64,000 nt of DNA from positions 186,001 through 250,000 of the IMG/VR virus record IMGVR_UViG_3300032242_000723. The stretch is one strand, 5' to 3'. A model generated the notes under the pieces. That model worked only from the letters and a program-made list of their open reading frames with translations. It was not told the origin of the DNA and searched no databases. How positions within the stretch are numbered: the stretch's first letter is position 1; every line of letters starts with the position of its first letter. This document shows positions 1 through 64,000 of this stretch, piece by piece. The translations under genes and the position numbers were made by a program.

Positions 1-7537: not shown

Positions 7538-9205
7538 ATGGCAGTCACCGCAAAAGCTTCAGCGTCAGTAGACGGTTTTGCTCTTAACGCATCCGCATTC
7601 TCGCCCGGAAACACTCACTATGAACTTAAGCTTCCAGACGGAAGCATTAGATATGTAAGCAACAATGCGACATTGACAGTGACGGAACGAGCGGGCTACC
7701 CTCCATTGTATTCACTTGGCTCGGATGGGTTTGTCCTTACAACAGAACAAGCTACCACTCTTAAAGCAGGCCTCGCTGGTATGTTTTCTCAGGTAAATAG
7801 TAGCATAGCGTCACAATTTACAACTGCTGCTCCTGCTCCCGCACCAGCTCCGGCACCTACTACAACGGCAAAGCCAGCAACGACCACTTCCACTACTCCT
7901 GTCATCAAAACTGTAACTCCGGTACCTGTAACTGCTCCAGTTGCTATTCCTGCTCCTAAAGTGCTACCAGCAACAATTACTAATCCATTCGTGAAGCCGA
8001 CTCCTGCTTATCAATTACCGATAACTAATACTGTTCCTAATCCTGTACTGAAACCACCGACAGCGGCATCAGCTAGAACGCTGATCACCCCTACCCCTAC
8101 AATCACTGCAAATCAACCAGCACTTATTCCTGCACCTAAACCAGTTGCTCCAACAGTCACTAACCCGTTCGCCAAACCAGTACCTGATCCTAATGCGATT
8201 GTTAATGCTGTACCGAATCCTAAGTTGAATACAAAAGTACCACCTGGAAACTATATAGCCGTAACTAATCCTCCAATTATAACAGCTGGTACGCCTCCAT
8301 TAGTAGCAGCAATACCAACCGATGCAAAACTTCCACTATCAACGTTTGTCTTTAATCCTGGTAATGGTCTTACTGGTGCAAAAACATCCGCAGCAGTTAA
8401 GCCTACTCAACAAGATCAGGCAAACTTCTTAGCGAGAAAAGATTGGAGAGTTAGACTTGCTCTTGCTCCAGATGGACCTACTACTAAGTACATGTATCGT
8501 GCAACTGATCCAGGCATACTTCAACCACTTATTGCCACAGATGGTGTCGTATTCCCGTATACTCCAACTATTAATGTTAACTACTCAGCGGCATATGAAT
8601 CAGTATCTCCTGTTCATAGTAACTACAAGATCAATCAATATACTAGTAGTTCGGTTGATTCAGTTTCAATTACTTGTGACTTTACTGCACAGGACGCAGA
8701 TGAAGCTAGATATGTATTAGCAGTTATTCACTTCTTTAGGTCAATGACTAAGATGTTCTATGGTCAAGATAAAATGCCGAAAAACGGTACTCCTCCACCA
8801 TTGTGCTATCTATTTGGATTAGGGGAATTTCAGTTTAGTGCATTACCATTAGCGATCACTACGTTCAACTATGTTCTACCTACTGATGTAGATTACATCA
8901 AAACAACGACTGCATCACCTGCAGGCTCACCACAAACTGCTATTAAAAATGCATCCAATACGATTAATAGGTTAGGATCAATATTAGGCGTAGGTGGAGT
9001 GAAAAACCCCACTAATTACGGTGCTACTCCTTCTTCAGCAGGAGAAGCTCCAACATATGTCCCTACTAAAATCCAACTATCAATCACTTGCTTGCCAATG
9101 ATGAGTAGAAATATGGTATCTAACAAGTTTAGCTTGAAAGATTACGCGAATGGAAAACTCTTACAAGGAACTGGGGCACAACACTTAGGCGGAGGGATGT
9201 GGTAA
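7538..9205 (+). CDS. Baseplate tail-tube initiator-like protein with Pro/Thr-rich N-terminal extension
   Basis: C-terminal half has DWRVRL, VFPYTP, HSNY, FTAQ, GTPPP, LP.DVDYI motifs typical of tube-like baseplate proteins; lies directly before a gp53-like gene. Confidence 0.6.
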   Translation: MAVTAKASASVDGFALNASAFSPGNTHYELKLPDGSIRYVSNNATLTVTERAGYPPLYSLGSDGFVLTTEQATTLKAGLAGMFSQVNSSIASQFTTAAPAPAPAPAPTTTAKPATTTSTTPVIKTVTPVPVTAPVAIPAPKVLPATITNPFVKPTPAYQLPITNTVPNPVLKPPTAASARTLITPTPTITANQPALIPAPKPVAPTVTNPFAKPVPDPNAIVNAVPNPKLNTKVPPGNYIAVTNPPIITAGTPPLVAAIPTDAKLPLSTFVFNPGNGLTGAKTSAAVKPTQQDQANFLARKDWRVRLALAPDGPTTKYMYRATDPGILQPLIATDGVVFPYTPTINVNYSAAYESVSPVHSNYKINQYTSSSVDSVSITCDFTAQDADEARYVLAVIHFFRSMTKMFYGQDKMPKNGTPPPLCYLFGLGEFQFSALPLAITTFNYVLPTDVDYIKTTTASPAGSPQTAIKNASNTINRLGSILGVGGVKNPTNYGATPSSAGEAPTYVPTKIQLSITCLPMMSRNMVSNKFSLKDYANGKLLQGTGAQHLGGGMW

Positions 9206-9526
9206 ATGTCATCTTCTAATCAAAATCTTTATACAGCAACTAGTCCTTATCGTGATACAAATGTAGTTGAGGGCAAGTTCCTTGATGTTCTAGAATATAG
9301 AGCAGTTCCACAAAATTCAAATGATGTATATTATGAGATTACAGCAGTTTATCAATATCGTCCTGATCTACTTGCATATGATCTATACAATGATGCAAGA
9401 TTGTGGTGGGTATTTGCTGCCCGTAATCCTAATCGTTTAGGACCTGATCCTTACTTTAGTTTTGTTGCTGGTGTAGGCATATATATACCTAATATAGACA
9501 CACTACGGACAGTACTAGGAATCTAA
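9206..9526 (+). CDS. gp53: Baseplate wedge subunit gp53-like (LysM-type)
   Basis: RPDLLAYDLYNDARLWWVF motif. Confidence 0.75.
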   Translation: MSSSNQNLYTATSPYRDTNVVEGKFLDVLEYRAVPQNSNDVYYEITAVYQYRPDLLAYDLYNDARLWWVFAARNPNRLGPDPYFSFVAGVGIYIPNIDTLRTVLGI

Positions 9527-9527
9527 C

Positions 9528-12365
9528 ATGGCCACTGTAGCTGAAACATTAGCACTTCTTGCCCAGTGTAATACACTAGCATCTGAGGTTGTTCCTAAAG
9601 CAGAAGCATTAATCGCAAAGATGCAAGCGGTAAATCCTGCTGACTCTGATGCTATACTAATACTGGCTGGATTAGAACGAGAATATCAAGCATTAAGAAA
9701 TGCATATAATACTGAAAATGGTGCAAAGTTTCAGATATACACAGATGCATTTAACACTTTAACTGAGGCTGAAAAAAAAGAAGCAAATAAAAGTCCTATT
9801 TCAAAAGCAACAGAAGGTCTTCAAACACAAATTGGAGTTACCGCTAAAAAACACAAAGCGGTATACGCTGAACAAGATGCCGCAATCACTGCTGCAACAC
9901 AAGCAACTAAACCATCAGCCCCTGAAACTCTTAAAGTTCCGGCACCAACAGCTAATACTAAAGCGAAGTTGGCAGGCGCGGCAGACGGAGACAGCGGAGC
10001 AAAACAAGCTAATCCAGCCGGTACGACTGGGGCTCCGCCTAATCAGACACCTAGTCCTGGTGGAACCAATCCTAACGTTAGTTCTTCCGGCGGTGCAAGT
10101 ACTCCTCAAAATGCGACATCAAAGGAAAATCCTCCCCCTAATAAGCCCGTAACGGTTGTTAATTCTAAACCAGGAAAACGGCTATCTAATCCATTGGGTG
10201 AATTTTCAAGCTATACATATCAGATTAGCTTGTACATGATCACTCCTGATGCATACGATGTATTCGTTGCGGGTGGCAGAAAGAAGATTGATGCATTTAA
10301 CAGTTTAACAGAAGGTGCAGGCGGGGCCTTTTTAATTGCTCAAAGCGGGGGAATTAATAATACTACTAGCAAACGTGCTCCAGGGTTTGATCTTGATTAT
10401 TACATTGATAATTTAGAACTAACATCTAATATTACAGGAAAATCTACAGGTTCGGCAGCTAACATTCTCAGTGTTAAATTTAAAATTATTGAACCTTATG
10501 GATTTTCCTTTATCAATAAGTTGAAGAACGCATCCGATGATTTAATCGATTATCGTAAGCAGATAGGCGGACCAGAAAATGCTTCTAAGCAGTTTTTCAT
10601 CTTAGGATTAAGATTTTTCGGATATGACGCATCAGGTAGACTTGTGACAGGTGAAACTGATTTTGGTAAATCTTTGGACCCTAATGCAACTGATAGTGGA
10701 ATGTTTGAAACTTTTTATGATATTTCTATCAATTCTATACAGTTTAAGATTGATGGAAAATCAACTACATATCAGGTCGAAGCCGCAGGTTTGGCTCCTG
10801 GTAAAGCATTTGGCGTAAAGAAAGGTAGAATAAGTGTTCCGCAATCGGTTACTGGTAACACGGTAGGAGAATCATTGGGAATGCTAATGGAACAACTTAA
10901 TAAAAATCAAAAAGACCTACATGCAAAGGGAACTGTAGAATTTGCAACAACTTATGATATTGATTGGTCTGCACCCGGCGCAGAAACTATCCGAGATGCT
11001 ACGATAGTATCTCCTGCAGATTTAGACAAATCAAAATGGGCAAGTAGTGGCGCCAAATCTACGGTACAATCAAATGTTCAAAAAGAAGTGAGTTCAATAC
11101 CTAAAGATAACTATAGATTGATTAGTTTTGGAGCCGATCAACCTATTTTAGCAGCCATCAATCAAGTGATTGCTCAAAGTTCATATCTAGAAAATGCGTT
11201 ACAAGTAGTAAACACTACTGCACTTGAATCAGGACCTGACGGTCAGGGTGTCCCTTCAATAGTGAAAAACACTAATAAAAATATTGCTTGGTATAACTGT
11301 AGTCCTATAATATCAAATGCAAGATGGGACGGTGCAATATCTGATTGGGCATATGATATTACCTATCGTATTCAACAATATGAAACACCGGTCATTAACA
11401 GCCCATATGCAAATCCTGGTCAAAGCTATTATGGTCCGCATAAACGTTATGAGTATTGGTATACTGGAAAAAACTCTGAAATATTATCATACGAACAGAC
11501 GATGAATAACTCATATTATGGTGCAATTGCTGCTATACCAATACCAGCTGATTCGTCTACAGGCGGCAGTAATCCAGCAGGTGCTGCAACAAAACCTGCA
11601 CAAGGTGCATCAGGTAACGCTACCAAATCTTCATTCAACATTGCTCAAGTGCCACAAATGAGAACGAATCAGAATCGTCAAGGTAAGATAGGCGACGGCA
11701 TGGAAGCTCAAAACAACTATGTAAACAATCTGTACGATATGGGAAGCTTCATTGAAGCAAAGATCAAAATTATGGGTGACCCTGACTTTTTGATTCAAGA
11801 TTCTGAATCGCGAGAATCTCAAATCTATGATAAATTTTACGGGGGTGCAAACGGATTTAATATTAATCCAAACGGTGGTCAGGTCTTTATTGAAATTGAT
11901 TTTAAAGAAGCAGTAGATTATACAGGTGACGGCTCAGCGGCTTCAGGTGGATCGGGAGGAACATTGAACATCAATGATTCAATCGTATTTGTAAAGTATC
12001 CAAAAAGTGTGAAGGATCTGATTAAGGGAGTTAGTTATCACCTTTTAACCGTTGTTAGTACTTTTCAAAACGGATCATTCACTCAGTCTCTTAGTGCATC
12101 TGTCAACAGCTTTGCTCCTGATGGGGCAGATACTACTAACTCAGCAAGACCAGCGGAACCAGCATCTAATCCTCCTGCAGGTCCTGCACCAGGTAATGGT
12201 GCTGCTGCGAAGGGAAGCACGGGTACGCCACAGAGTGCTCCTTATAACACAGGTAACCCCAAATTACCTTCATCTAATACAACAAATGCATCACCTAGTC
12301 AACCAGCAAGTACGACCGGACCGTCCGCTACACCAGTAGCTGATGATGATGGCGGTAAAAAATAA
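9528..12365 (+). CDS. Baseplate hub protein (gp27-like) with low-complexity termini
   Basis: Position between gp53 and gp5; NPL...SYTY, IIEPYG, YTGKN, I.GDP.F, F.NG.FTQ.L motifs. Confidence 0.55.
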   Translation: MATVAETLALLAQCNTLASEVVPKAEALIAKMQAVNPADSDAILILAGLEREYQALRNAYNTENGAKFQIYTDAFNTLTEAEKKEANKSPISKATEGLQTQIGVTAKKHKAVYAEQDAAITAATQATKPSAPETLKVPAPTANTKAKLAGAADGDSGAKQANPAGTTGAPPNQTPSPGGTNPNVSSSGGASTPQNATSKENPPPNKPVTVVNSKPGKRLSNPLGEFSSYTYQISLYMITPDAYDVFVAGGRKKIDAFNSLTEGAGGAFLIAQSGGINNTTSKRAPGFDLDYYIDNLELTSNITGKSTGSAANILSVKFKIIEPYGFSFINKLKNASDDLIDYRKQIGGPENASKQFFILGLRFFGYDASGRLVTGETDFGKSLDPNATDSGMFETFYDISINSIQFKIDGKSTTYQVEAAGLAPGKAFGVKKGRISVPQSVTGNTVGESLGMLMEQLNKNQKDLHAKGTVEFATTYDIDWSAPGAETIRDATIVSPADLDKSKWASSGAKSTVQSNVQKEVSSIPKDNYRLISFGADQPILAAINQVIAQSSYLENALQVVNTTALESGPDGQGVPSIVKNTNKNIAWYNCSPIISNARWDGAISDWAYDITYRIQQYETPVINSPYANPGQSYYGPHKRYEYWYTGKNSEILSYEQTMNNSYYGAIAAIPIPADSSTGGSNPAGAATKPAQGASGNATKSSFNIAQVPQMRTNQNRQGKIGDGMEAQNNYVNNLYDMGSFIEAKIKIMGDPDFLIQDSESRESQIYDKFYGGANGFNINPNGGQVFIEIDFKEAVDYTGDGSAASGGSGGTLNINDSIVFVKYPKSVKDLIKGVSYHLLTVVSTFQNGSFTQSLSASVNSFAPDGADTTNSARPAEPASNPPAGPAPGNGAAAKGSTGTPQSAPYNTGNPKLPSSNTTNASPSQPASTTGPSATPVADDDGGKK

Positions 12366-12378
12366 AGAGAACTAACAA

Positions 12379-15300
12379 ATGGCAGAAGATATCATTAAAC
12401 TAAAAGGCCCGCTAAAGTCAACTTCCCCAACAGCAGGCGGCGCCGTTACTCAAGGTTATCCTGTATTTGGTATCGTAAAAGACAATATTGATCCTACTCG
12501 TGCAGGACGAATCAGAGTTTTACTCGGCGACAGAAGCCCGGAAAATTCTGACAGATCAGACAACTGGGTAACAGTAAGTTATCTGAGTAATTTCTTCGGA
12601 GTAGTAGGTTCTACATCTGGCGGGACTGGACATGGGTCATATAAAACTAATCCTAGCTCATATGGTGAATGGCACGCGCCTCCCGATATTGGTACTAAAG
12701 TAATCTGTATCTTTATCAACGGTGACCCTAACTATGGTTTCTACATCGGTTGTGTGCCTGAAGCAGAATCACTTCACATGGTTCCAGCTATTGGCTCATC
12801 TGATAACATTGTTCCTAATGAAGGAGAAGCAAAGAGCTATGGCGGCGCCGTTAGACTTCCAGTGACTAATATTAACACAAATAATGCCTCAACTGTAAAT
12901 AGTCCTGGATTTAATTCTGCACCGCGCCCGGTACATAGTTATTCTGCTGCTATCATGAATCAACAAGGTGTATTAAGAGATCCAATCAGAGGTCCGATCT
13001 CATCAAGTGCATCACGAGAAGCAGCCAGTCGCGTTGGCTGGGGCGTTTCAACTCCAGGCAGACCTATCTATGAAGGCGGATTTGACGATTCAACTGTTGT
13101 AAAAAACTTAGATCCTAGTAAAGCACAAGACTTAACTGTCATTGCTCGTAGAGGTGGACATTCGTTTGTGATGGATGACGGAGACGTTATTGGTAGAGAT
13201 CAATTAGTCAGAATCAGAACATCATTGGGTCATCAGATTTTAATGAGTGATGACGGACAAACACTAATGATCTTGCATTCTAACGGTCAATCATATATTG
13301 AGTTGGGAAAAGAGGGTACGATTGACATGTATTCTACTAACTCAGTAAACATTAGAACTCACGGTGATTTGAATCTTCATGCTGATCGTAATGTTAATAT
13401 AAATGCAGCAGAAAACTTTAATATACAAGCTAAGAATATTCAAACGAACTCTGAAGAAGCAACCCAGATGAAAGCTGGCCAAGATATCAAACTCAGTACA
13501 TCAGGTAAACTAACAGGGTTAGCTGCTGGAGCAATTGCTTGGGCTGCCGGCGGCGATGCTTCTATGGTAGCAGGTGGACAATCATATGTCAATGGTTCTA
13601 AAGTCAATTTAAACAGCGGTGCGCCAGGAACGAACCCCGAAGCGGTACCTAGTATTCCTCTGGTAGCACAAACTGATACGCTATATGATAAAGAAAAAGG
13701 CTTCATGGCCTCACCTGGTAAATTGTTAACTATCGTATCTCGTGCGCCAGCTCACGCCCCATGGGCCAATGCAGGACAAGGGGTCGATGTTCAGGTTGAT
13801 TTAGGAGCATCAAGTCAACTTCCTCCTGCTCCTCCAGCAGATGTAGCTGCAACAACTGAAGCAGCAGCATCAACCTCTCCCGCACCACCGGCAGTAGCAA
13901 CGGTAGCCTCAGCACCTGAAGTTCCACCTGTATCATCTGCTATAGATAAAAATACTACAAGTGCGTTGATGGGTGCAGCAGCTACTAGTGCAGCGACCGG
14001 TCCACTTGCAGCAGCTACTAAACAGGGTGCCGCTATTGTAGAGACAGCAGCAGGAAAAGTTGCAGCAGTTGGAGCATTTGCACAAACAGCGACCCAGCTC
14101 GTAACAGGCGGCGTATTAAAGCCTGGAGCCGATACTCTTGTTAACGGACTTGTTCAGCAAGGTAAATCTCTTGCACAATCCATGCCAGCATCATTATTTG
14201 CAGGAGTACCAGGTGCTCAAAATTTAACATCGCTTATCAAAAACACTACTGCACAAGCAACTTCAGTCGTAAACAACTTACAACAAGCACAGACTGCTTT
14301 AGGAAAAGTAGGTATTTTAACTGGCAAAGAAGCTCCGACTGTAGTTGCAGGCATGGTAAACGCAGTTGCAACAGTTGGACTACAATCAACAGTCGCCGCT
14401 GTTAATCAAATTGCAGGTGCAGCTTCATCTCAGCTTGCAGGTGCATTAAACGAAGTAACAAGTGGCGCTGCGTCAGGTGCCGTAGGAGCATTAGCAAACG
14501 GCGTAAAAGGTGCGTTGACTACTGCGGCTGCTGGTGCAATTACCGGAGCTGTTAGTGGTGCATTAGGTAAAGTTTCAGGTGCATTAGGTGCAGCAACAGG
14601 TGCATTAGGTGCAGCAACAGGTGCGGCCGCTAACATAAAGGGCGCACTTAACTCAATAGGACAAGGTGGAGCAGCAGCCGCACTTGCCACAAGCGTTACC
14701 GGTGGATTAGGGGGAATTGCAAATGCTCTTACTGCAATGGGAACAGTACCTAACTTAGCTGGATTGTTAGATCAAGCTAAGGGTGTCGCAGGCTCAGCGT
14801 TCGCAGCAGTTAAAGATTCGTTTAAAGAATTAGAAGCAGGGGTGCCACAAAATCTTACACAGATTGCAAAAGATAATGCAGCGGAAGCAGCGGCAGTAGC
14901 GGATCAAGCAACAGGAGCTGCTACTACTTTAGGAGTCGCAGCTTCTAAAAAAACAGGCTTATTAGGTGGTGCAGCAGGTACTTTAGGTGGTGCTGCGGCA
15001 GCAGCTACCGGACTACTAGGTGGTGCAGCAGGTGCATTAAATACAGCAAAAGGTGCATTGAGTTCAGCAACAGGTGTGTTGAATACTGTATCTCAATTAG
15101 GAGATAATGTTGCACCATTTGCAAATGCGGCTGAAACACTAAACAATAGTGTAGCCAGTATAACAGGTGAAGCTACTGGTGCACTATCTCAAGTATCAAC
15201 CACATTGACTTCCGCAGCGAGCACCATCACTTCTACTATAAACAATGTAAGTGCAGTATCAAGTTCATTCAGTGGCTCAATCAAATCTGCGGTTAATACT

Positions 15301-16110
15301 ACAATCGGTGGCATTGAACATGCTACCAATGCAGTAGGGGCGATTGCTGGCGCGGGTGCGAAACTAACAGATGGATTAAAATCATTGTCTAATCAAGCAT
15401 CTGCTATTCAAGCAGGAGCTTCAGCTTCAGTGTCCTCTATTCTTGCTAGCGGAATGAGTAGTCTACCGGGAGGACTCAATACTGCTGCATCAGTGATGAA
15501 TAATGCTGCAGGAGCACTCAATAAAATTCCAGGCACAGGTGGATTAACTAGTCTAATCAAAAATGCACAATCATCAGCTATGAACGGATTAACTTCTAAG
15601 TTGAATGGGACATTAGGAGAAATTCAAGGTAAGTTGGGTGGACTAACTGCGTTTGCATCAGCGGGTTTACCCGTTGGGGCGGTAGCACAGCTACAGTCTG
15701 CTATATCTTCATTGTCGTCTGGCAGCCCAGCAGCAATCTCGTTACCAACAGTTGCATTCAACACTAACAACCGTGCAGAAATTACCGCACAAACTGATTC
15801 AGTTATCGGTGATCCAGGTATCCCGTCTCCTAATTTGACTGGTGCAATTCCTACCGAAGCAGCAGATAATCTTGCAGAATACCGTAAGGTACTATCGGAA
15901 GGTTCAGATTTGGGGTTAGCCTTCCTAAAAGCATCAACGGCGAAAGACAAAGCATTAACAGCTTACGATAAAGCTGTCAAGAAATTTCCCGCAGGTGACT
16001 CTGCAATTGCAGCGGCTCTTGCTACGTATGAAGCCGCCGCCGCAGCTAGTCTTGCTGCCCGCAACGCCTTTGACAAATTCCGCAACGATCACCCAGAGCA
16101 ATTCGCTTAA
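12379..16110 (+). CDS. gp5: Baseplate central spike (gp5/VgrG-like) with long Ala/Gly-rich C-terminal extension
   Basis: OB-fold GIVKDNIDPTRAGRIRV...PPDIGTKV, beta-helix GHQILMSDD/SYIELGKEG repeats, VNLNSG and PAH.PW motifs. Confidence 0.8.
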   Translation: MAEDIIKLKGPLKSTSPTAGGAVTQGYPVFGIVKDNIDPTRAGRIRVLLGDRSPENSDRSDNWVTVSYLSNFFGVVGSTSGGTGHGSYKTNPSSYGEWHAPPDIGTKVICIFINGDPNYGFYIGCVPEAESLHMVPAIGSSDNIVPNEGEAKSYGGAVRLPVTNINTNNASTVNSPGFNSAPRPVHSYSAAIMNQQGVLRDPIRGPISSSASREAASRVGWGVSTPGRPIYEGGFDDSTVVKNLDPSKAQDLTVIARRGGHSFVMDDGDVIGRDQLVRIRTSLGHQILMSDDGQTLMILHSNGQSYIELGKEGTIDMYSTNSVNIRTHGDLNLHADRNVNINAAENFNIQAKNIQTNSEEATQMKAGQDIKLSTSGKLTGLAAGAIAWAAGGDASMVAGGQSYVNGSKVNLNSGAPGTNPEAVPSIPLVAQTDTLYDKEKGFMASPGKLLTIVSRAPAHAPWANAGQGVDVQVDLGASSQLPPAPPADVAATTEAAASTSPAPPAVATVASAPEVPPVSSAIDKNTTSALMGAAATSAATGPLAAATKQGAAIVETAAGKVAAVGAFAQTATQLVTGGVLKPGADTLVNGLVQQGKSLAQSMPASLFAGVPGAQNLTSLIKNTTAQATSVVNNLQQAQTALGKVGILTGKEAPTVVAGMVNAVATVGLQSTVAAVNQIAGAASSQLAGALNEVTSGAASGAVGALANGVKGALTTAAAGAITGAVSGALGKVSGALGAATGALGAATGAAANIKGALNSIGQGGAAAALATSVTGGLGGIANALTAMGTVPNLAGLLDQAKGVAGSAFAAVKDSFKELEAGVPQNLTQIAKDNAAEAAAVADQATGAATTLGVAASKKTGLLGGAAGTLGGAAAAATGLLGGAAGALNTAKGALSSATGVLNTVSQLGDNVAPFANAAETLNNSVASITGEATGALSQVSTTLTSAASTITSTINNVSAVSSSFSGSIKSAVNTTIGGIEHATNAVGAIAGAGAKLTDGLKSLSNQASAIQAGASASVSSILASGMSSLPGGLNTAASVMNNAAGALNKIPGTGGLTSLIKNAQSSAMNGLTSKLNGTLGEIQGKLGGLTAFASAGLPVGAVAQLQSAISSLSSGSPAAISLPTVAFNTNNRAEITAQTDSVIGDPGIPSPNLTGAIPTEAADNLAEYRKVLSEGSDLGLAFLKASTAKDKALTAYDKAVKKFPAGDSAIAAALATYEAAAAASLAARNAFDKFRNDHPEQFA
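14576..14624 (+). repeat. 21-bp coding tandem repeat CAGGTGCATTAGGTGCAGCAA (2.3 copies)
   Basis: Encodes GALGAAT repeats in the gp5 extension. Confidence 0.85.
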
Positions 16111-16140
16111 TATGATTAAATAATATAAAGGAATAACAAT

Positions 16141-16605
16141 ATGCCACAATATATAGGATTCAGTACGATAAATGCATGTCAACCAAAAAGTACCAATCCA
16201 ATATCACTAAACGGTGTTGCAACATCTGGTTCCGGTACCGGAACTATCGGTCAGCCTATATATTGGGGAAAAAAGTTTCGGTTGCTAGACGAACAATTGG
16301 TTGCACAAGATTTCATTAATGCTCTTAATATACCATATGGTCAAAAGGTTGGTCAACCTGGATATGGAACGACACTTTGGGATTTTATCTTTGAACCGAA
16401 TACCGCAGACGTACAATTTCAAATTGAAACAGAGATAAGAAGATTAGCTGCCCAGGATCCTAGAATCGATATCAATTATGTTAAAGCATATCCGCAAGAC
16501 AATGGTATGTTAGTAGAAGTGCAACTGTCAGTTGTTCCCTTCAATAATCCAGCAGTATTAAACGTGTATTTCAATCAACAAACTGGTACTGCATCACTTC
16601 AATAA
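16141..16605 (+). CDS. gp25: Baseplate wedge / sheath initiator gp25-like
   Basis: G.K.GQP.YGT.LWD.IFEP and DPRI motifs; between gp5 and gp6. Confidence 0.85.
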   Translation: MPQYIGFSTINACQPKSTNPISLNGVATSGSGTGTIGQPIYWGKKFRLLDEQLVAQDFINALNIPYGQKVGQPGYGTTLWDFIFEPNTADVQFQIETEIRRLAAQDPRIDINYVKAYPQDNGMLVEVQLSVVPFNNPAVLNVYFNQQTGTASLQ

Positions 16606-16628
16606 TAGAAAAGCTCTTTTTTGATTAT

Positions 16629-16636
16629 GATAAATA
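16629..16636 (+). promoter_or_regulatory. Late promoter GATAAATA
   Basis: 18 nt upstream of gp6-like start. Confidence 0.7.
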
Positions 16637-16654
16637 TATCAAAAGAGAGTTACT

Positions 16655-19600
16655 ATGGCAACCAGTTCAAGACAATCAGCATTATTCGGGCTCAATGATT
16701 GGAAGACTATCTACCAAACATTCCAGCAAGCAGACTTTCGCAGCTACGACTATGAGACCCTTCGCAAGAGTTTCGTAGACTACCTTCGTCTCTACTATCC
16801 TGAAACGTTCAACGACTATACTGAATCTTCTGAATATATTGCGTTGCTTGATGTCATGGCATTCATGGGGCAAGGCCTCGCTTTCCGTGATGACCTTAAC
16901 GCTCGTGAAAACTTCATCGATACCGCTGAACGTCGCGACTCTGTTATCAAACTTGCTAATCTAGTAGGATATACTCCTAAGCGTAACCTTGCTGGTCAAG
17001 GCTATCTCAAAGTAACAAGTATCTCTACTACTCAGAATATCAATGACATTAACGGGATGAATTTGAGCAATATTCCTGTTCTTTGGAATGACCCTGCTAA
17101 CCCAAACTGGTTAGAGCAAATGAACACGATTTGGAATGCTACACTTATTAACACTCAGCGTATAGGTAAACCTGGTAACGTGTCTGATCTACTTGGTGTT
17201 ACGACTAGTGAATATGCCATGCAGATTACTCCTAACGCTCTTCCTATTATCCCATTCAATTCCACGATTGACGGACAAACAATGAATTTCGAATTATGTA
17301 GCGTGACTTCTATGGATGAAGATTACGTTTATGAGATTCCACCTGCTCCGTCTGGCAAGTTCAATATGCTATATCGCAATGATAAGTTAGGCTTCGGTAG
17401 CCCTGCAACTGGTTTCTTCTTCTACTTTAAGCAAGGTAGCTTACAGAATTATGACTTCACCTTACAGCAACAGATTTCTAACCAGCTCGTTGATGTCAAC
17501 ATTCAGGGAATCAATAACACTGACACTTGGTTATATCAAGTTAACAGCGATAGAACAAACACACTTTGGAAGAAAGTAGATAGCATTTATGCTGATGCAT
17601 ACTTACAGACTGAAACTTCTGGTAAAAAAATCTTCTCAGTAAACTCAAGATTCAATGATCAGGTAAGTTACGTATTCGGTGACGGTGTATTCTCTGAGAT
17701 TCCAGTTGGTAACTTTAGAGCATATGTTCGTGCAGGTAATGCATTGACCTATGTTATCGACCCTAGCGAAATGAACGGGGTCTCCGTTGCGTTCACTTAT
17801 ATTGATCGTACTGGTCGCCCGCAAACTCTTACGGTTGGACTATCGTTGCCATTAACTGTATCAAACGCACAGGCCCGAGAAACACTTGCTGATATCAAGC
17901 AACGTGCTCCTACTCGCTATTATTCGCAAAACAGAATGGTAAACGGTGAAGATTACAACAACTTCCCATATACGCTTTATAGCTCAATCATCAAATCAAA
18001 ATCGATCAATCGTTCTTCAGTTGGTGTATCAAAGAATTTAGATTTACTTGACCCAACTGGTAAGTATTCAAGCACAAACTCGTTTGGTGCTGATGGTGCT
18101 TTGTACCAAACCAATACTGATGGGTTCTTGTCACTAACCGTAAACAACACCAGTGATATTATCTCTTTCTTTACTAATACGCTTGCATCTGTCCTTTCGT
18201 TGAATCGTGCAACACAGTATTATATTCAGAACTACCCAAGATATAATGTCAATACTTCAACTGGTGATGGCACTGTTTATTGGAAAACGAGTACAGTGGA
18301 TACCGGACAAGAATCTGGCTATCTGTATACTATATTAGGTGCAATTAAGACACCTACATCAGTCGGTACATATTCAAGTACTAATGTCAAATATGTAACA
18401 GTTGGGGCTATCTGTAGATTTGATGCTCCTACTGGTTATTACTTTGACAACAATAATAGATTGGTAGCAGGTATTGCACCTTCTGGCAGTTCTACGTTTG
18501 TTTGGACAACTATACTTGATGTTATCGGAGACGGTAGTAATAATGGTGAAGGCGGCTTTGCAAATGGCTCTGGTCCAATTAAGATCAATGGTTATTTGCC
18601 TGATGGAGTAGTATTGACCCAGATCATTCCCGCATTTGATAATGCTTTATCACAAAATATCATCAACGAAGCAATCATTCGTATCGAATTACAACAAAAT
18701 TTCACATTATTGTTTAACAATTCACTATTGATCAATCAAGAACGCTGGTCAATCAATAATTACACTGACACTAATTATTTTGTTAAGTTCACTAGTGATG
18801 GCAACAATAATTATACTGTTACCTATAAATCATTGACTTACTATTTCGGATCAGTTGCTGATACTAGATTTACGCTCAACAAGAATGAGTTGGTATATGA
18901 TCCTTTCTCGGGTAAAATCATACAAGACTTCATTAATATGCTTGCAATCAACAGTCAACCTGGCTCAAGTAGTCCTTTGGGAAAAGACACTAAGGTAAAC
19001 ATCTTAGGTCAAACAGTTGAATCAGACGGATACATCAATGACTTCCAAGTTGAAGTTGCTGCAACTGACGTGAATAATAGACAGCTTATATTAAATCCTG
19101 ATTTCTTTAATACTATCACCGGATACGGCAGCGTTGCAGGTGCATATGTATTCTTTGAAACAGTACAAGATCCAATCAATCTAACTCGTCAATATATTAT
19201 TCCTACATCAACTGTTGTATATCAGTATCCAACTATTACTCAAATTGAGGTCGCGAAGTATGACTATCCTCTCGGTCAAATCTTCTATGCAACTACTGAA
19301 AATGTGTTCTACACTACTATCCAAAATCCAGTAGTATTGACCCCTTCATATATTGTTATACCTCAACTACAATATTCAATGAAGCCTGGTCGTCAGGCAC
19401 TGTCATTTCAGTATAGACATAACTCAAACAATACAAATCGTATCGATCCGGTAACAACTAACATCATTGATCTATACGTTGTAACTCAGGCATATTATAC
19501 TGCATATCAAAATTGGATTAAAGATACAACTGGAACAGTAGCAGAACCTACTCGCCCAACAATCAATGAACTTAGCCAAGATTACGGAAAAGTTCAAGAT

Positions 19601-20014
19601 TACAAAATGTTGTCGGATGCAGTTATATTAAATAGTGTAGTGTTCAAACCACTGTTCGGTCCTAAAGCGGCCCCTGCATTGCGAGGCACTATTAAAGTTA
19701 TTAAAGCAAGCAATACAAGTGCAAGTGACAGTGAAATAAGAAGTGCAGCGTTAACTGCAATGAACTCATACTTCAATGTCAACAACTGGAATTTCGGAGA
19801 TACGTTCTATTTCTCTGAGTTAAGTGCATATCTTCACGCTGAAGTAGGTGAGTTGATTAGTTCTGCTGTATTAGTATCAAACGACCCGACTAAACCTTTT
19901 GGAGATTTATATGAGATCAAATGCTTACCTTATGAGATTTTCGTGAACGCAGCAACCGCCGATGATGTGTTGGTAGTCCCAGCACTTACCCCAGTTGAAT
20001 TACAGGTTAGATAA
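16655..20014 (+). CDS. gp6: Baseplate wedge subunit gp6-like (baseplate J family)
   Basis: DF.SYD..TLR, FND..ESS, ENF.DTA.RRDSV..LA..VGY.P, FGDG.F, QNRMV..EDY motifs. Confidence 0.85.
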   Translation: MATSSRQSALFGLNDWKTIYQTFQQADFRSYDYETLRKSFVDYLRLYYPETFNDYTESSEYIALLDVMAFMGQGLAFRDDLNARENFIDTAERRDSVIKLANLVGYTPKRNLAGQGYLKVTSISTTQNINDINGMNLSNIPVLWNDPANPNWLEQMNTIWNATLINTQRIGKPGNVSDLLGVTTSEYAMQITPNALPIIPFNSTIDGQTMNFELCSVTSMDEDYVYEIPPAPSGKFNMLYRNDKLGFGSPATGFFFYFKQGSLQNYDFTLQQQISNQLVDVNIQGINNTDTWLYQVNSDRTNTLWKKVDSIYADAYLQTETSGKKIFSVNSRFNDQVSYVFGDGVFSEIPVGNFRAYVRAGNALTYVIDPSEMNGVSVAFTYIDRTGRPQTLTVGLSLPLTVSNAQARETLADIKQRAPTRYYSQNRMVNGEDYNNFPYTLYSSIIKSKSINRSSVGVSKNLDLLDPTGKYSSTNSFGADGALYQTNTDGFLSLTVNNTSDIISFFTNTLASVLSLNRATQYYIQNYPRYNVNTSTGDGTVYWKTSTVDTGQESGYLYTILGAIKTPTSVGTYSSTNVKYVTVGAICRFDAPTGYYFDNNNRLVAGIAPSGSSTFVWTTILDVIGDGSNNGEGGFANGSGPIKINGYLPDGVVLTQIIPAFDNALSQNIINEAIIRIELQQNFTLLFNNSLLINQERWSINNYTDTNYFVKFTSDGNNNYTVTYKSLTYYFGSVADTRFTLNKNELVYDPFSGKIIQDFINMLAINSQPGSSSPLGKDTKVNILGQTVESDGYINDFQVEVAATDVNNRQLILNPDFFNTITGYGSVAGAYVFFETVQDPINLTRQYIIPTSTVVYQYPTITQIEVAKYDYPLGQIFYATTENVFYTTIQNPVVLTPSYIVIPQLQYSMKPGRQALSFQYRHNSNNTNRIDPVTTNIIDLYVVTQAYYTAYQNWIKDTTGTVAEPTRPTINELSQDYGKVQDYKMLSDAVILNSVVFKPLFGPKAAPALRGTIKVIKASNTSASDSEIRSAALTAMNSYFNVNNWNFGDTFYFSELSAYLHAEVGELISSAVLVSNDPTKPFGDLYEIKCLPYEIFVNAATADDVLVVPALTPVELQVR

Positions 20015-20022
20015 GTATATAC

Positions 20023-23000
20023 ATGGCTAGAATTAGGACACTAAACTTTCTCCCGGATATTTTCCAAACACCGTCGAACGCTGAGTTCTTCGGAGCAACT
20101 CTTGATCAGCTAGTAAATCCACCTAGCATCACAAAGATTCAAGGTTATGTAGGTAGCCGTTTTGGAACGGGAGTCAACGCGAAAGATTATTATGTAGTTG
20201 AACCTACAAAAACTCGTGTTGATTACCAACTTGATCCTGGCGTAGTGTTTACAAAGCCCAATGAATCTGTAGCAAAAGACTTTATCAGTTATCCTGGTAT
20301 TCTCGACTCTATTGCAATGCAAGGTGGCATCGTTGACAACAATAGCAGACTATTCACTAGTCAGTTCTATTCATGGGATTCATTTACTGATCTAGACAAG
20401 ACCATCAACTTCAATCAGTACTACTGGTTGCCAGAAGGTCCTCCTGCTGTTACTGTTGCCGCTGCGTCGGTTTTCTCTAAGGAAAATTACACCGTTACTG
20501 ACTTGCCTAATGGCTATAGCATCGCTGCAGGTGCAGGTGCAGGAACTATTAATCCTACTCTTACTCTATTGAGAGGCGGTACGTATACATTCTCAGTAAG
20601 TCAAACCTCACAGTTTTGGATTCAAGGGGCACCCGGTGTATCAGGATATTCTCCTCTTCAACCTAATCAGCCTGTACGAGATGTGTTTGGTGTTAGTAAC
20701 AATGGAGCTTCTACTGGCATCGTTACCTTTGCAGTTCCTTCTAAAACTGCACAAGACGAATATGCATTTCCCGGTAACAACGTTGTTGATGTAGTAAGTA
20801 CTACTCCTTTTGATCAAGTCAACGGAATGCCTGTTACTTCTACTACAAATATCGATGGCGTAACTGCATTAGAAGGTCTACGTGTTATGTTTTATAACAC
20901 GGGAGTAGTGAATGAGATAGGATATATTTCATCTTATTTCGGCGAAACATCGTTTGATACCAACAATGATTTGATTGTTGCTCCGATCACGCTTACCGTA
21001 GGTAGCTCATCGACTACCGCATTCAGTTTATCGTCAGGTACAACTGCGTTACTAAATGTAGGTAACACAATTACCTTTGATAATCCCGTGTTCGGTGGCA
21101 TCACCGGCGGGCAAGTTTACTATATTAACGAAATCGTAAATTCAACCGATTTCAAGATTTCTCTGACATTGGGCGGAACAAACATCGCGTTAACTTCTGG
21201 TTCAGGTACGATGACCGTGAACATTAATCAGGGCCTATATGAAGAAGGATTCTATACTACAGTAGCACAGAATTTCTATCGTGTAACATATGTAGGTGAT
21301 CCTGACAGCCCAGTAATCAGATTAGTTCCAGATGGATTGATTCCGTCTGAGCAACGAATCACACCTACTTACGGCAATACATGGCACAATCTTCCATTTT
21401 ATCGTAATACTCTAGGCGTTATTAATCTAATCCCTTACATCACGGCTCCTTTGGATGTCCTGTATTATCAAGATGGTACTAGCAGTAACAAAATAGGTAT
21501 CATCCGTCTTATTGAAAACAATTTAAACAATACTATCAATGTTGAGACTCAAATTTTAGGTAAAACTAATTATACCTCAACTACTGGTGTAGCGTTTACT
21601 AATGGATTAAAAGTTAAGTTTGACGGCGACGTTATCCCTTCAAGTTATCTAACGGGTGAATACTATGTCGAAGGTGTAGGTACTGCAATCGAACTAGTAC
21701 CAGTGATAGATTTAGTTTCTCCGGAAAAATTTACAATCAACCAATATATTCTGTACGACTTGCTGAAGTATGATATAGAAAATTTCGACTCGACTTTGAA
21801 TATTCCGGTTACACCTGATTACATTACTATAGCTAGAAATTCTATTAGCAAGAATGCATGGTCGAGAAGCAATAGATGGTTCCACATCGATGTTATCAAT
21901 GCGACTGCAACTTACAATAATGATCCTACAATCACGACAAAATATGCGACCGGAACAAACAAAGCAGTTCGTCCTATCGTTGAGTTTTATCCAAACTTGA
22001 AGTTATGGGATTCAGGCATTATTGGTAAAAACCCAGTTGACTTTATTGATTATCGCACAACTGACGCACTATCAACTGTGTCAGGATCACTAAACTACTA
22101 TCCTGACGTTCAAGTGTATTCTACCAATACAGCAACTATTACTGCAAGTTCAGTAATTCCGATTGCTGCATCAGCAATGGTGCCTGGCACTACTTACAAG
22201 ATCACTGAGGTCGGCACAACAAATTGGAATACAGTAGCAGGCACTATAGATCAATACTACTATGTCGGTCAATCTGTTCTATGTGCTGTCGCAGGTACTG
22301 GAACGGGTAAAGGTCTTCCGTTAACTACTTCAACTACTATCACTGTACCTGCAAGTGCAGTGACAGGTAGTTTGGTTAACTATATGTTCATAGCAGATTC
22401 ATTGAATTTGTTGCCGCCCAACTCACAGATTACTAATATTTCAGGAACAACCACATTAACTCTAACGATCAGTTGGGAGACACCGCAACAGATAGTAGGA
22501 GGAACTTCGGTATCTATAGTAGCATCTGACACTACTGTAAACAACTATGGATTGTTTCCTGGCGCAAGAGTAGTCTTTGCAGCAGATACTGAAGTAAGTA
22601 TTCGTAACAAGATTTATGTTGCAAATTTCTCATCTATAACTCCATTCTCTGCTCCTGTTATTACTTTAACATTGGCTGAAGATGGGGTCTGTTTACCCGA
22701 TAGTCAAATAGTAGTAACACGTGGATTTACAAATCAAGGTTTAAGCTTTCACTTTGACGGCCTAAACTGGAATGCATCTCAGCAAAAAACTAACTTAAAC
22801 CAAGCTCCATTATTTGACATATTCGATGAGAACGGAATCAGTTTAGGTGATACTGATATCTACCAAAGTACATCGTTTGCAGGATGCAAATTGTTTGCAT
22901 ATGGATATGGCTCTGGTACTGAAGATACTGTTTTAGGTTTCCCAATTCGTTATAGTTCGTTCGATAATGTAGGGGACATCAGTTTTGACATTTCATTCAA

Positions 23001-26000
23001 TTTAGATACGTTTGATTATGTACGCAACGGTGCCCCTATCAATAGTAAGGTAAATATTGGTTATGTGTATAATTACACATCGGCTACTACCAACATAAGA
23101 CAATTAGGTTGGCAAACTGCTATTGCACCTAGTATACAATATCAAAACTTTAGTTTCAACTATGTAGCATCTGCTCCTAATGCAACATTTGCATGTAATA
23201 TCGCAGCACTTGCTAATCTTGCGACTGGAGAAAAAGGTTGGCCAAGAGTACAAGTGTATATTAATAATGTATACCAAAATTCAGATACTTATAAGGTTGA
23301 CATCGGAACAAACACCACTATTATTACCCTATTAGGTGATCTCCCTACTGTGGATACTGTAGTACAGATTCAAGTATTGAGTGATCAAGTAAGTAATGTT
23401 GCATATTATAGTGTACCTAATAACCTAAATAATAACCCATTCAATGCTGATTTGACCACTGCAAATATCGGAGACATTAGAGCACAGTATAAAGATATCT
23501 TTATTAATGCTCCTAATACAACAGGTTCTATTTTTGGTGCAAACAACTACAGAGATTGCGGTGATCTAGTTCCTTACGGCACAAAGATCATTCAAAACTC
23601 AGCATCACTAGCTATTCCTGGAGCATTCTTACGCAATCAAGAGCATAACTTATTTGATGCATTGTTGTTTAATAGCAGAGAATACGTTAAGTTCAAGCAG
23701 TTATTAGTTGACACCGTTCAAAACTCTGACTACGTACAGCGGTATGCCCCGTCGCAGATTCTTGACGATGCATTAGATCAAATCACTGCGGCTAAAAGTC
23801 AAATCAATGCATTCTTTTGGTCAGACATGTTACCATCTAAGTCACCTTATATTGGCAACACCTATATATTTAATAATGCCCTTGAAAACACTTTCTATCC
23901 ACTAAGTAAGATTTATAATTTTAGTAGTGCAAACTATGATGGTGTTTTAGTATATCTGTCAAGAACTGTTGACAATGTATTAGTACAAAAACAATTGACT
24001 GTTAATGTTGATTATGTTATTAGTGCCGATTCTCCGTCTCTTGAAATCATTCTTCCAATGCAAGCCGGTGATCAGATAACAATCAAGGAATATAACCAAA
24101 CATACGGTTCATATGTTCCTAATACTCCTACTAAGTTAGGTGTATATCCTGCATTTGAGCCTACTGTTGTTCTTGATTCTGACTATATGGTTCCTACTTA
24201 TTTTATCAAGGGACATGACGGATCATTTAATAAGCTATACGGCGACTACAATGAAACATTAGGTGTGCTTATTGACTTCAGAGACCAAGCACTACTAGAA
24301 TTTGAACTAAGAGTTTACAACAATCTTAAATTAAGTGCTAAGGTTCCAATTGCTCGTTACGAAGTTGTGCCTGGGTATTTTAGGAACCCAACGTATTCTT
24401 GGGATAATTTCTTAGATATCTATAGCACTTCCTTCTTGAACTGGATCGGGCAAAATCATTTAGATTATAAGACTCAATACTTCACGAAGAACAACGAATT
24501 TAGTTATAACTATACTAACTCAGCAAACAAACTTGATCAAACTCCAATCAAGCAGGGATATTGGAGAGGTGTTTATGAGTATTTCTATGATACTACAACT
24601 CCAAATGAAACTCCTTGGGAAATGCTTGCATTTGCTAACATGCCAACTTGGTGGACTGCACGATATGGTCCGGCACCATATACAAGCGACAACGGCGTCC
24701 TTTGGGGTGACTTAGAACTAGGCTTGATTTGGAATAACGGGAATCCGTATATTCAACCTGAACTTGCTCGTCCTGGGTTGTCAAATATTATTCCAGTAGA
24801 CTCAACAGGCGCTCTTCTTTCACCATTGATTTCTATCGTAGGTAATTACAACCCAAGTACATTCAACAAAGATTGGGTAGTAGGCGACGATGCTCCTACT
24901 GAACTTAGCTATCGTCGTAGCTCAACTTACCCGTTCGACCTAACTCGCATCTTTGCGTTGACTCGTCCTGCTGAGTTCTTCAACTTAGCAGTTGATTTAG
25001 ACAACTACAAATACAATGCAGAGTTTAATCAATATTTGGTCAATGATCGCAGTCACTTAGTGCCATCTAACATTGAAATCTATGGTAACGGTACTGCAAA
25101 GACATCTTACATCAACTGGATTGTTGACTACGAAAAGCAACAGGGCGTTGACGCGACAACCAACATTACGACTCTGCTTAACAATCTAGATGTTAGACTT
25201 GTCTATAGACTTGCAGGTTATAGCGACAAGACCCTTCTTAAGTTTTATGTTGAAAAAGCATCACCGAACAGTAGAAATGCTTCTCTTCTAATTCCAGACG
25301 AAAGCTATTCAGTATTACTTTACGAGAATCAACCCTTCGATCAACTTATGTTTAGTGGTGTTGTCATTCAGCAAAACAAAGACTATTGGACAGTATTCGG
25401 CAACTCACAGAACGTTGCTTATTTTGAAACACTAGATCCTAGATATAATGGACAAACGGAAACACTTACAGTAGAAAATAAAACGGTAAAGCTTGCCAAA
25501 GATTATGGAACAACTGTTACATTAGTACCGTATGGTACTAAGTTCTACAGTACACAAGATGTTGCTCAGTTCTTAGTAAGTTATGGCAAAAATCTTGAAT
25601 CTAAAGGAATGATGTTTGATGAGATTCAAAATGGAGTTCCTATCACCTGGGCTCAAATGGTTAATGAATTCTTGTATTGGACTCAAACTGGTTGGGAAGA
25701 TGGCAGCATCATTACGGTAAATCCAGCAGCAACTAAGATGCAGATCAATCCACCTAGTGCGATTGTGCAGCCGCTGACCATCCAACAACAGAACTTCATT
25801 CTGAATCAGAACCTATATCCTATCAATTTAAAGGACCTGTGCGTAAATCGTGACGGCACATTATTCAGTGCTCATACGTTAAGCGACGGTGATGCAATGT
25901 CATACGCACAGTTTAATATTAGTAACTTTGAGCACGGTATCGTATTTGATAATGTGACAATGTTCAATGATGTCATCTATAATCTTACGACTGGTCTTCG

Positions 26001-29000
26001 TCAAAACCGTATTAGTGTTCGAGGCACGAAGACTGCTGAATGGAACGGTACTGTAAACGCTTATGGATTCATTCTTAATCAAGATAACGTGAAAGAGTGG
26101 AACGGTAATCTTAAGTATACTAAGGGTGTAATCGTTAAGTACAAGAACAAGTATTGGACAGCATTGAAGGTTATTGAACCTACTATCAAGTTTAATGATC
26201 AAGATTGGAAAGAAGTTGACTACGCTAATATTCAAAAAGGATTATTATCAAACCCGTCAACTCGTGCATACGAAAGTGTGTTGTATTATGATGTCAATCA
26301 AGCAAATCTTGAACAAGACGCTGATCTATTGTCGTTCTCGTTGATAGGATATCGCCCAAGAGATTACCTTGCTTTAGTTGATTTAACTGATACTGCTCAG
26401 GTTCAGGTTTATAAGAACCTAATCAAGAATAAGGGTACTCGCAATTCAATTAATGCGTTCAAGGGAGCTAATCTACCTCAAGGGGGTATTCAGTACGATG
26501 CATATGAAAACTGGTCTATCAAGACTGGTAAGTTTGGTGGCGTACTAAACGAAAACTTCGTTGAGTTCAAAGTCAATCAAGAGTACATGACTGGTAATCC
26601 ATCAATCGTAAGCTTGACTGAGGGAACATATACGGTTGGCTCTATGCAAGAAGTTCCACTTTACAGCTTGTTTAACTATGGTAGTACAATAGATTCTCCT
26701 AATATACTAAGCACCACTAATGCTGAGCCTCATACATATCTGTACCCAAGTGCAGGTTACGTGAACTTTAACGATGTCAAGATGTCATCATATTTCTATT
26801 CTGGTCTGCCATTCGCAGTAGACGGAAACGGCATCACAGTTCCTATTCAAAGTTTCTACGTTGGCGAGTACATGTGGCTCGCAAACTTCAAAGAACGTTG
26901 GGAAGTTTACAGATGGAAGCCAGTTGGACAAGTTGTTCAAGTTAGAAATAATCTGAATGCAACTGCTACTGTTACATTTAGCACACCTCATGGTTTGTCC
27001 AAGTACGATCCTATGTCAATCATTAATTTTGCAGACAACATCAACGGGTATTATATCGTAACCGAAATTGTTAGTTTGACAGAGATATTAATTAATCTAA
27101 CTGCCAACGTGAGCGGCACTTCAGCCATTCAAGGTCGTGGTATTGGTATGAAGTTCGAATCGCAACGTGTGGCTACACCTGCTGACATTGCTGCACTTGA
27201 TTTAACTGAAAATGAGTTCATCAAGAATACTGTTTGGGTTGATACCAACAACGACGGTAACTGGGCAGTGTATCGCAAGAGTATTAACTATCTATATCAA
27301 ACTGAACTTGAAAAATCAGGTACAACTACATTAGGTTCAGCAGTTGCTTATACTCCTCAAATGGGTTATTTGGTAAGTGATGCTGCCGCAGGCAAACTAT
27401 ATCGATATGCGTATGATGCACTCACTGAAACATATGCACTTGCTGAAACAAAAACTGGATCAACTTCGTTTGGTTCTACCATCGTTTATGCACAAGCAAG
27501 TAACATTTACGTAGTATCCGAACCAACTAGCGGTTCCCCTAAAGTTTACATCTATGTGTTGAACAATACTGTTGTGTCAGATGACATCGTAACTTACCAG
27601 ACTCCAATAGCTGCTCCAGGTGGAGTAACAAACTGGGGTAGCAAGTTAGCATTATCAGACGATGCTAGATGGTTGTATGTGTCGGATTCAGCTAATAACA
27701 AAGTTTATGTTTATCGTCAAGATAGAATCAAACTAAATGCAGGATACTTTGTTGTTGGTCAAACTTATATCATCACGTCAGTTGGCACTACCGATTTTAC
27801 TGCGATCGGCGCAATCGACAACCAAATAGGCATTACATTTGTCGCGACTGGTGTCGGCACAGGTAATGGTACTGCTACCCAAATCACTTATCGTCAATCG
27901 ACTATAATTGACGGTGCATCATATGGTCTTACATTAGGTGATGGTTTCGGTAAAGCAATCGCGACTGGTAGCGATAGCAGTGTATTGGTAGTTGGCGCAC
28001 CAGAGGTAGATTACAGTGCGACTATCACTGACTGGGGTAAAGCATATGCGTTTACAAGAACAGTACAAAACTTTAACGTACAGTCTAGCAGCCTGCCTAA
28101 TCAACCACAAACTTATAAGTTAGGTTGGACTCCTACTGCTGGAACTGCACGAACAGCAAGTGCGACATCAGCATCTACCAATCGTATTACTTGTAGCGGA
28201 TCAATGACTGGATTTGCAGTGAACGATCCTGTTGTCTTTGCAGGCGCAACATTCGGCGATAGTAATGTTTCTCCTACTCAAGTTTATTATATTCACGGTA
28301 TTTCAGGTAGCGAAATCTCAATCAAGCTTTCGCGTTCTTCAACTACTGCGGTGCAGTTAAAAAATGCATCAAGTCTATCATTCTCAGTTTATGTTCAAGT
28401 TGATCCCCTCTATGTTCAAATTAACGGTATCATGGTTGATGACAACAACTATGGTGTAATCGGTAGCAACTTTGTATATTATGGAACAACATTTGCAGGT
28501 GATATCATCAATGTAAGTGATAATCAGTTCTACCTAACTCAAACATTCAACTCTAAATATACCGATAGAGTAGGTGCACATTTTGGTTATGCGATTGATT
28601 GTACAAGTCGTTGCACTGATATTCTCATCGGTTCACCTTTTGAAATTGATACTGCTGACCAAGAAGGTGCTGCATATAGATTTACTAACGGCGGCGCAAG
28701 ATATGGTCTAGTAGTAGGTGCAGCAGTGTGTAATATAACTGCACCAACTCAAGTATTGATCAATGGTTATTTGACCTATCTACCTATCGGCAACGCTACA
28801 GTGATTGCTAAAGCAATCAATCAAAGCCAGATTATTAATGTTCAAGCAACCGCAACTGCTGACAACAAGTTGATCATTCAACTGATTGATACTACACTTG
28901 CACAGGTAAATGATAAATTAGTAATCACTGCGTTTGATACGACTACTCTAACTCAACTTGGTATTCAAGTTTACACGAATACTCAGATCATCAAGTGTCC

Positions 29001-32000
29001 ACATACCCAAGGACCATCACAGTTCGGAACTAACATCAAATATAACGAGTTTGATAGTGTATTGATTTCAGCTCCTGCAGGAACTCGTTATGAAGGTACA
29101 GTATTTGACTTCACTGATGATGAAAACTTCGACAATGATACGGTGTTTGATAATAATGCAACTCGTTTTGTAGAATCATATCCAAATGCTGGTGCAGTAT
29201 ACATGTTTGATTATCTAGAAGAATATAACGAAAGCGTTATTACTTCTGGCGCATACGTATATGCACAAAGCGTAAATAATACTTCAACTGATTATGGTTA
29301 TAATCCAAACTATGGTGCCGCACTTGAGTTCAATGATAACATTGTAGTCGTTGGTGCACCTGACTATTTGCCAGCTTCAGTCGGCGGACAGGTTACTGTC
29401 TACAATAACGCAACAGGAATCACTGACTGGGCTATATTCAGACAGTCAGCGGCTGTTGTTGATATTGAGAAGATTCAAAACACTCAACTGTTTAGTGCAA
29501 CAACAAATAATACTCTTATAAATTTTGATTACATTGATCCATTGCAAGGTAAGATTCTAGGCGCGGCTCGCGAAAACCTTGACTTCGTAACAAGCGTTGA
29601 TCCTGCAAAGTACAACAGTGATGTAAATGCACCAACCAATTATATTTGGGGTGCTGATCACGTGGGTATGCTTTGGTTCAATACTGCTAATACTCGTTTC
29701 GTCAACTATCATCAAAATGATGTCGTATACAATAGCAAGCATTGGGGACAATTGTTCCCTGGTTCAGACGTTGCAGTTTATAGTTGGATCGCAAGTTTCA
29801 TTCCACCTGTAAACTATCAAGGTCCTGGCGTCCCGCTTGACATTAACAAGTTCTGTGTTAACGCCGTACTAAACTCATCAGATGTACTATCTCCTATCTA
29901 CTATTTTTGGGTTCGTAACACTAATGTCATCTTTACTCAAACCGGTAAAACACTATCTGATAATGTAGTAGCATCGTATATTGCTAATCCAGCAGCTTCA
30001 GGTATCGCATACATGGCACCGTTACTTCCGAACACGTTTGCTATGTATAATGCAGGAGACTATTTCAACGCGAATGATACTGTATTCCATATCGGATATG
30101 CTAACGGCACAACTGATGATGTATCTCACCAAGAGTTTGCACTTATCAGAGAAGATTATGCAGATGACTTCTTGCCAGGCATCCCAGGTATCACTGACAC
30201 ATTGACATATGCATCAATTGACGGTAAAACTACTTATAGTAAGTACGGTCACCCCGAAGGACTATATGCTAAACTATTAGACAGTTTATCTGGTGCAGAC
30301 GGTGCAGGACAAGTTGTTCCTAATCCTTATCTACCGTTTGCAGTGCAATCAGGTGTGCTTGCTCGCCCAAGACAGAGTTTATTCTATAATAGATTTATGG
30401 CACTTGACAACTATTTGTCATATGCCAATACGATACTAGCACAATATCCAATTACTGAACTTAGAGAAGAACTTTCGTTCTTATTTACCTCAGGTGAATT
30501 CTTCAACACTCCTGATTATTGGGAATATGTAAACTGGTGGGCAACTGGGTACGACAACAATACAAAGTCATCGTCTCAAGTTCCTATATATGCTGATCTG
30601 TCATCGTTGAATGTAGTTATCAACACTATTGTCACGGTAATGCAAAACGGTGCAGGTAAAGCTGAAGTTTATCGTTATGACGGCAACGGTGTATGGACAC
30701 GTATCGGTCTTGCACAAGGTACGATTGCATTCAAGAATACTCTTTGGGATTACTCAGCAGGTAAATTAGGATTCAGTGGAAACTTCTTTGATACTTCTCC
30801 GTTCGATGAGTATCCAAGTGAAGAAACTCGCAATATCATTCGTGCTCTTAATGAGCAAATCTATATTCAAGATTTGTTGATCTATCGTAATAAGAGCTTG
30901 ATTCTATTGTTTGAATATATTCAGAGTGAAACTGCTGAATCTCAAAACTTCTTACCTTGGTTGAACAAGACTTCATTGGTAGATGTCGCACACACTATTC
31001 GCGAGTTGAAGCCATACGAAGTCTTTAAGACTGACAATCAAGAGTTTTTAGCAGGATATATTAACGAAGTAAAACCATATCACGTGGTAATCAAGGATTT
31101 CTTGTTTAAGTATACTGGTGCTGAAGTATTTGAGGGTGATATCACTGACTTTGATCTTCCTGCAACTTATAACTCGGCGTATCAAGAGTTTATTACTCCT
31201 GAACTTGTATATGGAGTTCCAGAAAATCAATATGAGTTTGCGTTAAGCGACAACATTTGGTCTACTGCTCCGTATTCGCAATGGTTCGCAAACTACGGTG
31301 TTTCTATCGAAGGACAAGAAAACTATAATATCACTACACTAACATCGTATCTAAATCGTAGCTCTAAGTACATACTAGTTGATAATGCACAAGGTTTCCC
31401 AATCAATGGCGTTATGATGATCGGTACCGAGCAAATTGGTTACTCATTAGTAGATCGTGCATTGAATAAGATATCGGGATTGATTAGAGGTGTTAACGGT
31501 ACCGCAGTAGTAGATCATATTCCCGGAACCCCGATCATCATGGATCTTCCGGCAGTATTGCTATTAAGCGGAGGACGAGGATATTCAAATCCTCCTCGCG
31601 TTACTGCGTACATCGATACTGGTAAATATCCTGAACCAACTGTACCTGCTGAATTTGAAGCTGTTATGAATCTTGATTCGGTACTCAGTGTAAACTTGGT
31701 TAATCCAGGACAAGGTTATGCAGTGCTTCCTGAAATCATTATTGAACCTGCTGAGCAGATTTATTTCGATACAACTGCTGTAAATTCTAGTCTTCACACT
31801 ATTACCATGTATGCTCCTAACTTGAGAACAGGTGATATGCTACAATATAAGGTGATTACGGGTACTAGCGTGGGACTTCTTGCAGACAATCAATGGTATT
31901 ATATTAATGTGTTGGAAGACACTCCAACAGCTATAGTAGCTTTATATAAGAATTACAGCAATGCAATAAATGACCATGATCGAATCATGTTGTACTATCA

Positions 32001-35000
32001 AGGCATCGGTAATGTTTCATTAAACTTGGGCGCAAGAGCGTCGGCTGTTACGAGTGCTAAACCGATCAGAGAAAATAGCATTTCTATCAAGTTTGACCGC
32101 ACCACCTATACTTCTCAGGTCGTTGATTGGAAGACGGGCGCATTTTATGGTTCTTTCTTTGCTGGCAACTACAGCGTGGCCACTACGTCTTCTAGTTCAT
32201 CGCTGTTGCTTGAAAGTACTCAACCTGATATCAATACAGTTTTAGCTAGTGCTCAAGGTACATTGTTTGAAATCGCTAAAGTCAATAACGATAGAAATCT
32301 TACTTGGTCATCATTTGTTCGTAGTGTGTATAGCACAGTCGGTGGAACAGATGACATCGTTCGTTTGCGACCATTAGACGGTATTGGTAACCCATTCTCT
32401 TATGAAGTGAACGCATCTGGTACTACTATTGGTTTCTATGTTGGCATGCCGATAAAGTTTGCCGGAGCTGTTGCCGGTGGCATCATAGAAAATCAAATCT
32501 ATTATGTACATAACATTGTTAACGGCACTGATTTCCAATTAACACTCAACGAAGATGGCAGTGGACCAGCTGTAAACTTAACTACTGCTACCATCAATGC
32601 AGCAGGTTTAGGTTGTTATACTGGTCAAGTGACGGATACTGCGGTATTGACTGTAAACTATCCTGGCATTCTTCAAGTGACCAACACTGCAAAAACAACA
32701 AACTATCTTACTGTACCAATGAGTTTAATCGGAACAGGTGGGACACGTGGGTTCTACACTAATTTGCCTATCTTCTTTACTGGAAAAGTATTCGGCAATA
32801 TAGTAGAAAATGAAACCTACTATATCACTACAGTAGTAGATAACGAAACATTCACTATGTCATTACATACTGATCCAGTGACCACCATGGTAACTGCCAC
32901 TACTACTTCAACTAATATAATAACAGTAGACTCAACTGATGGCTTTACTATTAACGACCCGATCATCTTCAATACAATGGTGATTTCAGGTTCATCAGTA
33001 GCTACGTTTGGTAATATTGTATCTGGTACTACTTACTATGTCAGTCAAATCATTAGCCCAACTCAAATGACTATTTCTACAATAGTCAACGGTGCAGTAT
33101 TTACTTTAGCTAATGCTACCGGAACCGCAGTTGTTACCAATCAGAAAGATGTATTGCAACTAACTACAGCATCAGGTTCAATGACGATGAACGTGTCTCT
33201 GCCAGTAAGTCCTGGACAAGTGGACGGGCAGTTGTTTACCCTTTACTCATCGTCTGTTCAATATCCTAATATCAGTTCAGGAATCATTGCTAATCTATTA
33301 GAAAGACAAGTAACAGCGAGTATCACATCTGTTAATAGATTGGCAATCAGCGAACTTTCGGGCGGCACAGATTTGTTCTATACTAATATGCCATTCCAAC
33401 TAAGTACGTCAACCGGTGGAATACCAGCAAGCACTACTTACTACGTAGTTGATTATTCAGGAATGCCTATTCCAGATGTAGATCACCCGGGCGAGTATAT
33501 TCCATTACCGAATATTCAAACTCTTGTTTCTTTTGCGTCATCAACTGGAAATCTATTAACGTGTGATTCTACTGCTTCGTTATATGCAGGAATGCCTATC
33601 GTATTCTCTGGTATTTCATTGGGCGGAATTGAAATCGGCGTTACTTACTTTGTTCGTACTATTCCTAGCGGCACAACATTTACTATCAGTGCGATTAAGA
33701 ATGGTTCAACCTTTGTATTGACGAATCAAGGTGGCATTATGTTAGGTACAGGTGAGCCGTACATCACTGTAACTAACATATTGGGCAATCCTGCTGTTGC
33801 ACTTTCAAATGGAATAGGCACAACATTAACACAACATGTGACAGGTACACCTTCGTTCGATCTTTCATATATGGCAGGCGGATACAGTGCAATCATCTCA
33901 TCTGCCGGTTCAGGATTTGCGATTAATAACACGATTGCAATCGCAGGCACAGCAGTCGGTGGTACTAGCCCTACTAACGATGTCACTCTAACAGTCAGTG
34001 CAATCAGTTCAACTGGTGCTATCACTCACGTTATTCCTGCAGGAACTGTTCCCGGTACGGACGCACAATATTATCTCAAGGTTAGATCACCAAATACATT
34101 CGGTGTCTACTCAAATGCATTGATGACAGTTCCGGTAAGTGGTATTGATTTCGGCTATGTGGGCTTTACTTCAGCGAAAATAACTAACATCAACTCATCT
34201 AACAATAGATTAACTGTTGCTGATACAAGTATATTTGCGGTAAATGATGCTGTCGTGTTCACCGGAACTGTACAAACATCTTTGACAAACATCATTGCTG
34301 GTGAAACATATTACATATATGATATACCGAACGCAACTCAGTTTAGAATTTGTACAAACCCAGGTGATGTTGGAACTATTGTAACAATGGTAACAACCAT
34401 TGCAGTTGACTTTACAATGACAACTCCTGGCAGTTATGCATTCCTAGCAGAGCCATTCTACTTCAATCAGTCAATCGTTCGCTTCAACAACCGAATCTAT
34501 GTCTGCGTTGTGTCAAACAATGATGACACTTTTGTTCTTGGTAAATGGGAACAACTTGATTCAGGTGATCGCAGAATGAATGCTATGGATAGAACTATTG
34601 GTTACTATCAGCCAACCATCAACATGCCTGGTCTCGACTTGACTCAGTTGTTTGAGGGTGTAACTTATCCTAACTCAACTTATAAAGGTAATGCATTCGA
34701 ACCTTCTCAACAGTTTACTCTTGACACTATATTGCAAGATCGCCCATTCTACCCAACACAGGTAAATACAGTCGCGTCAGCTTATAAAGAAGGTATATAT
34801 TATGCTGTTGCTAATTTACCAGACTACACCGGAATATTAAAGAGTAATGATGGCATAATTTGGGATATCACTAAGTTAACTAGTTCCAATCTTAATGCAA
34901 CTTCAATATTCAATACATCTGCTTTTTATCTGATCGGCACAACTAATACAGCTACTCCTATCTTTAGAAGTGAATACAACTTAGATCCAACATGGTCTGC

Positions 35001-38000
35001 ATTAACTGTTGCCCCTTCTACTGTACAAGCATTTGGATATAACGGTGCAAGTTGGATCGCAGTAGGTAGCTCTATCATGAGGAGCACTAACACTATTGAT
35101 TGGAATACTGTCTATACGTATAATCCAACTTATGATATTGAACTTTACGGTGTTACTAACGTCAACTCAGCTTCGTTCACTGGATATGTTGCTGTAGGTT
35201 CTGGTCTACGTCCAGACTATACAACTGGTGTAACCGAGTTAGTACCTACAAACATAATCTCGTACAGCACAACTGGTGAATATTGGAATGATGTTGCGTC
35301 ACTTACTCCGAAAGGAATGTACAGTGTAGCAGTAGAACAGAGTACAGGTAAGTTGATCGCAGTAGGTCAATCGGGCATTGTATATACGAGCTTGAATGGT
35401 GCTAGTTGGTTAGGAATAACTGAAGTGACAGTCACCTCAGTTAACGCAGCAACTGACACATTAAACGTAACAAATACTTCTGGTTTAGTACTAAATCAAA
35501 CAGTTCGTTTCAGTGCTTCATTCTCGTCAATCGTAGCAGGAACAACTTATTACGTAAAAACTATCGTATCTGCAACGCAAGTGGAGCTTTCAGCAACATC
35601 GGGCGGAACATTATTTGACTTGACTACTGGTTCTCCTGTCGCACAAACAATGATGAATGTGTATGATGATACTGATCCTACTCCGGCAACATTACGTAGT
35701 GTCATCAATCCAGATGGAGTATGGGTAGCAGTAGGTGATTCAGGCACCATCAAGACATCAACTGATGGTAATGTTTGGACTGCAGGATTATCAGGTACTA
35801 CTGAAAACCTAAACAGCGTAACATACGCTGACGGCACATATATAGTGACTGGCGATAACGATACTATATTGACTAGCAATAGCTTAACTTTAGGCGGAGT
35901 TATTTCTGCTATACAATATGACACTATTACAGGGTTCAATGGTCAATCAAATCTTGTTATCACTGCTGGAAACGGTGCTAATGATGCAAGATGTAGTGTA
36001 AGTGGGGGAGTCATCTCAATAACAACTCCGGGTACAGGTTATCCAGTAGGACAAACAATAGCCTATCTTGGTAGCGGTGGAACACGTATAGTCATAACAG
36101 TTTCAAACTGGATCAACTCTTCAGTCTTTGTTGATGCTCCTGCTATCTATACTGTTAAAGGTGCAGACTTCTCGTATGGTTACGGACCAGAAGAGTTAGT
36201 ACCTGGTGTAATCACTGATAATCTAGCGATGACTGTTATTACATCACCAGGTACTAACTGGCCAATAACAGAATATTCACACAGTGGGTATAACGTTGCA
36301 TCAGTAGAACTATCACCTACTTCAGGAACACAAACCGTATACAGCTTTAACAATGTACTTCAGTATCCTATTCAAATAGCGGTACAGGTTCTTGATTCAA
36401 CTGACTATTGTGGGACAACACTTCCTGCAACAGCATATACAGTTAACTGGATCAACAAAACAATCACGCTTGCTACTCCGCTCGCATTTTCTCCTGCGAT
36501 GCAAAAGCTAAGAATTGATGTGTACGAAGTCGGCAACGGGAACCAAATCGTTAAGTCTAATACTGATACTGATCCTATTAGAATTAGCGTAACAGGTTCT
36601 GGCTTCAATGATATCTACTTAAGCTGTAACTATAGTGCGACAATCACTGAAGGTAGCGGAGTAATCAGACCTGAAACGTTCGATGTAACTATCACTGCAT
36701 TAGAAACCTACAGTGGTACAGATCGTATCTTATGCGACGACACTGGCAAACTTTCGTTGAATATCCCAGTAACCTTCAGTGGTGCAGTATTCGGTGGGTT
36801 AGTAGAAGATACTACCTACTATGTCAAGTCAATCAGTGCTGCGACCAGTTCGTTTACTGTTTCTGCTTCGTTTATCTCTGGAGCCGGTCTAGCTGGTCCT
36901 GTGTATAACTTATCAGATGCAACTGGTTCAATGACTGTAAACATACAGAATGGTACTGGAACAACATGGTCTACTCCTATCGTCTATCACAATGGTACAA
37001 AGTTGATTCCAGGTGGAACTACAGTCGTTACTAAAACTACTTCAGGCACAAACACGATCACTACAAACTCGACTAGTGGATTTATTGTGAATAATCCAAT
37101 CACGTTTAGTCAGACAATGTTCGGCAATGATATCGTACCATTCACGAGATATTATATCAAATCAATCGTTAGTGGATCTAAGTTTACTATTTCTGCTACA
37201 CCGGGCGGAAGCACTTTGGTATTAGCAGATGCAACTGGAAGTGCAAAAATCATCACAAATGACTATGCATTCGGCATTCAACCAAATGGCTTTGCTGCAA
37301 GAATCATCTTCGCGACAAACACATATACTAATGCAACTGACTATCTAGCATACTCAATGTTCGGTGAAACTGTTCCCGTTCAATATGGTTATACTCTTCC
37401 TGAAACTCAAGTGTTTGCAGGTAACGGTTCTACTGCATCGTATATATTAGATAACTATATAGGTCAAGAAAATGCACAGAACGCGATAGTCGAAATCAAC
37501 GGAGTGCGTGTAACAAGTTCACGTTATAATATAAACTTTAGTACCAATACTATTCTATTCAATAGTCCTCCACCTGCTAGCTCGGTTGTAACTGTGACTA
37601 CGTTCAATGATACTTCAAGACAATATTTGAATACTCAGTTCGGTATTACAGGTTCACCTGGATCTGCGTATACTTCATTGACCGTAGGAACTACTACTCA
37701 CGTTACTGGTACGTTTGACCAAAATACTCCTACTGCCCAGTCATACGATCAAAACACTCCTAGCGTGATATCGTTTGACGAAAACTATAGTTGGTTAACG
37801 CTATCGTCGGGAAATACAAGTTCTCTTACTATCAATGGATCAATCGCATTTGATGCTCCTACTATTGGTGGCGTTGTTGCAGGACAAGTTTACTATGTTT
37901 CTCAGATTTTGAACTCAACTGAGTTTACTATTTCTGAATTGGTAGATGGCGAAATATTCCAGTTAACAAATGCAACAGGTTCAATGACATCTAAGTCAAA

Positions 38001-39840
38001 CGGACTTCTTGTTACCCCGATATCAACTATAACTAACAACATTACTGGTCCCGTCGCAGTCACATATTCAACTGCTACAGACGGAACAACTGAAGTCATT
38101 ACATGTGGTGATACAGCAGGATTCGTTGTAAATCAAACAGTAGAGTTCAAAGGGGTAACGTTTGGCGGGATACAAGTTAACGGAACTGTTTACTTTATAG
38201 ATAGTATCTTGAGCGCCACTACTTTCAAGATAAAAAATGCTGCCGGAGTTATAGTGAATCTATCAACAGGTACAGGCAACCTACAAACTATAGTAGGAGG
38301 AACCCCTGCTGTTAGAGTGGTAACTACAATAAAGCATAATCTAACTGAAAACATTCTAACTAGAATTGATGGTACAACTGGATCAGTGCAACTTAACAAT
38401 AATTCATATTATGTTCACATTATTGACGACTACACATTTGATCTATATACCCAACCATATGATCCGGCATTCGGCGCAGTAAACTATCCTGTAACTACTA
38501 TTGCAGCATATACAGGTGGAGGCTATGTTTGGAGAGCAGGAACATTTAGAATCTATAATACAACAGCGACTGCCACTACCAATGATAGTAGCATTTCTAC
38601 TATCAATTCTGGTATAATAACTGGTTACACTATGACGTTTGGATCGGTTACTGGTGACCCAATAAGAATTGGCATGGTAGTTACTGGATCAGGTATTCTA
38701 CCTAATACAACTATTATTGGAGGTGCAGGTCTATCTTGGACGGTTGACAAATATCAAAATACTTCAGCAACAACTCTTACTGGAACATATCACGCATATC
38801 CAATCACTTGTGCAAGTACTTCTAAGTTAGTAGTTGACACTCCAGTTTACTTTGCTGTAACCGGAGCATTAAACGGAACTGCAATATTAGGTGGTCTAGT
38901 TCAAGCGACTGAATACTATATTAAAGAAATCTTAAGTTCAACTTCGTTTACAGTTTCGGCTACAAAAGGTGGAGATGCATATGCATTAACTACAGCTACT
39001 GGCATAATGACTGTAGCACAATGGAGTCAGATCAACGTAGATCGTTTATGGGTAACATTAAATGGCACCCGTGTTCCTTCTTCTAAGTTAAAAGTAAATC
39101 CGGTTAATGAGCTAAGTATCCTAACACAGATCGTGCCAGGTGATGAAGTCATAATCACAAGCATGATAACACATGGAACGCCAGATCAAGAAACTTACAT
39201 CAACTTTGTCGATCCGACCGGAGAAGCGTCAGTGTATAGAGCAAATACTAAAACAAGAACTTGGTTGACTCATGCATTATACGAACAAAGTACTGAGATA
39301 CAAGTTCAAGACATTGGTACAGTAACTAATATTGTGGTTCAAAATACAACTGCGCCTAATATCGTAGATAATTACTATAGTATAGGTATGACAGTTGATA
39401 AACAAACAATGGCAGGAACAACAGTGCTAAACAATAGAACAGGAAATTATATCAGTAGCTTGTACTATAAAGTTGTAGTGGAAGAGTTATCTCCTGTCCT
39501 AAAGATTACGCCAGGTGCTTATATCTCTAGCGGAGATTCATTGACAATCACTACACTTGAGGGTAACACTATATTGATCAACGGTGAACAAATCAAGTTT
39601 AGCACAGTTAACTTTGCTACCAATACACTTAGTGGCTTACAACGCGGTGCTAACGGTACAGGTGTTCAGTCGGTAATCGCAAAGTACAGTGAAGTGTACG
39701 GTCTACTTTCAGCCAATAAACTACCAGTTGCTTACTACGATCAAACATGGAACTCAAATGTTTGGAACGTGACAGATGGTGATCCATTGCAGATCAGTGA
39801 TACAGTACCTGCACAATTCTTGCATGTGGACATAACCTAA
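20023..39840 (+). CDS. Giant (6605 aa) modular virion protein, gp7-position baseplate wedge / adhesin
   Basis: Follows gp6. About 15 copies of a G.....YY(V/I)..I...T.F.IS module, FG-GAP-like and BNR-like propeller repeats, G.GY and RG.NGT motifs; GATAAGTA upstream. Confidence 0.75.
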   Translation: MARIRTLNFLPDIFQTPSNAEFFGATLDQLVNPPSITKIQGYVGSRFGTGVNAKDYYVVEPTKTRVDYQLDPGVVFTKPNESVAKDFISYPGILDSIAMQGGIVDNNSRLFTSQFYSWDSFTDLDKTINFNQYYWLPEGPPAVTVAAASVFSKENYTVTDLPNGYSIAAGAGAGTINPTLTLLRGGTYTFSVSQTSQFWIQGAPGVSGYSPLQPNQPVRDVFGVSNNGASTGIVTFAVPSKTAQDEYAFPGNNVVDVVSTTPFDQVNGMPVTSTTNIDGVTALEGLRVMFYNTGVVNEIGYISSYFGETSFDTNNDLIVAPITLTVGSSSTTAFSLSSGTTALLNVGNTITFDNPVFGGITGGQVYYINEIVNSTDFKISLTLGGTNIALTSGSGTMTVNINQGLYEEGFYTTVAQNFYRVTYVGDPDSPVIRLVPDGLIPSEQRITPTYGNTWHNLPFYRNTLGVINLIPYITAPLDVLYYQDGTSSNKIGIIRLIENNLNNTINVETQILGKTNYTSTTGVAFTNGLKVKFDGDVIPSSYLTGEYYVEGVGTAIELVPVIDLVSPEKFTINQYILYDLLKYDIENFDSTLNIPVTPDYITIARNSISKNAWSRSNRWFHIDVINATATYNNDPTITTKYATGTNKAVRPIVEFYPNLKLWDSGIIGKNPVDFIDYRTTDALSTVSGSLNYYPDVQVYSTNTATITASSVIPIAASAMVPGTTYKITEVGTTNWNTVAGTIDQYYYVGQSVLCAVAGTGTGKGLPLTTSTTITVPASAVTGSLVNYMFIADSLNLLPPNSQITNISGTTTLTLTISWETPQQIVGGTSVSIVASDTTVNNYGLFPGARVVFAADTEVSIRNKIYVANFSSITPFSAPVITLTLAEDGVCLPDSQIVVTRGFTNQGLSFHFDGLNWNASQQKTNLNQAPLFDIFDENGISLGDTDIYQSTSFAGCKLFAYGYGSGTEDTVLGFPIRYSSFDNVGDISFDISFNLDTFDYVRNGAPINSKVNIGYVYNYTSATTNIRQLGWQTAIAPSIQYQNFSFNYVASAPNATFACNIAALANLATGEKGWPRVQVYINNVYQNSDTYKVDIGTNTTIITLLGDLPTVDTVVQIQVLSDQVSNVAYYSVPNNLNNNPFNADLTTANIGDIRAQYKDIFINAPNTTGSIFGANNYRDCGDLVPYGTKIIQNSASLAIPGAFLRNQEHNLFDALLFNSREYVKFKQLLVDTVQNSDYVQRYAPSQILDDALDQITAAKSQINAFFWSDMLPSKSPYIGNTYIFNNALENTFYPLSKIYNFSSANYDGVLVYLSRTVDNVLVQKQLTVNVDYVISADSPSLEIILPMQAGDQITIKEYNQTYGSYVPNTPTKLGVYPAFEPTVVLDSDYMVPTYFIKGHDGSFNKLYGDYNETLGVLIDFRDQALLEFELRVYNNLKLSAKVPIARYEVVPGYFRNPTYSWDNFLDIYSTSFLNWIGQNHLDYKTQYFTKNNEFSYNYTNSANKLDQTPIKQGYWRGVYEYFYDTTTPNETPWEMLAFANMPTWWTARYGPAPYTSDNGVLWGDLELGLIWNNGNPYIQPELARPGLSNIIPVDSTGALLSPLISIVGNYNPSTFNKDWVVGDDAPTELSYRRSSTYPFDLTRIFALTRPAEFFNLAVDLDNYKYNAEFNQYLVNDRSHLVPSNIEIYGNGTAKTSYINWIVDYEKQQGVDATTNITTLLNNLDVRLVYRLAGYSDKTLLKFYVEKASPNSRNASLLIPDESYSVLLYENQPFDQLMFSGVVIQQNKDYWTVFGNSQNVAYFETLDPRYNGQTETLTVENKTVKLAKDYGTTVTLVPYGTKFYSTQDVAQFLVSYGKNLESKGMMFDEIQNGVPITWAQMVNEFLYWTQTGWEDGSIITVNPAATKMQINPPSAIVQPLTIQQQNFILNQNLYPINLKDLCVNRDGTLFSAHTLSDGDAMSYAQFNISNFEHGIVFDNVTMFNDVIYNLTTGLRQNRISVRGTKTAEWNGTVNAYGFILNQDNVKEWNGNLKYTKGVIVKYKNKYWTALKVIEPTIKFNDQDWKEVDYANIQKGLLSNPSTRAYESVLYYDVNQANLEQDADLLSFSLIGYRPRDYLALVDLTDTAQVQVYKNLIKNKGTRNSINAFKGANLPQGGIQYDAYENWSIKTGKFGGVLNENFVEFKVNQEYMTGNPSIVSLTEGTYTVGSMQEVPLYSLFNYGSTIDSPNILSTTNAEPHTYLYPSAGYVNFNDVKMSSYFYSGLPFAVDGNGITVPIQSFYVGEYMWLANFKERWEVYRWKPVGQVVQVRNNLNATATVTFSTPHGLSKYDPMSIINFADNINGYYIVTEIVSLTEILINLTANVSGTSAIQGRGIGMKFESQRVATPADIAALDLTENEFIKNTVWVDTNNDGNWAVYRKSINYLYQTELEKSGTTTLGSAVAYTPQMGYLVSDAAAGKLYRYAYDALTETYALAETKTGSTSFGSTIVYAQASNIYVVSEPTSGSPKVYIYVLNNTVVSDDIVTYQTPIAAPGGVTNWGSKLALSDDARWLYVSDSANNKVYVYRQDRIKLNAGYFVVGQTYIITSVGTTDFTAIGAIDNQIGITFVATGVGTGNGTATQITYRQSTIIDGASYGLTLGDGFGKAIATGSDSSVLVVGAPEVDYSATITDWGKAYAFTRTVQNFNVQSSSLPNQPQTYKLGWTPTAGTARTASATSASTNRITCSGSMTGFAVNDPVVFAGATFGDSNVSPTQVYYIHGISGSEISIKLSRSSTTAVQLKNASSLSFSVYVQVDPLYVQINGIMVDDNNYGVIGSNFVYYGTTFAGDIINVSDNQFYLTQTFNSKYTDRVGAHFGYAIDCTSRCTDILIGSPFEIDTADQEGAAYRFTNGGARYGLVVGAAVCNITAPTQVLINGYLTYLPIGNATVIAKAINQSQIINVQATATADNKLIIQLIDTTLAQVNDKLVITAFDTTTLTQLGIQVYTNTQIIKCPHTQGPSQFGTNIKYNEFDSVLISAPAGTRYEGTVFDFTDDENFDNDTVFDNNATRFVESYPNAGAVYMFDYLEEYNESVITSGAYVYAQSVNNTSTDYGYNPNYGAALEFNDNIVVVGAPDYLPASVGGQVTVYNNATGITDWAIFRQSAAVVDIEKIQNTQLFSATTNNTLINFDYIDPLQGKILGAARENLDFVTSVDPAKYNSDVNAPTNYIWGADHVGMLWFNTANTRFVNYHQNDVVYNSKHWGQLFPGSDVAVYSWIASFIPPVNYQGPGVPLDINKFCVNAVLNSSDVLSPIYYFWVRNTNVIFTQTGKTLSDNVVASYIANPAASGIAYMAPLLPNTFAMYNAGDYFNANDTVFHIGYANGTTDDVSHQEFALIREDYADDFLPGIPGITDTLTYASIDGKTTYSKYGHPEGLYAKLLDSLSGADGAGQVVPNPYLPFAVQSGVLARPRQSLFYNRFMALDNYLSYANTILAQYPITELREELSFLFTSGEFFNTPDYWEYVNWWATGYDNNTKSSSQVPIYADLSSLNVVINTIVTVMQNGAGKAEVYRYDGNGVWTRIGLAQGTIAFKNTLWDYSAGKLGFSGNFFDTSPFDEYPSEETRNIIRALNEQIYIQDLLIYRNKSLILLFEYIQSETAESQNFLPWLNKTSLVDVAHTIRELKPYEVFKTDNQEFLAGYINEVKPYHVVIKDFLFKYTGAEVFEGDITDFDLPATYNSAYQEFITPELVYGVPENQYEFALSDNIWSTAPYSQWFANYGVSIEGQENYNITTLTSYLNRSSKYILVDNAQGFPINGVMMIGTEQIGYSLVDRALNKISGLIRGVNGTAVVDHIPGTPIIMDLPAVLLLSGGRGYSNPPRVTAYIDTGKYPEPTVPAEFEAVMNLDSVLSVNLVNPGQGYAVLPEIIIEPAEQIYFDTTAVNSSLHTITMYAPNLRTGDMLQYKVITGTSVGLLADNQWYYINVLEDTPTAIVALYKNYSNAINDHDRIMLYYQGIGNVSLNLGARASAVTSAKPIRENSISIKFDRTTYTSQVVDWKTGAFYGSFFAGNYSVATTSSSSSLLLESTQPDINTVLASAQGTLFEIAKVNNDRNLTWSSFVRSVYSTVGGTDDIVRLRPLDGIGNPFSYEVNASGTTIGFYVGMPIKFAGAVAGGIIENQIYYVHNIVNGTDFQLTLNEDGSGPAVNLTTATINAAGLGCYTGQVTDTAVLTVNYPGILQVTNTAKTTNYLTVPMSLIGTGGTRGFYTNLPIFFTGKVFGNIVENETYYITTVVDNETFTMSLHTDPVTTMVTATTTSTNIITVDSTDGFTINDPIIFNTMVISGSSVATFGNIVSGTTYYVSQIISPTQMTISTIVNGAVFTLANATGTAVVTNQKDVLQLTTASGSMTMNVSLPVSPGQVDGQLFTLYSSSVQYPNISSGIIANLLERQVTASITSVNRLAISELSGGTDLFYTNMPFQLSTSTGGIPASTTYYVVDYSGMPIPDVDHPGEYIPLPNIQTLVSFASSTGNLLTCDSTASLYAGMPIVFSGISLGGIEIGVTYFVRTIPSGTTFTISAIKNGSTFVLTNQGGIMLGTGEPYITVTNILGNPAVALSNGIGTTLTQHVTGTPSFDLSYMAGGYSAIISSAGSGFAINNTIAIAGTAVGGTSPTNDVTLTVSAISSTGAITHVIPAGTVPGTDAQYYLKVRSPNTFGVYSNALMTVPVSGIDFGYVGFTSAKITNINSSNNRLTVADTSIFAVNDAVVFTGTVQTSLTNIIAGETYYIYDIPNATQFRICTNPGDVGTIVTMVTTIAVDFTMTTPGSYAFLAEPFYFNQSIVRFNNRIYVCVVSNNDDTFVLGKWEQLDSGDRRMNAMDRTIGYYQPTINMPGLDLTQLFEGVTYPNSTYKGNAFEPSQQFTLDTILQDRPFYPTQVNTVASAYKEGIYYAVANLPDYTGILKSNDGIIWDITKLTSSNLNATSIFNTSAFYLIGTTNTATPIFRSEYNLDPTWSALTVAPSTVQAFGYNGASWIAVGSSIMRSTNTIDWNTVYTYNPTYDIELYGVTNVNSASFTGYVAVGSGLRPDYTTGVTELVPTNIISYSTTGEYWNDVASLTPKGMYSVAVEQSTGKLIAVGQSGIVYTSLNGASWLGITEVTVTSVNAATDTLNVTNTSGLVLNQTVRFSASFSSIVAGTTYYVKTIVSATQVELSATSGGTLFDLTTGSPVAQTMMNVYDDTDPTPATLRSVINPDGVWVAVGDSGTIKTSTDGNVWTAGLSGTTENLNSVTYADGTYIVTGDNDTILTSNSLTLGGVISAIQYDTITGFNGQSNLVITAGNGANDARCSVSGGVISITTPGTGYPVGQTIAYLGSGGTRIVITVSNWINSSVFVDAPAIYTVKGADFSYGYGPEELVPGVITDNLAMTVITSPGTNWPITEYSHSGYNVASVELSPTSGTQTVYSFNNVLQYPIQIAVQVLDSTDYCGTTLPATAYTVNWINKTITLATPLAFSPAMQKLRIDVYEVGNGNQIVKSNTDTDPIRISVTGSGFNDIYLSCNYSATITEGSGVIRPETFDVTITALETYSGTDRILCDDTGKLSLNIPVTFSGAVFGGLVEDTTYYVKSISAATSSFTVSASFISGAGLAGPVYNLSDATGSMTVNIQNGTGTTWSTPIVYHNGTKLIPGGTTVVTKTTSGTNTITTNSTSGFIVNNPITFSQTMFGNDIVPFTRYYIKSIVSGSKFTISATPGGSTLVLADATGSAKIITNDYAFGIQPNGFAARIIFATNTYTNATDYLAYSMFGETVPVQYGYTLPETQVFAGNGSTASYILDNYIGQENAQNAIVEINGVRVTSSRYNINFSTNTILFNSPPPASSVVTVTTFNDTSRQYLNTQFGITGSPGSAYTSLTVGTTTHVTGTFDQNTPTAQSYDQNTPSVISFDENYSWLTLSSGNTSSLTINGSIAFDAPTIGGVVAGQVYYVSQILNSTEFTISELVDGEIFQLTNATGSMTSKSNGLLVTPISTITNNITGPVAVTYSTATDGTTEVITCGDTAGFVVNQTVEFKGVTFGGIQVNGTVYFIDSILSATTFKIKNAAGVIVNLSTGTGNLQTIVGGTPAVRVVTTIKHNLTENILTRIDGTTGSVQLNNNSYYVHIIDDYTFDLYTQPYDPAFGAVNYPVTTIAAYTGGGYVWRAGTFRIYNTTATATTNDSSISTINSGIITGYTMTFGSVTGDPIRIGMVVTGSGILPNTTIIGGAGLSWTVDKYQNTSATTLTGTYHAYPITCASTSKLVVDTPVYFAVTGALNGTAILGGLVQATEYYIKEILSSTSFTVSATKGGDAYALTTATGIMTVAQWSQINVDRLWVTLNGTRVPSSKLKVNPVNELSILTQIVPGDEVIITSMITHGTPDQETYINFVDPTGEASVYRANTKTRTWLTHALYEQSTEIQVQDIGTVTNIVVQNTTAPNIVDNYYSIGMTVDKQTMAGTTVLNNRTGNYISSLYYKVVVEELSPVLKITPGAYISSGDSLTITTLEGNTILINGEQIKFSTVNFATNTLSGLQRGANGTGVQSVIAKYSEVYGLLSANKLPVAYYDQTWNSNVWNVTDGDPLQISDTVPAQFLHVDIT

Positions 39841-39842
39841 AT

Positions 39843-39850
39843 GATAAATA
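39843..39850 (+). promoter_or_regulatory. Late promoter GATAAATA
   Basis: ATGATAAATAAAGA, identical to 40621-40634. Confidence 0.7.
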
Positions 39851-39855
39851 AAGAG

Positions 39856-39999
39856 ATGAACAAGCATAACTCGAACAGTGAACCTAACATTCCAGAACGC
39901 AAACCAAATGAGGTTAGTGGTTTCTATTTCTCGTCTGGCGTAAAGATTTTTGATCCAAACACGAAGGAAGTCATTGTACAAAAAAGAGGGGACGACTAA
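39856..39999 (+). CDS. 47-aa small protein (not in ORF track)
   Basis: MNKHNSNSEPNIPERKPNEVSGFYFSSGVKIFDPNTKEVIVQKRGDD; follows a late promoter; TAATG overlap with next gene. Confidence 0.65.
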   Translation: MNKHNSNSEPNIPERKPNEVSGFYFSSGVKIFDPNTKEVIVQKRGDD

Positions 40000-40619
40000 T
40001 GTCTTTGATCACATTATCTTATAAGGTTGAAGGCTTCCTAAAAATCTACGACCCCAACAACGGGGAAATCTTTGTAGACAAGAAGAATGCGATCAACTAT
40101 GAAAATATGTCGGTAGCGATTGCAGATACGCTTAGTAGTCGTGGCTACGGTGAAATATATCAAATGGCATTTGGTAATGGCGGTGCATCTGTTGACCAAA
40201 CAGGGGTTATCACCTACTTGCCACCTAACGTTACTGGACAGAACGCAGCACTATATAATGAGACATACGCTAAGATCGTAGACGATACTAGCGTATTCAA
40301 CTTAGACCCTACTAGAAACAAGATGACAGTTTATCACACTGCTGGTCGCTTGTACACTGACATTCTTGTACAATGCTTGCTTGACTACGGTGAACCTTCT
40401 GGTCAAGCCGCATTTGATAATAGTACACAAACAGATTCGGCATACATATTCGATGAGTTAGGCTTATTAGCAAATTACGGTACTGATAGCAATGGTATTC
40501 CGATCACTCGATTACTGACTCATGTAATCTTTCACCCTGTTCAGAAATCACTGAATAGACAGATTCAAATCGATTATACTGTTCGTATTCAAAGCTTGAC
40601 TAACTTAGTAACTATATAA
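39999..40619 (+). CDS. Virion structural protein (baseplate/fibre attachment-like)
   Basis: MAFGNGG, FDELGL, THVIFHPVQKS motifs; structural module context. Confidence 0.55.
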   Translation: MSLITLSYKVEGFLKIYDPNNGEIFVDKKNAINYENMSVAIADTLSSRGYGEIYQMAFGNGGASVDQTGVITYLPPNVTGQNAALYNETYAKIVDDTSVFNLDPTRNKMTVYHTAGRLYTDILVQCLLDYGEPSGQAAFDNSTQTDSAYIFDELGLLANYGTDSNGIPITRLLTHVIFHPVQKSLNRQIQIDYTVRIQSLTNLVTI

Positions 40620-40622
40620 GAT

Positions 40623-40630
40623 GATAAATA
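40623..40630 (+). promoter_or_regulatory. Late promoter GATAAATA
   Basis: Upstream of fibre-like gene. Confidence 0.7.
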
Positions 40631-40652
40631 AAGATAACGGAGCAATTTAAAG

Positions 40653-41879
40653 ATGGCATATACAATTGTAAAAAGTAATGGTACGGTATTGACCACCATT
40701 GCTGACGGTACGATCAACACTACGAGTACCTCTTTAGGGTTGCCTGGTAGAAACTACGCAGGATATGGTCAATCGCTTGACACTAATCAGGTACATTTGC
40801 TTGAAAATTTCGCAGATGTCACTCCACCTGCTAATCCGCTAAGAGGTCAGCTTTGGTACAACACTAATAGTAGCACATTGTACGTTTGTCCTACTGACGG
40901 ACAATCAAACGGATTAGCTTGGTTAGCATTGACATCGACTTCATCAGGCGGAACGACTACATTCGGTGCTGTTACTGTCACTGGCAACCTAACTGCTAAT
41001 AATATTTCTGCTACTAATAATAGCAACGCAAATGCAATGTCAACTAGCTACCTAACTGTTTCTATTCAAGCTGATATTGGTAATGCAAATGTTACCTCTG
41101 CTAATATAGGAACTTTAAAAACTACTGCAATTACGACAGGTGCAGCAACATCAGGTGGAACACTTACTGGTGTTTGGACTGTTACGGGTTCAGCAGGTGG
41201 TTCAGGTGCGAATGCAGTAGTATTTGATACTGGCGGTATCTATATCAGTAACTCAGCAGGCGCTAACTTATACGGTATCAAGACTGACAAGTACATGTAT
41301 GCGAACGGTGCTCCGATCTCGTTTGCTGGTACATATAGCAACTCAAATGTCGCTTCTTACTTGCCTACTTATAATGGAAACATTCTTACTACACAAACGC
41401 AAGCAATCGTTCTTACTACTGGTGCAAACACTACCGCCGGCAACATTACTGGTAACTGGTCACTCACTGCTGGTTCACGACTCAACGCTACATACGCTGA
41501 CTTGGCCGAACGTTTCGAAGCTGATGAAATCTATTCTGCCGGTACAGTAGTTCAGATTGGTGGTATTAAAGAGATTACTGCTGTTAAGTATGAACTCGCT
41601 GAAGATGTCTTCGGTGTTATCTCTGATAGTGCTGGTTTCGTTATGAACTCTTCAGCAGGAAACAACGACACTCACCCTGCTGTAGCTGTTTCTGGTCGTG
41701 TTCCTGTTAATGTAACTGGTAAAGTAGCTAAAGGTCAACGTCTTGTTAGTGCAGGTGAAGGTGTCGCTCGTGCTGCTAGAGTAGGTGAAGCGACTGCGTT
41801 CAACACAATCGGCAGAGCATTAGAAGCAAAAACCACAGATGGTCTCGGATACGTCGAAGCCTTTGTTACGATTCGTTAA
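40653..41879 (+). CDS. Tail fibre-like protein with C-terminal intramolecular-chaperone-like domain
   Basis: N-terminal LLENFA...P..GQLWY; C-terminal YADLAE.F...GTVV...GRVPV.V.G.V.KG.RLV...IG.AL. Confidence 0.65.
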   Translation: MAYTIVKSNGTVLTTIADGTINTTSTSLGLPGRNYAGYGQSLDTNQVHLLENFADVTPPANPLRGQLWYNTNSSTLYVCPTDGQSNGLAWLALTSTSSGGTTTFGAVTVTGNLTANNISATNNSNANAMSTSYLTVSIQADIGNANVTSANIGTLKTTAITTGAATSGGTLTGVWTVTGSAGGSGANAVVFDTGGIYISNSAGANLYGIKTDKYMYANGAPISFAGTYSNSNVASYLPTYNGNILTTQTQAIVLTTGANTTAGNITGNWSLTAGSRLNATYADLAERFEADEIYSAGTVVQIGGIKEITAVKYELAEDVFGVISDSAGFVMNSSAGNNDTHPAVAVSGRVPVNVTGKVAKGQRLVSAGEGVARAARVGEATAFNTIGRALEAKTTDGLGYVEAFVTIR

Positions 41880-41891
41880 TAGGAAGCACAG

Positions 41892-42845
41892 ATGAGTTAC
41901 GCACAATTTGGTACAATCCAAGCTTCTGACTTCAATACTCTTGTCGGTGGCAACCCTACAACAACGTCAGGTACATTAAATGCTGTATGGGCAACAGGCG
42001 GAACAACTGCTGGATATGGACAAACTGCGGTAGCTAACGTTACTGTAGGACAAACAGTTGCATCAACTGCACAATGGACGGCTCTTGTTTCTAATACCGC
42101 ATCTGCTGCGACTCATCAAGGAACATCAATCACTGCTGTTACTGCCCCTGCTGCTGGCGGTGTTGTAACATACCTTTCTGCTATTCCAACTAACTTGACA
42201 TCGATTTATACTGGAAGATTAAATGCTGCAACACAAGGCGGCACATCTGCAAACACTGTAACGTTTGCGTCAACTTGGTCATCATTGTTGACCTTTACTC
42301 ATACTGCTACATTTGCAAACGGTGACGCTGCTAGATATTTCTTTAATTCAGGTGGACAGATCAAGATGACTGTTTCGCATCCTTCAGGTACTGGTATCGA
42401 CTTACTCTTTAACAACTTAGCATCAAACGTAGGTACGGTTGCAATGAGTGCAGTAACTTCGGGTACCCAAACTATCAGTGCAGTATCATACAACGGCATC
42501 ACTAAGATAGGCGGCGGCGGTAACGCTCCTACGATTGACTCGACTAAGGGCTATTTCGGACAAACAGTGTCAAATGCTAACGTATTCACTCAGCTTGCAT
42601 CAACTGGTCCTGCAGGTTACTTAAGTACATTCATTCGCTTCATCACCAAATCAAACGGTACTCAAGGTGCAAACGGTGATGCTGGTTCAGTCATTACTAT
42701 CTACACAGTATGGGACGAAGTTCCTGATGGTCTAGTTGTATCAGCCGGTTCTGCAACTACTATGACTCTTGTACCTCCTGAGTCAACAAACATCGCCAAT
42801 ACATGGGGTGCTGTTACCCTTGCTGGTACTGCGTCAGGCGTATAA
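41892..42845 (+). CDS. Virion structural protein (Thr/Gly/Ala-rich)
   Basis: F.N.DAARYFFNSGG motif; composition and context. Confidence 0.5.
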   Translation: MSYAQFGTIQASDFNTLVGGNPTTTSGTLNAVWATGGTTAGYGQTAVANVTVGQTVASTAQWTALVSNTASAATHQGTSITAVTAPAAGGVVTYLSAIPTNLTSIYTGRLNAATQGGTSANTVTFASTWSSLLTFTHTATFANGDAARYFFNSGGQIKMTVSHPSGTGIDLLFNNLASNVGTVAMSAVTSGTQTISAVSYNGITKIGGGGNAPTIDSTKGYFGQTVSNANVFTQLASTGPAGYLSTFIRFITKSNGTQGANGDAGSVITIYTVWDEVPDGLVVSAGSATTMTLVPPESTNIANTWGAVTLAGTASGV

Positions 42846-42871
42846 CTTTTTTACTAGCAACATAGTGTCCA

Positions 42872-42879
42872 TATAAATA
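42872..42879 (+). promoter_or_regulatory. Canonical T4-type late promoter TATAAATA heading the glyco/radical SAM cluster
   Basis: Exact TATAAATA 16 nt upstream of ORF 42896, which has a GAGGA RBS. Confidence 0.75.
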
Positions 42880-42895
42880 CTCGTAAGAGGATCAG

Positions 42896-43201
42896 ATGGA
42901 TACCAAAACATTAATTGCAGACGCTAAAGCCAGATTCAATCACAACTCCGCTAAAGCATATCTTAAAGAAAAATATGAAGCAAAACTGTTCGTAGCAGAA
43001 CAAGGTGGCTTGTGGAAAGCCGACCAACAAACAATTGCTTTCTTACATGCTAGTCCAGCCCGTGAAGTTGTGATAGTTGACACCTTTGGAAATCCAGTAT
43101 TGGTTGACCCAAAATCTTTAGTAACGAAATTAGGGGAAACTTATGAGACCGTTATGCTTGAATGGCATACTGAATGGCAGGAACTTGAAGGTAAACGATG
43201 A
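42896..43201 (+). CDS. Hypothetical protein, first gene of modification operon
   Basis: Good RBS, ATGA overlap with next gene. Confidence 0.7.
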   Translation: MDTKTLIADAKARFNHNSAKAYLKEKYEAKLFVAEQGGLWKADQQTIAFLHASPAREVVIVDTFGNPVLVDPKSLVTKLGETYETVMLEWHTEWQELEGKR

Positions 43202-44013
43202 CTCGCGGAGTACTACTGTTCGCCTTTAACTCTCTCAAATATAACTACTATGAAATGGCATTACACACTGCCAAACGTGCTAATCACTTCTTGGGACTAC
43301 CAGTAACGCTTGTTACTGATGAAGAATCGTATCCAGATGATGAGACATATGTTTGGGATAAGGTGATTAAAGTAGTACCCGATAAAGATAACTTTAGAGA
43401 TTGGGGACAGTGGATCAACAAAGGCAGATACATGGCCTATGATCTTAGCCCATACGATGAGACTATTCTATTAGACGTAGATTACGTTATCAACTCTGAC
43501 AAACTACTGACAACCTTTAACATATATGAAGACTTTGCTTGTCACAATAAGACTAACTTTTTGATGCACCCTGATGCTTCGCAAGAGTTATTGTCAGCAT
43601 ACAGCTATGAGACATTGTGGGCCACTGTGGTTACATTCAAAAAGTCAACTAGGGCAGAGCAAATCTTTAGATCACTAGAAATGGTTCAGAAGAACTATGA
43701 TCACTATGCTAATATACATTCATTCATTGCTGGTGTATACCGTAATGACTATGCACTAACACTTGCGTTACGCATTGTTAACGGACACAGTACTAATCCT
43801 AGTGATGTAATACCATGGGACCTAGTGCATGTCGGTAAGAACACTCAAATCTATGCGAATACCACGGATGAGTTCAATACAGAATATACAGTAATGTTTG
43901 ACAACTGGCAGCGTGGTAAAATTCGCAAAGAGTATATCACTATCAAGGATATGGATTTCCACCTCATGAACAAGGATTTATTTAAGGAGATTATTAATGG
44001 AACTGACGACTAG
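43198..44013 (+). CDS. Glycosyltransferase, GT-A fold (GT8-like)
   Basis: SPYDETILLDVDY (DxD), RND.A motif. Confidence 0.7.
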   Translation: MTRGVLLFAFNSLKYNYYEMALHTAKRANHFLGLPVTLVTDEESYPDDETYVWDKVIKVVPDKDNFRDWGQWINKGRYMAYDLSPYDETILLDVDYVINSDKLLTTFNIYEDFACHNKTNFLMHPDASQELLSAYSYETLWATVVTFKKSTRAEQIFRSLEMVQKNYDHYANIHSFIAGVYRNDYALTLALRIVNGHSTNPSDVIPWDLVHVGKNTQIYANTTDEFNTEYTVMFDNWQRGKIRKEYITIKDMDFHLMNKDLFKEIINGTDD

Positions 44014-44224
44014 TATGTTAAATGTACAACCCTATATTACTGGAAACGCATTTGGCTATTTTAACCCAAGTACTCTTACTACGGCTTTTCCAGATTTTGT
44101 AGGTAAGTATAAGGCGATACCAGTATTTGACCCGATAGAAGCACCGTTCGGTGGGCATATACTAGAGTTTGAAAATAGTGCAGATAAGATGTGGTTTATA
44201 TTAAAGCATGTTAAACATGGATAA
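43997..44224 (+). CDS. Small protein, isolated member of the C-terminal-motif family
   Basis: Ends LEFENSADKMWFILKH, matching the 48-50 kb array motif; overlaps both flanking GT genes. Confidence 0.6.
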   Translation: MELTTSMLNVQPYITGNAFGYFNPSTLTTAFPDFVGKYKAIPVFDPIEAPFGGHILEFENSADKMWFILKHVKHG

Positions 44225-44972
44225 AGGTTTTGTAATAATGGCTCAAGGTGATGACTATGTTAAGTGTGCTGTAGCACTTGAGCGTAGCATCAAGAATGTA
44301 ATGCCAGATGCCAATGTAACGATCATTACTACAGAGATGCTTCCATATGGGGATCAAGCATCTGATACTGATTGGAAGTTACAAAACGATTGGCAGGTAT
44401 ATGAGAGCAGTCCGTACGAATACACGATCAAGTTAGAAGCCGATATGTATATCCCACGGTCTATTGACTTCTGGTGGGATATATTGAAAGATCGTGATGT
44501 TGTGGTATCTACTACAGCTAGAAATTTTAAGCAAGAGATAACGGGTATCAACGCATATCGTAGATTCATCGTTGATAACAATCTGCCAAACTGCTATAAC
44601 GGTATCACATATTTCCATAAGTCGGATACAGCCAAACAGTTCTACGAGACAGTGCGAACTATCTTTGAAAACTGGGGAGAGTTTCGTAATACATTAAAAT
44701 GTAACGTTGATGAACAAGCTACCACAGACTGGGTGTATGCACTCGCATGTCATATGATGGGAGTAGAAAATACCACTTTGCCTCATGCTGATTTTATGTC
44801 AATGGTACATATGAAACAGTTCATCAACGGTCTTCCAACTGAAAACTGGACAGACACCTTGATCTACGAGATTCTCCCACATACATTAAGAGTCAATACG
44901 ATTCCTCAAATGTATCCTTTCCACTATCATATCAAGTCATTTGCTGATACATTATTGGAGAATGTTAAATGA
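44217..44972 (+). CDS. Glycosyltransferase, GT-A fold (paralogue of 43198)
   Basis: SPYEYTIKLEADM, TD..YALA, HMK motifs; start probably MDKGF. Confidence 0.65.
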   Translation: MDKGFVIMAQGDDYVKCAVALERSIKNVMPDANVTIITTEMLPYGDQASDTDWKLQNDWQVYESSPYEYTIKLEADMYIPRSIDFWWDILKDRDVVVSTTARNFKQEITGINAYRRFIVDNNLPNCYNGITYFHKSDTAKQFYETVRTIFENWGEFRNTLKCNVDEQATTDWVYALACHMMGVENTTLPHADFMSMVHMKQFINGLPTENWTDTLIYEILPHTLRVNTIPQMYPFHYHIKSFADTLLENVK

Positions 44973-45310
44973 GTGATGAAGAACACGTAATCGTATGGCA
45001 AGCCCCAGAAATCATTGCACCTGAGTTTAGACTCTACTATGATGACAAGGGCTATCTCATTTGTTATACTTGTGAAAAACTTGATGGTAACTATATCGTC
45101 ATCGATGCACTAACATTCGCTGAAGGTAGACCAGATGTCAGAGTAGCAGATGGCAGACTTGTTAGAGCTAGTACTGGTTCGGTTGTCTCTAAACTACAAA
45201 TTGAACTTGACCCAGAATCTGGAAGTGTATTATGCGAAGTAGAAGACATCAGTATCATTACTGAAACAAATGGAAAATATTGGAAACTAAGGACCTATGA
45301 GCTTAGATAA
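44969..45310 (+). CDS. Hypothetical protein
   Basis: Coupled ORF with GGAG RBS. Confidence 0.65.
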   Translation: MSDEEHVIVWQAPEIIAPEFRLYYDDKGYLICYTCEKLDGNYIVIDALTFAEGRPDVRVADGRLVRASTGSVVSKLQIELDPESGSVLCEVEDISIITETNGKYWKLRTYELR

Positions 45311-46244
45311 TATAGTAGACATTGCTGATCTTGATGTGATTTATCTGTCCTATGATGAACCACAGAAGGAGGAGTTCTGGCTTAAGATTAAGAACATGGT
45401 ACCCTGGGCGGTTCGTGTTGATAGCGTTAAGGGATCAGATGCAGCACATAAAGCAGCAGCAGAAATGTCAACGACTGAACGCTTTATTCTCATTGACGGT
45501 GACAACATGCCCAACGAGAACTTCTTTAATCTGCAACTAGACTTCACTGACAAAGACCCTAGCTACCATCTAGCACAGTATCGTTGGAGAGCGATCAACT
45601 CTATCAATGGACTACGCTATGGTAATGGTGGCATGTCAAGCTGGACTAAGACTTATGTTGCGAATATGCACACACACGAGACTAGCGACGGGAGTGACGC
45701 TACAACGGTAGATTTCTGCATGGATTCTACTAATAGTTTGTATTGGAGTATGTACGACTGCTATTCAACTACGTATCCGAACTACACTCCTTTCCAAGCA
45801 TGGCGAGCAGGATTCCGTGAAGGTGTAAAGATGGTGCTTGATCGTGGCGCAAAGCCTAGCATTGAAGACCTCAAAGATAGAGTAGCATCACGCAATCTAA
45901 ACAATCTCACGATCTGGCAGAATGTTGGCATGGACGTAGAGAACGGTGCATGGGCTATTTATGGAGCAAGACTTGGTACTCATATGACTATGCTATCAGA
46001 CTGGGACTACAGAGACGTAGCATGGTTTGACAACTTTCCTGAACTATGGGAAAAGCATAAGACAAACCCTATTCATTACGCAGAAGAGATTGGCGAAGAC
46101 TTGCAAGACAAGCTCGGTCTACCCATCTGCACACTTGACGCAAAGCAGTCAGCATTCTTCAAGCGGCATTATAATGCTGACAAGCACAACTTGGGTCCCC
46201 TCGTTAAAGAGATGGACATTATCAGAAAAATAGAAGGATGGTAA
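45297..46244 (+). CDS. Glycosyltransferase-like protein (GT-A)
   Basis: YLSYDEP, FILIDGD (DxD), YGNGG, AWRAGFREGVK motifs. Confidence 0.6.
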   Translation: MSLDNIVDIADLDVIYLSYDEPQKEEFWLKIKNMVPWAVRVDSVKGSDAAHKAAAEMSTTERFILIDGDNMPNENFFNLQLDFTDKDPSYHLAQYRWRAINSINGLRYGNGGMSSWTKTYVANMHTHETSDGSDATTVDFCMDSTNSLYWSMYDCYSTTYPNYTPFQAWRAGFREGVKMVLDRGAKPSIEDLKDRVASRNLNNLTIWQNVGMDVENGAWAIYGARLGTHMTMLSDWDYRDVAWFDNFPELWEKHKTNPIHYAEEIGEDLQDKLGLPICTLDAKQSAFFKRHYNADKHNLGPLVKEMDIIRKIEGW

Positions 46245-46247
46245 GGT

Positions 46248-46727
46248 ATGAATAACTGGAAAGACTATGTGGGATATCAACCACTAAACGAAGAAGAATT
46301 ACCTAGAGCTTATTATTCCTTAGTTTATACTACTACAACAAATGAAGACGGATCATTAAACGTTTCTACTCGTATCAATACAGTAGCAATAGGCATATCT
46401 GAAATGACGTTGACTGAAAATGAAGTGGGGAAGGCAGTAGAAGATGTACTATCAACATTTCCAAAACGAGAAATCAAAAATATTGTTGAACTACAACGGG
46501 CTAAAAACGAGATTGCTCTTACTACGCGACACACCTTTCCGGATACTAACTTCAATGATGTTTGGTATTATAATGGTCCTGGATCAATCGACAGTGCAAT
46601 TTATGTTATCAGTTATATGGGGCATTATGCAGTTAAAAAGCATGTTGATTTTGAAAAGTATGGTTTTATTGTAACATCTACTCCCACAGCCAGTGAACAA
46701 CCTATCAAGTTTGTACCGCTAGAATAA
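46248..46727 (+). CDS. Hypothetical protein, faint resemblance to gp23 capsid C-terminal motifs
   Basis: RAKNEIALTTR and YNG...DSAI segments. Confidence 0.5.
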   Translation: MNNWKDYVGYQPLNEEELPRAYYSLVYTTTTNEDGSLNVSTRINTVAIGISEMTLTENEVGKAVEDVLSTFPKREIKNIVELQRAKNEIALTTRHTFPDTNFNDVWYYNGPGSIDSAIYVISYMGHYAVKKHVDFEKYGFIVTSTPTASEQPIKFVPLE

Positions 46728-48127
46728 TGTCAAACGAAACCAATAGAATCAAGGATATCCAGATCAGAGTAGAGAACGAGGCTACTCCTACATTCTGTAT
46801 GGCTAAGTGGCACCATGTGACATTATATCTACAAACTGGCGAAACACATTCTTGTTATCACCCACAACCACACAAGATTCCTTTTGCTGAACTCAAAGAT
46901 AATCCTTCTGCATTACACAATACAATGCACAAGAAACTTGAGCGTAAAGAGATGCTTGAAGGCAAGAAGCCAACTGGTTGCGAATATTGCTGGAAGATTG
47001 AAGCACTTGGCAAAGACTATATCTCTGATCGTCATATTAGAAACAGTTCTATCTTTACTGAAGAACGCTTTGAACAGACGGTCAGAGGACCCTGGGACCA
47101 GAACATCAACCCAGAATATCTTGAGATTAATTTTGGTAACGAGTGTAACTTTCAATGTGGTTACTGTCATCCAAAGTACTCTACTAAGTTCTATAAAGAG
47201 ATTGAGAAGTTCGGCCCAGTAGAAAGTGTAAAGAATCATCGCTGCGATATTGACTGGATGAAGTTATATCAGCGTGAAGAAGAAAATCCATATGTAGATG
47301 CATTCTGGAAGTGGTGGCCTGAACTTAGGCAGACACTAAACATCATGCGTGTTACTGGTGGCGAGCCAACACTGCACAAGAGTACATGGCAACTGTTAGA
47401 CAAGATTGAGGCAGACCCCATGCCCTGGTTAGAACTTAACATCAATAGCAATCTTGGTACAAAGAACATATTGATTGATCGTCTTGCAACTAAGGTAAAG
47501 AAGTTCTGTGACGAGGATAAGATTCAATCGTTCAAGTTGTTCACATCGCTTGACACCTGGGGACCTCGTGCCGAGTACATTCGCAATGGTCTTGACCTTG
47601 AACTATGGGAACAGAACTTCCACACATATCTGACAAAGAGTGACAGTCCAATCACATTCATGGTCACGTTCAATATCTTCTCAGTAACGACATTCAAATC
47701 ACTGTTAGAGAAGTTCTTAGAGTGGCGTAGACAGTATGGCTGGTACGAGCACAAGACAAGCGACAAGCATAGAGTACGCTTTGACACCCCATACCTTCGT
47801 GATCCATTACAATATGATATGAACATCCTTCCCAAAGAAGAGTACATGCCCTATATGCATGACGCATTGAAGTTCATGGAAGACAACCTAGACGATAATA
47901 GACACGACGCATTTACCACGATTGAGTACGAAAAGTTCAAAAGAGTGGTTGACTATATGGCAGAAACCGTTTACAGTGAAGACAAGTTAGTTGAAGGTCG
48001 TAGAGATTTCTACAACTGGTTCAATGAGTTGGATGATCGCAGAGAGACAGATTTCTTGTCAGTCTTTCCAGAAATGTTGGAGTTCTATAGGCTATGTCAA
48101 CAAACGAACTTATCAAACCCGATGTAA
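46727..48127 (+). CDS. Radical SAM enzyme with N-terminal twitch-like Fe-S domain
   Basis: CNFQCGYC, TGGEP; N-terminal FC..KW...SC.H...CEYC. Confidence 0.9.
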   Translation: MSNETNRIKDIQIRVENEATPTFCMAKWHHVTLYLQTGETHSCYHPQPHKIPFAELKDNPSALHNTMHKKLERKEMLEGKKPTGCEYCWKIEALGKDYISDRHIRNSSIFTEERFEQTVRGPWDQNINPEYLEINFGNECNFQCGYCHPKYSTKFYKEIEKFGPVESVKNHRCDIDWMKLYQREEENPYVDAFWKWWPELRQTLNIMRVTGGEPTLHKSTWQLLDKIEADPMPWLELNINSNLGTKNILIDRLATKVKKFCDEDKIQSFKLFTSLDTWGPRAEYIRNGLDLELWEQNFHTYLTKSDSPITFMVTFNIFSVTTFKSLLEKFLEWRRQYGWYEHKTSDKHRVRFDTPYLRDPLQYDMNILPKEEYMPYMHDALKFMEDNLDDNRHDAFTTIEYEKFKRVVDYMAETVYSEDKLVEGRRDFYNWFNELDDRRETDFLSVFPEMLEFYRLCQQTNLSNPM

Positions 48128-48357
48128 AAGCTGGCTGGTCTATGGATTACCAGATGATCCGTTTGGACAACTTCGCACGACGAGGATGGTCTAAGGATGC
48201 GAACGGTGTAACATACAGTGTCAGTGCGAGAGTGAGGCCTGAGATTGAACGCTGGGTTAGACAACAAAATATTGATATGTATGAAATATTAGATAATCGT
48301 TACATTTGGTTCAAGGACCCTGAACTTGAAACTCTCTTCCTGTTGAGATGGTCATGA
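48094..48357 (+). CDS. Array small protein 1
   Basis: Ends FKDPELETLFLLRWS. Confidence 0.7.
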   Translation: MSTNELIKPDVKAGWSMDYQMIRLDNFARRGWSKDANGVTYSVSARVRPEIERWVRQQNIDMYEILDNRYIWFKDPELETLFLLRWS

Positions 48358-48623
48358 TGGCGCTTTGTGAGACCGAGGCCGACGAGATCATTCGCACCGC
48401 CGCCGTCGATATATTCGGTGACGCCGGAAATCTGGACCACTATATTGATCGAGGTTGGCACAAAAAGACAAAAAGTACCTATATTATAGCTGCCCTTTTT
48501 CCTGAGATTAATGAGTGGATCAAGCAACAAAATCCTGACATGATTGAAGAAGTTGTAGAGGAATATTGTTATCGTTTCAAGAACCCTGAACTTGAAACCC
48601 TCTTTCTGTTAAGGTGGGGATGA
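48354..48623 (+). CDS. Array small protein 2
   Basis: ATGA-coupled; ends FKNPELETLFLLRWG. Confidence 0.75.
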   Translation: MMALCETEADEIIRTAAVDIFGDAGNLDHYIDRGWHKKTKSTYIIAALFPEINEWIKQQNPDMIEEVVEEYCYRFKNPELETLFLLRWG

Positions 48624-48850
48624 CTATAAAAAGACTACCATACGAAGTCATACTTGAAGACTTCCACGGGTCCGCACATGCTGAAGTATGGTGTGAAGAA
48701 CAGTTTGGTAAACGCTGGGGTCCATCTAGTGATCGTTTTGGTAACTGGGCGGCCCTTAGTGTCCCACGCCTCCTTTCAGCGCCTACTAAAATCAAGTTTC
48801 TCTTCGCAAATGAAAAGGACGCTATATTCTTTAAGTTGAGATGGTCATGA
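48620..48850 (+). CDS. Array small protein 3
   Basis: ATGA-coupled; ends FANEKDAIFFKLRWS. Confidence 0.75.
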   Translation: MTIKRLPYEVILEDFHGSAHAEVWCEEQFGKRWGPSSDRFGNWAALSVPRLLSAPTKIKFLFANEKDAIFFKLRWS

Positions 48851-49113
48851 AGTTTAAGTTACGAGAAAATACAAATCATGTAACCGATTTCGTGACCCAG
48901 GAACTAAAATTAAGATCCATATGGGAAAGAGGTTACGCATTTTGTGGAACGGCTTTGGGCAGGTACAAGGTTTACCAGCTAAGAAATGACGTTGCTGAAT
49001 GGGTGCATCAGCAAGATCCTACTAAGTGGACACGGTATGAAGTAGAGTACTCGCACGATGTTTACCACTTTAGCGATGAACTCATGATGCTACTAATATT
49101 AAGATGGTCATGA
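48847..49113 (+). CDS. Array small protein 4
   Basis: ATGA-coupled; ends FSDELMMLLILRWS. Confidence 0.75.
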   Translation: MKFKLRENTNHVTDFVTQELKLRSIWERGYAFCGTALGRYKVYQLRNDVAEWVHQQDPTKWTRYEVEYSHDVYHFSDELMMLLILRWS

Positions 49114-49361
49114 GTACAATAGCACAAAACAATAAGTTCATTCTTTTTCGCAAAAAGTTTCAGCGTCCCAAAGGCGGCAGCAAGAACATGTTTGTTGTCT
49201 CGCTATTGCTGCCTTATTATTATACCCAAGATGAACGATCAGAAGTACTAAACACTTTGGTATCCTTTAACGGACGAGAGTGGGGAAGTTTGTCTGCTGT
49301 ATTTCGCAAGAAAGTAGATGCTGAAAAGGCATGGATATTTATAACGTTGAAATGGGGATGA
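49110..49361 (+). CDS. Array small protein 5
   Basis: ATGA-coupled; ends FRKKVDAEKAWIFITLKWG. Confidence 0.75.
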   Translation: MSTIAQNNKFILFRKKFQRPKGGSKNMFVVSLLLPYYYTQDERSEVLNTLVSFNGREWGSLSAVFRKKVDAEKAWIFITLKWG

Positions 49362-49603
49362 CTAAGAAATATTTCATTCCTATTAGCGATAGTGAAAAAC
49401 GGTTCCGTCCCGGAAACTTTCCTTCTGGTACCAAATTCTATCTTACGATTGAAAGTTGGAGAAACTTTGTCAAGGCATGTGAGTATGATGACAAAGTAAT
49501 CAAAGTTTGGTTAGAAACCGAATATAACGCTAAGCTAATAAATGATGTTATTGTCTTTGAGGATGAAAAAGATAAAATCATGTGGTTATTGAGGTGGGGA
49601 TGA
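49358..49603 (+). CDS. Array small protein 6
   Basis: ATGA-coupled; ends FEDEKDKIMWLLRWG. Confidence 0.75.
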   Translation: MTKKYFIPISDSEKRFRPGNFPSGTKFYLTIESWRNFVKACEYDDKVIKVWLETEYNAKLINDVIVFEDEKDKIMWLLRWG

Positions 49604-49830
49604 GTGTCACATATATAACTGATGAAGACATTACTGATAAGCTTTGGGACGAGTATGAGGCGGGCTGGCCAGTAATGCCGGGCTTTACAGAATGGTTGCG
49701 TGATGTTAGAATCCCATATGCTGTTACGATAAAGACTGTTCATTCCGGCGATATCAATGGCTTTACCTATGGATGTAGCATCAGATTCAAAGAGGAGAAA
49801 GACTTGACTTACTTTCTGTTGACGATATGA
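49600..49830 (+). CDS. Array small protein 7
   Basis: ATGA-coupled; ends FKEEKDLTYFLLTI. Confidence 0.75.
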   Translation: MSVTYITDEDITDKLWDEYEAGWPVMPGFTEWLRDVRIPYAVTIKTVHSGDINGFTYGCSIRFKEEKDLTYFLLTI

Positions 49831-50039
49831 GCATAATCTACACTGTAGATCCTGATCTTGTTACTCGTCTTTGGGAAGAATGGCTTTGGTTACCACAAAA
49901 GCTACACTTTGATAACTGGATGCGTGAAGTCAGGGTTCCATATGCCGATGATGTTAATATACATATAAGCTCCTTAATTGACTCTCAAATAATATTCAAA
50001 GAGGAGAAAGACTTGACATACTTTCTGCTGACGCTTTAA
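49827..50039 (+). CDS. Array small protein 8 (paralogue of 7)
   Basis: ATGA-coupled; ends FKEEKDLTYFLLTL. Confidence 0.75.
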   Translation: MSIIYTVDPDLVTRLWEEWLWLPQKLHFDNWMREVRVPYADDVNIHISSLIDSQIIFKEEKDLTYFLLTL

Positions 50040-50060
50040 ATAATATGATATATATTATGT

Positions 50061-50300
50061 ATGAGATTAGTCTTTGATCCAGTACCTGATAATCCATTAG
50101 TACTACAGTATACACTATTACATCCTAATGGGGTCCGTAGTGTAACTGGACTTAGAGGTCCATATACTGATCACATAGAAAAATGGTGCAAAGAACAAAA
50201 TTGCGGGACCTTTCTTCAGTACGAGAATCCCGGATTCATGTACCATGTAAAATTTGAGAATACTGAAAAGTTAGCGTTCTTTCTACTGAGGTGGGGATGA
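50061..50300 (+). CDS. Array small protein 9
   Basis: Ends FENTEKLAFFLLRWG; TTTAAATA at 50035-50042 upstream. Confidence 0.75.
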   Translation: MRLVFDPVPDNPLVLQYTLLHPNGVRSVTGLRGPYTDHIEKWCKEQNCGTFLQYENPGFMYHVKFENTEKLAFFLLRWG

Positions 50301-50482
50301 GCGTAAAGCTTTACACTGTCTCAGGTGTCATAATGCTTGACTGGATAGAAAACGAGATCAGAGAAAAAGAGCCGGGCAACTATAGGGTAGTAGCAGTGCA
50401 GAAAGCTAATAAAGTATATGAATATTGGCTAGAGTTTGACGATCCTGCAGAAGAAACGTTTTGGAGATTGAAATACCAATGA
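50297..50482 (+). CDS. Array small protein 10
   Basis: ATGA-coupled; ends FDDPAEETFWRLKYQ; its stop overlaps the next radical SAM start. Confidence 0.7.
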   Translation: MSVKLYTVSGVIMLDWIENEIREKEPGNYRVVAVQKANKVYEYWLEFDDPAEETFWRLKYQ

Positions 50483-51747
50483 ATATAGATAAAAATCATC
50501 TGTTAAACGAGAGTAAAGAATTCTGCATGATGCCATGGATACATATGCATACCACGCCATCTGGTGCTAGTGCTCCTTGCTGTATAGGCAGATCAATTGC
50601 AAGTACAGATGGCATGGGCAATGCAGCTAATCATAGTCTACTAGAACTTGTCAACTCAGAAAAAATGAATCAACTACGATTAGATATGTTGTCCGGAGTT
50701 CGCAACAATGAATGTAACAGTTGCCATGTTCAAGAAGAGCACGGGCAAAAATCTCACCGAATACATATGAATCAGCAACGCGATCATTTCTTTGACGAAG
50801 CAGTATTAAACACTAATGTAGACGGGTCACTAACTAACTTCAAGATGCGAGAGTTTGATATGCGTTTCTCTAACCTATGCAACTTTAAATGCCGAACCTG
50901 TACTCAAGAATATAGTTCAGCATGGGAACAAGAGAACAAAATACACGACAAACTGCATTATAGACGTATCACTAGAAACAATAACAAACAACTATTACAA
51001 GAAGTAATCGATCATATTCCCCATATGGAACATGCATACTTTGCAGGTGGTGAACCACTGATCATGGAAGAGCATTATATCTTATTAGAAGAGATGATAC
51101 GTCAACAACGCACTGACATTCAATTGAGATATAGCACTAACTTTAGTAACCTCAAGTTCAAGAATAAAGATTTGCTTGGTTTATGGAAACAGTTTGATAA
51201 GCATATATTAGTTTTTGCTAGTATTGATCACGTAGGTGAACGTGCAGAATATATACGAGCAGGTACAGATTGGGGAAAAGTAGAAGAAAATTACATACAT
51301 GCATCTGCTATTCCCAATATTACAATGAGCATCAATGCAGTATTAAGCGTATTTAATTACTTAACCTTTGACAAGTTCTATCAACACTTAATTGACAAAA
51401 AAATGTATCTACCTACCGGATTTATCAATACTGTATACTTCATGCAGGATCCTTCATATCTAACATGTCACTTACTTCCTACGGATGATTTACGAAATAA
51501 AGGTAAAGAAAGTATGAGATTCACAGTTGACCTTATGAAGAGTAATGGATTTGATAATAGACATACCGATCCTTTAGAGTTATCACATGCTTGGCTAGAC
51601 TCAAGTAACACATGGAACAATAGGTATGATCATGAAATTACTATAGGTGAGAAGTTTAAGCAAGAGATATTACGATTAGATAAGATTAGGGGTCAGGACT
51701 TCACTAAAGTATTCCCTGAATTAGCAGTATTATTGGATACTAAATGA
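50479..51747 (+). CDS. Radical SAM enzyme, N-terminal twitch domain
   Basis: FCMMPW...PCC...CNSC, CNFKCRTC, FAGGEP; start MNIDKN at 50479. Confidence 0.9.
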   Translation: MNIDKNHLLNESKEFCMMPWIHMHTTPSGASAPCCIGRSIASTDGMGNAANHSLLELVNSEKMNQLRLDMLSGVRNNECNSCHVQEEHGQKSHRIHMNQQRDHFFDEAVLNTNVDGSLTNFKMREFDMRFSNLCNFKCRTCTQEYSSAWEQENKIHDKLHYRRITRNNNKQLLQEVIDHIPHMEHAYFAGGEPLIMEEHYILLEEMIRQQRTDIQLRYSTNFSNLKFKNKDLLGLWKQFDKHILVFASIDHVGERAEYIRAGTDWGKVEENYIHASAIPNITMSINAVLSVFNYLTFDKFYQHLIDKKMYLPTGFINTVYFMQDPSYLTCHLLPTDDLRNKGKESMRFTVDLMKSNGFDNRHTDPLELSHAWLDSSNTWNNRYDHEITIGEKFKQEILRLDKIRGQDFTKVFPELAVLLDTK

Positions 51748-52976
51748 ATATAGATAAGAATCATCTATTGAACGAGAGCAAAGAGTTCTGCATGTTTCCT
51801 TGGCTACACTTAAATGTAACGCCAAAAGGTGATATCTATCCATGTTGTTCTAATGACTATTCTGATCCTTTTGGTAATACCAAAGAAACATCACTTAAAG
51901 AAGCATTTAACAATAAGAGAATGAAGCAACTTCGTCTTGACATGTTAAGTGGTAAAAAGAGTAAAATTTGCGACTTCTGTTATAAGCATGAAGACTCTGG
52001 TCCGCATAGCTTTCGTACCTATAGTAAAGAGATGTTTGCCCATCGTTTTGATGAGACCGTACCGACTACTCTTGAAGACGGTACAGTGCCCGACTTCAAC
52101 ATGCACTACTTTGATATACGCTTTTCTAATATCTGCAACTTTAAATGCCGCACATGTGGCTCAGAGTTTTCTAGTAAGTGGGGAGAAGAAATGCGTAAGC
52201 ACCACGACCCAAAGCATCCTGTAGTTATTCATGCTGACATTAAAGGCAATCTATTACAAGAAGTACTCGATCAAGTAGATAACATCGATCTTGCATACTT
52301 TGCGGGTGGCGAACCATTGATCACTGATGAGCATTATGTTATGCTGGAAGAGATGATCAGAAAAGGCCGCACGGATATCACACTTAGATATAATACAAAT
52401 GCGAGCAATATCAAGTATAAGAAGCATGATATCCTAGAGTTATGGAAACATTTCAAGAAGGTAGAATTATCCTGCTCAATAGATCATTATGGTGAACGTG
52501 CTGAGTGGCTACGTAAAGGAACTGACTGGGGAAAGATAGAAGAAAATCTATTATTATTCCGTGAGCTAGAACAAGTTTCATTTCAGATGAATACTGTCTT
52601 CTCTATCTTTAACTACAGTACTATCGGTGAGTTCTATCAATATCTAAAAGACAAGAATATTGTTCGTAAAGATGATTGGTATCACAGTCTTTATCTCGCG
52701 GTTAATCCTGAATACTATTGCGCCAAATCATTGCCGAAAGAACTTAAGATAGAAGCAAAGATCAAAGCGTTAGCATGGGCAGAATCTAATGCAAATGATA
52801 GTACATGTTTACCAAGACTTATTACTGATGCAGTGAACTTCGCAAATGAATCAGATGATTGGGCTAAGATAAAAAAAGACATGCTACAGCACACTAACTC
52901 TATTGATCGTATCAGAGATGAAAACTTTTGGTCCGTGTTTCCCGAGTTAAATAAATTAAGAGATTTGGAGGAATAA
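51744..52976 (+). CDS. Radical SAM enzyme, N-terminal twitch domain (tandem paralogue)
   Basis: FCMFPW...PCC...CDFC, CNFKCRTC, FAGGEP. Confidence 0.9.
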   Translation: MNIDKNHLLNESKEFCMFPWLHLNVTPKGDIYPCCSNDYSDPFGNTKETSLKEAFNNKRMKQLRLDMLSGKKSKICDFCYKHEDSGPHSFRTYSKEMFAHRFDETVPTTLEDGTVPDFNMHYFDIRFSNICNFKCRTCGSEFSSKWGEEMRKHHDPKHPVVIHADIKGNLLQEVLDQVDNIDLAYFAGGEPLITDEHYVMLEEMIRKGRTDITLRYNTNASNIKYKKHDILELWKHFKKVELSCSIDHYGERAEWLRKGTDWGKIEENLLLFRELEQVSFQMNTVFSIFNYSTIGEFYQYLKDKNIVRKDDWYHSLYLAVNPEYYCAKSLPKELKIEAKIKALAWAESNANDSTCLPRLITDAVNFANESDDWAKIKKDMLQHTNSIDRIRDENFWSVFPELNKLRDLEE

Positions 52977-52977
52977 A

Positions 52978-53262
52978 ATGGCAGTAGTTGATAACACTAA
53001 TAGTGAAAATCTAGACTATGTTGACTATAACATGGGCAACAAGGTTAAGAACATTATGGAAAAGTATGTAGGAAATATGCTTACAGAAGAAACAGCAGAT
53101 CAAGTAATGACAGACCTCATTGAGGAGTTCGGAAATGATATCGAAGCCCAGGTAGTTATTGACGATGAGATCAATGATATCGAAGTTATCATCCGCGATT
53201 CAAACGGTGTGTTGATGAAGTGTTCATCGCTTAAACTGTTTGCAGAAAAACTGAGCGTATGA
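52978..53262 (+). CDS. Acidic hypothetical protein
   Basis: Strong GGAGG RBS. Confidence 0.65.
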   Translation: MAVVDNTNSENLDYVDYNMGNKVKNIMEKYVGNMLTEETADQVMTDLIEEFGNDIEAQVVIDDEINDIEVIIRDSNGVLMKCSSLKLFAEKLSV

Positions 53263-53429
53263 CGGAAGTAACGGATCCCGTTCAACGGTTGATCGACTCT
53301 AACGAACGATTGCTTATCGAGTTAAAGAAACGTTATAAGGGCAATACTGCCGAAGACGTTAAAAAGATTTTGCAACATGAAATCGATGAGATGACCGACA
53401 AGATTAAAAGATTAAAGGCAAAACTATGA
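53259..53429 (+). CDS. 56-aa coiled-coil protein (not in ORF track)
   Basis: MTEVTDPVQRLIDSNERLLIELKKRYKG...KIKRLKAKL; ATGA overlaps on both sides. Confidence 0.6.
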   Translation: MTEVTDPVQRLIDSNERLLIELKKRYKGNTAEDVKKILQHEIDEMTDKIKRLKAKL

Positions 53430-53593
53430 AGATTGAATTTGATAGACAGTTTATTAGAGATATGATTAGCACATTAGGTGTTAACCACGCTATTTCAGAA
53501 ATGACGTTATCATTTCAGGCATTGCTTGATACTGTAATTGAAGAAATCGAAAAAGAAGTCCAAGAAGAGATCAAGGCAAGACGTGACCGATAA
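53426..53593 (+). CDS. 55-aa helical protein (not in ORF track)
   Basis: MKIEFDRQFIRDMISTLG...EEIKARRDR; fills the gap up to the next radical SAM gene. Confidence 0.6.
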   Translation: MKIEFDRQFIRDMISTLGVNHAISEMTLSFQALLDTVIEEIEKEVQEEIKARRDR

Positions 53594-54857
53594 AGCAACG
53601 ATTACTGCTCTAGTAGAAAGCGGTAAGCACTTCTGTGTATTACCCTGGGTACACTTCCATGCCTGGCCAGATTCAAGAGTCATGCCTTGCTGCGTTGCAG
53701 ACAGTGACAAGCCAGTATCGTATCTTAAGCCTGAAGAGTCTATCATCGAAATGATGAATAGTGACGACTACAAGAAAATGCGTACTGAGATGCTCAAGGA
53801 TGAGCCGGTTGAAGCATGTAAGCGTTGTTATGATCTTGAAATATTAGGAAATTGGACGATGCGGCAATCTCACAATGCACGTCGTGGACTAGAATATGTA
53901 GATTATATAGCAGATGTAACACAAGAAGACGGTGCTCTTTCTGAGTTCGAAATGAAATATATGGACATTCGTTTCAGTAATCTATGCAACATGAAGTGTC
54001 GGTCATGCGGTCCAAGCTGTTCAAGTCAAATGGCACAAGAATATTCTGACAAGCATGGTAAAGAAAAGTTCGAGAAGTACTTTCCTAATCAAAAGATCAT
54101 TGTTAACAACAATGAAGATCAGCAGTTTATGCTCAAGCTTAAGCCATACTTAGCAGACGTTACAGAAGTATACTTTGCAGGCGGCGAGATTGTTATTACC
54201 GCAGAACACTATGAGTGTCTTGACTACTGGATCGAGAATGGTTTAACTGATCAGATCGAACTAAACTATACAACAAACTTCTCAACTCTAAGATATAAGA
54301 AGAATAAAGATTTGATTGAATACTGGAAGAAGTTTCCGAACATTCAAATTTGGGCGTCATTAGATGCACACGGTGATCTAGCTGAGTGTATGCGTAAAGG
54401 TACTGACTGGCCTAAGATAGTAGCGAACATGCGAGAACTTAAAGAAAAGCTTCCGCATGTAAAGTTTCAGATCACGCCTACTATCTCTATTTGGAATATC
54501 TTTCACTTTGCTGATTTCTTTGACTATATGATTGAGAACGGGTTTATTGACACCACTACTAGTCCTAGATTCAATCTTGCAACATCGCCCTGGTATGCTA
54601 ATATCATGATTCTTCCAAATAATGTAAAGCGTGATCTCATCGCGTTATATAGAAAATATCAAATAAAGTACAAAAAGAATGCTGAATTGTGTAATGGATT
54701 TAAAGTCATCGCAAAAAATTTAGATTCTGGCGAAGAGAACAAAGGTGGAATACTAGAGTTCAAAGCATACAATGATGAACTAGATACCTTTCGTAACGAG
54801 AAGTTTGAAGACATCGTGCCAGAGATCAAGGAAGTATACAAGTGGGCCATGAGCTAG
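53583..54857 (+). CDS. Radical SAM enzyme, N-terminal twitch domain
   Basis: FCVLPW...PCC...CKRC, CNMKCRSC, FAGGE; probable GTG start at 53583. Confidence 0.9.
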   Translation: MTDKATITALVESGKHFCVLPWVHFHAWPDSRVMPCCVADSDKPVSYLKPEESIIEMMNSDDYKKMRTEMLKDEPVEACKRCYDLEILGNWTMRQSHNARRGLEYVDYIADVTQEDGALSEFEMKYMDIRFSNLCNMKCRSCGPSCSSQMAQEYSDKHGKEKFEKYFPNQKIIVNNNEDQQFMLKLKPYLADVTEVYFAGGEIVITAEHYECLDYWIENGLTDQIELNYTTNFSTLRYKKNKDLIEYWKKFPNIQIWASLDAHGDLAECMRKGTDWPKIVANMRELKEKLPHVKFQITPTISIWNIFHFADFFDYMIENGFIDTTTSPRFNLATSPWYANIMILPNNVKRDLIALYRKYQIKYKKNAELCNGFKVIAKNLDSGEENKGGILEFKAYNDELDTFRNEKFEDIVPEIKEVYKWAMS

Positions 54858-55825
54858 TAGCGATTGAGACGCCGGAACCTTATCTTGCTATAACCTGGCA
54901 GGTGAACAACTATTGCAACTATAGCTGTAGCTATTGTAATCCAGGCAACTGGGCCGGTGCCAATCCTAATAACGGCAATCTTGATCTTTATATTCAAAAT
55001 CTCTCTGCAATCGTAGAGAAGTATAAACAAGTAGGCTATAAGCATTTCAAGTTCTTCTTTAGTGGCGGCGAACCCACAGCCTGGAGAAACTTTATTCCTA
55101 TCTGTGAATGGATATATAAAGAACTTCCACAAGCAACACTAGCAGTCAACACAAATCTAAGCAGACCTAAAGCATGGTGGGAGAAACATCATTATCTATT
55201 TGATGATATCGTTGCAAGCTTCCACGTAGAGTATGCAAACAAAGATCGCTATAAAGAGAATAGTATCTATCTATGTGATAAGGTCAACTATCTGTCATCT
55301 AAGATGCTACTACATGATGATCGATTCTGGGAGGTTGTAGAGTATGCTGAAGAGTTAAAGACAGTAATGCCAAACTATTTCATAGAGTGGACGCCACTGT
55401 ATGATGAGTTGTCTAATGATGCTAAGCCTTGGGAATACAATGACGACAAGAAAACAGAGTTTCTATCTACTCATAACATAGAATCAGTGCAGACATTACC
55501 GAAGCCAAACAAACGTACAGAAAACACCGTTAGCTATAATAGATATGATACCTGCACAGACAAGTATAGTATTCCTACTAACTCTAACGAGATCATTGTA
55601 GAGCGACAGAACTTCTTTACTGGATGGAAATGTCAAGTAGGTGACTGTATATTCATCAGTCCAGTAGGAAATATTACTCTTGCTAGCTGCGGTGCAACAA
55701 AGGATATGGGACACATACTAAATGACATCAGTAAAGTAGGTCCACTAGAGATTACATGTCCTAAACAACATTGTTATTGCGGTACGGATATCATTATTCC
55801 CAAATACAAGGTAGAGCAATCATGA
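54842..55825 (+). CDS. Radical SAM enzyme with C-terminal twitch-like cysteine cluster
   Basis: CNYSCSYC, SGGEP, C-terminal C...SC...CPKQHCYC. Confidence 0.9.
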   Translation: MGHELVAIETPEPYLAITWQVNNYCNYSCSYCNPGNWAGANPNNGNLDLYIQNLSAIVEKYKQVGYKHFKFFFSGGEPTAWRNFIPICEWIYKELPQATLAVNTNLSRPKAWWEKHHYLFDDIVASFHVEYANKDRYKENSIYLCDKVNYLSSKMLLHDDRFWEVVEYAEELKTVMPNYFIEWTPLYDELSNDAKPWEYNDDKKTEFLSTHNIESVQTLPKPNKRTENTVSYNRYDTCTDKYSIPTNSNEIIVERQNFFTGWKCQVGDCIFISPVGNITLASCGATKDMGHILNDISKVGPLEITCPKQHCYCGTDIIIPKYKVEQS

Positions 55826-56940
55826 TAGAAGAAAATTACTTCTTAGGATTTAATGGAAAAATTACCAAACGAAATTCAGTAGTAGAACATATAACAAAAC
55901 ATTTGCGAGAGAAAAAATATGTGTTTATTGAATTTTTTGCGGACTATTCTCTTGCAGACGTTCATCAATGCTTAACAGACACTCAGTTACAGCAGATTCG
56001 TGACGGCGACGCTATTCTTGTATTGTCTAATACGCACGAGGCCTTTCATAACATAGTTGAACCTATCTATGTTGAAGTAGTAATCAAACTACGTATTCCG
56101 CCTAACAATGTTATATTAATGAGTGAATCCGCAATTATTGATCAGGAAGTAAACCGAATTGCTGCTAAGCTAGGTCTACCTAGAATACAATGCGAATGGT
56201 TTAGAGTATTTGAATATAATCTACAAATATATAATGTGACAACTACATCTCCAACATTAGTAAATAAAACTTACGAAAAGAAGTTTCTTAACTTAAATAG
56301 ACGCTGGAGATTACATAGACCTGTGTTTGTTAGTTTACTTAAAGTGCATGGGCTGTTAGATTCAGGTTATGTGAGTTTTGCAGACGCAGACGACGGGAAA
56401 AATTGGGATAATCTATGGAATGAAGTTGAGAAAGTTGAACCCTCATTAGCTAAACATAAAGACGAGATTGTTAATATGCCATGGCTATATCTAGATACCG
56501 AAGACTTAACGGTTAATCGAGTTGTTTTAACCCCCTCTACTTACGACTATTATGCAAATACTTATTTCAGCATAGTAAGCGAAACTAACTTTTACTTGCT
56601 TAAAGATCATCCTTATCTAGAGTGCTCTCCTGGCATATTTGCAAGCGAGAAGACCTTTAAGCCTATTAAGATGAAGCATCCTTTTATCTTATTGAATCGT
56701 CCACACTCATTAGATATGTTACGAAAGATAGGCTATCAAACGTTCGACGGTATCATCGATGAATCATACGACAAAGAAGAAGATGATCAAAAACGTATGA
56801 TGATGGTACTAGAAGAGACCAAACGATTATCATCATTGAATACAGATGAGCTAACCGATTTCCTTAATAAGGCTAGGGTTATATGCGAGCATAATTATCA
56901 AACACTAAATACCAAAACAGAATGGATAACACGACTATGA
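55822..56940 (+). CDS. Glycosyltransferase-like protein (GT-B type; ET...SEK..KP...HPF family)
   Basis: FLNLNRR.R.HR, YFSIVSET, SEKTFKP, HPF, DESYD motifs. Confidence 0.55.
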   Translation: MIEENYFLGFNGKITKRNSVVEHITKHLREKKYVFIEFFADYSLADVHQCLTDTQLQQIRDGDAILVLSNTHEAFHNIVEPIYVEVVIKLRIPPNNVILMSESAIIDQEVNRIAAKLGLPRIQCEWFRVFEYNLQIYNVTTTSPTLVNKTYEKKFLNLNRRWRLHRPVFVSLLKVHGLLDSGYVSFADADDGKNWDNLWNEVEKVEPSLAKHKDEIVNMPWLYLDTEDLTVNRVVLTPSTYDYYANTYFSIVSETNFYLLKDHPYLECSPGIFASEKTFKPIKMKHPFILLNRPHSLDMLRKIGYQTFDGIIDESYDKEEDDQKRMMMVLEETKRLSSLNTDELTDFLNKARVICEHNYQTLNTKTEWITRL

Positions 56941-57728
56941 ATATCGACTTTAGTAAGTATAAGAGAATCTTTACTTTTGGATGCAGCTTCGCGAAATGGA
57001 CTTATCCGACTTGGGCTAATGTATTGAGTAAATGTTTGCCAGGGGCAGAATTCATCCATTTAGGACAATGCGGCGGCGGAAACTCGTATATCTCAAATAG
57101 AATGACTCAAGCAAATCGTACATATAATTTCTGTGAAACTGATCTAGTTGTCACAATGTGGACGACCTATTGCAGAGAAGATAGATTTGTCAACGGCAGA
57201 TGGCTGACACCTGGTAACATCTATTATCAAACAGACTATGATGAAAAGTTCGTGAAAAAGTTCTGCGATCCTGTAGGATATCTAGTCAAAGATTTGTCTA
57301 TTATCGATCTTGCGACTACGTACATGAGTACGTTACCTTGCGACTATATTGATATGCTAGCAGTTCCGTTAGACCATCAGGTTCTCGATATAGATGATAT
57401 TACATACAAAGATGTTATTCACACTTATAGAGAACTTATCGCTCACTTTGATAAACCAACAATGTTTGACTTTCTCGGGAAAGAATGGCACGGCGGGTAT
57501 ACTTATATTCGTAATCATAACAATGAAACAACTCCTAGATATGACTATCATCCTAACACTCTTCAATATTGCAATTATCTTAAAATAGTAGGATTTCCCT
57601 TGACTACAGTAGCAATTGAGTATGCTGAAGCTTCACACAATAAAGCTCTCTTACTTAAACATCAAAATGAGTTCGATGTAACCTTTGCAGACATCAACTT
57701 TAATTCAGGCTTTGTGTGGAATATTTAA
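56937..57728 (+). CDS. SGNH/GDSL-like acyl transferase or esterase
   Basis: FGCSF (block I), GGGN, DYHP. Confidence 0.55.
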   Translation: MNIDFSKYKRIFTFGCSFAKWTYPTWANVLSKCLPGAEFIHLGQCGGGNSYISNRMTQANRTYNFCETDLVVTMWTTYCREDRFVNGRWLTPGNIYYQTDYDEKFVKKFCDPVGYLVKDLSIIDLATTYMSTLPCDYIDMLAVPLDHQVLDIDDITYKDVIHTYRELIAHFDKPTMFDFLGKEWHGGYTYIRNHNNETTPRYDYHPNTLQYCNYLKIVGFPLTTVAIEYAEASHNKALLLKHQNEFDVTFADINFNSGFVWNI

Positions 57729-57729
57729 T

Positions 57730-58854
57730 ATGTCAATCAAGTTACTGTCAATTTGGGATTATTCTTTAAATATCAACGAATGCTTAGCAGATATAGAACT
57801 CAATCATCAAACGATTGATGAGATCATAATTGATCAAACACCTGAGCATCAGTATAATCAACTTTGTGCAGTTGAAACTGGCGTTGCTAGTGTAGTAGAA
57901 CTTGCAGGAAGGTATAACATACCTATAACTATATTGACCTCTGCTAGTACATTTGACCCAACCGTTAATAACTTCAACCATCCTACTGTAGATTGTCCAA
58001 CTTGGTGGCTATCCAGAACTCTGATATTATCGTTCTACTACCTTAGAACACTAGCTTTTCCCATTGATATGCTTGATGATACTATTGGTACTGGATACCC
58101 TATTCAACACTTGTTTATCTCTATGAACAATGTAGCACACTATCATCGATGTGTCTTTATCGACCTAATGGCCAAACATGATCTAATCGATTTAGGCATG
58201 ATAAGCTGGCGTGATGTGTTGCGTGAGTATGATAATAGTAGAGATACACTACCGAATAACATACTAGAAAGTATTCAAGCTAACGTATATTCTTTCAAGT
58301 ATTGGACTCCTATAAGAATGATATTAGATCAACCACTAGACGGCACATCGACCGTGCCAAATCAATATAAGATACCAGAACAATATCATAACTCATTCAT
58401 GCAAATTGTCACAGAATCCACGACTGATCGTTTCTTTATTACAGAGAAAACAGCTACACCCTTATTCTATAACAAGTTGTTCCTAGTTGTTGGAAGTAGA
58501 TACTTTCATCGTAATTTAAAGTCACTTGGCTTTGAACTGTATGACGAGTTGTTTGACTATATGTTTGATGATGAAGAAAGTATTGAACTACGTGTTGAAG
58601 GCGTTGCCCAAAACTTAAACAAGTTTAGAGACAAAACTAATGAAGAGTTAGAACAGATTCTATTGTCGGTCGGTGATAAGATCACCCGTAACAGAAAACT
58701 AGCAGTACAGTATGCACTTAACCCGCCTGAAATATTTAAGGCATTAGCTAATAGGTTAGAAGATGACGGTCACCCATCTCAGTCTACACATTTAATTCAA
58801 ATTACTAAAGGTATTACACAATGTATTAAGAATTTGGGTGAGAGAACAAAGTGA
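57730..58854 (+). CDS. Glycosyltransferase-like protein (same family as 55822)
   Basis: F.SMN...HYHR, IVTES, ITEKT..P, GF.LYDE.FDY.FD motifs. Confidence 0.55.
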   Translation: MSIKLLSIWDYSLNINECLADIELNHQTIDEIIIDQTPEHQYNQLCAVETGVASVVELAGRYNIPITILTSASTFDPTVNNFNHPTVDCPTWWLSRTLILSFYYLRTLAFPIDMLDDTIGTGYPIQHLFISMNNVAHYHRCVFIDLMAKHDLIDLGMISWRDVLREYDNSRDTLPNNILESIQANVYSFKYWTPIRMILDQPLDGTSTVPNQYKIPEQYHNSFMQIVTESTTDRFFITEKTATPLFYNKLFLVVGSRYFHRNLKSLGFELYDELFDYMFDDEESIELRVEGVAQNLNKFRDKTNEELEQILLSVGDKITRNRKLAVQYALNPPEIFKALANRLEDDGHPSQSTHLIQITKGITQCIKNLGERTK

Positions 58855-59648
58855 TCGACTTAAGTAAGTATAATCGTATCTTTACTTTTGGATGTAGCTT
58901 TACGAACTGGTATTATCCAACTTGGGCTAATATTGTTCATCAATGTGCACCTGATACTACTATGATTAATTTAGGTCAAGGCGGGGGAGGAAACTCTTTT
59001 ATTGCAAATAGAATGACACAGGCCAATAGAACCTATAACTTCTGTGAAACTGATCTAGTTATGGTAATGTGGTCTACTCTATGCAGAGAAGATAGATATT
59101 ATAATCTTAGATGGAGAACGGTAGGCAATGTGTTCTCGCAAAGTGAATATGATGAGAAGTTCGTAAAGAGTTACTGTGATCCAATCGGTTATCTGATCAA
59201 GGACCTATCAACTATTGACCTTGCAACATCATATATGAAGAATCTACCATGCGATTACTTTGACATGTTGTCGGTTCCATTCAATCATCAGATTATTGAT
59301 GAAAAAGATGAAGTGTACAAAGATGTTATACATACATATAAAGATTTGATATCACAATTTCCACCTTCTATGTATGATTTAATGGGATCATATTTCGGTA
59401 TACTAAAGTATGCTATGGACGACGGTAAAATAATGGAAGACTATCATCCGAATCCAAAAACTTTTGTTGACTATCTACAGAAGATAAAATTTCCGGTAAC
59501 TCCTGCAGCAATTGTATATGCAGAAGATGCATATAGCAAAGTGCAAACAGTTAAACATTATTTTTGGTTCGCTGCGACATTCCCAGAAATACAACATGCA
59601 TCTTCTAACTATTATACATATCAACATGAATGGAAAATCAAAGAATGA
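58851..59648 (+). CDS. SGNH/GDSL-like protein (close paralogue of 56937)
   Basis: FGCSF, GGGN, NRMTQANRTYNFCETDLV shared, DYHP. Confidence 0.55.
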   Translation: MIDLSKYNRIFTFGCSFTNWYYPTWANIVHQCAPDTTMINLGQGGGGNSFIANRMTQANRTYNFCETDLVMVMWSTLCREDRYYNLRWRTVGNVFSQSEYDEKFVKSYCDPIGYLIKDLSTIDLATSYMKNLPCDYFDMLSVPFNHQIIDEKDEVYKDVIHTYKDLISQFPPSMYDLMGSYFGILKYAMDDGKIMEDYHPNPKTFVDYLQKIKFPVTPAAIVYAEDAYSKVQTVKHYFWFAATFPEIQHASSNYYTYQHEWKIKE

Positions 59649-60829
59649 CTAAAGTAGCAATGATTGGTGTAGGAAAGCTAGGTCAAGACTGTGCAGAGAT
59701 CATGGCACAACAGTACGATGTCGTAGGCTATGACGTAGAGGTAAGAACACCTTCGTTTCCTATGCGTTATACTATACAAGAAGCCGTACAAGATAGAGAC
59801 ATTATCTTTATCGCTGCACCCACTCCACATGACCCTATGTACGGTGGAGAGACACCTACTAGCCATCTACCCAATAAAGACTTTGACTATACTATTGTCA
59901 AGGATATTCTTAGCGTAGTCAACCAGTTTGTTAACAAAGATCAGCTTGTTGTCCTTATTAGCACAGTATTGCCAGGCACTATTCGTAGACAGTTAAAGCA
60001 TTATATTACCAACAGTAGATTTATCTATAACCCATACTTGATCGCAATGGGCACGATCAAATATGACATGGTGAACCCTGAAATGATTATTATCGGGACT
60101 GAAGATGGCTCGGCAACAGGTGACGCTAAAGAACTAATTGATTTCTATCAACCACTCATGCAGAACGATCCACGTATCGAGATCGGAACCTGGGATGAAG
60201 CTGAAGCTATCAAGATATTCTATAATACATTTATCTCTGCTAAAGTCGCAATTGTTAACATGATACAAGATGTTGCCGAACGCAATGGTAATATGTGCGT
60301 TGATGTTGTCACCGGTGCATTAGAACGTTCAACATATCGTATCACGGGTCCAGCTTATATGAAGGCAGGTATGGGCGATGGTGGTGCATGTCATCCCCGT
60401 GATAATATCGCACTACGACATCTTGCTGAAGAGCTTGATCTCGGCTACGATTTGTTTGATAGTATCATGCGAGCAAGAGAAGTGCAAGCCGAAAATATGG
60501 CTATGACTATTCTTAACTACGGAAAGAATGTGACTATCGTGGGCAAAGCTTATAAGCCCGGAGTCCATTATACTAACGGGTCGTCTTCTATGCTTGTGGG
60601 ATATTATATTGAACAACAAGGTGGCACAGTAAACTACTACGATGAACACACTGGTGATACTGATATGAAAGCCGACACTACTGATGTATACTTGATCGGT
60701 TATTGGGATGACTATGTAGAGAAGCTAACGTTCCCAATCAATAGCACAGTAATAGACCCTTGGCGTAAGATGACATCTGAACAACATAAGGGCAAGATCG
60801 TCCATTACGGTAATACTAGGAAGATATAA
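59645..60829 (+). CDS. ugd: UDP-glucose/GDP-mannose 6-dehydrogenase
   Basis: GVGKLG Rossmann motif, PTP, STV.PGT, YNP, AE.IK...N.F...K, GGAC.PRD, AYK. Confidence 0.9.
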   Translation: MTKVAMIGVGKLGQDCAEIMAQQYDVVGYDVEVRTPSFPMRYTIQEAVQDRDIIFIAAPTPHDPMYGGETPTSHLPNKDFDYTIVKDILSVVNQFVNKDQLVVLISTVLPGTIRRQLKHYITNSRFIYNPYLIAMGTIKYDMVNPEMIIIGTEDGSATGDAKELIDFYQPLMQNDPRIEIGTWDEAEAIKIFYNTFISAKVAIVNMIQDVAERNGNMCVDVVTGALERSTYRITGPAYMKAGMGDGGACHPRDNIALRHLAEELDLGYDLFDSIMRAREVQAENMAMTILNYGKNVTIVGKAYKPGVHYTNGSSSMLVGYYIEQQGGTVNYYDEHTGDTDMKADTTDVYLIGYWDDYVEKLTFPINSTVIDPWRKMTSEQHKGKIVHYGNTRKI

Positions 60830-61446
60830 TGGGAATGAACTTTACGTTAATTAAACAGTACATAGAACAACTAACCCTCGAAGGCGACATATTAGAGATA
60901 GGCTCTAATAGAGGCGAGGGAAGTACCACGATTTTAGGTCAAGTTGCACTTCATAACAATAGAGTACTATATTCAGTCGATATGGATTCAATGCTCATTG
61001 ACGGAAACAAGAATTTTAATAACTCGGCTTCAGAAATTCTTCCGATTCAATTCTATAACATGAAGGGCGAAGATTTCCTTAAACAGAATAAACACCTAAA
61101 GTTCAGTGTAGTTCTACTAGATAACTTTGACTGGGACTCGTGTGCAGGATTGCCAAATACTAGTCAAGATTGGATGAAAATCATCATGGATCAAAAAGCT
61201 ATGTATCTAAGATTGATAGATACCGACATGACTAACTTAAATAGCCAAATGACTCATTTAGAGCAAGCAATGTTGTGCATTGAGTTGTTGACTGACAATT
61301 CTGTTATTATATGTGATGACACCTATAGAAGAGTTGACGGAACATATGATGGTAAGTGCGGCGCCGCAGTCCCGTATTTGATGTTACATGGATTTGAAGT
61401 CATACATTCTGATGGTTTAGGAACTATTTTAAGTAGAAGAAAATAA
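60829..61446 (+). CDS. Class I SAM-dependent methyltransferase
   Basis: ILEIGS..GEGST, LD.FDW, ICDDT motifs. Confidence 0.7.
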   Translation: MGMNFTLIKQYIEQLTLEGDILEIGSNRGEGSTTILGQVALHNNRVLYSVDMDSMLIDGNKNFNNSASEILPIQFYNMKGEDFLKQNKHLKFSVVLLDNFDWDSCAGLPNTSQDWMKIIMDQKAMYLRLIDTDMTNLNSQMTHLEQAMLCIELLTDNSVIICDDTYRRVDGTYDGKCGAAVPYLMLHGFEVIHSDGLGTILSRRK

Positions 61447-61448
61447 AT

Positions 61449-62630
61449 ATGGAAACAGTTGAACTCGACAGATATCGTCAACAGGTTGGTTACCCTGATC
61501 AGGTAAATAGATACCTAGATTCATTATGGCTAGAACTAAAACCTCATGAGGATACATGCTATTTCATCTACGCAGGCCTCAATGCAGTATACACTATATT
61601 ATTACGTAGTGATGAATCTATCATAGAACAAATCAAAAATGCTATCCTATCTGGTAAACGTAATATACTGTTTGACTGTTGCACAGAAGGTTTAGATATT
61701 AGAATCATCACTAGACTCAACAGTATAGTAGATATTGCTAGTTCATTATTTCCTGAAATCAAATTCTTTCTTATTACAGGCGCGTCAAACGGTGAAGATG
61801 CATATATAAAGGCATGTGAACAACTACAACTGACACCTAATATGAGTATAATTTCTTGTAGGTTCTTTGAGTTCAAAGCCAAAGAAGATTACGTTAAAGA
61901 ATTTATACCAACTGAGTATGCCGTGACGGTCAGACCTAAAACATATGTATGCTTGAACAATGTGCTTAGATCGCATAGACTTAGACTATTAGACGGTTTA
62001 CTATATGAAAATCTAGTAAACGACGATTGTTATTACTCGTTTTATAATCCTGCACTACCCTTTAATACTGATACTACACTGCAAGAACAAATAGTTGAAT
62101 GTTTACCTAATATACATAAGAACATAGATTATGTTGGTAAGCTTAGACTGAATTTCGATGATAATAGAACTAATCCAGTGGACGTTATACCAGAAGACAT
62201 GCCACTATTCGATGATACGTACTTCTCTCTAGTTACTGAAACAATGTACTATGATTGTACTGTACCTAAATATAAACTCGGATATGATCTACCATTCTTG
62301 AACTGTACATTCTTCTCTGAGAAGGTTTACAAGCCAATTATCATGATGCATCCTTTTCTATTGGTCGCTCGCCCACACTCTATTAGAATGCTCAAAGAAC
62401 ATGGCTTCAAAACGTTTCATCCCTATATAGATGAGAGCTATGACAGTATAGAAGAAGATGGCGATAGAATGCAAGCTATCATCGCTGAAGTTAAGAGATT
62501 ATCTAACCAAACTCCATTGGAATGGTTAATATGGTGTTCTAATGTTAAATCTATCGTAGAATATAATCAAAAATATCTCAAGGAAAACGTCAGTTACATT
62601 GTGAATAAAGATTTGTCAGTATTCAAGTGA
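61449..62630 (+). CDS. Glycosyltransferase-like protein (third member of 55822 family)
   Basis: CLN...R.HR, YFSLVTET, SEKVYKP, HPF, DESYD. Confidence 0.55.
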   Translation: METVELDRYRQQVGYPDQVNRYLDSLWLELKPHEDTCYFIYAGLNAVYTILLRSDESIIEQIKNAILSGKRNILFDCCTEGLDIRIITRLNSIVDIASSLFPEIKFFLITGASNGEDAYIKACEQLQLTPNMSIISCRFFEFKAKEDYVKEFIPTEYAVTVRPKTYVCLNNVLRSHRLRLLDGLLYENLVNDDCYYSFYNPALPFNTDTTLQEQIVECLPNIHKNIDYVGKLRLNFDDNRTNPVDVIPEDMPLFDDTYFSLVTETMYYDCTVPKYKLGYDLPFLNCTFFSEKVYKPIIMMHPFLLVARPHSIRMLKEHGFKTFHPYIDESYDSIEEDGDRMQAIIAEVKRLSNQTPLEWLIWCSNVKSIVEYNQKYLKENVSYIVNKDLSVFK

Positions 62631-62632
62631 TT

Positions 62633-62639
62633 CTAAATA
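62633..62639 (+). promoter_or_regulatory. Late-promoter-like CTAAATA
   Basis: Intergenic, upstream of the B12 radical SAM gene. Confidence 0.5.
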
Positions 62640-62668
62640 GCTGTATGACTCTAAAGGAATTTTAACAG

Positions 62669-64000
62669 TTGGTAGATTTCAAGCTAACCTCTTTGGCTAA
62701 CAAAAATACCAAGCCAAAAGAAAGACCAACTGTAGACATAACTGATTCTAGTCATCAATCAATGCTAGAAGCCATCTCTCCCTATGTTAAGCCTGCCGTT
62801 CAGAAAAATCTAACACCGATTTATGTAGATTACAAGACACGCAAGTCATCGATGGTACTTGTCACCTGTCCACTTTGGAGTCCTTATATTCCCCCGTTAG
62901 CAATAGCTAGACTGTCGGGTATAGCTAAAGCAGCAGGATACGAGACACATATCATGGATTTGAATGTGAAGGCTTATACTATTTTCCGTGATGATTGGAT
63001 CGTACACCAAAAGGTACCATTCACATTGTGGGACACATCATCAGCATGGCATTGGGCAGGCGGCATATATTATAATGATGTTCATCCTGTACTAGAACCT
63101 ATGCTCATGGAAGCAGTTGATCAGATCATTTCACTAAAGCCCTCAATAGTTAATTTCACTGTATACAGCAGTAGTGAAGAACCCACTAAGTGGATGTGTC
63201 AAGAGATCAAGCGTAGAGACCCTAATATACTAATCGCAGTAAATGGACCTAATGTACACAAAGCTTGGTATACTATCCAACCCTACTATGATTATGTTAT
63301 TGTCGGTGAAGCTGAGAAAAATCTATTGGTAATGCTTACTGAGATTGAAGAAGGTAAACTTCATACTGAACCAAGAGTATTAACACAGCCAGAGAACGAA
63401 CGTATCAATATTAATAATCTTCCTATGCCAGACTATGACTCAATCGATTTCTCATTGTATGAAATACCTAACGGCATTAATAGTGAAATTAGTAGGGGAT
63501 GTACTGCTAAATGTACCTTTTGTGATGAAACACACTTTGTACGTTATAGACAACGGCAAGCAATAGATTTGATTACAGAAATAGAGTGGCTCTATTATAA
63601 TAAAGGTACTGACGTAATATGGTTTATTGATAGTCTTATCAATGGTGACTTAAATGAACTAAGAGCGTTTGCGATAGCTTTACGAGAAAAAGACTTAAAG
63701 GTTAAGTTCACTGGATATGCCCGATGCGACGGTAGAATGAATCTAGAATATCTACAAGATTTAGCAGACGGCGGCTGTATCATGTTTAATTTTGGATGCG
63801 AAAGTGGAAGCCAAAAAGTACTTAACGATATGCACAAGGGTGTGACTATTGCCGAGATGGAGCAGAACTTCATCGACTGTAAGAAGGTTGGTATCTACTG
63901 TGCTACGAACTGGGTAGTTGGATTTCCTACTGAGAACTTTCAAGATTACTCTGACACGATGACATTCATGTGGCGTATGCGTAATATGAACATCAATAAT
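62669..64000 (+). CDS. Cobalamin-binding radical SAM protein (partial, runs off window)
   Basis: TTG start after AAGGA; frame open to window end. PP.A.A.L...A, DLN, GP, GE.E, P.PDY, SRGCTAKCTFC, FGCESGS..VL..M.KG, GFPTE motifs. Confidence 0.88.
   Translation, partial: MVDFKLTSLANKNTKPKERPTVDITDSSHQSMLEAISPYVKPAVQKNLTPIYVDYKTRKSSMVLVTCPLWSPYIPPLAIARLSGIAKAAGYETHIMDLNVKAYTIFRDDWIVHQKVPFTLWDTSSAWHWAGGIYYNDVHPVLEPMLMEAVDQIISLKPSIVNFTVYSSSEEPTKWMCQEIKRRDPNILIAVNGPNVHKAWYTIQPYYDYVIVGEAEKNLLVMLTEIEEGKLHTEPRVLTQPENERININNLPMPDYDSIDFSLYEIPNGINSEISRGCTAKCTFCDETHFVRYRQRQAIDLITEIEWLYYNKGTDVIWFIDSLINGDLNELRAFAIALREKDLKVKFTGYARCDGRMNLEYLQDLADGGCIMFNFGCESGSQKVLNDMHKGVTIAEMEQNFIDCKKVGIYCATNWVVGFPTENFQDYSDTMTFMWRMRNMNINN

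What the first reader, a model, noticed from the sequence alone, without database searches (positions are those of the whole stretch)
42872..64000. Late-expressed >21 kb glycan-tailoring cluster with six radical SAM enzymes directly after the tail genes
Seen: behind an exact TATAAATA late promoter run three GT-A-like and three GT-B-like glycosyltransferases, UDP-glucose dehydrogenase, a methyltransferase and two SGNH-like proteins. There are also five twitch-type radical SAM enzymes and a B12-binding one, nearly all translationally coupled. Established: twitch radical SAM enzymes such as BtrN and NeoN oxidise or epimerise sugars, and class B radical SAM enzymes methylate unactivated carbons. 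Inference: a phage-encoded pathway for an unusual glycan. Late timing and linkage to fibre genes favour decoration of virion proteins or the host surface over DNA hypermodification. No thymidylate-synthase-like or nucleotide-kinase genes lie in the window.
Basis: partly seen in the sequence, partly recalled or inferred. Interest (0 to 1): 0.75.

Follow-up and report, generated by a model that had tools for sequence, protein, structure and literature searches.

The report
Phage radical-SAM-rich glycan tailoring operon
An uncultured 333-kb T4-like jumbo phage carries, right behind its baseplate and fibre genes and behind a conserved late-type promoter, a tightly packed operon of about 29 kb encoding sugar-adding and sugar-modifying enzymes, six of them radical SAM enzymes; it probably builds an unusual glycan, most plausibly on virion proteins, but the target has not been tested.

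Summary
The observation largely holds. TATAAATA sits at 42872-42879, 16 nt before the first ATG. The site is conserved as CTAAATAC in 12 related phage contigs, and ATAAATA is 14-fold enriched upstream of this genome's genes.

- The operon continues to about 72069 in window-equivalent coordinates, adding a third SGNH-like gene, a membrane protein, a NodU/CmcH carbamoyltransferase and a 1444-aa protein.
- Ten tandem small paralogous ORFs lie at 48094-50482.
- The module is conserved in an abundant phage lineage.

The genome's only thymidylate-synthase-family gene is a canonical ThyA, which weakens the DNA-glycosylation reading. The target (virion protein or host envelope) is unresolved. Similar fibre/GT8/UGDH/radical-SAM "host recognition clusters" were described in pelagimyophages in 2020.

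The parts
39999..42845 (+). Context: three fibre-like late genes (206, 408 and 317 aa). The last two are 23-27% Ser+Thr. They are candidate acceptors.
   Evidence: PHROG tail-fibre and virion-protein hits plus a weak Peptidase_G2 intramolecular-chaperone domain in 40653-41879. Composition. A GATAAATA motif lies before 40653. The genes are syntenic with the cluster in 15 contigs.
42872..42879 (+). T4-type late-promoter-like element TATAAATA(C), 16 nt before the ATG at 42896.
   Evidence: Sequence. ATAAATA is 14-fold enriched in the 60 nt upstream of genes. Twelve relatives keep CCATCTAAATAC at the same place while the rest of the spacer diverges.
42896..43201 (+). Conserved 101-aa protein of unknown role.
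   Evidence: No Pfam or PHROG hit. Orthologues are 57-70% identical in 13 contigs.
43198..44013 (+). Retaining-type GT-A glycosyltransferase (GT8/GT6-like), DVD motif.
44208..44972 (+). Second GT-A, a distant paralogue of 43198-44013, with EAD in place of DxD.
   Evidence: Cross-family BLAST hit at E 1.7e-7. The joint alignment keeps the second Asp invariant. PHROG 1903 at 2e-9.
44969..45310 (+). Conserved 113-aa protein of unknown role.
   Evidence: No family hit. Orthologues are present in 12 contigs.
45297..46244 (+). Highly conserved DxD protein; a putative glycosyltransferase domain whose fold was not tested.
   Evidence: More than 8000 homologues, none with a Pfam domain. 1164 cluster representatives. 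D67 and D69 are near-invariant. Homologues are fused to GT1 (EryCIII_C/UDPGT) domains, and one has a weak PF00535 hit. hhalign against the GT-A family is not significant.
46248..46727 (+). 159-aa ORF absent from most relatives.
   Evidence: No hits. In relatives the 45297 orthologue abuts the first radical SAM gene.
46727..48127 (+). N-twitch radical SAM 1.
   Evidence: NF033640 at 319.8 bits, cut-off 170. Orthologues are about 80% identical.
48094..50482 (+). Array of ten overlapping small paralogous ORFs (61-91 aa) ending in ...FLLRW(G/S). A lineage-specific insertion.
   Evidence: The array is absent from most relatives. Further copies lie elsewhere in the genome and in L010 and L014.
50479..51747 (+). 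N-twitch radical SAM 2 (variable or absent in some relatives).
   Evidence: NF033640 at 346.9 bits. Presence or absence across contigs.
51744..52976 (+). N-twitch radical SAM 3.
   Evidence: NF033640 at 377.5 bits. Invariant Cys16, Cys35, Cys76 and Cys79 plus C131-X3-C135-X2-C138 and GGE.
52978..53593 (+). Three small ORFs (94, 56 and 55 aa) of unknown role.
   Evidence: Gene calls on the identical ENA contig. No Pfam hit for the 94-aa ORF.
53583..54857 (+). N-twitch radical SAM 4.
   Evidence: NF033640 at 353.2 bits.
54842..55825 (+). Radical SAM with a C-terminal Cys-rich (twitch/SPASM-like) region.
   Evidence: Pfam Radical_SAM at 29.6 bits. Invariant C25, C29, C32, GGE and C264, C283, C306, C311, C313 across 13 orthologues down to 24% identity.
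55822..56940 (+). GT-B glycosyltransferase 1.
56937..57728 (+). SGNH-like protein 1 (putative acyl esterase or transferase).
   Evidence: Atlas neighbours carry DUF6071 or Lipase_GDSL. Invariant G15-C16-S17, G93-N94 and H205; near-invariant G46 and D203. No Pfam or PDB hit.
57730..58854 (+). GT-B glycosyltransferase 2 (paralogue).
   Evidence: BLASTP E 1e-10 to 55771-56940. Included in alignment A1.
58851..59648 (+). SGNH-like protein 2 (56% identical to protein 1).
59645..60829 (+). Nucleotide-sugar 6-dehydrogenase (UDP-glucose/GDP-mannose dehydrogenase family).
   Evidence: PF03721 at 57.1 bits and PF00984 at 57.2 bits, both over cut-off. TIGR03026 at 148.8 bits, below its 189.8 cut-off. A GGACHPRD catalytic-Cys motif is visible in the sequence.
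60829..61446 (+). Probable class I SAM methyltransferase.
   Evidence: Methyltransf_24 at E 5.7e-4, 21.2 bits, below the 26.3 cut-off. An ILEIGSNRGEGS motif I is visible in the sequence.
61449..62630 (+). GT-B glycosyltransferase 3 (paralogue).
   Evidence: BLASTP E 2e-30 to 55771-56940.
62669..64000 (+). B12-binding (class B-like) radical SAM, 739 aa, running on to window-equivalent 64888.
   Evidence: PF02310 at 32.7 bits and PF04055 at 62.2 bits. The best NCBIfam matches are RiPP C-methyltransferase, ladderane-lipid and PhpK families, all below their cut-offs. Downstream lie an SGNH-like gene, a five-TM protein, a NodU/CmcH carbamoyltransferase and a 1444-aa protein.

Best explanation
This is a late transcription unit of about 29 kb in a T4-like jumbo phage. 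It encodes a cytoplasmic line for assembling and tailoring a glycan.

Proposed steps:
- A nucleotide-sugar dehydrogenase makes a uronic-acid donor.
- Two or three GT-A (GT8-like, retaining) and three GT-B transferases build an oligosaccharide.
- The oligosaccharide, or its nucleotide-sugar precursors, is then tailored by an O-carbamoyltransferase, a SAM methyltransferase and three SGNH-like acyl esterases or transferases.
- Six radical SAM enzymes add further changes. Four are N-terminal-twitch enzymes and one carries a C-terminal Cys cluster; these would do C-H chemistry such as oxidation, epimerisation, dehydration or C-C bond formation. One is cobalamin-dependent and would do C-methylation.

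Because the genes are co-transcribed with, and always linked to, the Ser/Thr-rich fibre-like genes, the most likely acceptor is a virion protein of the fibre or baseplate, giving progeny a decorated adsorption apparatus.

Shown here: the gene content, the folds, the family memberships, the synteny and the promoter footprint. Inferred: that the enzymes act in one pathway, every chemical step, the late timing and the acceptor.

My odds are about 0.85 that it is a glycan pathway. Given that, about 0.45 that the acceptor is a virion protein.
For: - Folds: GT-A and GT-B.
- Sugar-specific enzymes: dehydrogenase and NodU/CmcH carbamoyltransferase, PF16861 at 1e-49 and PF02543 at 8e-35.
- Radical SAM set. 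The N-terminal twitch region aligns to BtrN's twitch domain at E 6e-4.
- All enzymes lack TM segments.
- No Und-P, flippase or polymerase family appeared in any scan.
- Genes are tightly coupled, and a late-type motif occurs only at the head of the cluster and before the baseplate and fibre genes. The motif position is conserved in 12 relatives.
- The order fibre-like genes, 101-aa gene, two GT-A genes, 113-aa gene, DxD protein, radical SAM genes, GT-B is kept in 15-17 contigs at 60-83% identity.
- A distant clade (about 30% identity) keeps the radical SAMs, B12-rSAM, dehydrogenase, carbamoyltransferase, GT-B and SGNH-like genes.
- The genome encodes an A-type Fe-S carrier, as noted for radical-SAM-rich T4-like genomes (PMC5332604).
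- Among the best GT-A fold matches are protein-glycosylating enzymes: glycogenin, AgtA, UGGT and GlyE.
Against: - No experiment or expression data exist; no RNA run was listed.
- Fold does not give the acceptor. LgtC (LOS), MurG, WcaL and T4 DNA glucosyltransferases score as well as the protein glycosyltransferases.
- The N-twitch family has no characterised member, and its cellular contexts are heterogeneous: an ACP/ketosynthase/GT2 lipid cluster in Paenibacillus, and a B12-rSAM plus CAAX protease in Halobacteriovorax.
- A five-TM protein sits in the operon.
- Authors of the closest published description read such clusters as host O-chain modification (PMC7029224).
- The third GT-A, the SGNH-like proteins and the methyltransferase are not firmly established.
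Confidence: 0.45

Rival explanations
1. Host-envelope remodelling. The enzymes modify the host's LPS O-chain, capsule or another surface glycan during infection. This could block superinfection or stop progeny from re-adsorbing to debris. It is the reading proposed for the 'host recognition clusters' of pelagimyophages and cyanomyophages.
For: - PMC7029224 describes fibre genes with GT8 transferases, UDP-glucose dehydrogenase and radical SAM cassettes, and favours O-chain modification.
- GT8 and GT-B fold neighbours include LgtC, WcaL, MurG and LpxB.
- A five-TM protein lies in the operon.
- The distal part of the cluster (GT-B and SGNH-like genes) varies between relatives, as surface-glycan genes do.
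Against: - No initiating phosphoglycosyl transferase, flippase, polymerase or GtrA/GtrB-type family was detected.
- The membrane protein matches no family and is not kept in the distant clade.
- The only recognisable promoter is of the late type, shared with structural genes. That is late for exclusion to help.
- The core (GT-A genes plus radical SAMs) is highly conserved rather than hypervariable.
Confidence: 0.25
2. A soluble product. The cluster makes a free tailored glycoside or pseudo-oligosaccharide, aminoglycoside-like or nucleoside-sugar-like, used against competitors or host defences and not attached to any macromolecule.
For: The enzyme palette mirrors aminoglycoside and nucleoside-antibiotic tailoring: a twitch radical SAM (BtrN-like domain), a B12 radical SAM, a NodU/TobZ-family carbamoyltransferase, GT-B transferases and a BlsE-like weak match. 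A cyanophage paper has noted 'antibiotic synthesis' genes, including a radical SAM (PMC12801897).
Against: - No cyclitol synthase, aminotransferase or exporter was detected in the cluster.
- Strict linkage to fibre genes and a late promoter is not expected for a metabolite pathway.
- Several GT8-like enzymes are more typical of glycoconjugates.
Confidence: 0.1
3. The radical SAM enzymes are peptide or protein maturases rather than sugar enzymes. They would modify either the ten small tandem ORFs in a RiPP-like way, or virion proteins directly.
For: - SPASM/twitch enzymes are mainstays of RiPP maturation (PMC11002830).
- Ten small ORFs with a conserved C-terminus sit between radical SAM 1 and 2.
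- The best NCBIfam match of the B12 enzyme is the RiPP C-methyltransferase family.
- The Halobacteriovorax homologue sits next to a B12-rSAM and a CAAX protease.
Against: - The small-ORF array is absent from most relatives that keep all the radical SAM genes.
- The same small-ORF family occurs at two unrelated genome sites.
- No leader-peptide-binding (RRE) domain or protease was detected.
- The radical SAM genes are conserved together with sugar enzymes even in the distant clade.
Confidence: 0.1
4. DNA hypermodification. The transferases glycosylate modified bases in phage DNA, as T4 alpha- and beta-glucosyltransferases do, and the other enzymes elaborate the attached sugar.
Against: - The 92%-complete genome has a single thymidylate-synthase-family gene. 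It is a canonical ThyA: NF002497 at 350.8 bits, over the 327 cut-off. No hydroxymethylase was found.
- The promoter type is late and the genes are linked to fibre genes.
- GT8-like GT-A enzymes are not known DNA glucosyltransferases (own knowledge).
Confidence: 0.04

Closest known systems
'Host recognition cluster' of pelagimyophages and cyanomyophages (Zaragoza-Solas et al. 2020, PMC7029224)
   Same: It is a T4-like aquatic myophage region next to the tail-fibre genes. It holds GT8 glycosyltransferases, UDP-glucose 6-dehydrogenase and radical SAM gene cassettes. Its function is inferred, not tested.
   Different: - Here the genome is a 333-kb jumbo phage.
- The proximal core (GT-A genes plus 4-5 radical SAMs) is strongly conserved rather than hypervariable.
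- The radical SAMs belong to the N-twitch family, which tblastn found in only 6 of 50,697 phage records.
- A carbamoyltransferase and a B12 radical SAM belong to the unit.
Mycobacteriophage virion glycosylation (Freeman et al. 2023, cited in PMC12619734)
   Same: Phage-encoded glycosyltransferases decorate structural proteins of the virion. This is the mechanism I favour here.
   Different: - Those systems use one or two transferases on capsid and tail-tube C-termini of siphophages of Actinobacteria.
- No radical SAM, carbamoyl or B12 chemistry is involved.
- There the glycan was demonstrated; here nothing has been shown.
Virus-encoded capsid or fibril glycosylation clusters of chloroviruses and mimiviruses (own knowledge)
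   Same: These are large viral gene clusters that make nucleotide sugars, transfer them and methylate or acylate the product, independently of host glycosylation machinery. GT8-like giant-virus proteins are structural neighbours of the GT-A here.
   Different: They are eukaryotic viruses, no radical SAM tailoring is known in them, and they have different transferase families.
Aminoglycoside and nucleoside-antibiotic tailoring enzymes: BtrN (twitch radical SAM), GenK-type B12 radical SAM methylases, TobZ/NodU carbamoyltransferases
   Same: They offer the same chemical toolbox acting on sugars. The N-terminal twitch region aligns to BtrN's twitch domain. The carbamoyltransferase has both NodU/CmcH domains.
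   Different: - The twitch domain here is N-terminal, a permuted order.
- No equivalog cut-off is reached for any characterised enzyme.
- No cyclitol or aminotransferase genes are present.
T4 alpha/beta-glucosyltransferases (DNA glucosylation)
   Different: No hydroxymethyl-pyrimidine pathway is present in the genome, and the context is late and structural.

Membership tests
NCBIfam NF033640 N_Twi_rSAM (twitch domain N-terminal to the radical SAM core) | Full-length score over the curated cut-off (170 bits) | tested here: met
   319.8, 346.9, 377.5 and 353.2 bits for the four genes. The whole genome holds exactly these four.
NCBIfam NF033640 N_Twi_rSAM | CX3CX2C SAM cluster plus Cys ligands for one auxiliary cluster in the N-terminal domain | tested here: met
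   Invariant C131, C135 and C138 with GGE, and invariant C16, C35, C76 and C79, in 27 sequences. The Pfam SPASM hit lies N-terminal to Radical_SAM.
NCBIfam NF033640 N_Twi_rSAM | Known substrate or reaction | not testable with these tools
   No paper holds the family name. Cellular contexts are heterogeneous.
Class B (cobalamin-dependent) radical SAM | B12-binding domain followed by the radical SAM core | tested here: met
   PF02310 at 32.7 bits (cut-off 32.1) and PF04055 at 62.2 bits.
Class B (cobalamin-dependent) radical SAM | Membership of a characterised methylase equivalog | tested here: not met
   The best match is TIGR03975 at 98 bits, below its 281.85 cut-off. All others are also below cut-off.
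GT-A fold, GT8-like retaining glycosyltransferase | Single Rossmann-like GT-A fold matching solved GT8/GT6 enzymes | tested here: met
GT-A fold, GT8-like retaining glycosyltransferase | DxD metal and nucleotide-sugar motif | tested here: met
   LLDVDYV in 43198-44013. The second Asp (D95) is invariant across both subfamilies. 44208-44972 has EAD.
GT-A fold, GT8-like retaining glycosyltransferase | Sequence-level membership (Pfam Glyco_transf_8 or CAZy GT8) | tested here: not met
   No Pfam or NCBIfam hit. The PDB profile matches to glycogenins are only E 0.09-1.6.
GT-A-like assignment of 45297-46244 | GT-A fold or a significant profile match | tested here: inconclusive
hhalign probability is below 1% and only the DxD stretch aligns. 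There is no PDB hit.
GT-B fold glycosyltransferase | Two Rossmann-like domains matching solved GT-B enzymes over the full length | tested here: met
GT-B fold glycosyltransferase | Sequence family (Pfam or CAZy) | tested here: not met
   No Pfam, NCBIfam or PHROG hit. It is a viral-only family in the Atlas.
UDP-glucose/GDP-mannose dehydrogenase family | N-terminal NAD domain and central domain over the Pfam cut-offs; catalytic Cys | tested here: met
   57.1 and 57.2 bits. GGACHPRD is visible in the sequence.
UDP-glucose/GDP-mannose dehydrogenase family | Equivalog-level identity as UDP-glucose 6-dehydrogenase | tested here: not met
   TIGR03026 scores 148.8 against a 189.8 cut-off, and the Ugd equivalogs are far below their cut-offs. 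The substrate is therefore open.
SGNH/GDSL hydrolase superfamily | Blocks I (GxS), II (G), III (GxN) and V (DxxH) in order | tested here: inconclusive
   Invariant G15-C16-S17, G93-N94 and H205, with near-invariant G46 and D203 (DxH rather than DxxH). Atlas neighbours carry DUF6071 or Lipase_GDSL. There is no Pfam or PDB hit.
NodU/CmcH carbamoyltransferase | Both Carbam_trans_N and Carbam_trans_C domains | tested here: met
   121.3 and 168.4 bits. PHROG 1601 at 6e-96. The NodU equivalog itself is not reached, at 128.8 against 1000.
T4-type late promoter | TATAAATA-like -10 element upstream of late genes, enriched and conserved | tested here: met
   14-fold enrichment of ATAAATA upstream of genes. 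The motif is present before the baseplate, fibre and cluster heads and is positionally conserved as CTAAATAC in relatives.
T4-type late promoter | Late timing and gp55/gp33-dependent transcription | not testable with these tools
   No RNA run was listed. I did not search for gp55.
RiPP cluster (radical SAM maturase plus precursor) | Precursor genes co-conserved with the maturases | tested here: not met
   The array is missing in most relatives, and the ORF family is dispersed in the genome.
Phage DNA glycosylation system | Hydroxymethyl-pyrimidine synthase (a thymidylate synthase homologue) in the genome | tested here: not met
   The only PF00303 member is a canonical ThyA. The genome is 92% complete, so absence is not absolute.

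The most novel reading that the evidence does not exclude
The phage decorates its own fibre or baseplate proteins with an oligosaccharide whose sugars are rewritten by five twitch-type radical SAM enzymes and a cobalamin-dependent one (C-methylated, epimerised, oxidised or C-C-linked sugars, further carbamoylated and acylated). That would be the first radical-SAM-tailored virion glycan. It would also be the first assigned function for the N-terminal-twitch radical SAM family, in a phage lineage that is very abundant in metagenomes.
Probability: 0.3. Interest if true: 0.85.

Novelty: new variant of a known kind. Interest (0 to 1): 0.6.

Why it matters
Virus-encoded glycosylation is established for giant viruses and for a few mycobacteriophages. 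For the abundant aquatic T4-like phages, the many transferase and radical SAM genes beside the fibre genes have only been described and guessed at.

This locus is a clean, conserved, compact example with a definable core. It contains four paralogues of an uncharacterised radical SAM family whose members are each kept as orthologues. That pattern implies successive, non-redundant steps.

The finding turns a vague 'AMG' observation into testable questions: which macromolecule carries the glycan, and what sugar chemistry does the N-twitch family perform? If the target is the adsorption apparatus, the pathway bears on host range and on how virions evade receptors, debris or defences. If the target is the host surface, it bears on superinfection exclusion. 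Either way it is a source of new sugar-modifying radical enzymes.

Tried and rejected
- Nearest phage records: megablast of the cluster against 50,697 phage records gave no match. tblastn with radical SAM 3 found only 6 records (Vibrio schizoT4-like phages, Ralstonia RsoM2USA, one marine SAG virus). All are annotated as hypothetical or 'radical SAM', so annotation transfer failed.\n- RiPP reading of the small-ORF array: rejected as the main explanation, because the array is not co-conserved with the radical SAM genes and the ORF family is dispersed in the genome.\n- Cellular context of N-twitch radical SAMs: many 'MAG' hits are probably mis-binned phage contigs; L127 has the same phage gene order. 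Genuine cellular contexts disagree with each other, so no function could be transferred.\n- The 45297 family gave nothing significant in profile-against-PDB or hhalign comparisons.\n- The SGNH-like family gave no Pfam or PDB hit even with a 30-sequence profile.\n- Sigma-70-like promoter and terminator scans were at chance level.\n- The RNA run search listed none.\n- complex prediction was not used. It was repeated with A7.\n- The literature search for the family name returned nothing, as did the search for radical SAM together with virion glycan.

Full report
WHERE THE WINDOW LIES

The window is bases 186001-250000 of a 333,115-bp virus record that is 92% complete by CheckV. The same sequence occurs in an ENA metagenome scaffold of 333,583 bp.

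The genome encodes a T4-type major capsid protein (PF07068, E 2e-98). Upstream of the finding lies a T4-like baseplate block. It holds gp5-like hub/lysozyme, gp25/gp53-like and gp6-like wedge proteins (the gp6-like match is PHROG 10646, E 2.5e-253). These are followed by a 6605-aa ORF and three fibre-like genes. One of the fibre-like genes has a weak intramolecular-chaperone domain. 'Directly after the tail genes' is therefore correct.

THE PROMOTER

TATAAATA is at 42872-42879, followed by AAGAGGA and the ATG at 42896. The exact octamer is not enriched: there are 2 in the window against 6.7 expected, and 27 in the genome against about 38 expected.

The heptamer ATAAATA, however, is the most enriched word in the 60 nt upstream of genes. 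It occurs before 51 of 371 genes, a 14-fold enrichment, usually as GATAAATAC. Within the window it precedes only the heads of the baseplate units (7538, 16655), a fibre-like gene (40653), one minus-strand gene and this cluster. No further copy precedes a gene until beyond the cluster.

In 12 related contigs the same spot reads CCATCTAAATAC(T), while the surrounding spacer diverges. CTAAATA is itself enriched upstream of genes. This is a phylogenetic footprint of a T4-type late promoter. Timing itself remains an inference, because no RNA run was listed.

GENE CONTENT

Radical SAM enzymes:
- Four genes are strong members of NCBIfam NF033640 (N_Twi_rSAM), scoring 320-378 bits against a cut-off of 170.
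- In these four, Pfam places the SPASM/twitch hit N-terminal to the radical SAM core.
- Twenty-seven family members share four invariant N-terminal Cys, the CX3CX2C motif and GGE.
- The N-terminal region aligns to BtrN's twitch domain at E 6e-4.
- A fifth radical SAM (54842-55825) lacks that domain. It has five invariant C-terminal Cys, even in 24%-identical orthologues.
- The sixth has a B12-binding domain and is 739 aa long, ending 888 bases beyond the window.

Glycosyltransferases:
- None of them gave a Pfam hit, so I tested them by structure.
- 44208-44972 is a distant paralogue of that GT-A and shares the invariant second Asp of the DxD motif.
  - It has a near-invariant DxD.
  - It belongs to a very large family without any Pfam domain.
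  - In other phages it is fused to GT1-type GT-B domains.
  - Profile comparisons are not significant.

Other enzymes:
- The dehydrogenase is a bona fide member of the UDP-glucose/GDP-mannose dehydrogenase family, but it lies below every equivalog cut-off.
- The methyltransferase call is weak.
- The SGNH-like pair rests on language-model neighbours and a conserved S-G-N-H-type pattern. It has no Pfam or PDB support.

EXTENT OF THE CLUSTER

The unit does not stop at the window end. After the B12 enzyme come four more genes:
- a third SGNH-like gene;
- a 167-aa protein with five hydrophobic segments;
- a NodU/CmcH-family carbamoyltransferase;
- a 1444-aa protein whose C-terminus resembles 45297-46244.

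A near-consensus sigma-70-type promoter follows that last ORF. The cluster is therefore about 29 kb, from 42872 to roughly 72069 in window-equivalent coordinates.

CONSERVATION

Seventeen IMG/VR contigs at 72-85% identity for radical SAM 3 keep a fixed gene order. The order is: fibre-like genes, 101-aa gene, GT-A, GT-A, 113-aa gene, DxD protein, N-twitch radical SAMs (three to five), the fifth radical SAM, then a GT-B gene.

Each N-twitch paralogue has its own orthologues, which points to distinct roles. The distal genes (GT-B, SGNH-like and others) vary between relatives.

A distant clade, about 30% identical, keeps the radical SAMs, the B12 enzyme, the dehydrogenase, the carbamoyltransferase, a GT-B and an SGNH-like gene. 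It adds GT2-like and APS-kinase-like genes; I read these from their N-terminal sequences only.

The lineage is abundant in metagenomes. Among 50,697 isolate phage records, only six carry a recognisable homologue.

THE SMALL-ORF ARRAY

The array is absent from most relatives. The ORF family has other copies at two unrelated genome sites. It is therefore an insertion of an expanding small-protein family, not an obligate substrate of the radical SAM enzymes.

WHAT THE CLUSTER MOST LIKELY DOES

The combination of enzymes is best read as one pathway for a heavily tailored glycan. It comprises a nucleotide-sugar dehydrogenase, five or six transferases of two fold classes, a sugar-type carbamoyltransferase, a methyltransferase, putative acyl esterases or transferases, and six radical SAM enzymes.

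All enzymes lack membrane segments. No lipid-carrier machinery was detected. The acceptor is therefore cytoplasmic or at the inner face of the membrane.

Four points favour a virion protein as acceptor, by inference only:
- the conserved late-type promoter;
- translational coupling of the genes;
- invariable linkage to the Ser/Thr-rich fibre-like genes;
- the conserved, non-hypervariable core.

RIVAL READINGS

- Host-envelope remodelling is the published guess for comparable 'host recognition clusters' (PMC7029224). It remains a serious rival.
- DNA glycosylation is weakened. The only thymidylate-synthase-family gene in the genome is a canonical ThyA.
- A soluble glycoside cannot be excluded.
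- A peptide-directed role for the radical SAMs cannot be excluded either.

SUPPORTING DETAIL AND PRIOR WORK

The genome carries an A-type Fe-S carrier. This matches the earlier remark that T4-like environmental genomes rich in radical SAM genes also carry Fe-S assembly genes (PMC5332604).

The N-twitch family has no characterised member and no literature under its name. Its cellular contexts are heterogeneous.

VERDICT

The kind of region has been described before in related aquatic myophages. This conserved, radical-SAM-dominated version in a jumbo phage is a new variant, and its target and chemistry are open.

Noticed in passing
window 20023-39840 (+): A single 6605-aa ORF sits between the gp6-like baseplate wedge gene and the fibre-like genes. 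Neither half has a Pfam hit, and the DNA has no tandem repeats. It may be a giant baseplate or fibre protein.
   Followed up: partly
window 48094-50482 (+); also genome 72442-73801 and 268053-268400; L010 7154-9405; L014 8492-8752: A family of 61-91-aa proteins occurs in overlapping tandem arrays. They share a conserved C-terminus, F(K/E)(D/N)E.D...F(L/W)LLRW(G/S). Ten copies are inserted between two radical SAM genes, and the function is unknown.
   Followed up: partly
L009 5735-10069 (genome 253735-258069), just past the window: A 1444-aa protein carries at least five copies of an 'FDFSW(H/R)PD..EP.YIY.WG' motif. Its C-terminal domain resembles 45297-46244 but lacks the DxD. It has no family hit.
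   Followed up: partly
genome 56059-56919 (+) and 151288-152886 (-), outside the window: Two further radical SAM genes lie elsewhere in the genome. One is QueE-like, below cut-offs, and may hint at 7-deazaguanine chemistry. The other is a second B12-binding radical SAM.
   Followed up: partly
genome 270416-272743, about 20 kb past the window: A canonical thymidylate synthase is followed by an NDP-sugar 4,6-dehydratase/epimerase-like SDR. The SDR could feed a deoxy sugar into the glycan pathway.
   Followed up: no
L009 16876-19432 (genome 264876-267432): A MoxR/CobS-like AAA ATPase sits next to a VWA/DUF2201 protein. In cyanophages such pairs are discussed as cobalt-chelatase-like. The genome has two B12-dependent radical SAMs.
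   Followed up: no
genome 105792-106094: An A-type Fe-S cluster carrier (PF01521, 64.9 bits) is encoded by the phage. No IscU/NifU was found.
   Followed up: yes
L127 (NCBI MAG contig labelled Haliscomenobacter, 183 kb) and L047, L054: Contigs binned into bacterial MAGs carry the same phage gene order or near-identical genes. They are probably mis-binned phage DNA. The bins could still hint at Bacteroidota hosts.
   Followed up: partly
L126 (Paenibacillus polysaccharolyticus): A cellular N-twitch radical SAM lies inside a cluster of ACP, ketosynthase, ketoreductase, dehydratase, thioesterase, GT2, PPTase and ABC-exporter genes. That looks like a glycolipid or polyene-like pathway.
   Followed up: no

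What the first reader, a model, noticed from the sequence alone, without database searches (positions are those of the whole stretch)
48094..50482. Plug-and-play array of ten small proteins with variable N-termini and a shared C-terminal motif, inside a radical SAM operon
Seen: ten ORFs of about 60-90 aa. Most are unrelated at the N-terminus, but all end in a ~15-aa motif close to F-x-[DN]-x-x-[DE]-x-x-x-F-x-L-[RK]-W-[GS]. In nine of ten, the last sense codon ends in A (TCA, GGA, ATA, CAA), so the TGA stop carries the ATG of the next gene. Seven end in TGGTCATGA or TGGGGATGA, and the LRWG codons create a GAGGTG/AAGGTG SD-like run. DNA differences between the tails of ORFs 1 and 2 are mostly synonymous, so selection is on the peptide. 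Inference: a diversifying cassette system in which the tail is a docking or targeting module for a common partner and also a self-contained translational coupler. Cassettes could then be added, duplicated or swapped by recombination at the tail without silencing downstream genes. Possible roles are anti-defence or host-takeover proteins, or virion cargo. I know of no name for this system.
Basis: partly seen in the sequence, partly recalled or inferred. Interest (0 to 1): 0.85.

Follow-up and report, generated by a model that had tools for sequence, protein, structure and literature searches.

The report
Tandem small-protein family with self-coupling tails
Ten back-to-back small genes in an uncultured giant phage belong to an unnamed, fast-evolving protein family whose last few codons also carry the ribosome-binding site and start codon of the next gene, so whole genes can be gained or lost without switching off their neighbours; what the proteins do is unknown.

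Summary
Ten co-directional ORFs of 61-89 aa (48094-50482) share a C-terminal motif. Nine of the ten stops form an ATGA overlap with the next start.

The shared part is not a 15-aa tag. It is a ~50-55 aa beta-beta-alpha-beta-beta-alpha domain, and the "tail" is its last strand and helix. Only the N-terminal additions differ between members. No Pfam, PHROG, NCBIfam, PDB or cultured-phage relative was found.

The family is much larger than this window. I found about 206 unique members in 37 loci, with arrays of up to 25 genes in environmental jumbo phages. A few members lie in proteobacterial prophages or integrative islands.

The link to radical SAM genes looks incidental. Fifteen related loci keep the radical SAM cluster with no array, and other arrays lie beside T4-like replication genes.

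The translational-coupler idea is well supported. The tail Arg codon is AGG in 79% of coupled genes, against 35% of uncoupled genes and 7% elsewhere in the same genes.

Cassette turnover is real. The same site holds 0, 1, 8, 10 or 16 genes in relatives. Two indels between near-identical contigs have endpoints inside tail repeats. dN/dS is 0.22-0.59 for the small genes and 0.03-0.11 for the flanking enzymes.

Function is unknown. My guess is host- or defence-binding proteins.

The parts
48094..48357 (+). Member 1 (87 aa), tail ...FKDPELETLFLLRWS. Its start lies 34 nt inside the 3' end of the upstream radical SAM gene. Its stop overlaps the next start (TGGTCATGA).
   Evidence: profile E 1e-15 to 6e-12; ortholog in L028 at 60% identity
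48354..48623 (+). Member 2 (89 aa), a paralog of member 1 (52% identity). AlphaFold2 gives an N-terminal helical hairpin followed by the beta-beta-alpha-beta-beta-alpha core. Tail ...LLRWG; junction AAGGTGGGGATGA.
   Evidence: (pLDDT 78.7)
48620..48850 (+). Member 3 (76 aa). Its tail ...FANEKDAIFFKLRWS is the closest of the ten to the family consensus.
   Evidence: E 2e-14 with a profile built mostly from other loci
48847..49113 (+). Member 4 (88 aa), tail ...FSDELMMLLILRWS. Its L028 ortholog is 84% identical but sits at a different rank in that array.
   Evidence: dN/dS 0.27
49110..49361 (+). Member 5 (83 aa), divergent, tail ...VDAEKAWIFITLKWG. It is the only member with a clear ortholog in all three large arrays (71% in L028, 40% in L002).
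   Evidence: marginal profile score
49358..49603 (+). Member 6 (81 aa), tail ...FEDEKDKIMWLLRWG; junction TTGAGGTGGGGATGA.
   Evidence: (80% to L028)
49600..49830 (+). Member 7 (76 aa), tail ...FKEEKDLTYFLLTI; ATATGA junction.
49827..50039 (+). Member 8 (70 aa), a paralog of member 7 (44% identity). Tail ...FKEEKDLTYFLLTL. It is the only member with a TAA stop, and a 21-nt gap follows.
50061..50300 (+). Member 9 (79 aa), tail ...FENTEKLAFFLLRWG. AlphaFold2 gives strands at 2-8, 11-20 and 26-28, a helix at 34-46, strands at 49-52 and 62-65, and a helix at 68-78.
   Evidence: (pLDDT 84.4)
50297..50482 (+). Member 10 (61 aa, the shortest), tail ...FDDPAEETFWRLKYQ. Its stop overlaps the ATG (50479) of the next radical SAM gene.
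43997..44224 (+). Probable distant 11th member (75 aa), tail ...LEFENSADKMWFILKHVKHG. It stands alone between two conserved genes. Orthologs sit at the same place in L002 and L028.
   Evidence: E ~5e-4, tail region only
46727..48127 (+). Context, upstream flank: radical SAM gene 1 (N-terminal twitch family NF033640). It is 98% identical in L028. The start of whichever gene follows lies 34 nt inside its 3' end in many relatives.
50479..51747 (+). Context, downstream flank: radical SAM gene 2 (NF033640). It is ATGA-coupled to member 10, and ATGA-coupled to radical SAM gene 3 (51744-52976).

Best explanation
The ten ORFs are real genes of an undescribed paralogous family of small, soluble, single-domain proteins.

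Fold. The core is ~50-55 aa with beta-beta-alpha-beta-beta-alpha topology. The residues W (helix 1), F (last strand) and F-x-L-[RK]-W (last helix) are near-invariant. N-terminal additions vary between members.

Setting. The family forms co-directional tandem arrays in environmental jumbo phages that carry T4-like replication and recombination genes. These arrays are accessory inserts between conserved genes. Here the insert lies between two radical SAM genes, with no required link to them.

Coupling. Each gene ends Leu-Arg-Trp-X-stop, typically written TTG AGG TGG NNA TGA. These codons spell a Shine-Dalgarno sequence (GAGGTG, complementary to the 16S rRNA 3' end), 5 nt of spacer, and the ATG of the next gene overlapping the stop. 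Each gene therefore carries the translation start signals for its downstream neighbour. A ribosome that terminates at one gene can reinitiate on the next.

Turnover. The 20-25 nt tail and junction is repeated at every gene boundary. Recombination between two tails deletes or duplicates whole genes in register and leaves the operon translatable. This gives accordion-like turnover.

Function. The proteins evolve 5-10 times faster than their flanks but remain under purifying selection. I infer, without having shown it, that they are binders of variable host or defence targets built on a conserved scaffold.

Shown: family membership, fold prediction, codon bias, copy-number turnover, indel endpoints and dN/dS. 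Inferred: actual coupling in vivo, the recombination mechanism and the biological role.
For: - Family and domain: alignments and profile. AlphaFold2 gives pLDDT 84.4 for ORF9 and 78.7 for ORF2, both with the same C-terminal core.
- Real genes: dN/dS is 0.22-0.59 for eight window/L028 ortholog pairs, against 0.03-0.11 for flanking enzymes (0.27 for one non-family flank ORF, g46248).
- Size of family: 260 member ORFs, 206 unique, in 37 loci, 258 of 260 on the query strand. There are up to 25 members in the 12-kb locus L040.
- Coupling: ATGA at 111/206 junctions, GTGA or TTGA at 25, TAATG-type at 24, longer overlaps at 22. Exactly one residue follows L[RKT]W in 134/160 members.
- Codon bias: tail Arg is AGG in 85/133, against 50/586 elsewhere in the same genes (p = 2e-40). 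Tail Leu is TTG or CTG in 109/160, against 177/643 (p = 6e-21). Taking one gene per 50% cluster, AGG is 54/68 when a start overlaps and 8/23 when none does (p = 2e-4).
- SD use in this genome: 18/29 other genes in the window have an SD-like motif.
- Turnover: the site holds 0, 1, 8, 10 or 16 genes in relatives. Flanks are 94-98% identical where orthologous small genes are 38-84%.
- Indel endpoints lie inside tail repeats.
- Other arrays lie beside a UvsW-like helicase, topoisomerase II subunits and a primase-like gene.
Against: - No expression, ribosome-profiling or binding data exist. The phage is uncultured.
- In this window only 3 of 9 coupled junctions carry AGG. The rest have the weaker AGA, AAA or ACG.
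- Only 2-4 clean indel events were found. Of eight distinct indels between close relatives, four have a boundary within 6 nt of a family stop codon, and three of those carry a 21-23 nt repeat.
- Synonymous-site identity in tails is hardly higher within arrays (0.573) than between loci (0.532). Tail recombination is therefore not frequent enough to homogenise the tails.
- 162/190 members have their closest relative in another locus. Most paralogs are old, and recent local duplication is the minority.
- The proposed function is a guess from evolutionary behaviour alone.
Confidence: 0.55

Rival explanations
1. The small proteins are substrates (RiPP-like precursors) or dedicated partner or chaperone proteins of the flanking radical SAM/SPASM-twitch enzymes. 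The conserved tail would be the recognition element.
For: The array is embedded between radical SAM genes with twitch/SPASM domains. The same insertion site is used in four related phages. A conserved Trp sits near the C-terminus, and some radical SAM peptide maturases act on Trp (my own knowledge).
Against: - Fifteen related loci keep the radical SAM cluster with no small gene between the radical SAM genes.
- The contig of L011 has the cluster without an array, but carries an array about 50 kb away beside a helicase.
- Other arrays sit between topoisomerase or primase-like genes, or in prophages and islands where the examined flanks show no radical SAM gene.
- The conserved region is a confidently folded domain, not a leader plus variable core.
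Confidence: 0.05
2. They are virion cargo or internal proteins, and the shared C-terminal element is a packaging signal. This would be analogous to the capsid-targeting sequence of T4 internal proteins.
For: The array lies in a long + strand block downstream of tail-fibre-like genes (Peptidase_G2 domain, a 6605-aa ORF). One T4 late-promoter-like TATAAATA lies upstream of the block, at 42872. T4 internal proteins are likewise variable proteins that share a short targeting sequence (PMC3012670, PMC9026906).
Against: - The shared element is a structural core, not a terminal peptide.
- There is no conserved N-terminal sequence or protease site.
- Many arrays sit among replication genes, and members occur in P4-like islands.
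- Twenty-five different cargo proteins in one phage seems unlikely.
Confidence: 0.07
3. They are immunity, antitoxin or superinfection-exclusion proteins. Tandem arrays of small paralogs would protect against a diverse set of toxins, as in polymorphic-toxin immunity arrays.
For: Tandem arrays of small, fast-diverging paralogs on mobile elements are typical of immunity gene arrays (PMC3113570, PMC3482391). Members occur in a P4-type integrase island and in a prophage.
Against: No toxin-like gene was seen next to the arrays in the loci examined. No match to any Pfam immunity family. Lytic jumbo phages have no obvious need for 10-25 immunity genes.
Confidence: 0.1
4. The repeated element is mainly a nucleotide-level signal (a translation or recombination cassette), and the peptides are incidental by-products with no function of their own.
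For: There is strong nucleotide-level selection on the last four codons. The residue after Trp varies freely (S, G, A, L, T, I, V, E, Q), and where a TGA stop follows, its codon usually ends in A (82 of 97).
Against: - dN/dS is well below 1 over whole genes.
- A conserved Trp-helix lies 30-45 residues upstream of the tail.
- The fold predictions are confident.
- The motif persists where extra residues follow the Trp and no start overlaps, as in FKLRWGGSP and FKLRWSDYL.
- Tail synonymous sites are largely randomised.
Confidence: 0.03

Closest known systems
PeSL-mediated modular shuffling in the hyperplastic regions of T4-like phages (Arbiol et al. 2010, PMC2839356; Comeau et al. 2014, PMC4122927)
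   Same: Accessory small genes are clustered between conserved core genes. A short motif repeated at gene boundaries serves as the point of recombination, which produces insertions, deletions and replacements between close relatives. The motif also carries expression signals, so each module stays expressed.
   Different: PeSLs are intergenic promoter-plus-terminator cassettes, and the genes they flank are unrelated. Here the repeat lies inside the coding sequence, in the last ~7 codons of a conserved domain. It carries translation signals (SD plus overlapping start) rather than transcription signals, and the shuffled genes are paralogs of one family.
Translational coupling by termination-reinitiation at ATGA/TGATG overlaps (Huber et al. 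2019, PMC6728339; PMC10666635; PMC12548453)
   Same: A 4-nt or 1-nt stop/start overlap with an SD motif inside the 3' end of the upstream gene. This arrangement was shown experimentally to couple translation tightly in E. coli and Haloferax volcanii.
   Different: In those cases it is a feature of individual gene pairs. Here the same SD-plus-overlap is built into the conserved C-terminal codons of a whole gene family and is iterated up to ~25 times in series. Coupling has not been tested here.
Multigene families and genomic accordions of large DNA viruses (for example poxvirus K3L amplification and ASFV MGF families, from my own knowledge; T4 tifA amplification, bioRxiv 10.1101/2022.04.14.488369)
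   Same: Tandem paralogs with rapid copy-number change and fast sequence divergence. These are thought to reflect host-virus arms races.
   Different: Those families have known or suspected host targets, and expansion occurs by recombination at flanking sequence. Here the target is unknown, and the recombination substrate is the family's own coding tail.
T4 internal proteins with a capsid targeting sequence (PMC3012670, PMC9026906)
   Same: Several otherwise different small proteins share one short conserved element and sit in a variable locus.
   Different: The T4 element is an N-terminal ~10-residue peptide that is cleaved after packaging. Here the shared part is a ~50-aa C-terminal folded domain, with no sign of cleavage.
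RiPP precursor arrays beside radical SAM/SPASM maturases
   Same: Multiple small ORFs in tandem next to SPASM/twitch radical SAM genes.
   Different: RiPP precursors have a conserved leader (or follower) and a short variable core, and they co-occur with their maturase. Here the conserved part is a folded domain, and the co-occurrence fails in both directions.

Membership tests
RiPP precursor peptides of radical SAM/SPASM maturases | Precursor genes co-occur with the maturase genes across related genomes | tested here: not met
   Fifteen related loci have the radical SAM cluster without any member. Arrays occur away from radical SAM genes.
RiPP precursor peptides of radical SAM/SPASM maturases | A conserved recognition leader or follower plus a short hypervariable core, largely unstructured | tested here: not met
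   The conserved region is a ~50-aa domain predicted with pLDDT 79-84. The tail is its last strand and helix.
RiPP precursor peptides of radical SAM/SPASM maturases | Post-translational modification by the neighbouring enzyme | not testable with these tools
   Needs co-expression and mass spectrometry.
Translationally coupled (termination-reinitiation) gene pairs | Stop and start codons overlap (ATGA or TGATG) | tested here: met
   9/10 in the window. Family-wide, 111 ATGA, 25 GTGA/TTGA and 24 one-nt overlaps out of 206.
Translationally coupled (termination-reinitiation) gene pairs | An SD motif inside the upstream gene at functional spacing, under selection | tested here: met
   GAGG lies 5 nt before the ATG. 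AGG is used in 54/68 coupled tails, 8/23 uncoupled tails and 39/527 background codons. In the window itself it is strong at 3 junctions only.
Translationally coupled (termination-reinitiation) gene pairs | Downstream translation depends on upstream translation | not testable with these tools
   Needs reporter fusions or ribosome profiling.
T4-like hyperplastic-region modules shuffled via repeated boundary motifs (PeSL-type) | Accessory genes sit between conserved core genes and differ between close relatives by whole-gene indels | tested here: met
T4-like hyperplastic-region modules shuffled via repeated boundary motifs (PeSL-type) | Indel endpoints fall in the repeated boundary motif | tested here: met
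   L046/L048: a 24-nt direct repeat flanks a one-gene indel. L044/L047: the crossover lies within the tail codons. There are few events, and four of eight distinct indels do not end at a tail.
T4-like hyperplastic-region modules shuffled via repeated boundary motifs (PeSL-type) | The boundary motif is an intergenic early promoter plus stem-loop terminator | tested here: not met
   Genes overlap by 4 nt, so there is no intergenic space. Promoter-like and terminator-like sites are not above the shuffled expectation.
T4 internal proteins (capsid targeting sequence) | A conserved N-terminal targeting peptide with a prohead-protease cleavage site | tested here: not met
   The N-termini are the variable part, and no shared N-terminal motif exists.
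Any curated protein family or solved fold | A significant sequence or structure match | tested here: not met
   - Pfam, PHROGs and NCBIfam: nothing for the ten window members, 63 diverse members or ten bacterial members.
- PDB profile search: 0 hits.
- Foldseek against PDB: best E 0.1 and 0.9.
- BFVD: only uncharacterised proteins of uncultured phages.
- Source names: all 'hypothetical'.
Polymorphic-toxin immunity gene arrays | Arrays lie downstream of a toxin gene with a variable C-terminal toxin domain | tested here: inconclusive
   No toxin-like neighbour was found in the ~10 loci whose flanks were scanned. This was not a systematic survey.

The most novel reading that the evidence does not exclude
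This gene family has made its own conserved C-terminal codons into a portable expression-and-recombination module. Leu-Arg-Trp-X-stop encodes part of the protein's core helix, the Shine-Dalgarno sequence and start codon of the next gene, and a 20-25 nt homology used for in-register gain and loss of genes. It would be a coding-sequence counterpart of the intergenic PeSL cassettes of T4-like phages. It would let arrays of up to ~25 arms-race genes expand and contract inside operons without polar effects.
Probability: 0.45. Interest if true: 0.75.

Novelty: new variant of a known kind. Interest (0 to 1): 0.6.

Why it matters
- It defines a sizeable, unnamed protein family with a fold that matches no solved structure. 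There are ~206 unique members in the loci I could reach, and arrays of 10-25 genes. The family is concentrated in environmental jumbo phages and is also present in proteobacterial prophages or islands.
- It gives a clear statistical case of triple use of the same codons: protein core, ribosome-binding site plus start codon, and recombination homology. This is a concrete mechanism by which phages could grow and shrink accessory gene arrays inside essential operons.
- The fast divergence and turnover mark these genes as candidates for host-interaction or counter-defence functions.
- The prophage copies in cultured Caballeronia, Burkholderia and Microvirga strains offer an experimental entry point that the uncultured jumbo phages do not.

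Tried and rejected
- Nucleotide search of the region against 50,697 phage records: no match.
- tblastn of two members against the same records at E <= 1: no match.
- Pfam, PHROGs and NCBIfam on window, diverse and bacterial members: nothing.
- PDB sequence profile: 0 hits.
- Foldseek against PDB: recurrent but insignificant hits to LAGLIDADG endonucleases and S24e for ORF9, and to ETS/winged-helix domains for ORF2. I rejected these as topology-level noise.
- The first profile search of 1.84 billion representative proteins found only 27 hits. This badly underestimates the family, because the profile was built from the ten window genes only.
- The search for related loci with the ten-gene alignment failed because no stretch was conserved enough. 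The same happened for genome contigs. I worked around this with a sub-alignment and a degenerate DNA pattern. The pattern gave 18 hits, about the number I estimated for chance, but 7 loci contain true members by profile.
- Gene conversion of tails: not supported.
- Promoter and terminator scans: not above chance.
- Ralstonia phage RsoM2USA shares the radical SAM gene and its neighbour. No family member was found in the ~220 kb fetched (1-199,400 and 208,342-227,697, about 64% of the genome). The remaining third was not fetched.
- The word-indexed homolog searches returned few hits, all unnamed.
- Literature searches found no description of the family.

Full report
**What is there.** The window comes from a 333-kb IMG/VR contig, IMGVR_UViG_3300032242_000723. 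Between 48094 and 50482 the + strand carries ten consecutive ORFs of 61-89 aa. Eight of the nine internal junctions are 4-nt ATGA overlaps. The tenth gene overlaps the ATG (50479) of the next radical SAM gene in the same way. Seven genes end in TGGTCATGA or TGGGGATGA. Only ORF8 ends in TAA, followed by a 21-nt gap. ATGA junctions are common in this genome (8 of 32 other + strand genes) but are enriched in the array (9 of 10; Fisher p = 4e-4).

**The shared part is a domain, not a tag.** Aligning the ten genes, and then 38 and 63 relatives, shows a second conserved element 30-45 residues upstream of the tail. It is a helix I-x-x-W-[CL]-x-x-[NQ]. In a 192-member alignment the informative columns are:
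- W, 0.99 (first helix)
- F, 0.91 (last strand)
- E, 0.54 and D, 0.64 (helix cap)
- F, 0.91; L, 0.97; R, 0.73; W, 0.92 (last helix)

AlphaFold2 with these alignments gives confident models. ORF9 has pLDDT 84.4, with strands at 2-8, 11-20 and 26-28, a helix at 34-46, strands at 49-52 and 62-65, and a helix at 68-78. ORF2 has pLDDT 78.7, with an N-terminal helical hairpin (9-21, 24-33) followed by beta-beta-alpha-beta-beta-alpha at 35-88. What varies is the N-terminal addition (nothing, an extra strand, or a helical hairpin) and the loops.

**No known relative.**
- Pfam, PHROGs and NCBIfam find nothing for the window genes, 63 diverse members or ten bacterial members.
- A PDB profile search finds nothing.
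- Foldseek against PDB has best E values of 0.1 and 0.9.
- BFVD returns only uncharacterised proteins of uncultured phages, best TM 0.70.
- tblastn against 50,697 phage records finds nothing.
- All source names are "hypothetical".

**Surroundings.**
- The flanks are four paralogs of the N-terminal twitch radical SAM family NF033640 (46727-48127, 50479-51747, 51744-52976, 53538-54857) and a fifth radical SAM gene (54842-55825). A UDP-glucose dehydrogenase-like gene and a methyltransferase-like gene lie further on.
- Upstream are tail-fibre-like genes, including a 6605-aa ORF.
- A gp46/SbcC-like gene is closest to Pseudomonas jumbo phage PA5oct (41%). A structural protein resembles one from Klebsiella phage RaK2.
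- Radical SAM gene 1 has a 34%-identical homolog in Ralstonia jumbo phage RsoM2USA.

**The radical SAM link is not obligatory.** A scan of IMG/VR with radical SAM gene 3 gave 24 loci. The gap between radical SAM gene 1 and the next radical SAM gene holds:
- 10 members in the window,
- 8 small genes in L002, seven of them family members (also recovered as L025 to L027),
- 1 in L006,
- none in 15 further loci, where the radical SAM genes abut.

A closer relative found through a homolog (L028) has 16 members at the same site. The contig of L011 has the cluster without an array, but carries a six-member array about 50 kb away. That array lies beside a UvsW-like helicase, a PhyH-type dioxygenase and an exonuclease. 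Other arrays lie between topoisomerase II subunits (L057), beside a helicase (L042) and near a Toprim gene (L055). These are the accessory gaps between core T4-like genes.

**Size and spread of the family.** A peptide-pattern scan of IMG/VR (D[AM][ITM]xFKL[RT]W) returned 29 loci, many from contigs of 110-436 kb. An iterated profile found 260 member ORFs, 206 of them unique, and 258 of 260 lie on the query strand. There are up to 25 in the 12-kb locus L040, 19 in L059, and 12-13 in L055 and L061. A degenerate DNA pattern in GTDB genomes hit seven loci with true members: Caballeronia temeraria, Burkholderia guangdongensis, two Microvirga species, a Methylobacterium, a Sphingobium MAG and a proteobacterial MAG. 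The Caballeronia copy is 99% identical to one on a 39-kb IMG/VR contig whose identifier points to an isolate-genome record, so it is probably a prophage. In the Sphingobium locus, three overlapping members plus two more lie between a DUF3987 gene (a replication-type gene, from my own knowledge) and a P4-type integrase. There the tail often carries a few extra residues after the Trp.

**The tail as a translational coupler.** Across the 206 unique members:
- Junction types: 111 ATGA, 25 GTGA or TTGA, 24 one-nt overlaps and 22 longer overlaps.
- Exactly one residue follows L[RKT]W in 134 of 160 members. That residue varies freely, and where a TGA stop follows, its codon usually ends in A (82 of 97).
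- The tail Arg codon is AGG in 85/133 members, against 50/586 elsewhere in the same genes and 152/2073 in large ORFs of the same loci (p = 2e-40).
- The tail Leu codon is TTG or CTG in 109/160, against 177/643 (p = 6e-21).

With one gene per 50%-identity cluster, AGG is used in 54/68 tails that overlap a start. It is used in 8/23 tails that do not, and in 39/527 background codons. TTG AGG TGG spells GAGGTGG, which is complementary to the 3' end of 16S rRNA (established knowledge), 5 nt before the ATG. So the nucleotides are selected in addition to the peptide, and that selection tracks the presence of a coupled downstream start. This fits SD-assisted termination-reinitiation, which was shown experimentally for ATGA pairs in E. 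coli (PMC6728339). In the window itself the effect is only partly visible: 3 AGG, 3 AGA, 2 AAA and 2 ACG.

**Turnover and selection.** Between the window and L028, radical SAM gene 1 is 98% identical and other flanking genes are 81-96% (68% for the small ORF g46248). Orthologous small genes are only 38-84% identical. dN/dS is 0.22-0.59 for the small genes, against 0.03-0.11 for the flanking enzymes (0.27 for g46248), so the small genes are functional but evolve 5-10 times faster than the flanking enzymes. Gene order is collinear except that members 4 and 5 are swapped. L028 has six to eight extra members, and the window has an extra 1/2 duplication. L002 shares only one clear ortholog. Most members (162 of 190) have their nearest relative in another locus, so the paralogs are mostly old.

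**Recombination at tails.** L046 and L048 are ~96% identical. They differ by exactly one 222-nt gene flanked by the 24-nt direct repeat TTTATGTTGAGATGGGGATGAAAC, which is the tail plus the junction. L044 and L047 differ by a 469-nt, two-gene block whose crossover lies within ATGTT..TT[GA]AGGTGG. Of eight distinct indels between close relatives, four have a boundary within 6 nt of a family stop codon, and three of those have 21-23 nt of overlap. Tails are not homogenised: identical-codon frequency at identical residues is 0.573 within arrays and 0.532 between loci. Tail recombination therefore adds and removes genes occasionally. It does not act as ongoing gene conversion.

**Interpretation.** The best-supported picture is an accessory multigene family in the hyperplastic gaps of jumbo phages that carry T4-like replication genes. 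Its conserved C-terminal codons serve three purposes: the protein core, the translation signals for the next gene, and a short homology for in-register gene gain and loss. The nearest described mechanism is PeSL-mediated modular shuffling in T4-like phages (PMC2839356, PMC4122927). In that case the repeated boundary element is an intergenic promoter-terminator. Here it is coding sequence and acts at the level of translation.

The biological role is not established. Fast divergence, copy-number flux, a mildly acidic median pI of 5.8 and a conserved hydrophobic scaffold with variable surfaces suggest binders of host or defence factors. That is inference only. I consider RiPP-substrate and virion-cargo readings unlikely, for the reasons given under the rival explanations.

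Noticed in passing
window 46727-55825 (and L002 to L018): A cluster of four paralogous N-terminal-twitch radical SAM genes (NF033640) plus a fifth radical SAM gene. A UDP-glucose dehydrogenase-like gene (59630-60829) and a methyltransferase-like gene (60829-61446) follow. The cluster is conserved in about 20 jumbo phage contigs, with the number of twitch paralogs varying from 2 to 4. Its function is unknown. A paper notes T4-like marine viral genomes with up to 12 radical SAM genes (PMC5332604).
   Followed up: partly
window 20023-39840 (+): A single 6605-aa ORF lies just upstream of tail-fibre-like genes; the gene at 40653-41879 has a Peptidase_G2 domain.
   Followed up: no
window 50479-50530 and 51744-51795: Radical SAM genes 2 and 3 share an identical 17-residue N-terminus (MNIDKNHLLNESKEFCM). 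46 of 51 nt are identical, although the two proteins are otherwise diverged paralogs. This may be a local conversion or a constrained start region.
   Followed up: partly
window 48094-48127; L002 7175, L003 8742, L005 8317, L006 8495, L017 8661, L028 5777: The gene after radical SAM gene 1 starts at an ATG 34 nt inside that gene's 3' end in many relatives. This holds whether the following gene is a small family member or another radical SAM gene. The array appears to have been inserted behind a conserved overlapping start.
   Followed up: partly
window 42872-42879 (+): The only + strand TATAAATA (T4 late-promoter consensus) in the window lies ~17 nt upstream of the gene at 42896, which opens the gene block that contains the array. 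The count is below chance for the window as a whole, so this is only a hint of late expression.
   Followed up: no
L002/L025 (L025 4426-5091 +, 6039-6554 -): Two HNH_3 homing-endonuclease-like genes are inserted between conserved genes just upstream of radical SAM gene 1 in the L002 lineage. They are absent from the window.
   Followed up: no
L083 (RsoM2USA 175,363-199,895 and 184,325-185,998): Ralstonia phage RsoM2USA has long tandem runs of ~190-210-aa genes (about 30 copies, on both strands) and a run of seven 75-97-aa genes. None matches the family profile. They may be an independent example of tandem gene families in a related jumbo phage.
   Followed up: no
L003 11232-11420 and L006 4118-4324: A different small ORF (tail ...EFIFKNKPT[NT]EKYEWPE...) sits at different genome positions in two related phages. 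It may be another mobile small gene.
   Followed up: no
window 2564-4642 (-): A gp46/SbcC-like recombination nuclease subunit is 41% identical to that of Pseudomonas jumbo phage PA5oct. This places the phage near the PA5oct/RaK2/RsoM2USA group of jumbo phages.
   Followed up: partly
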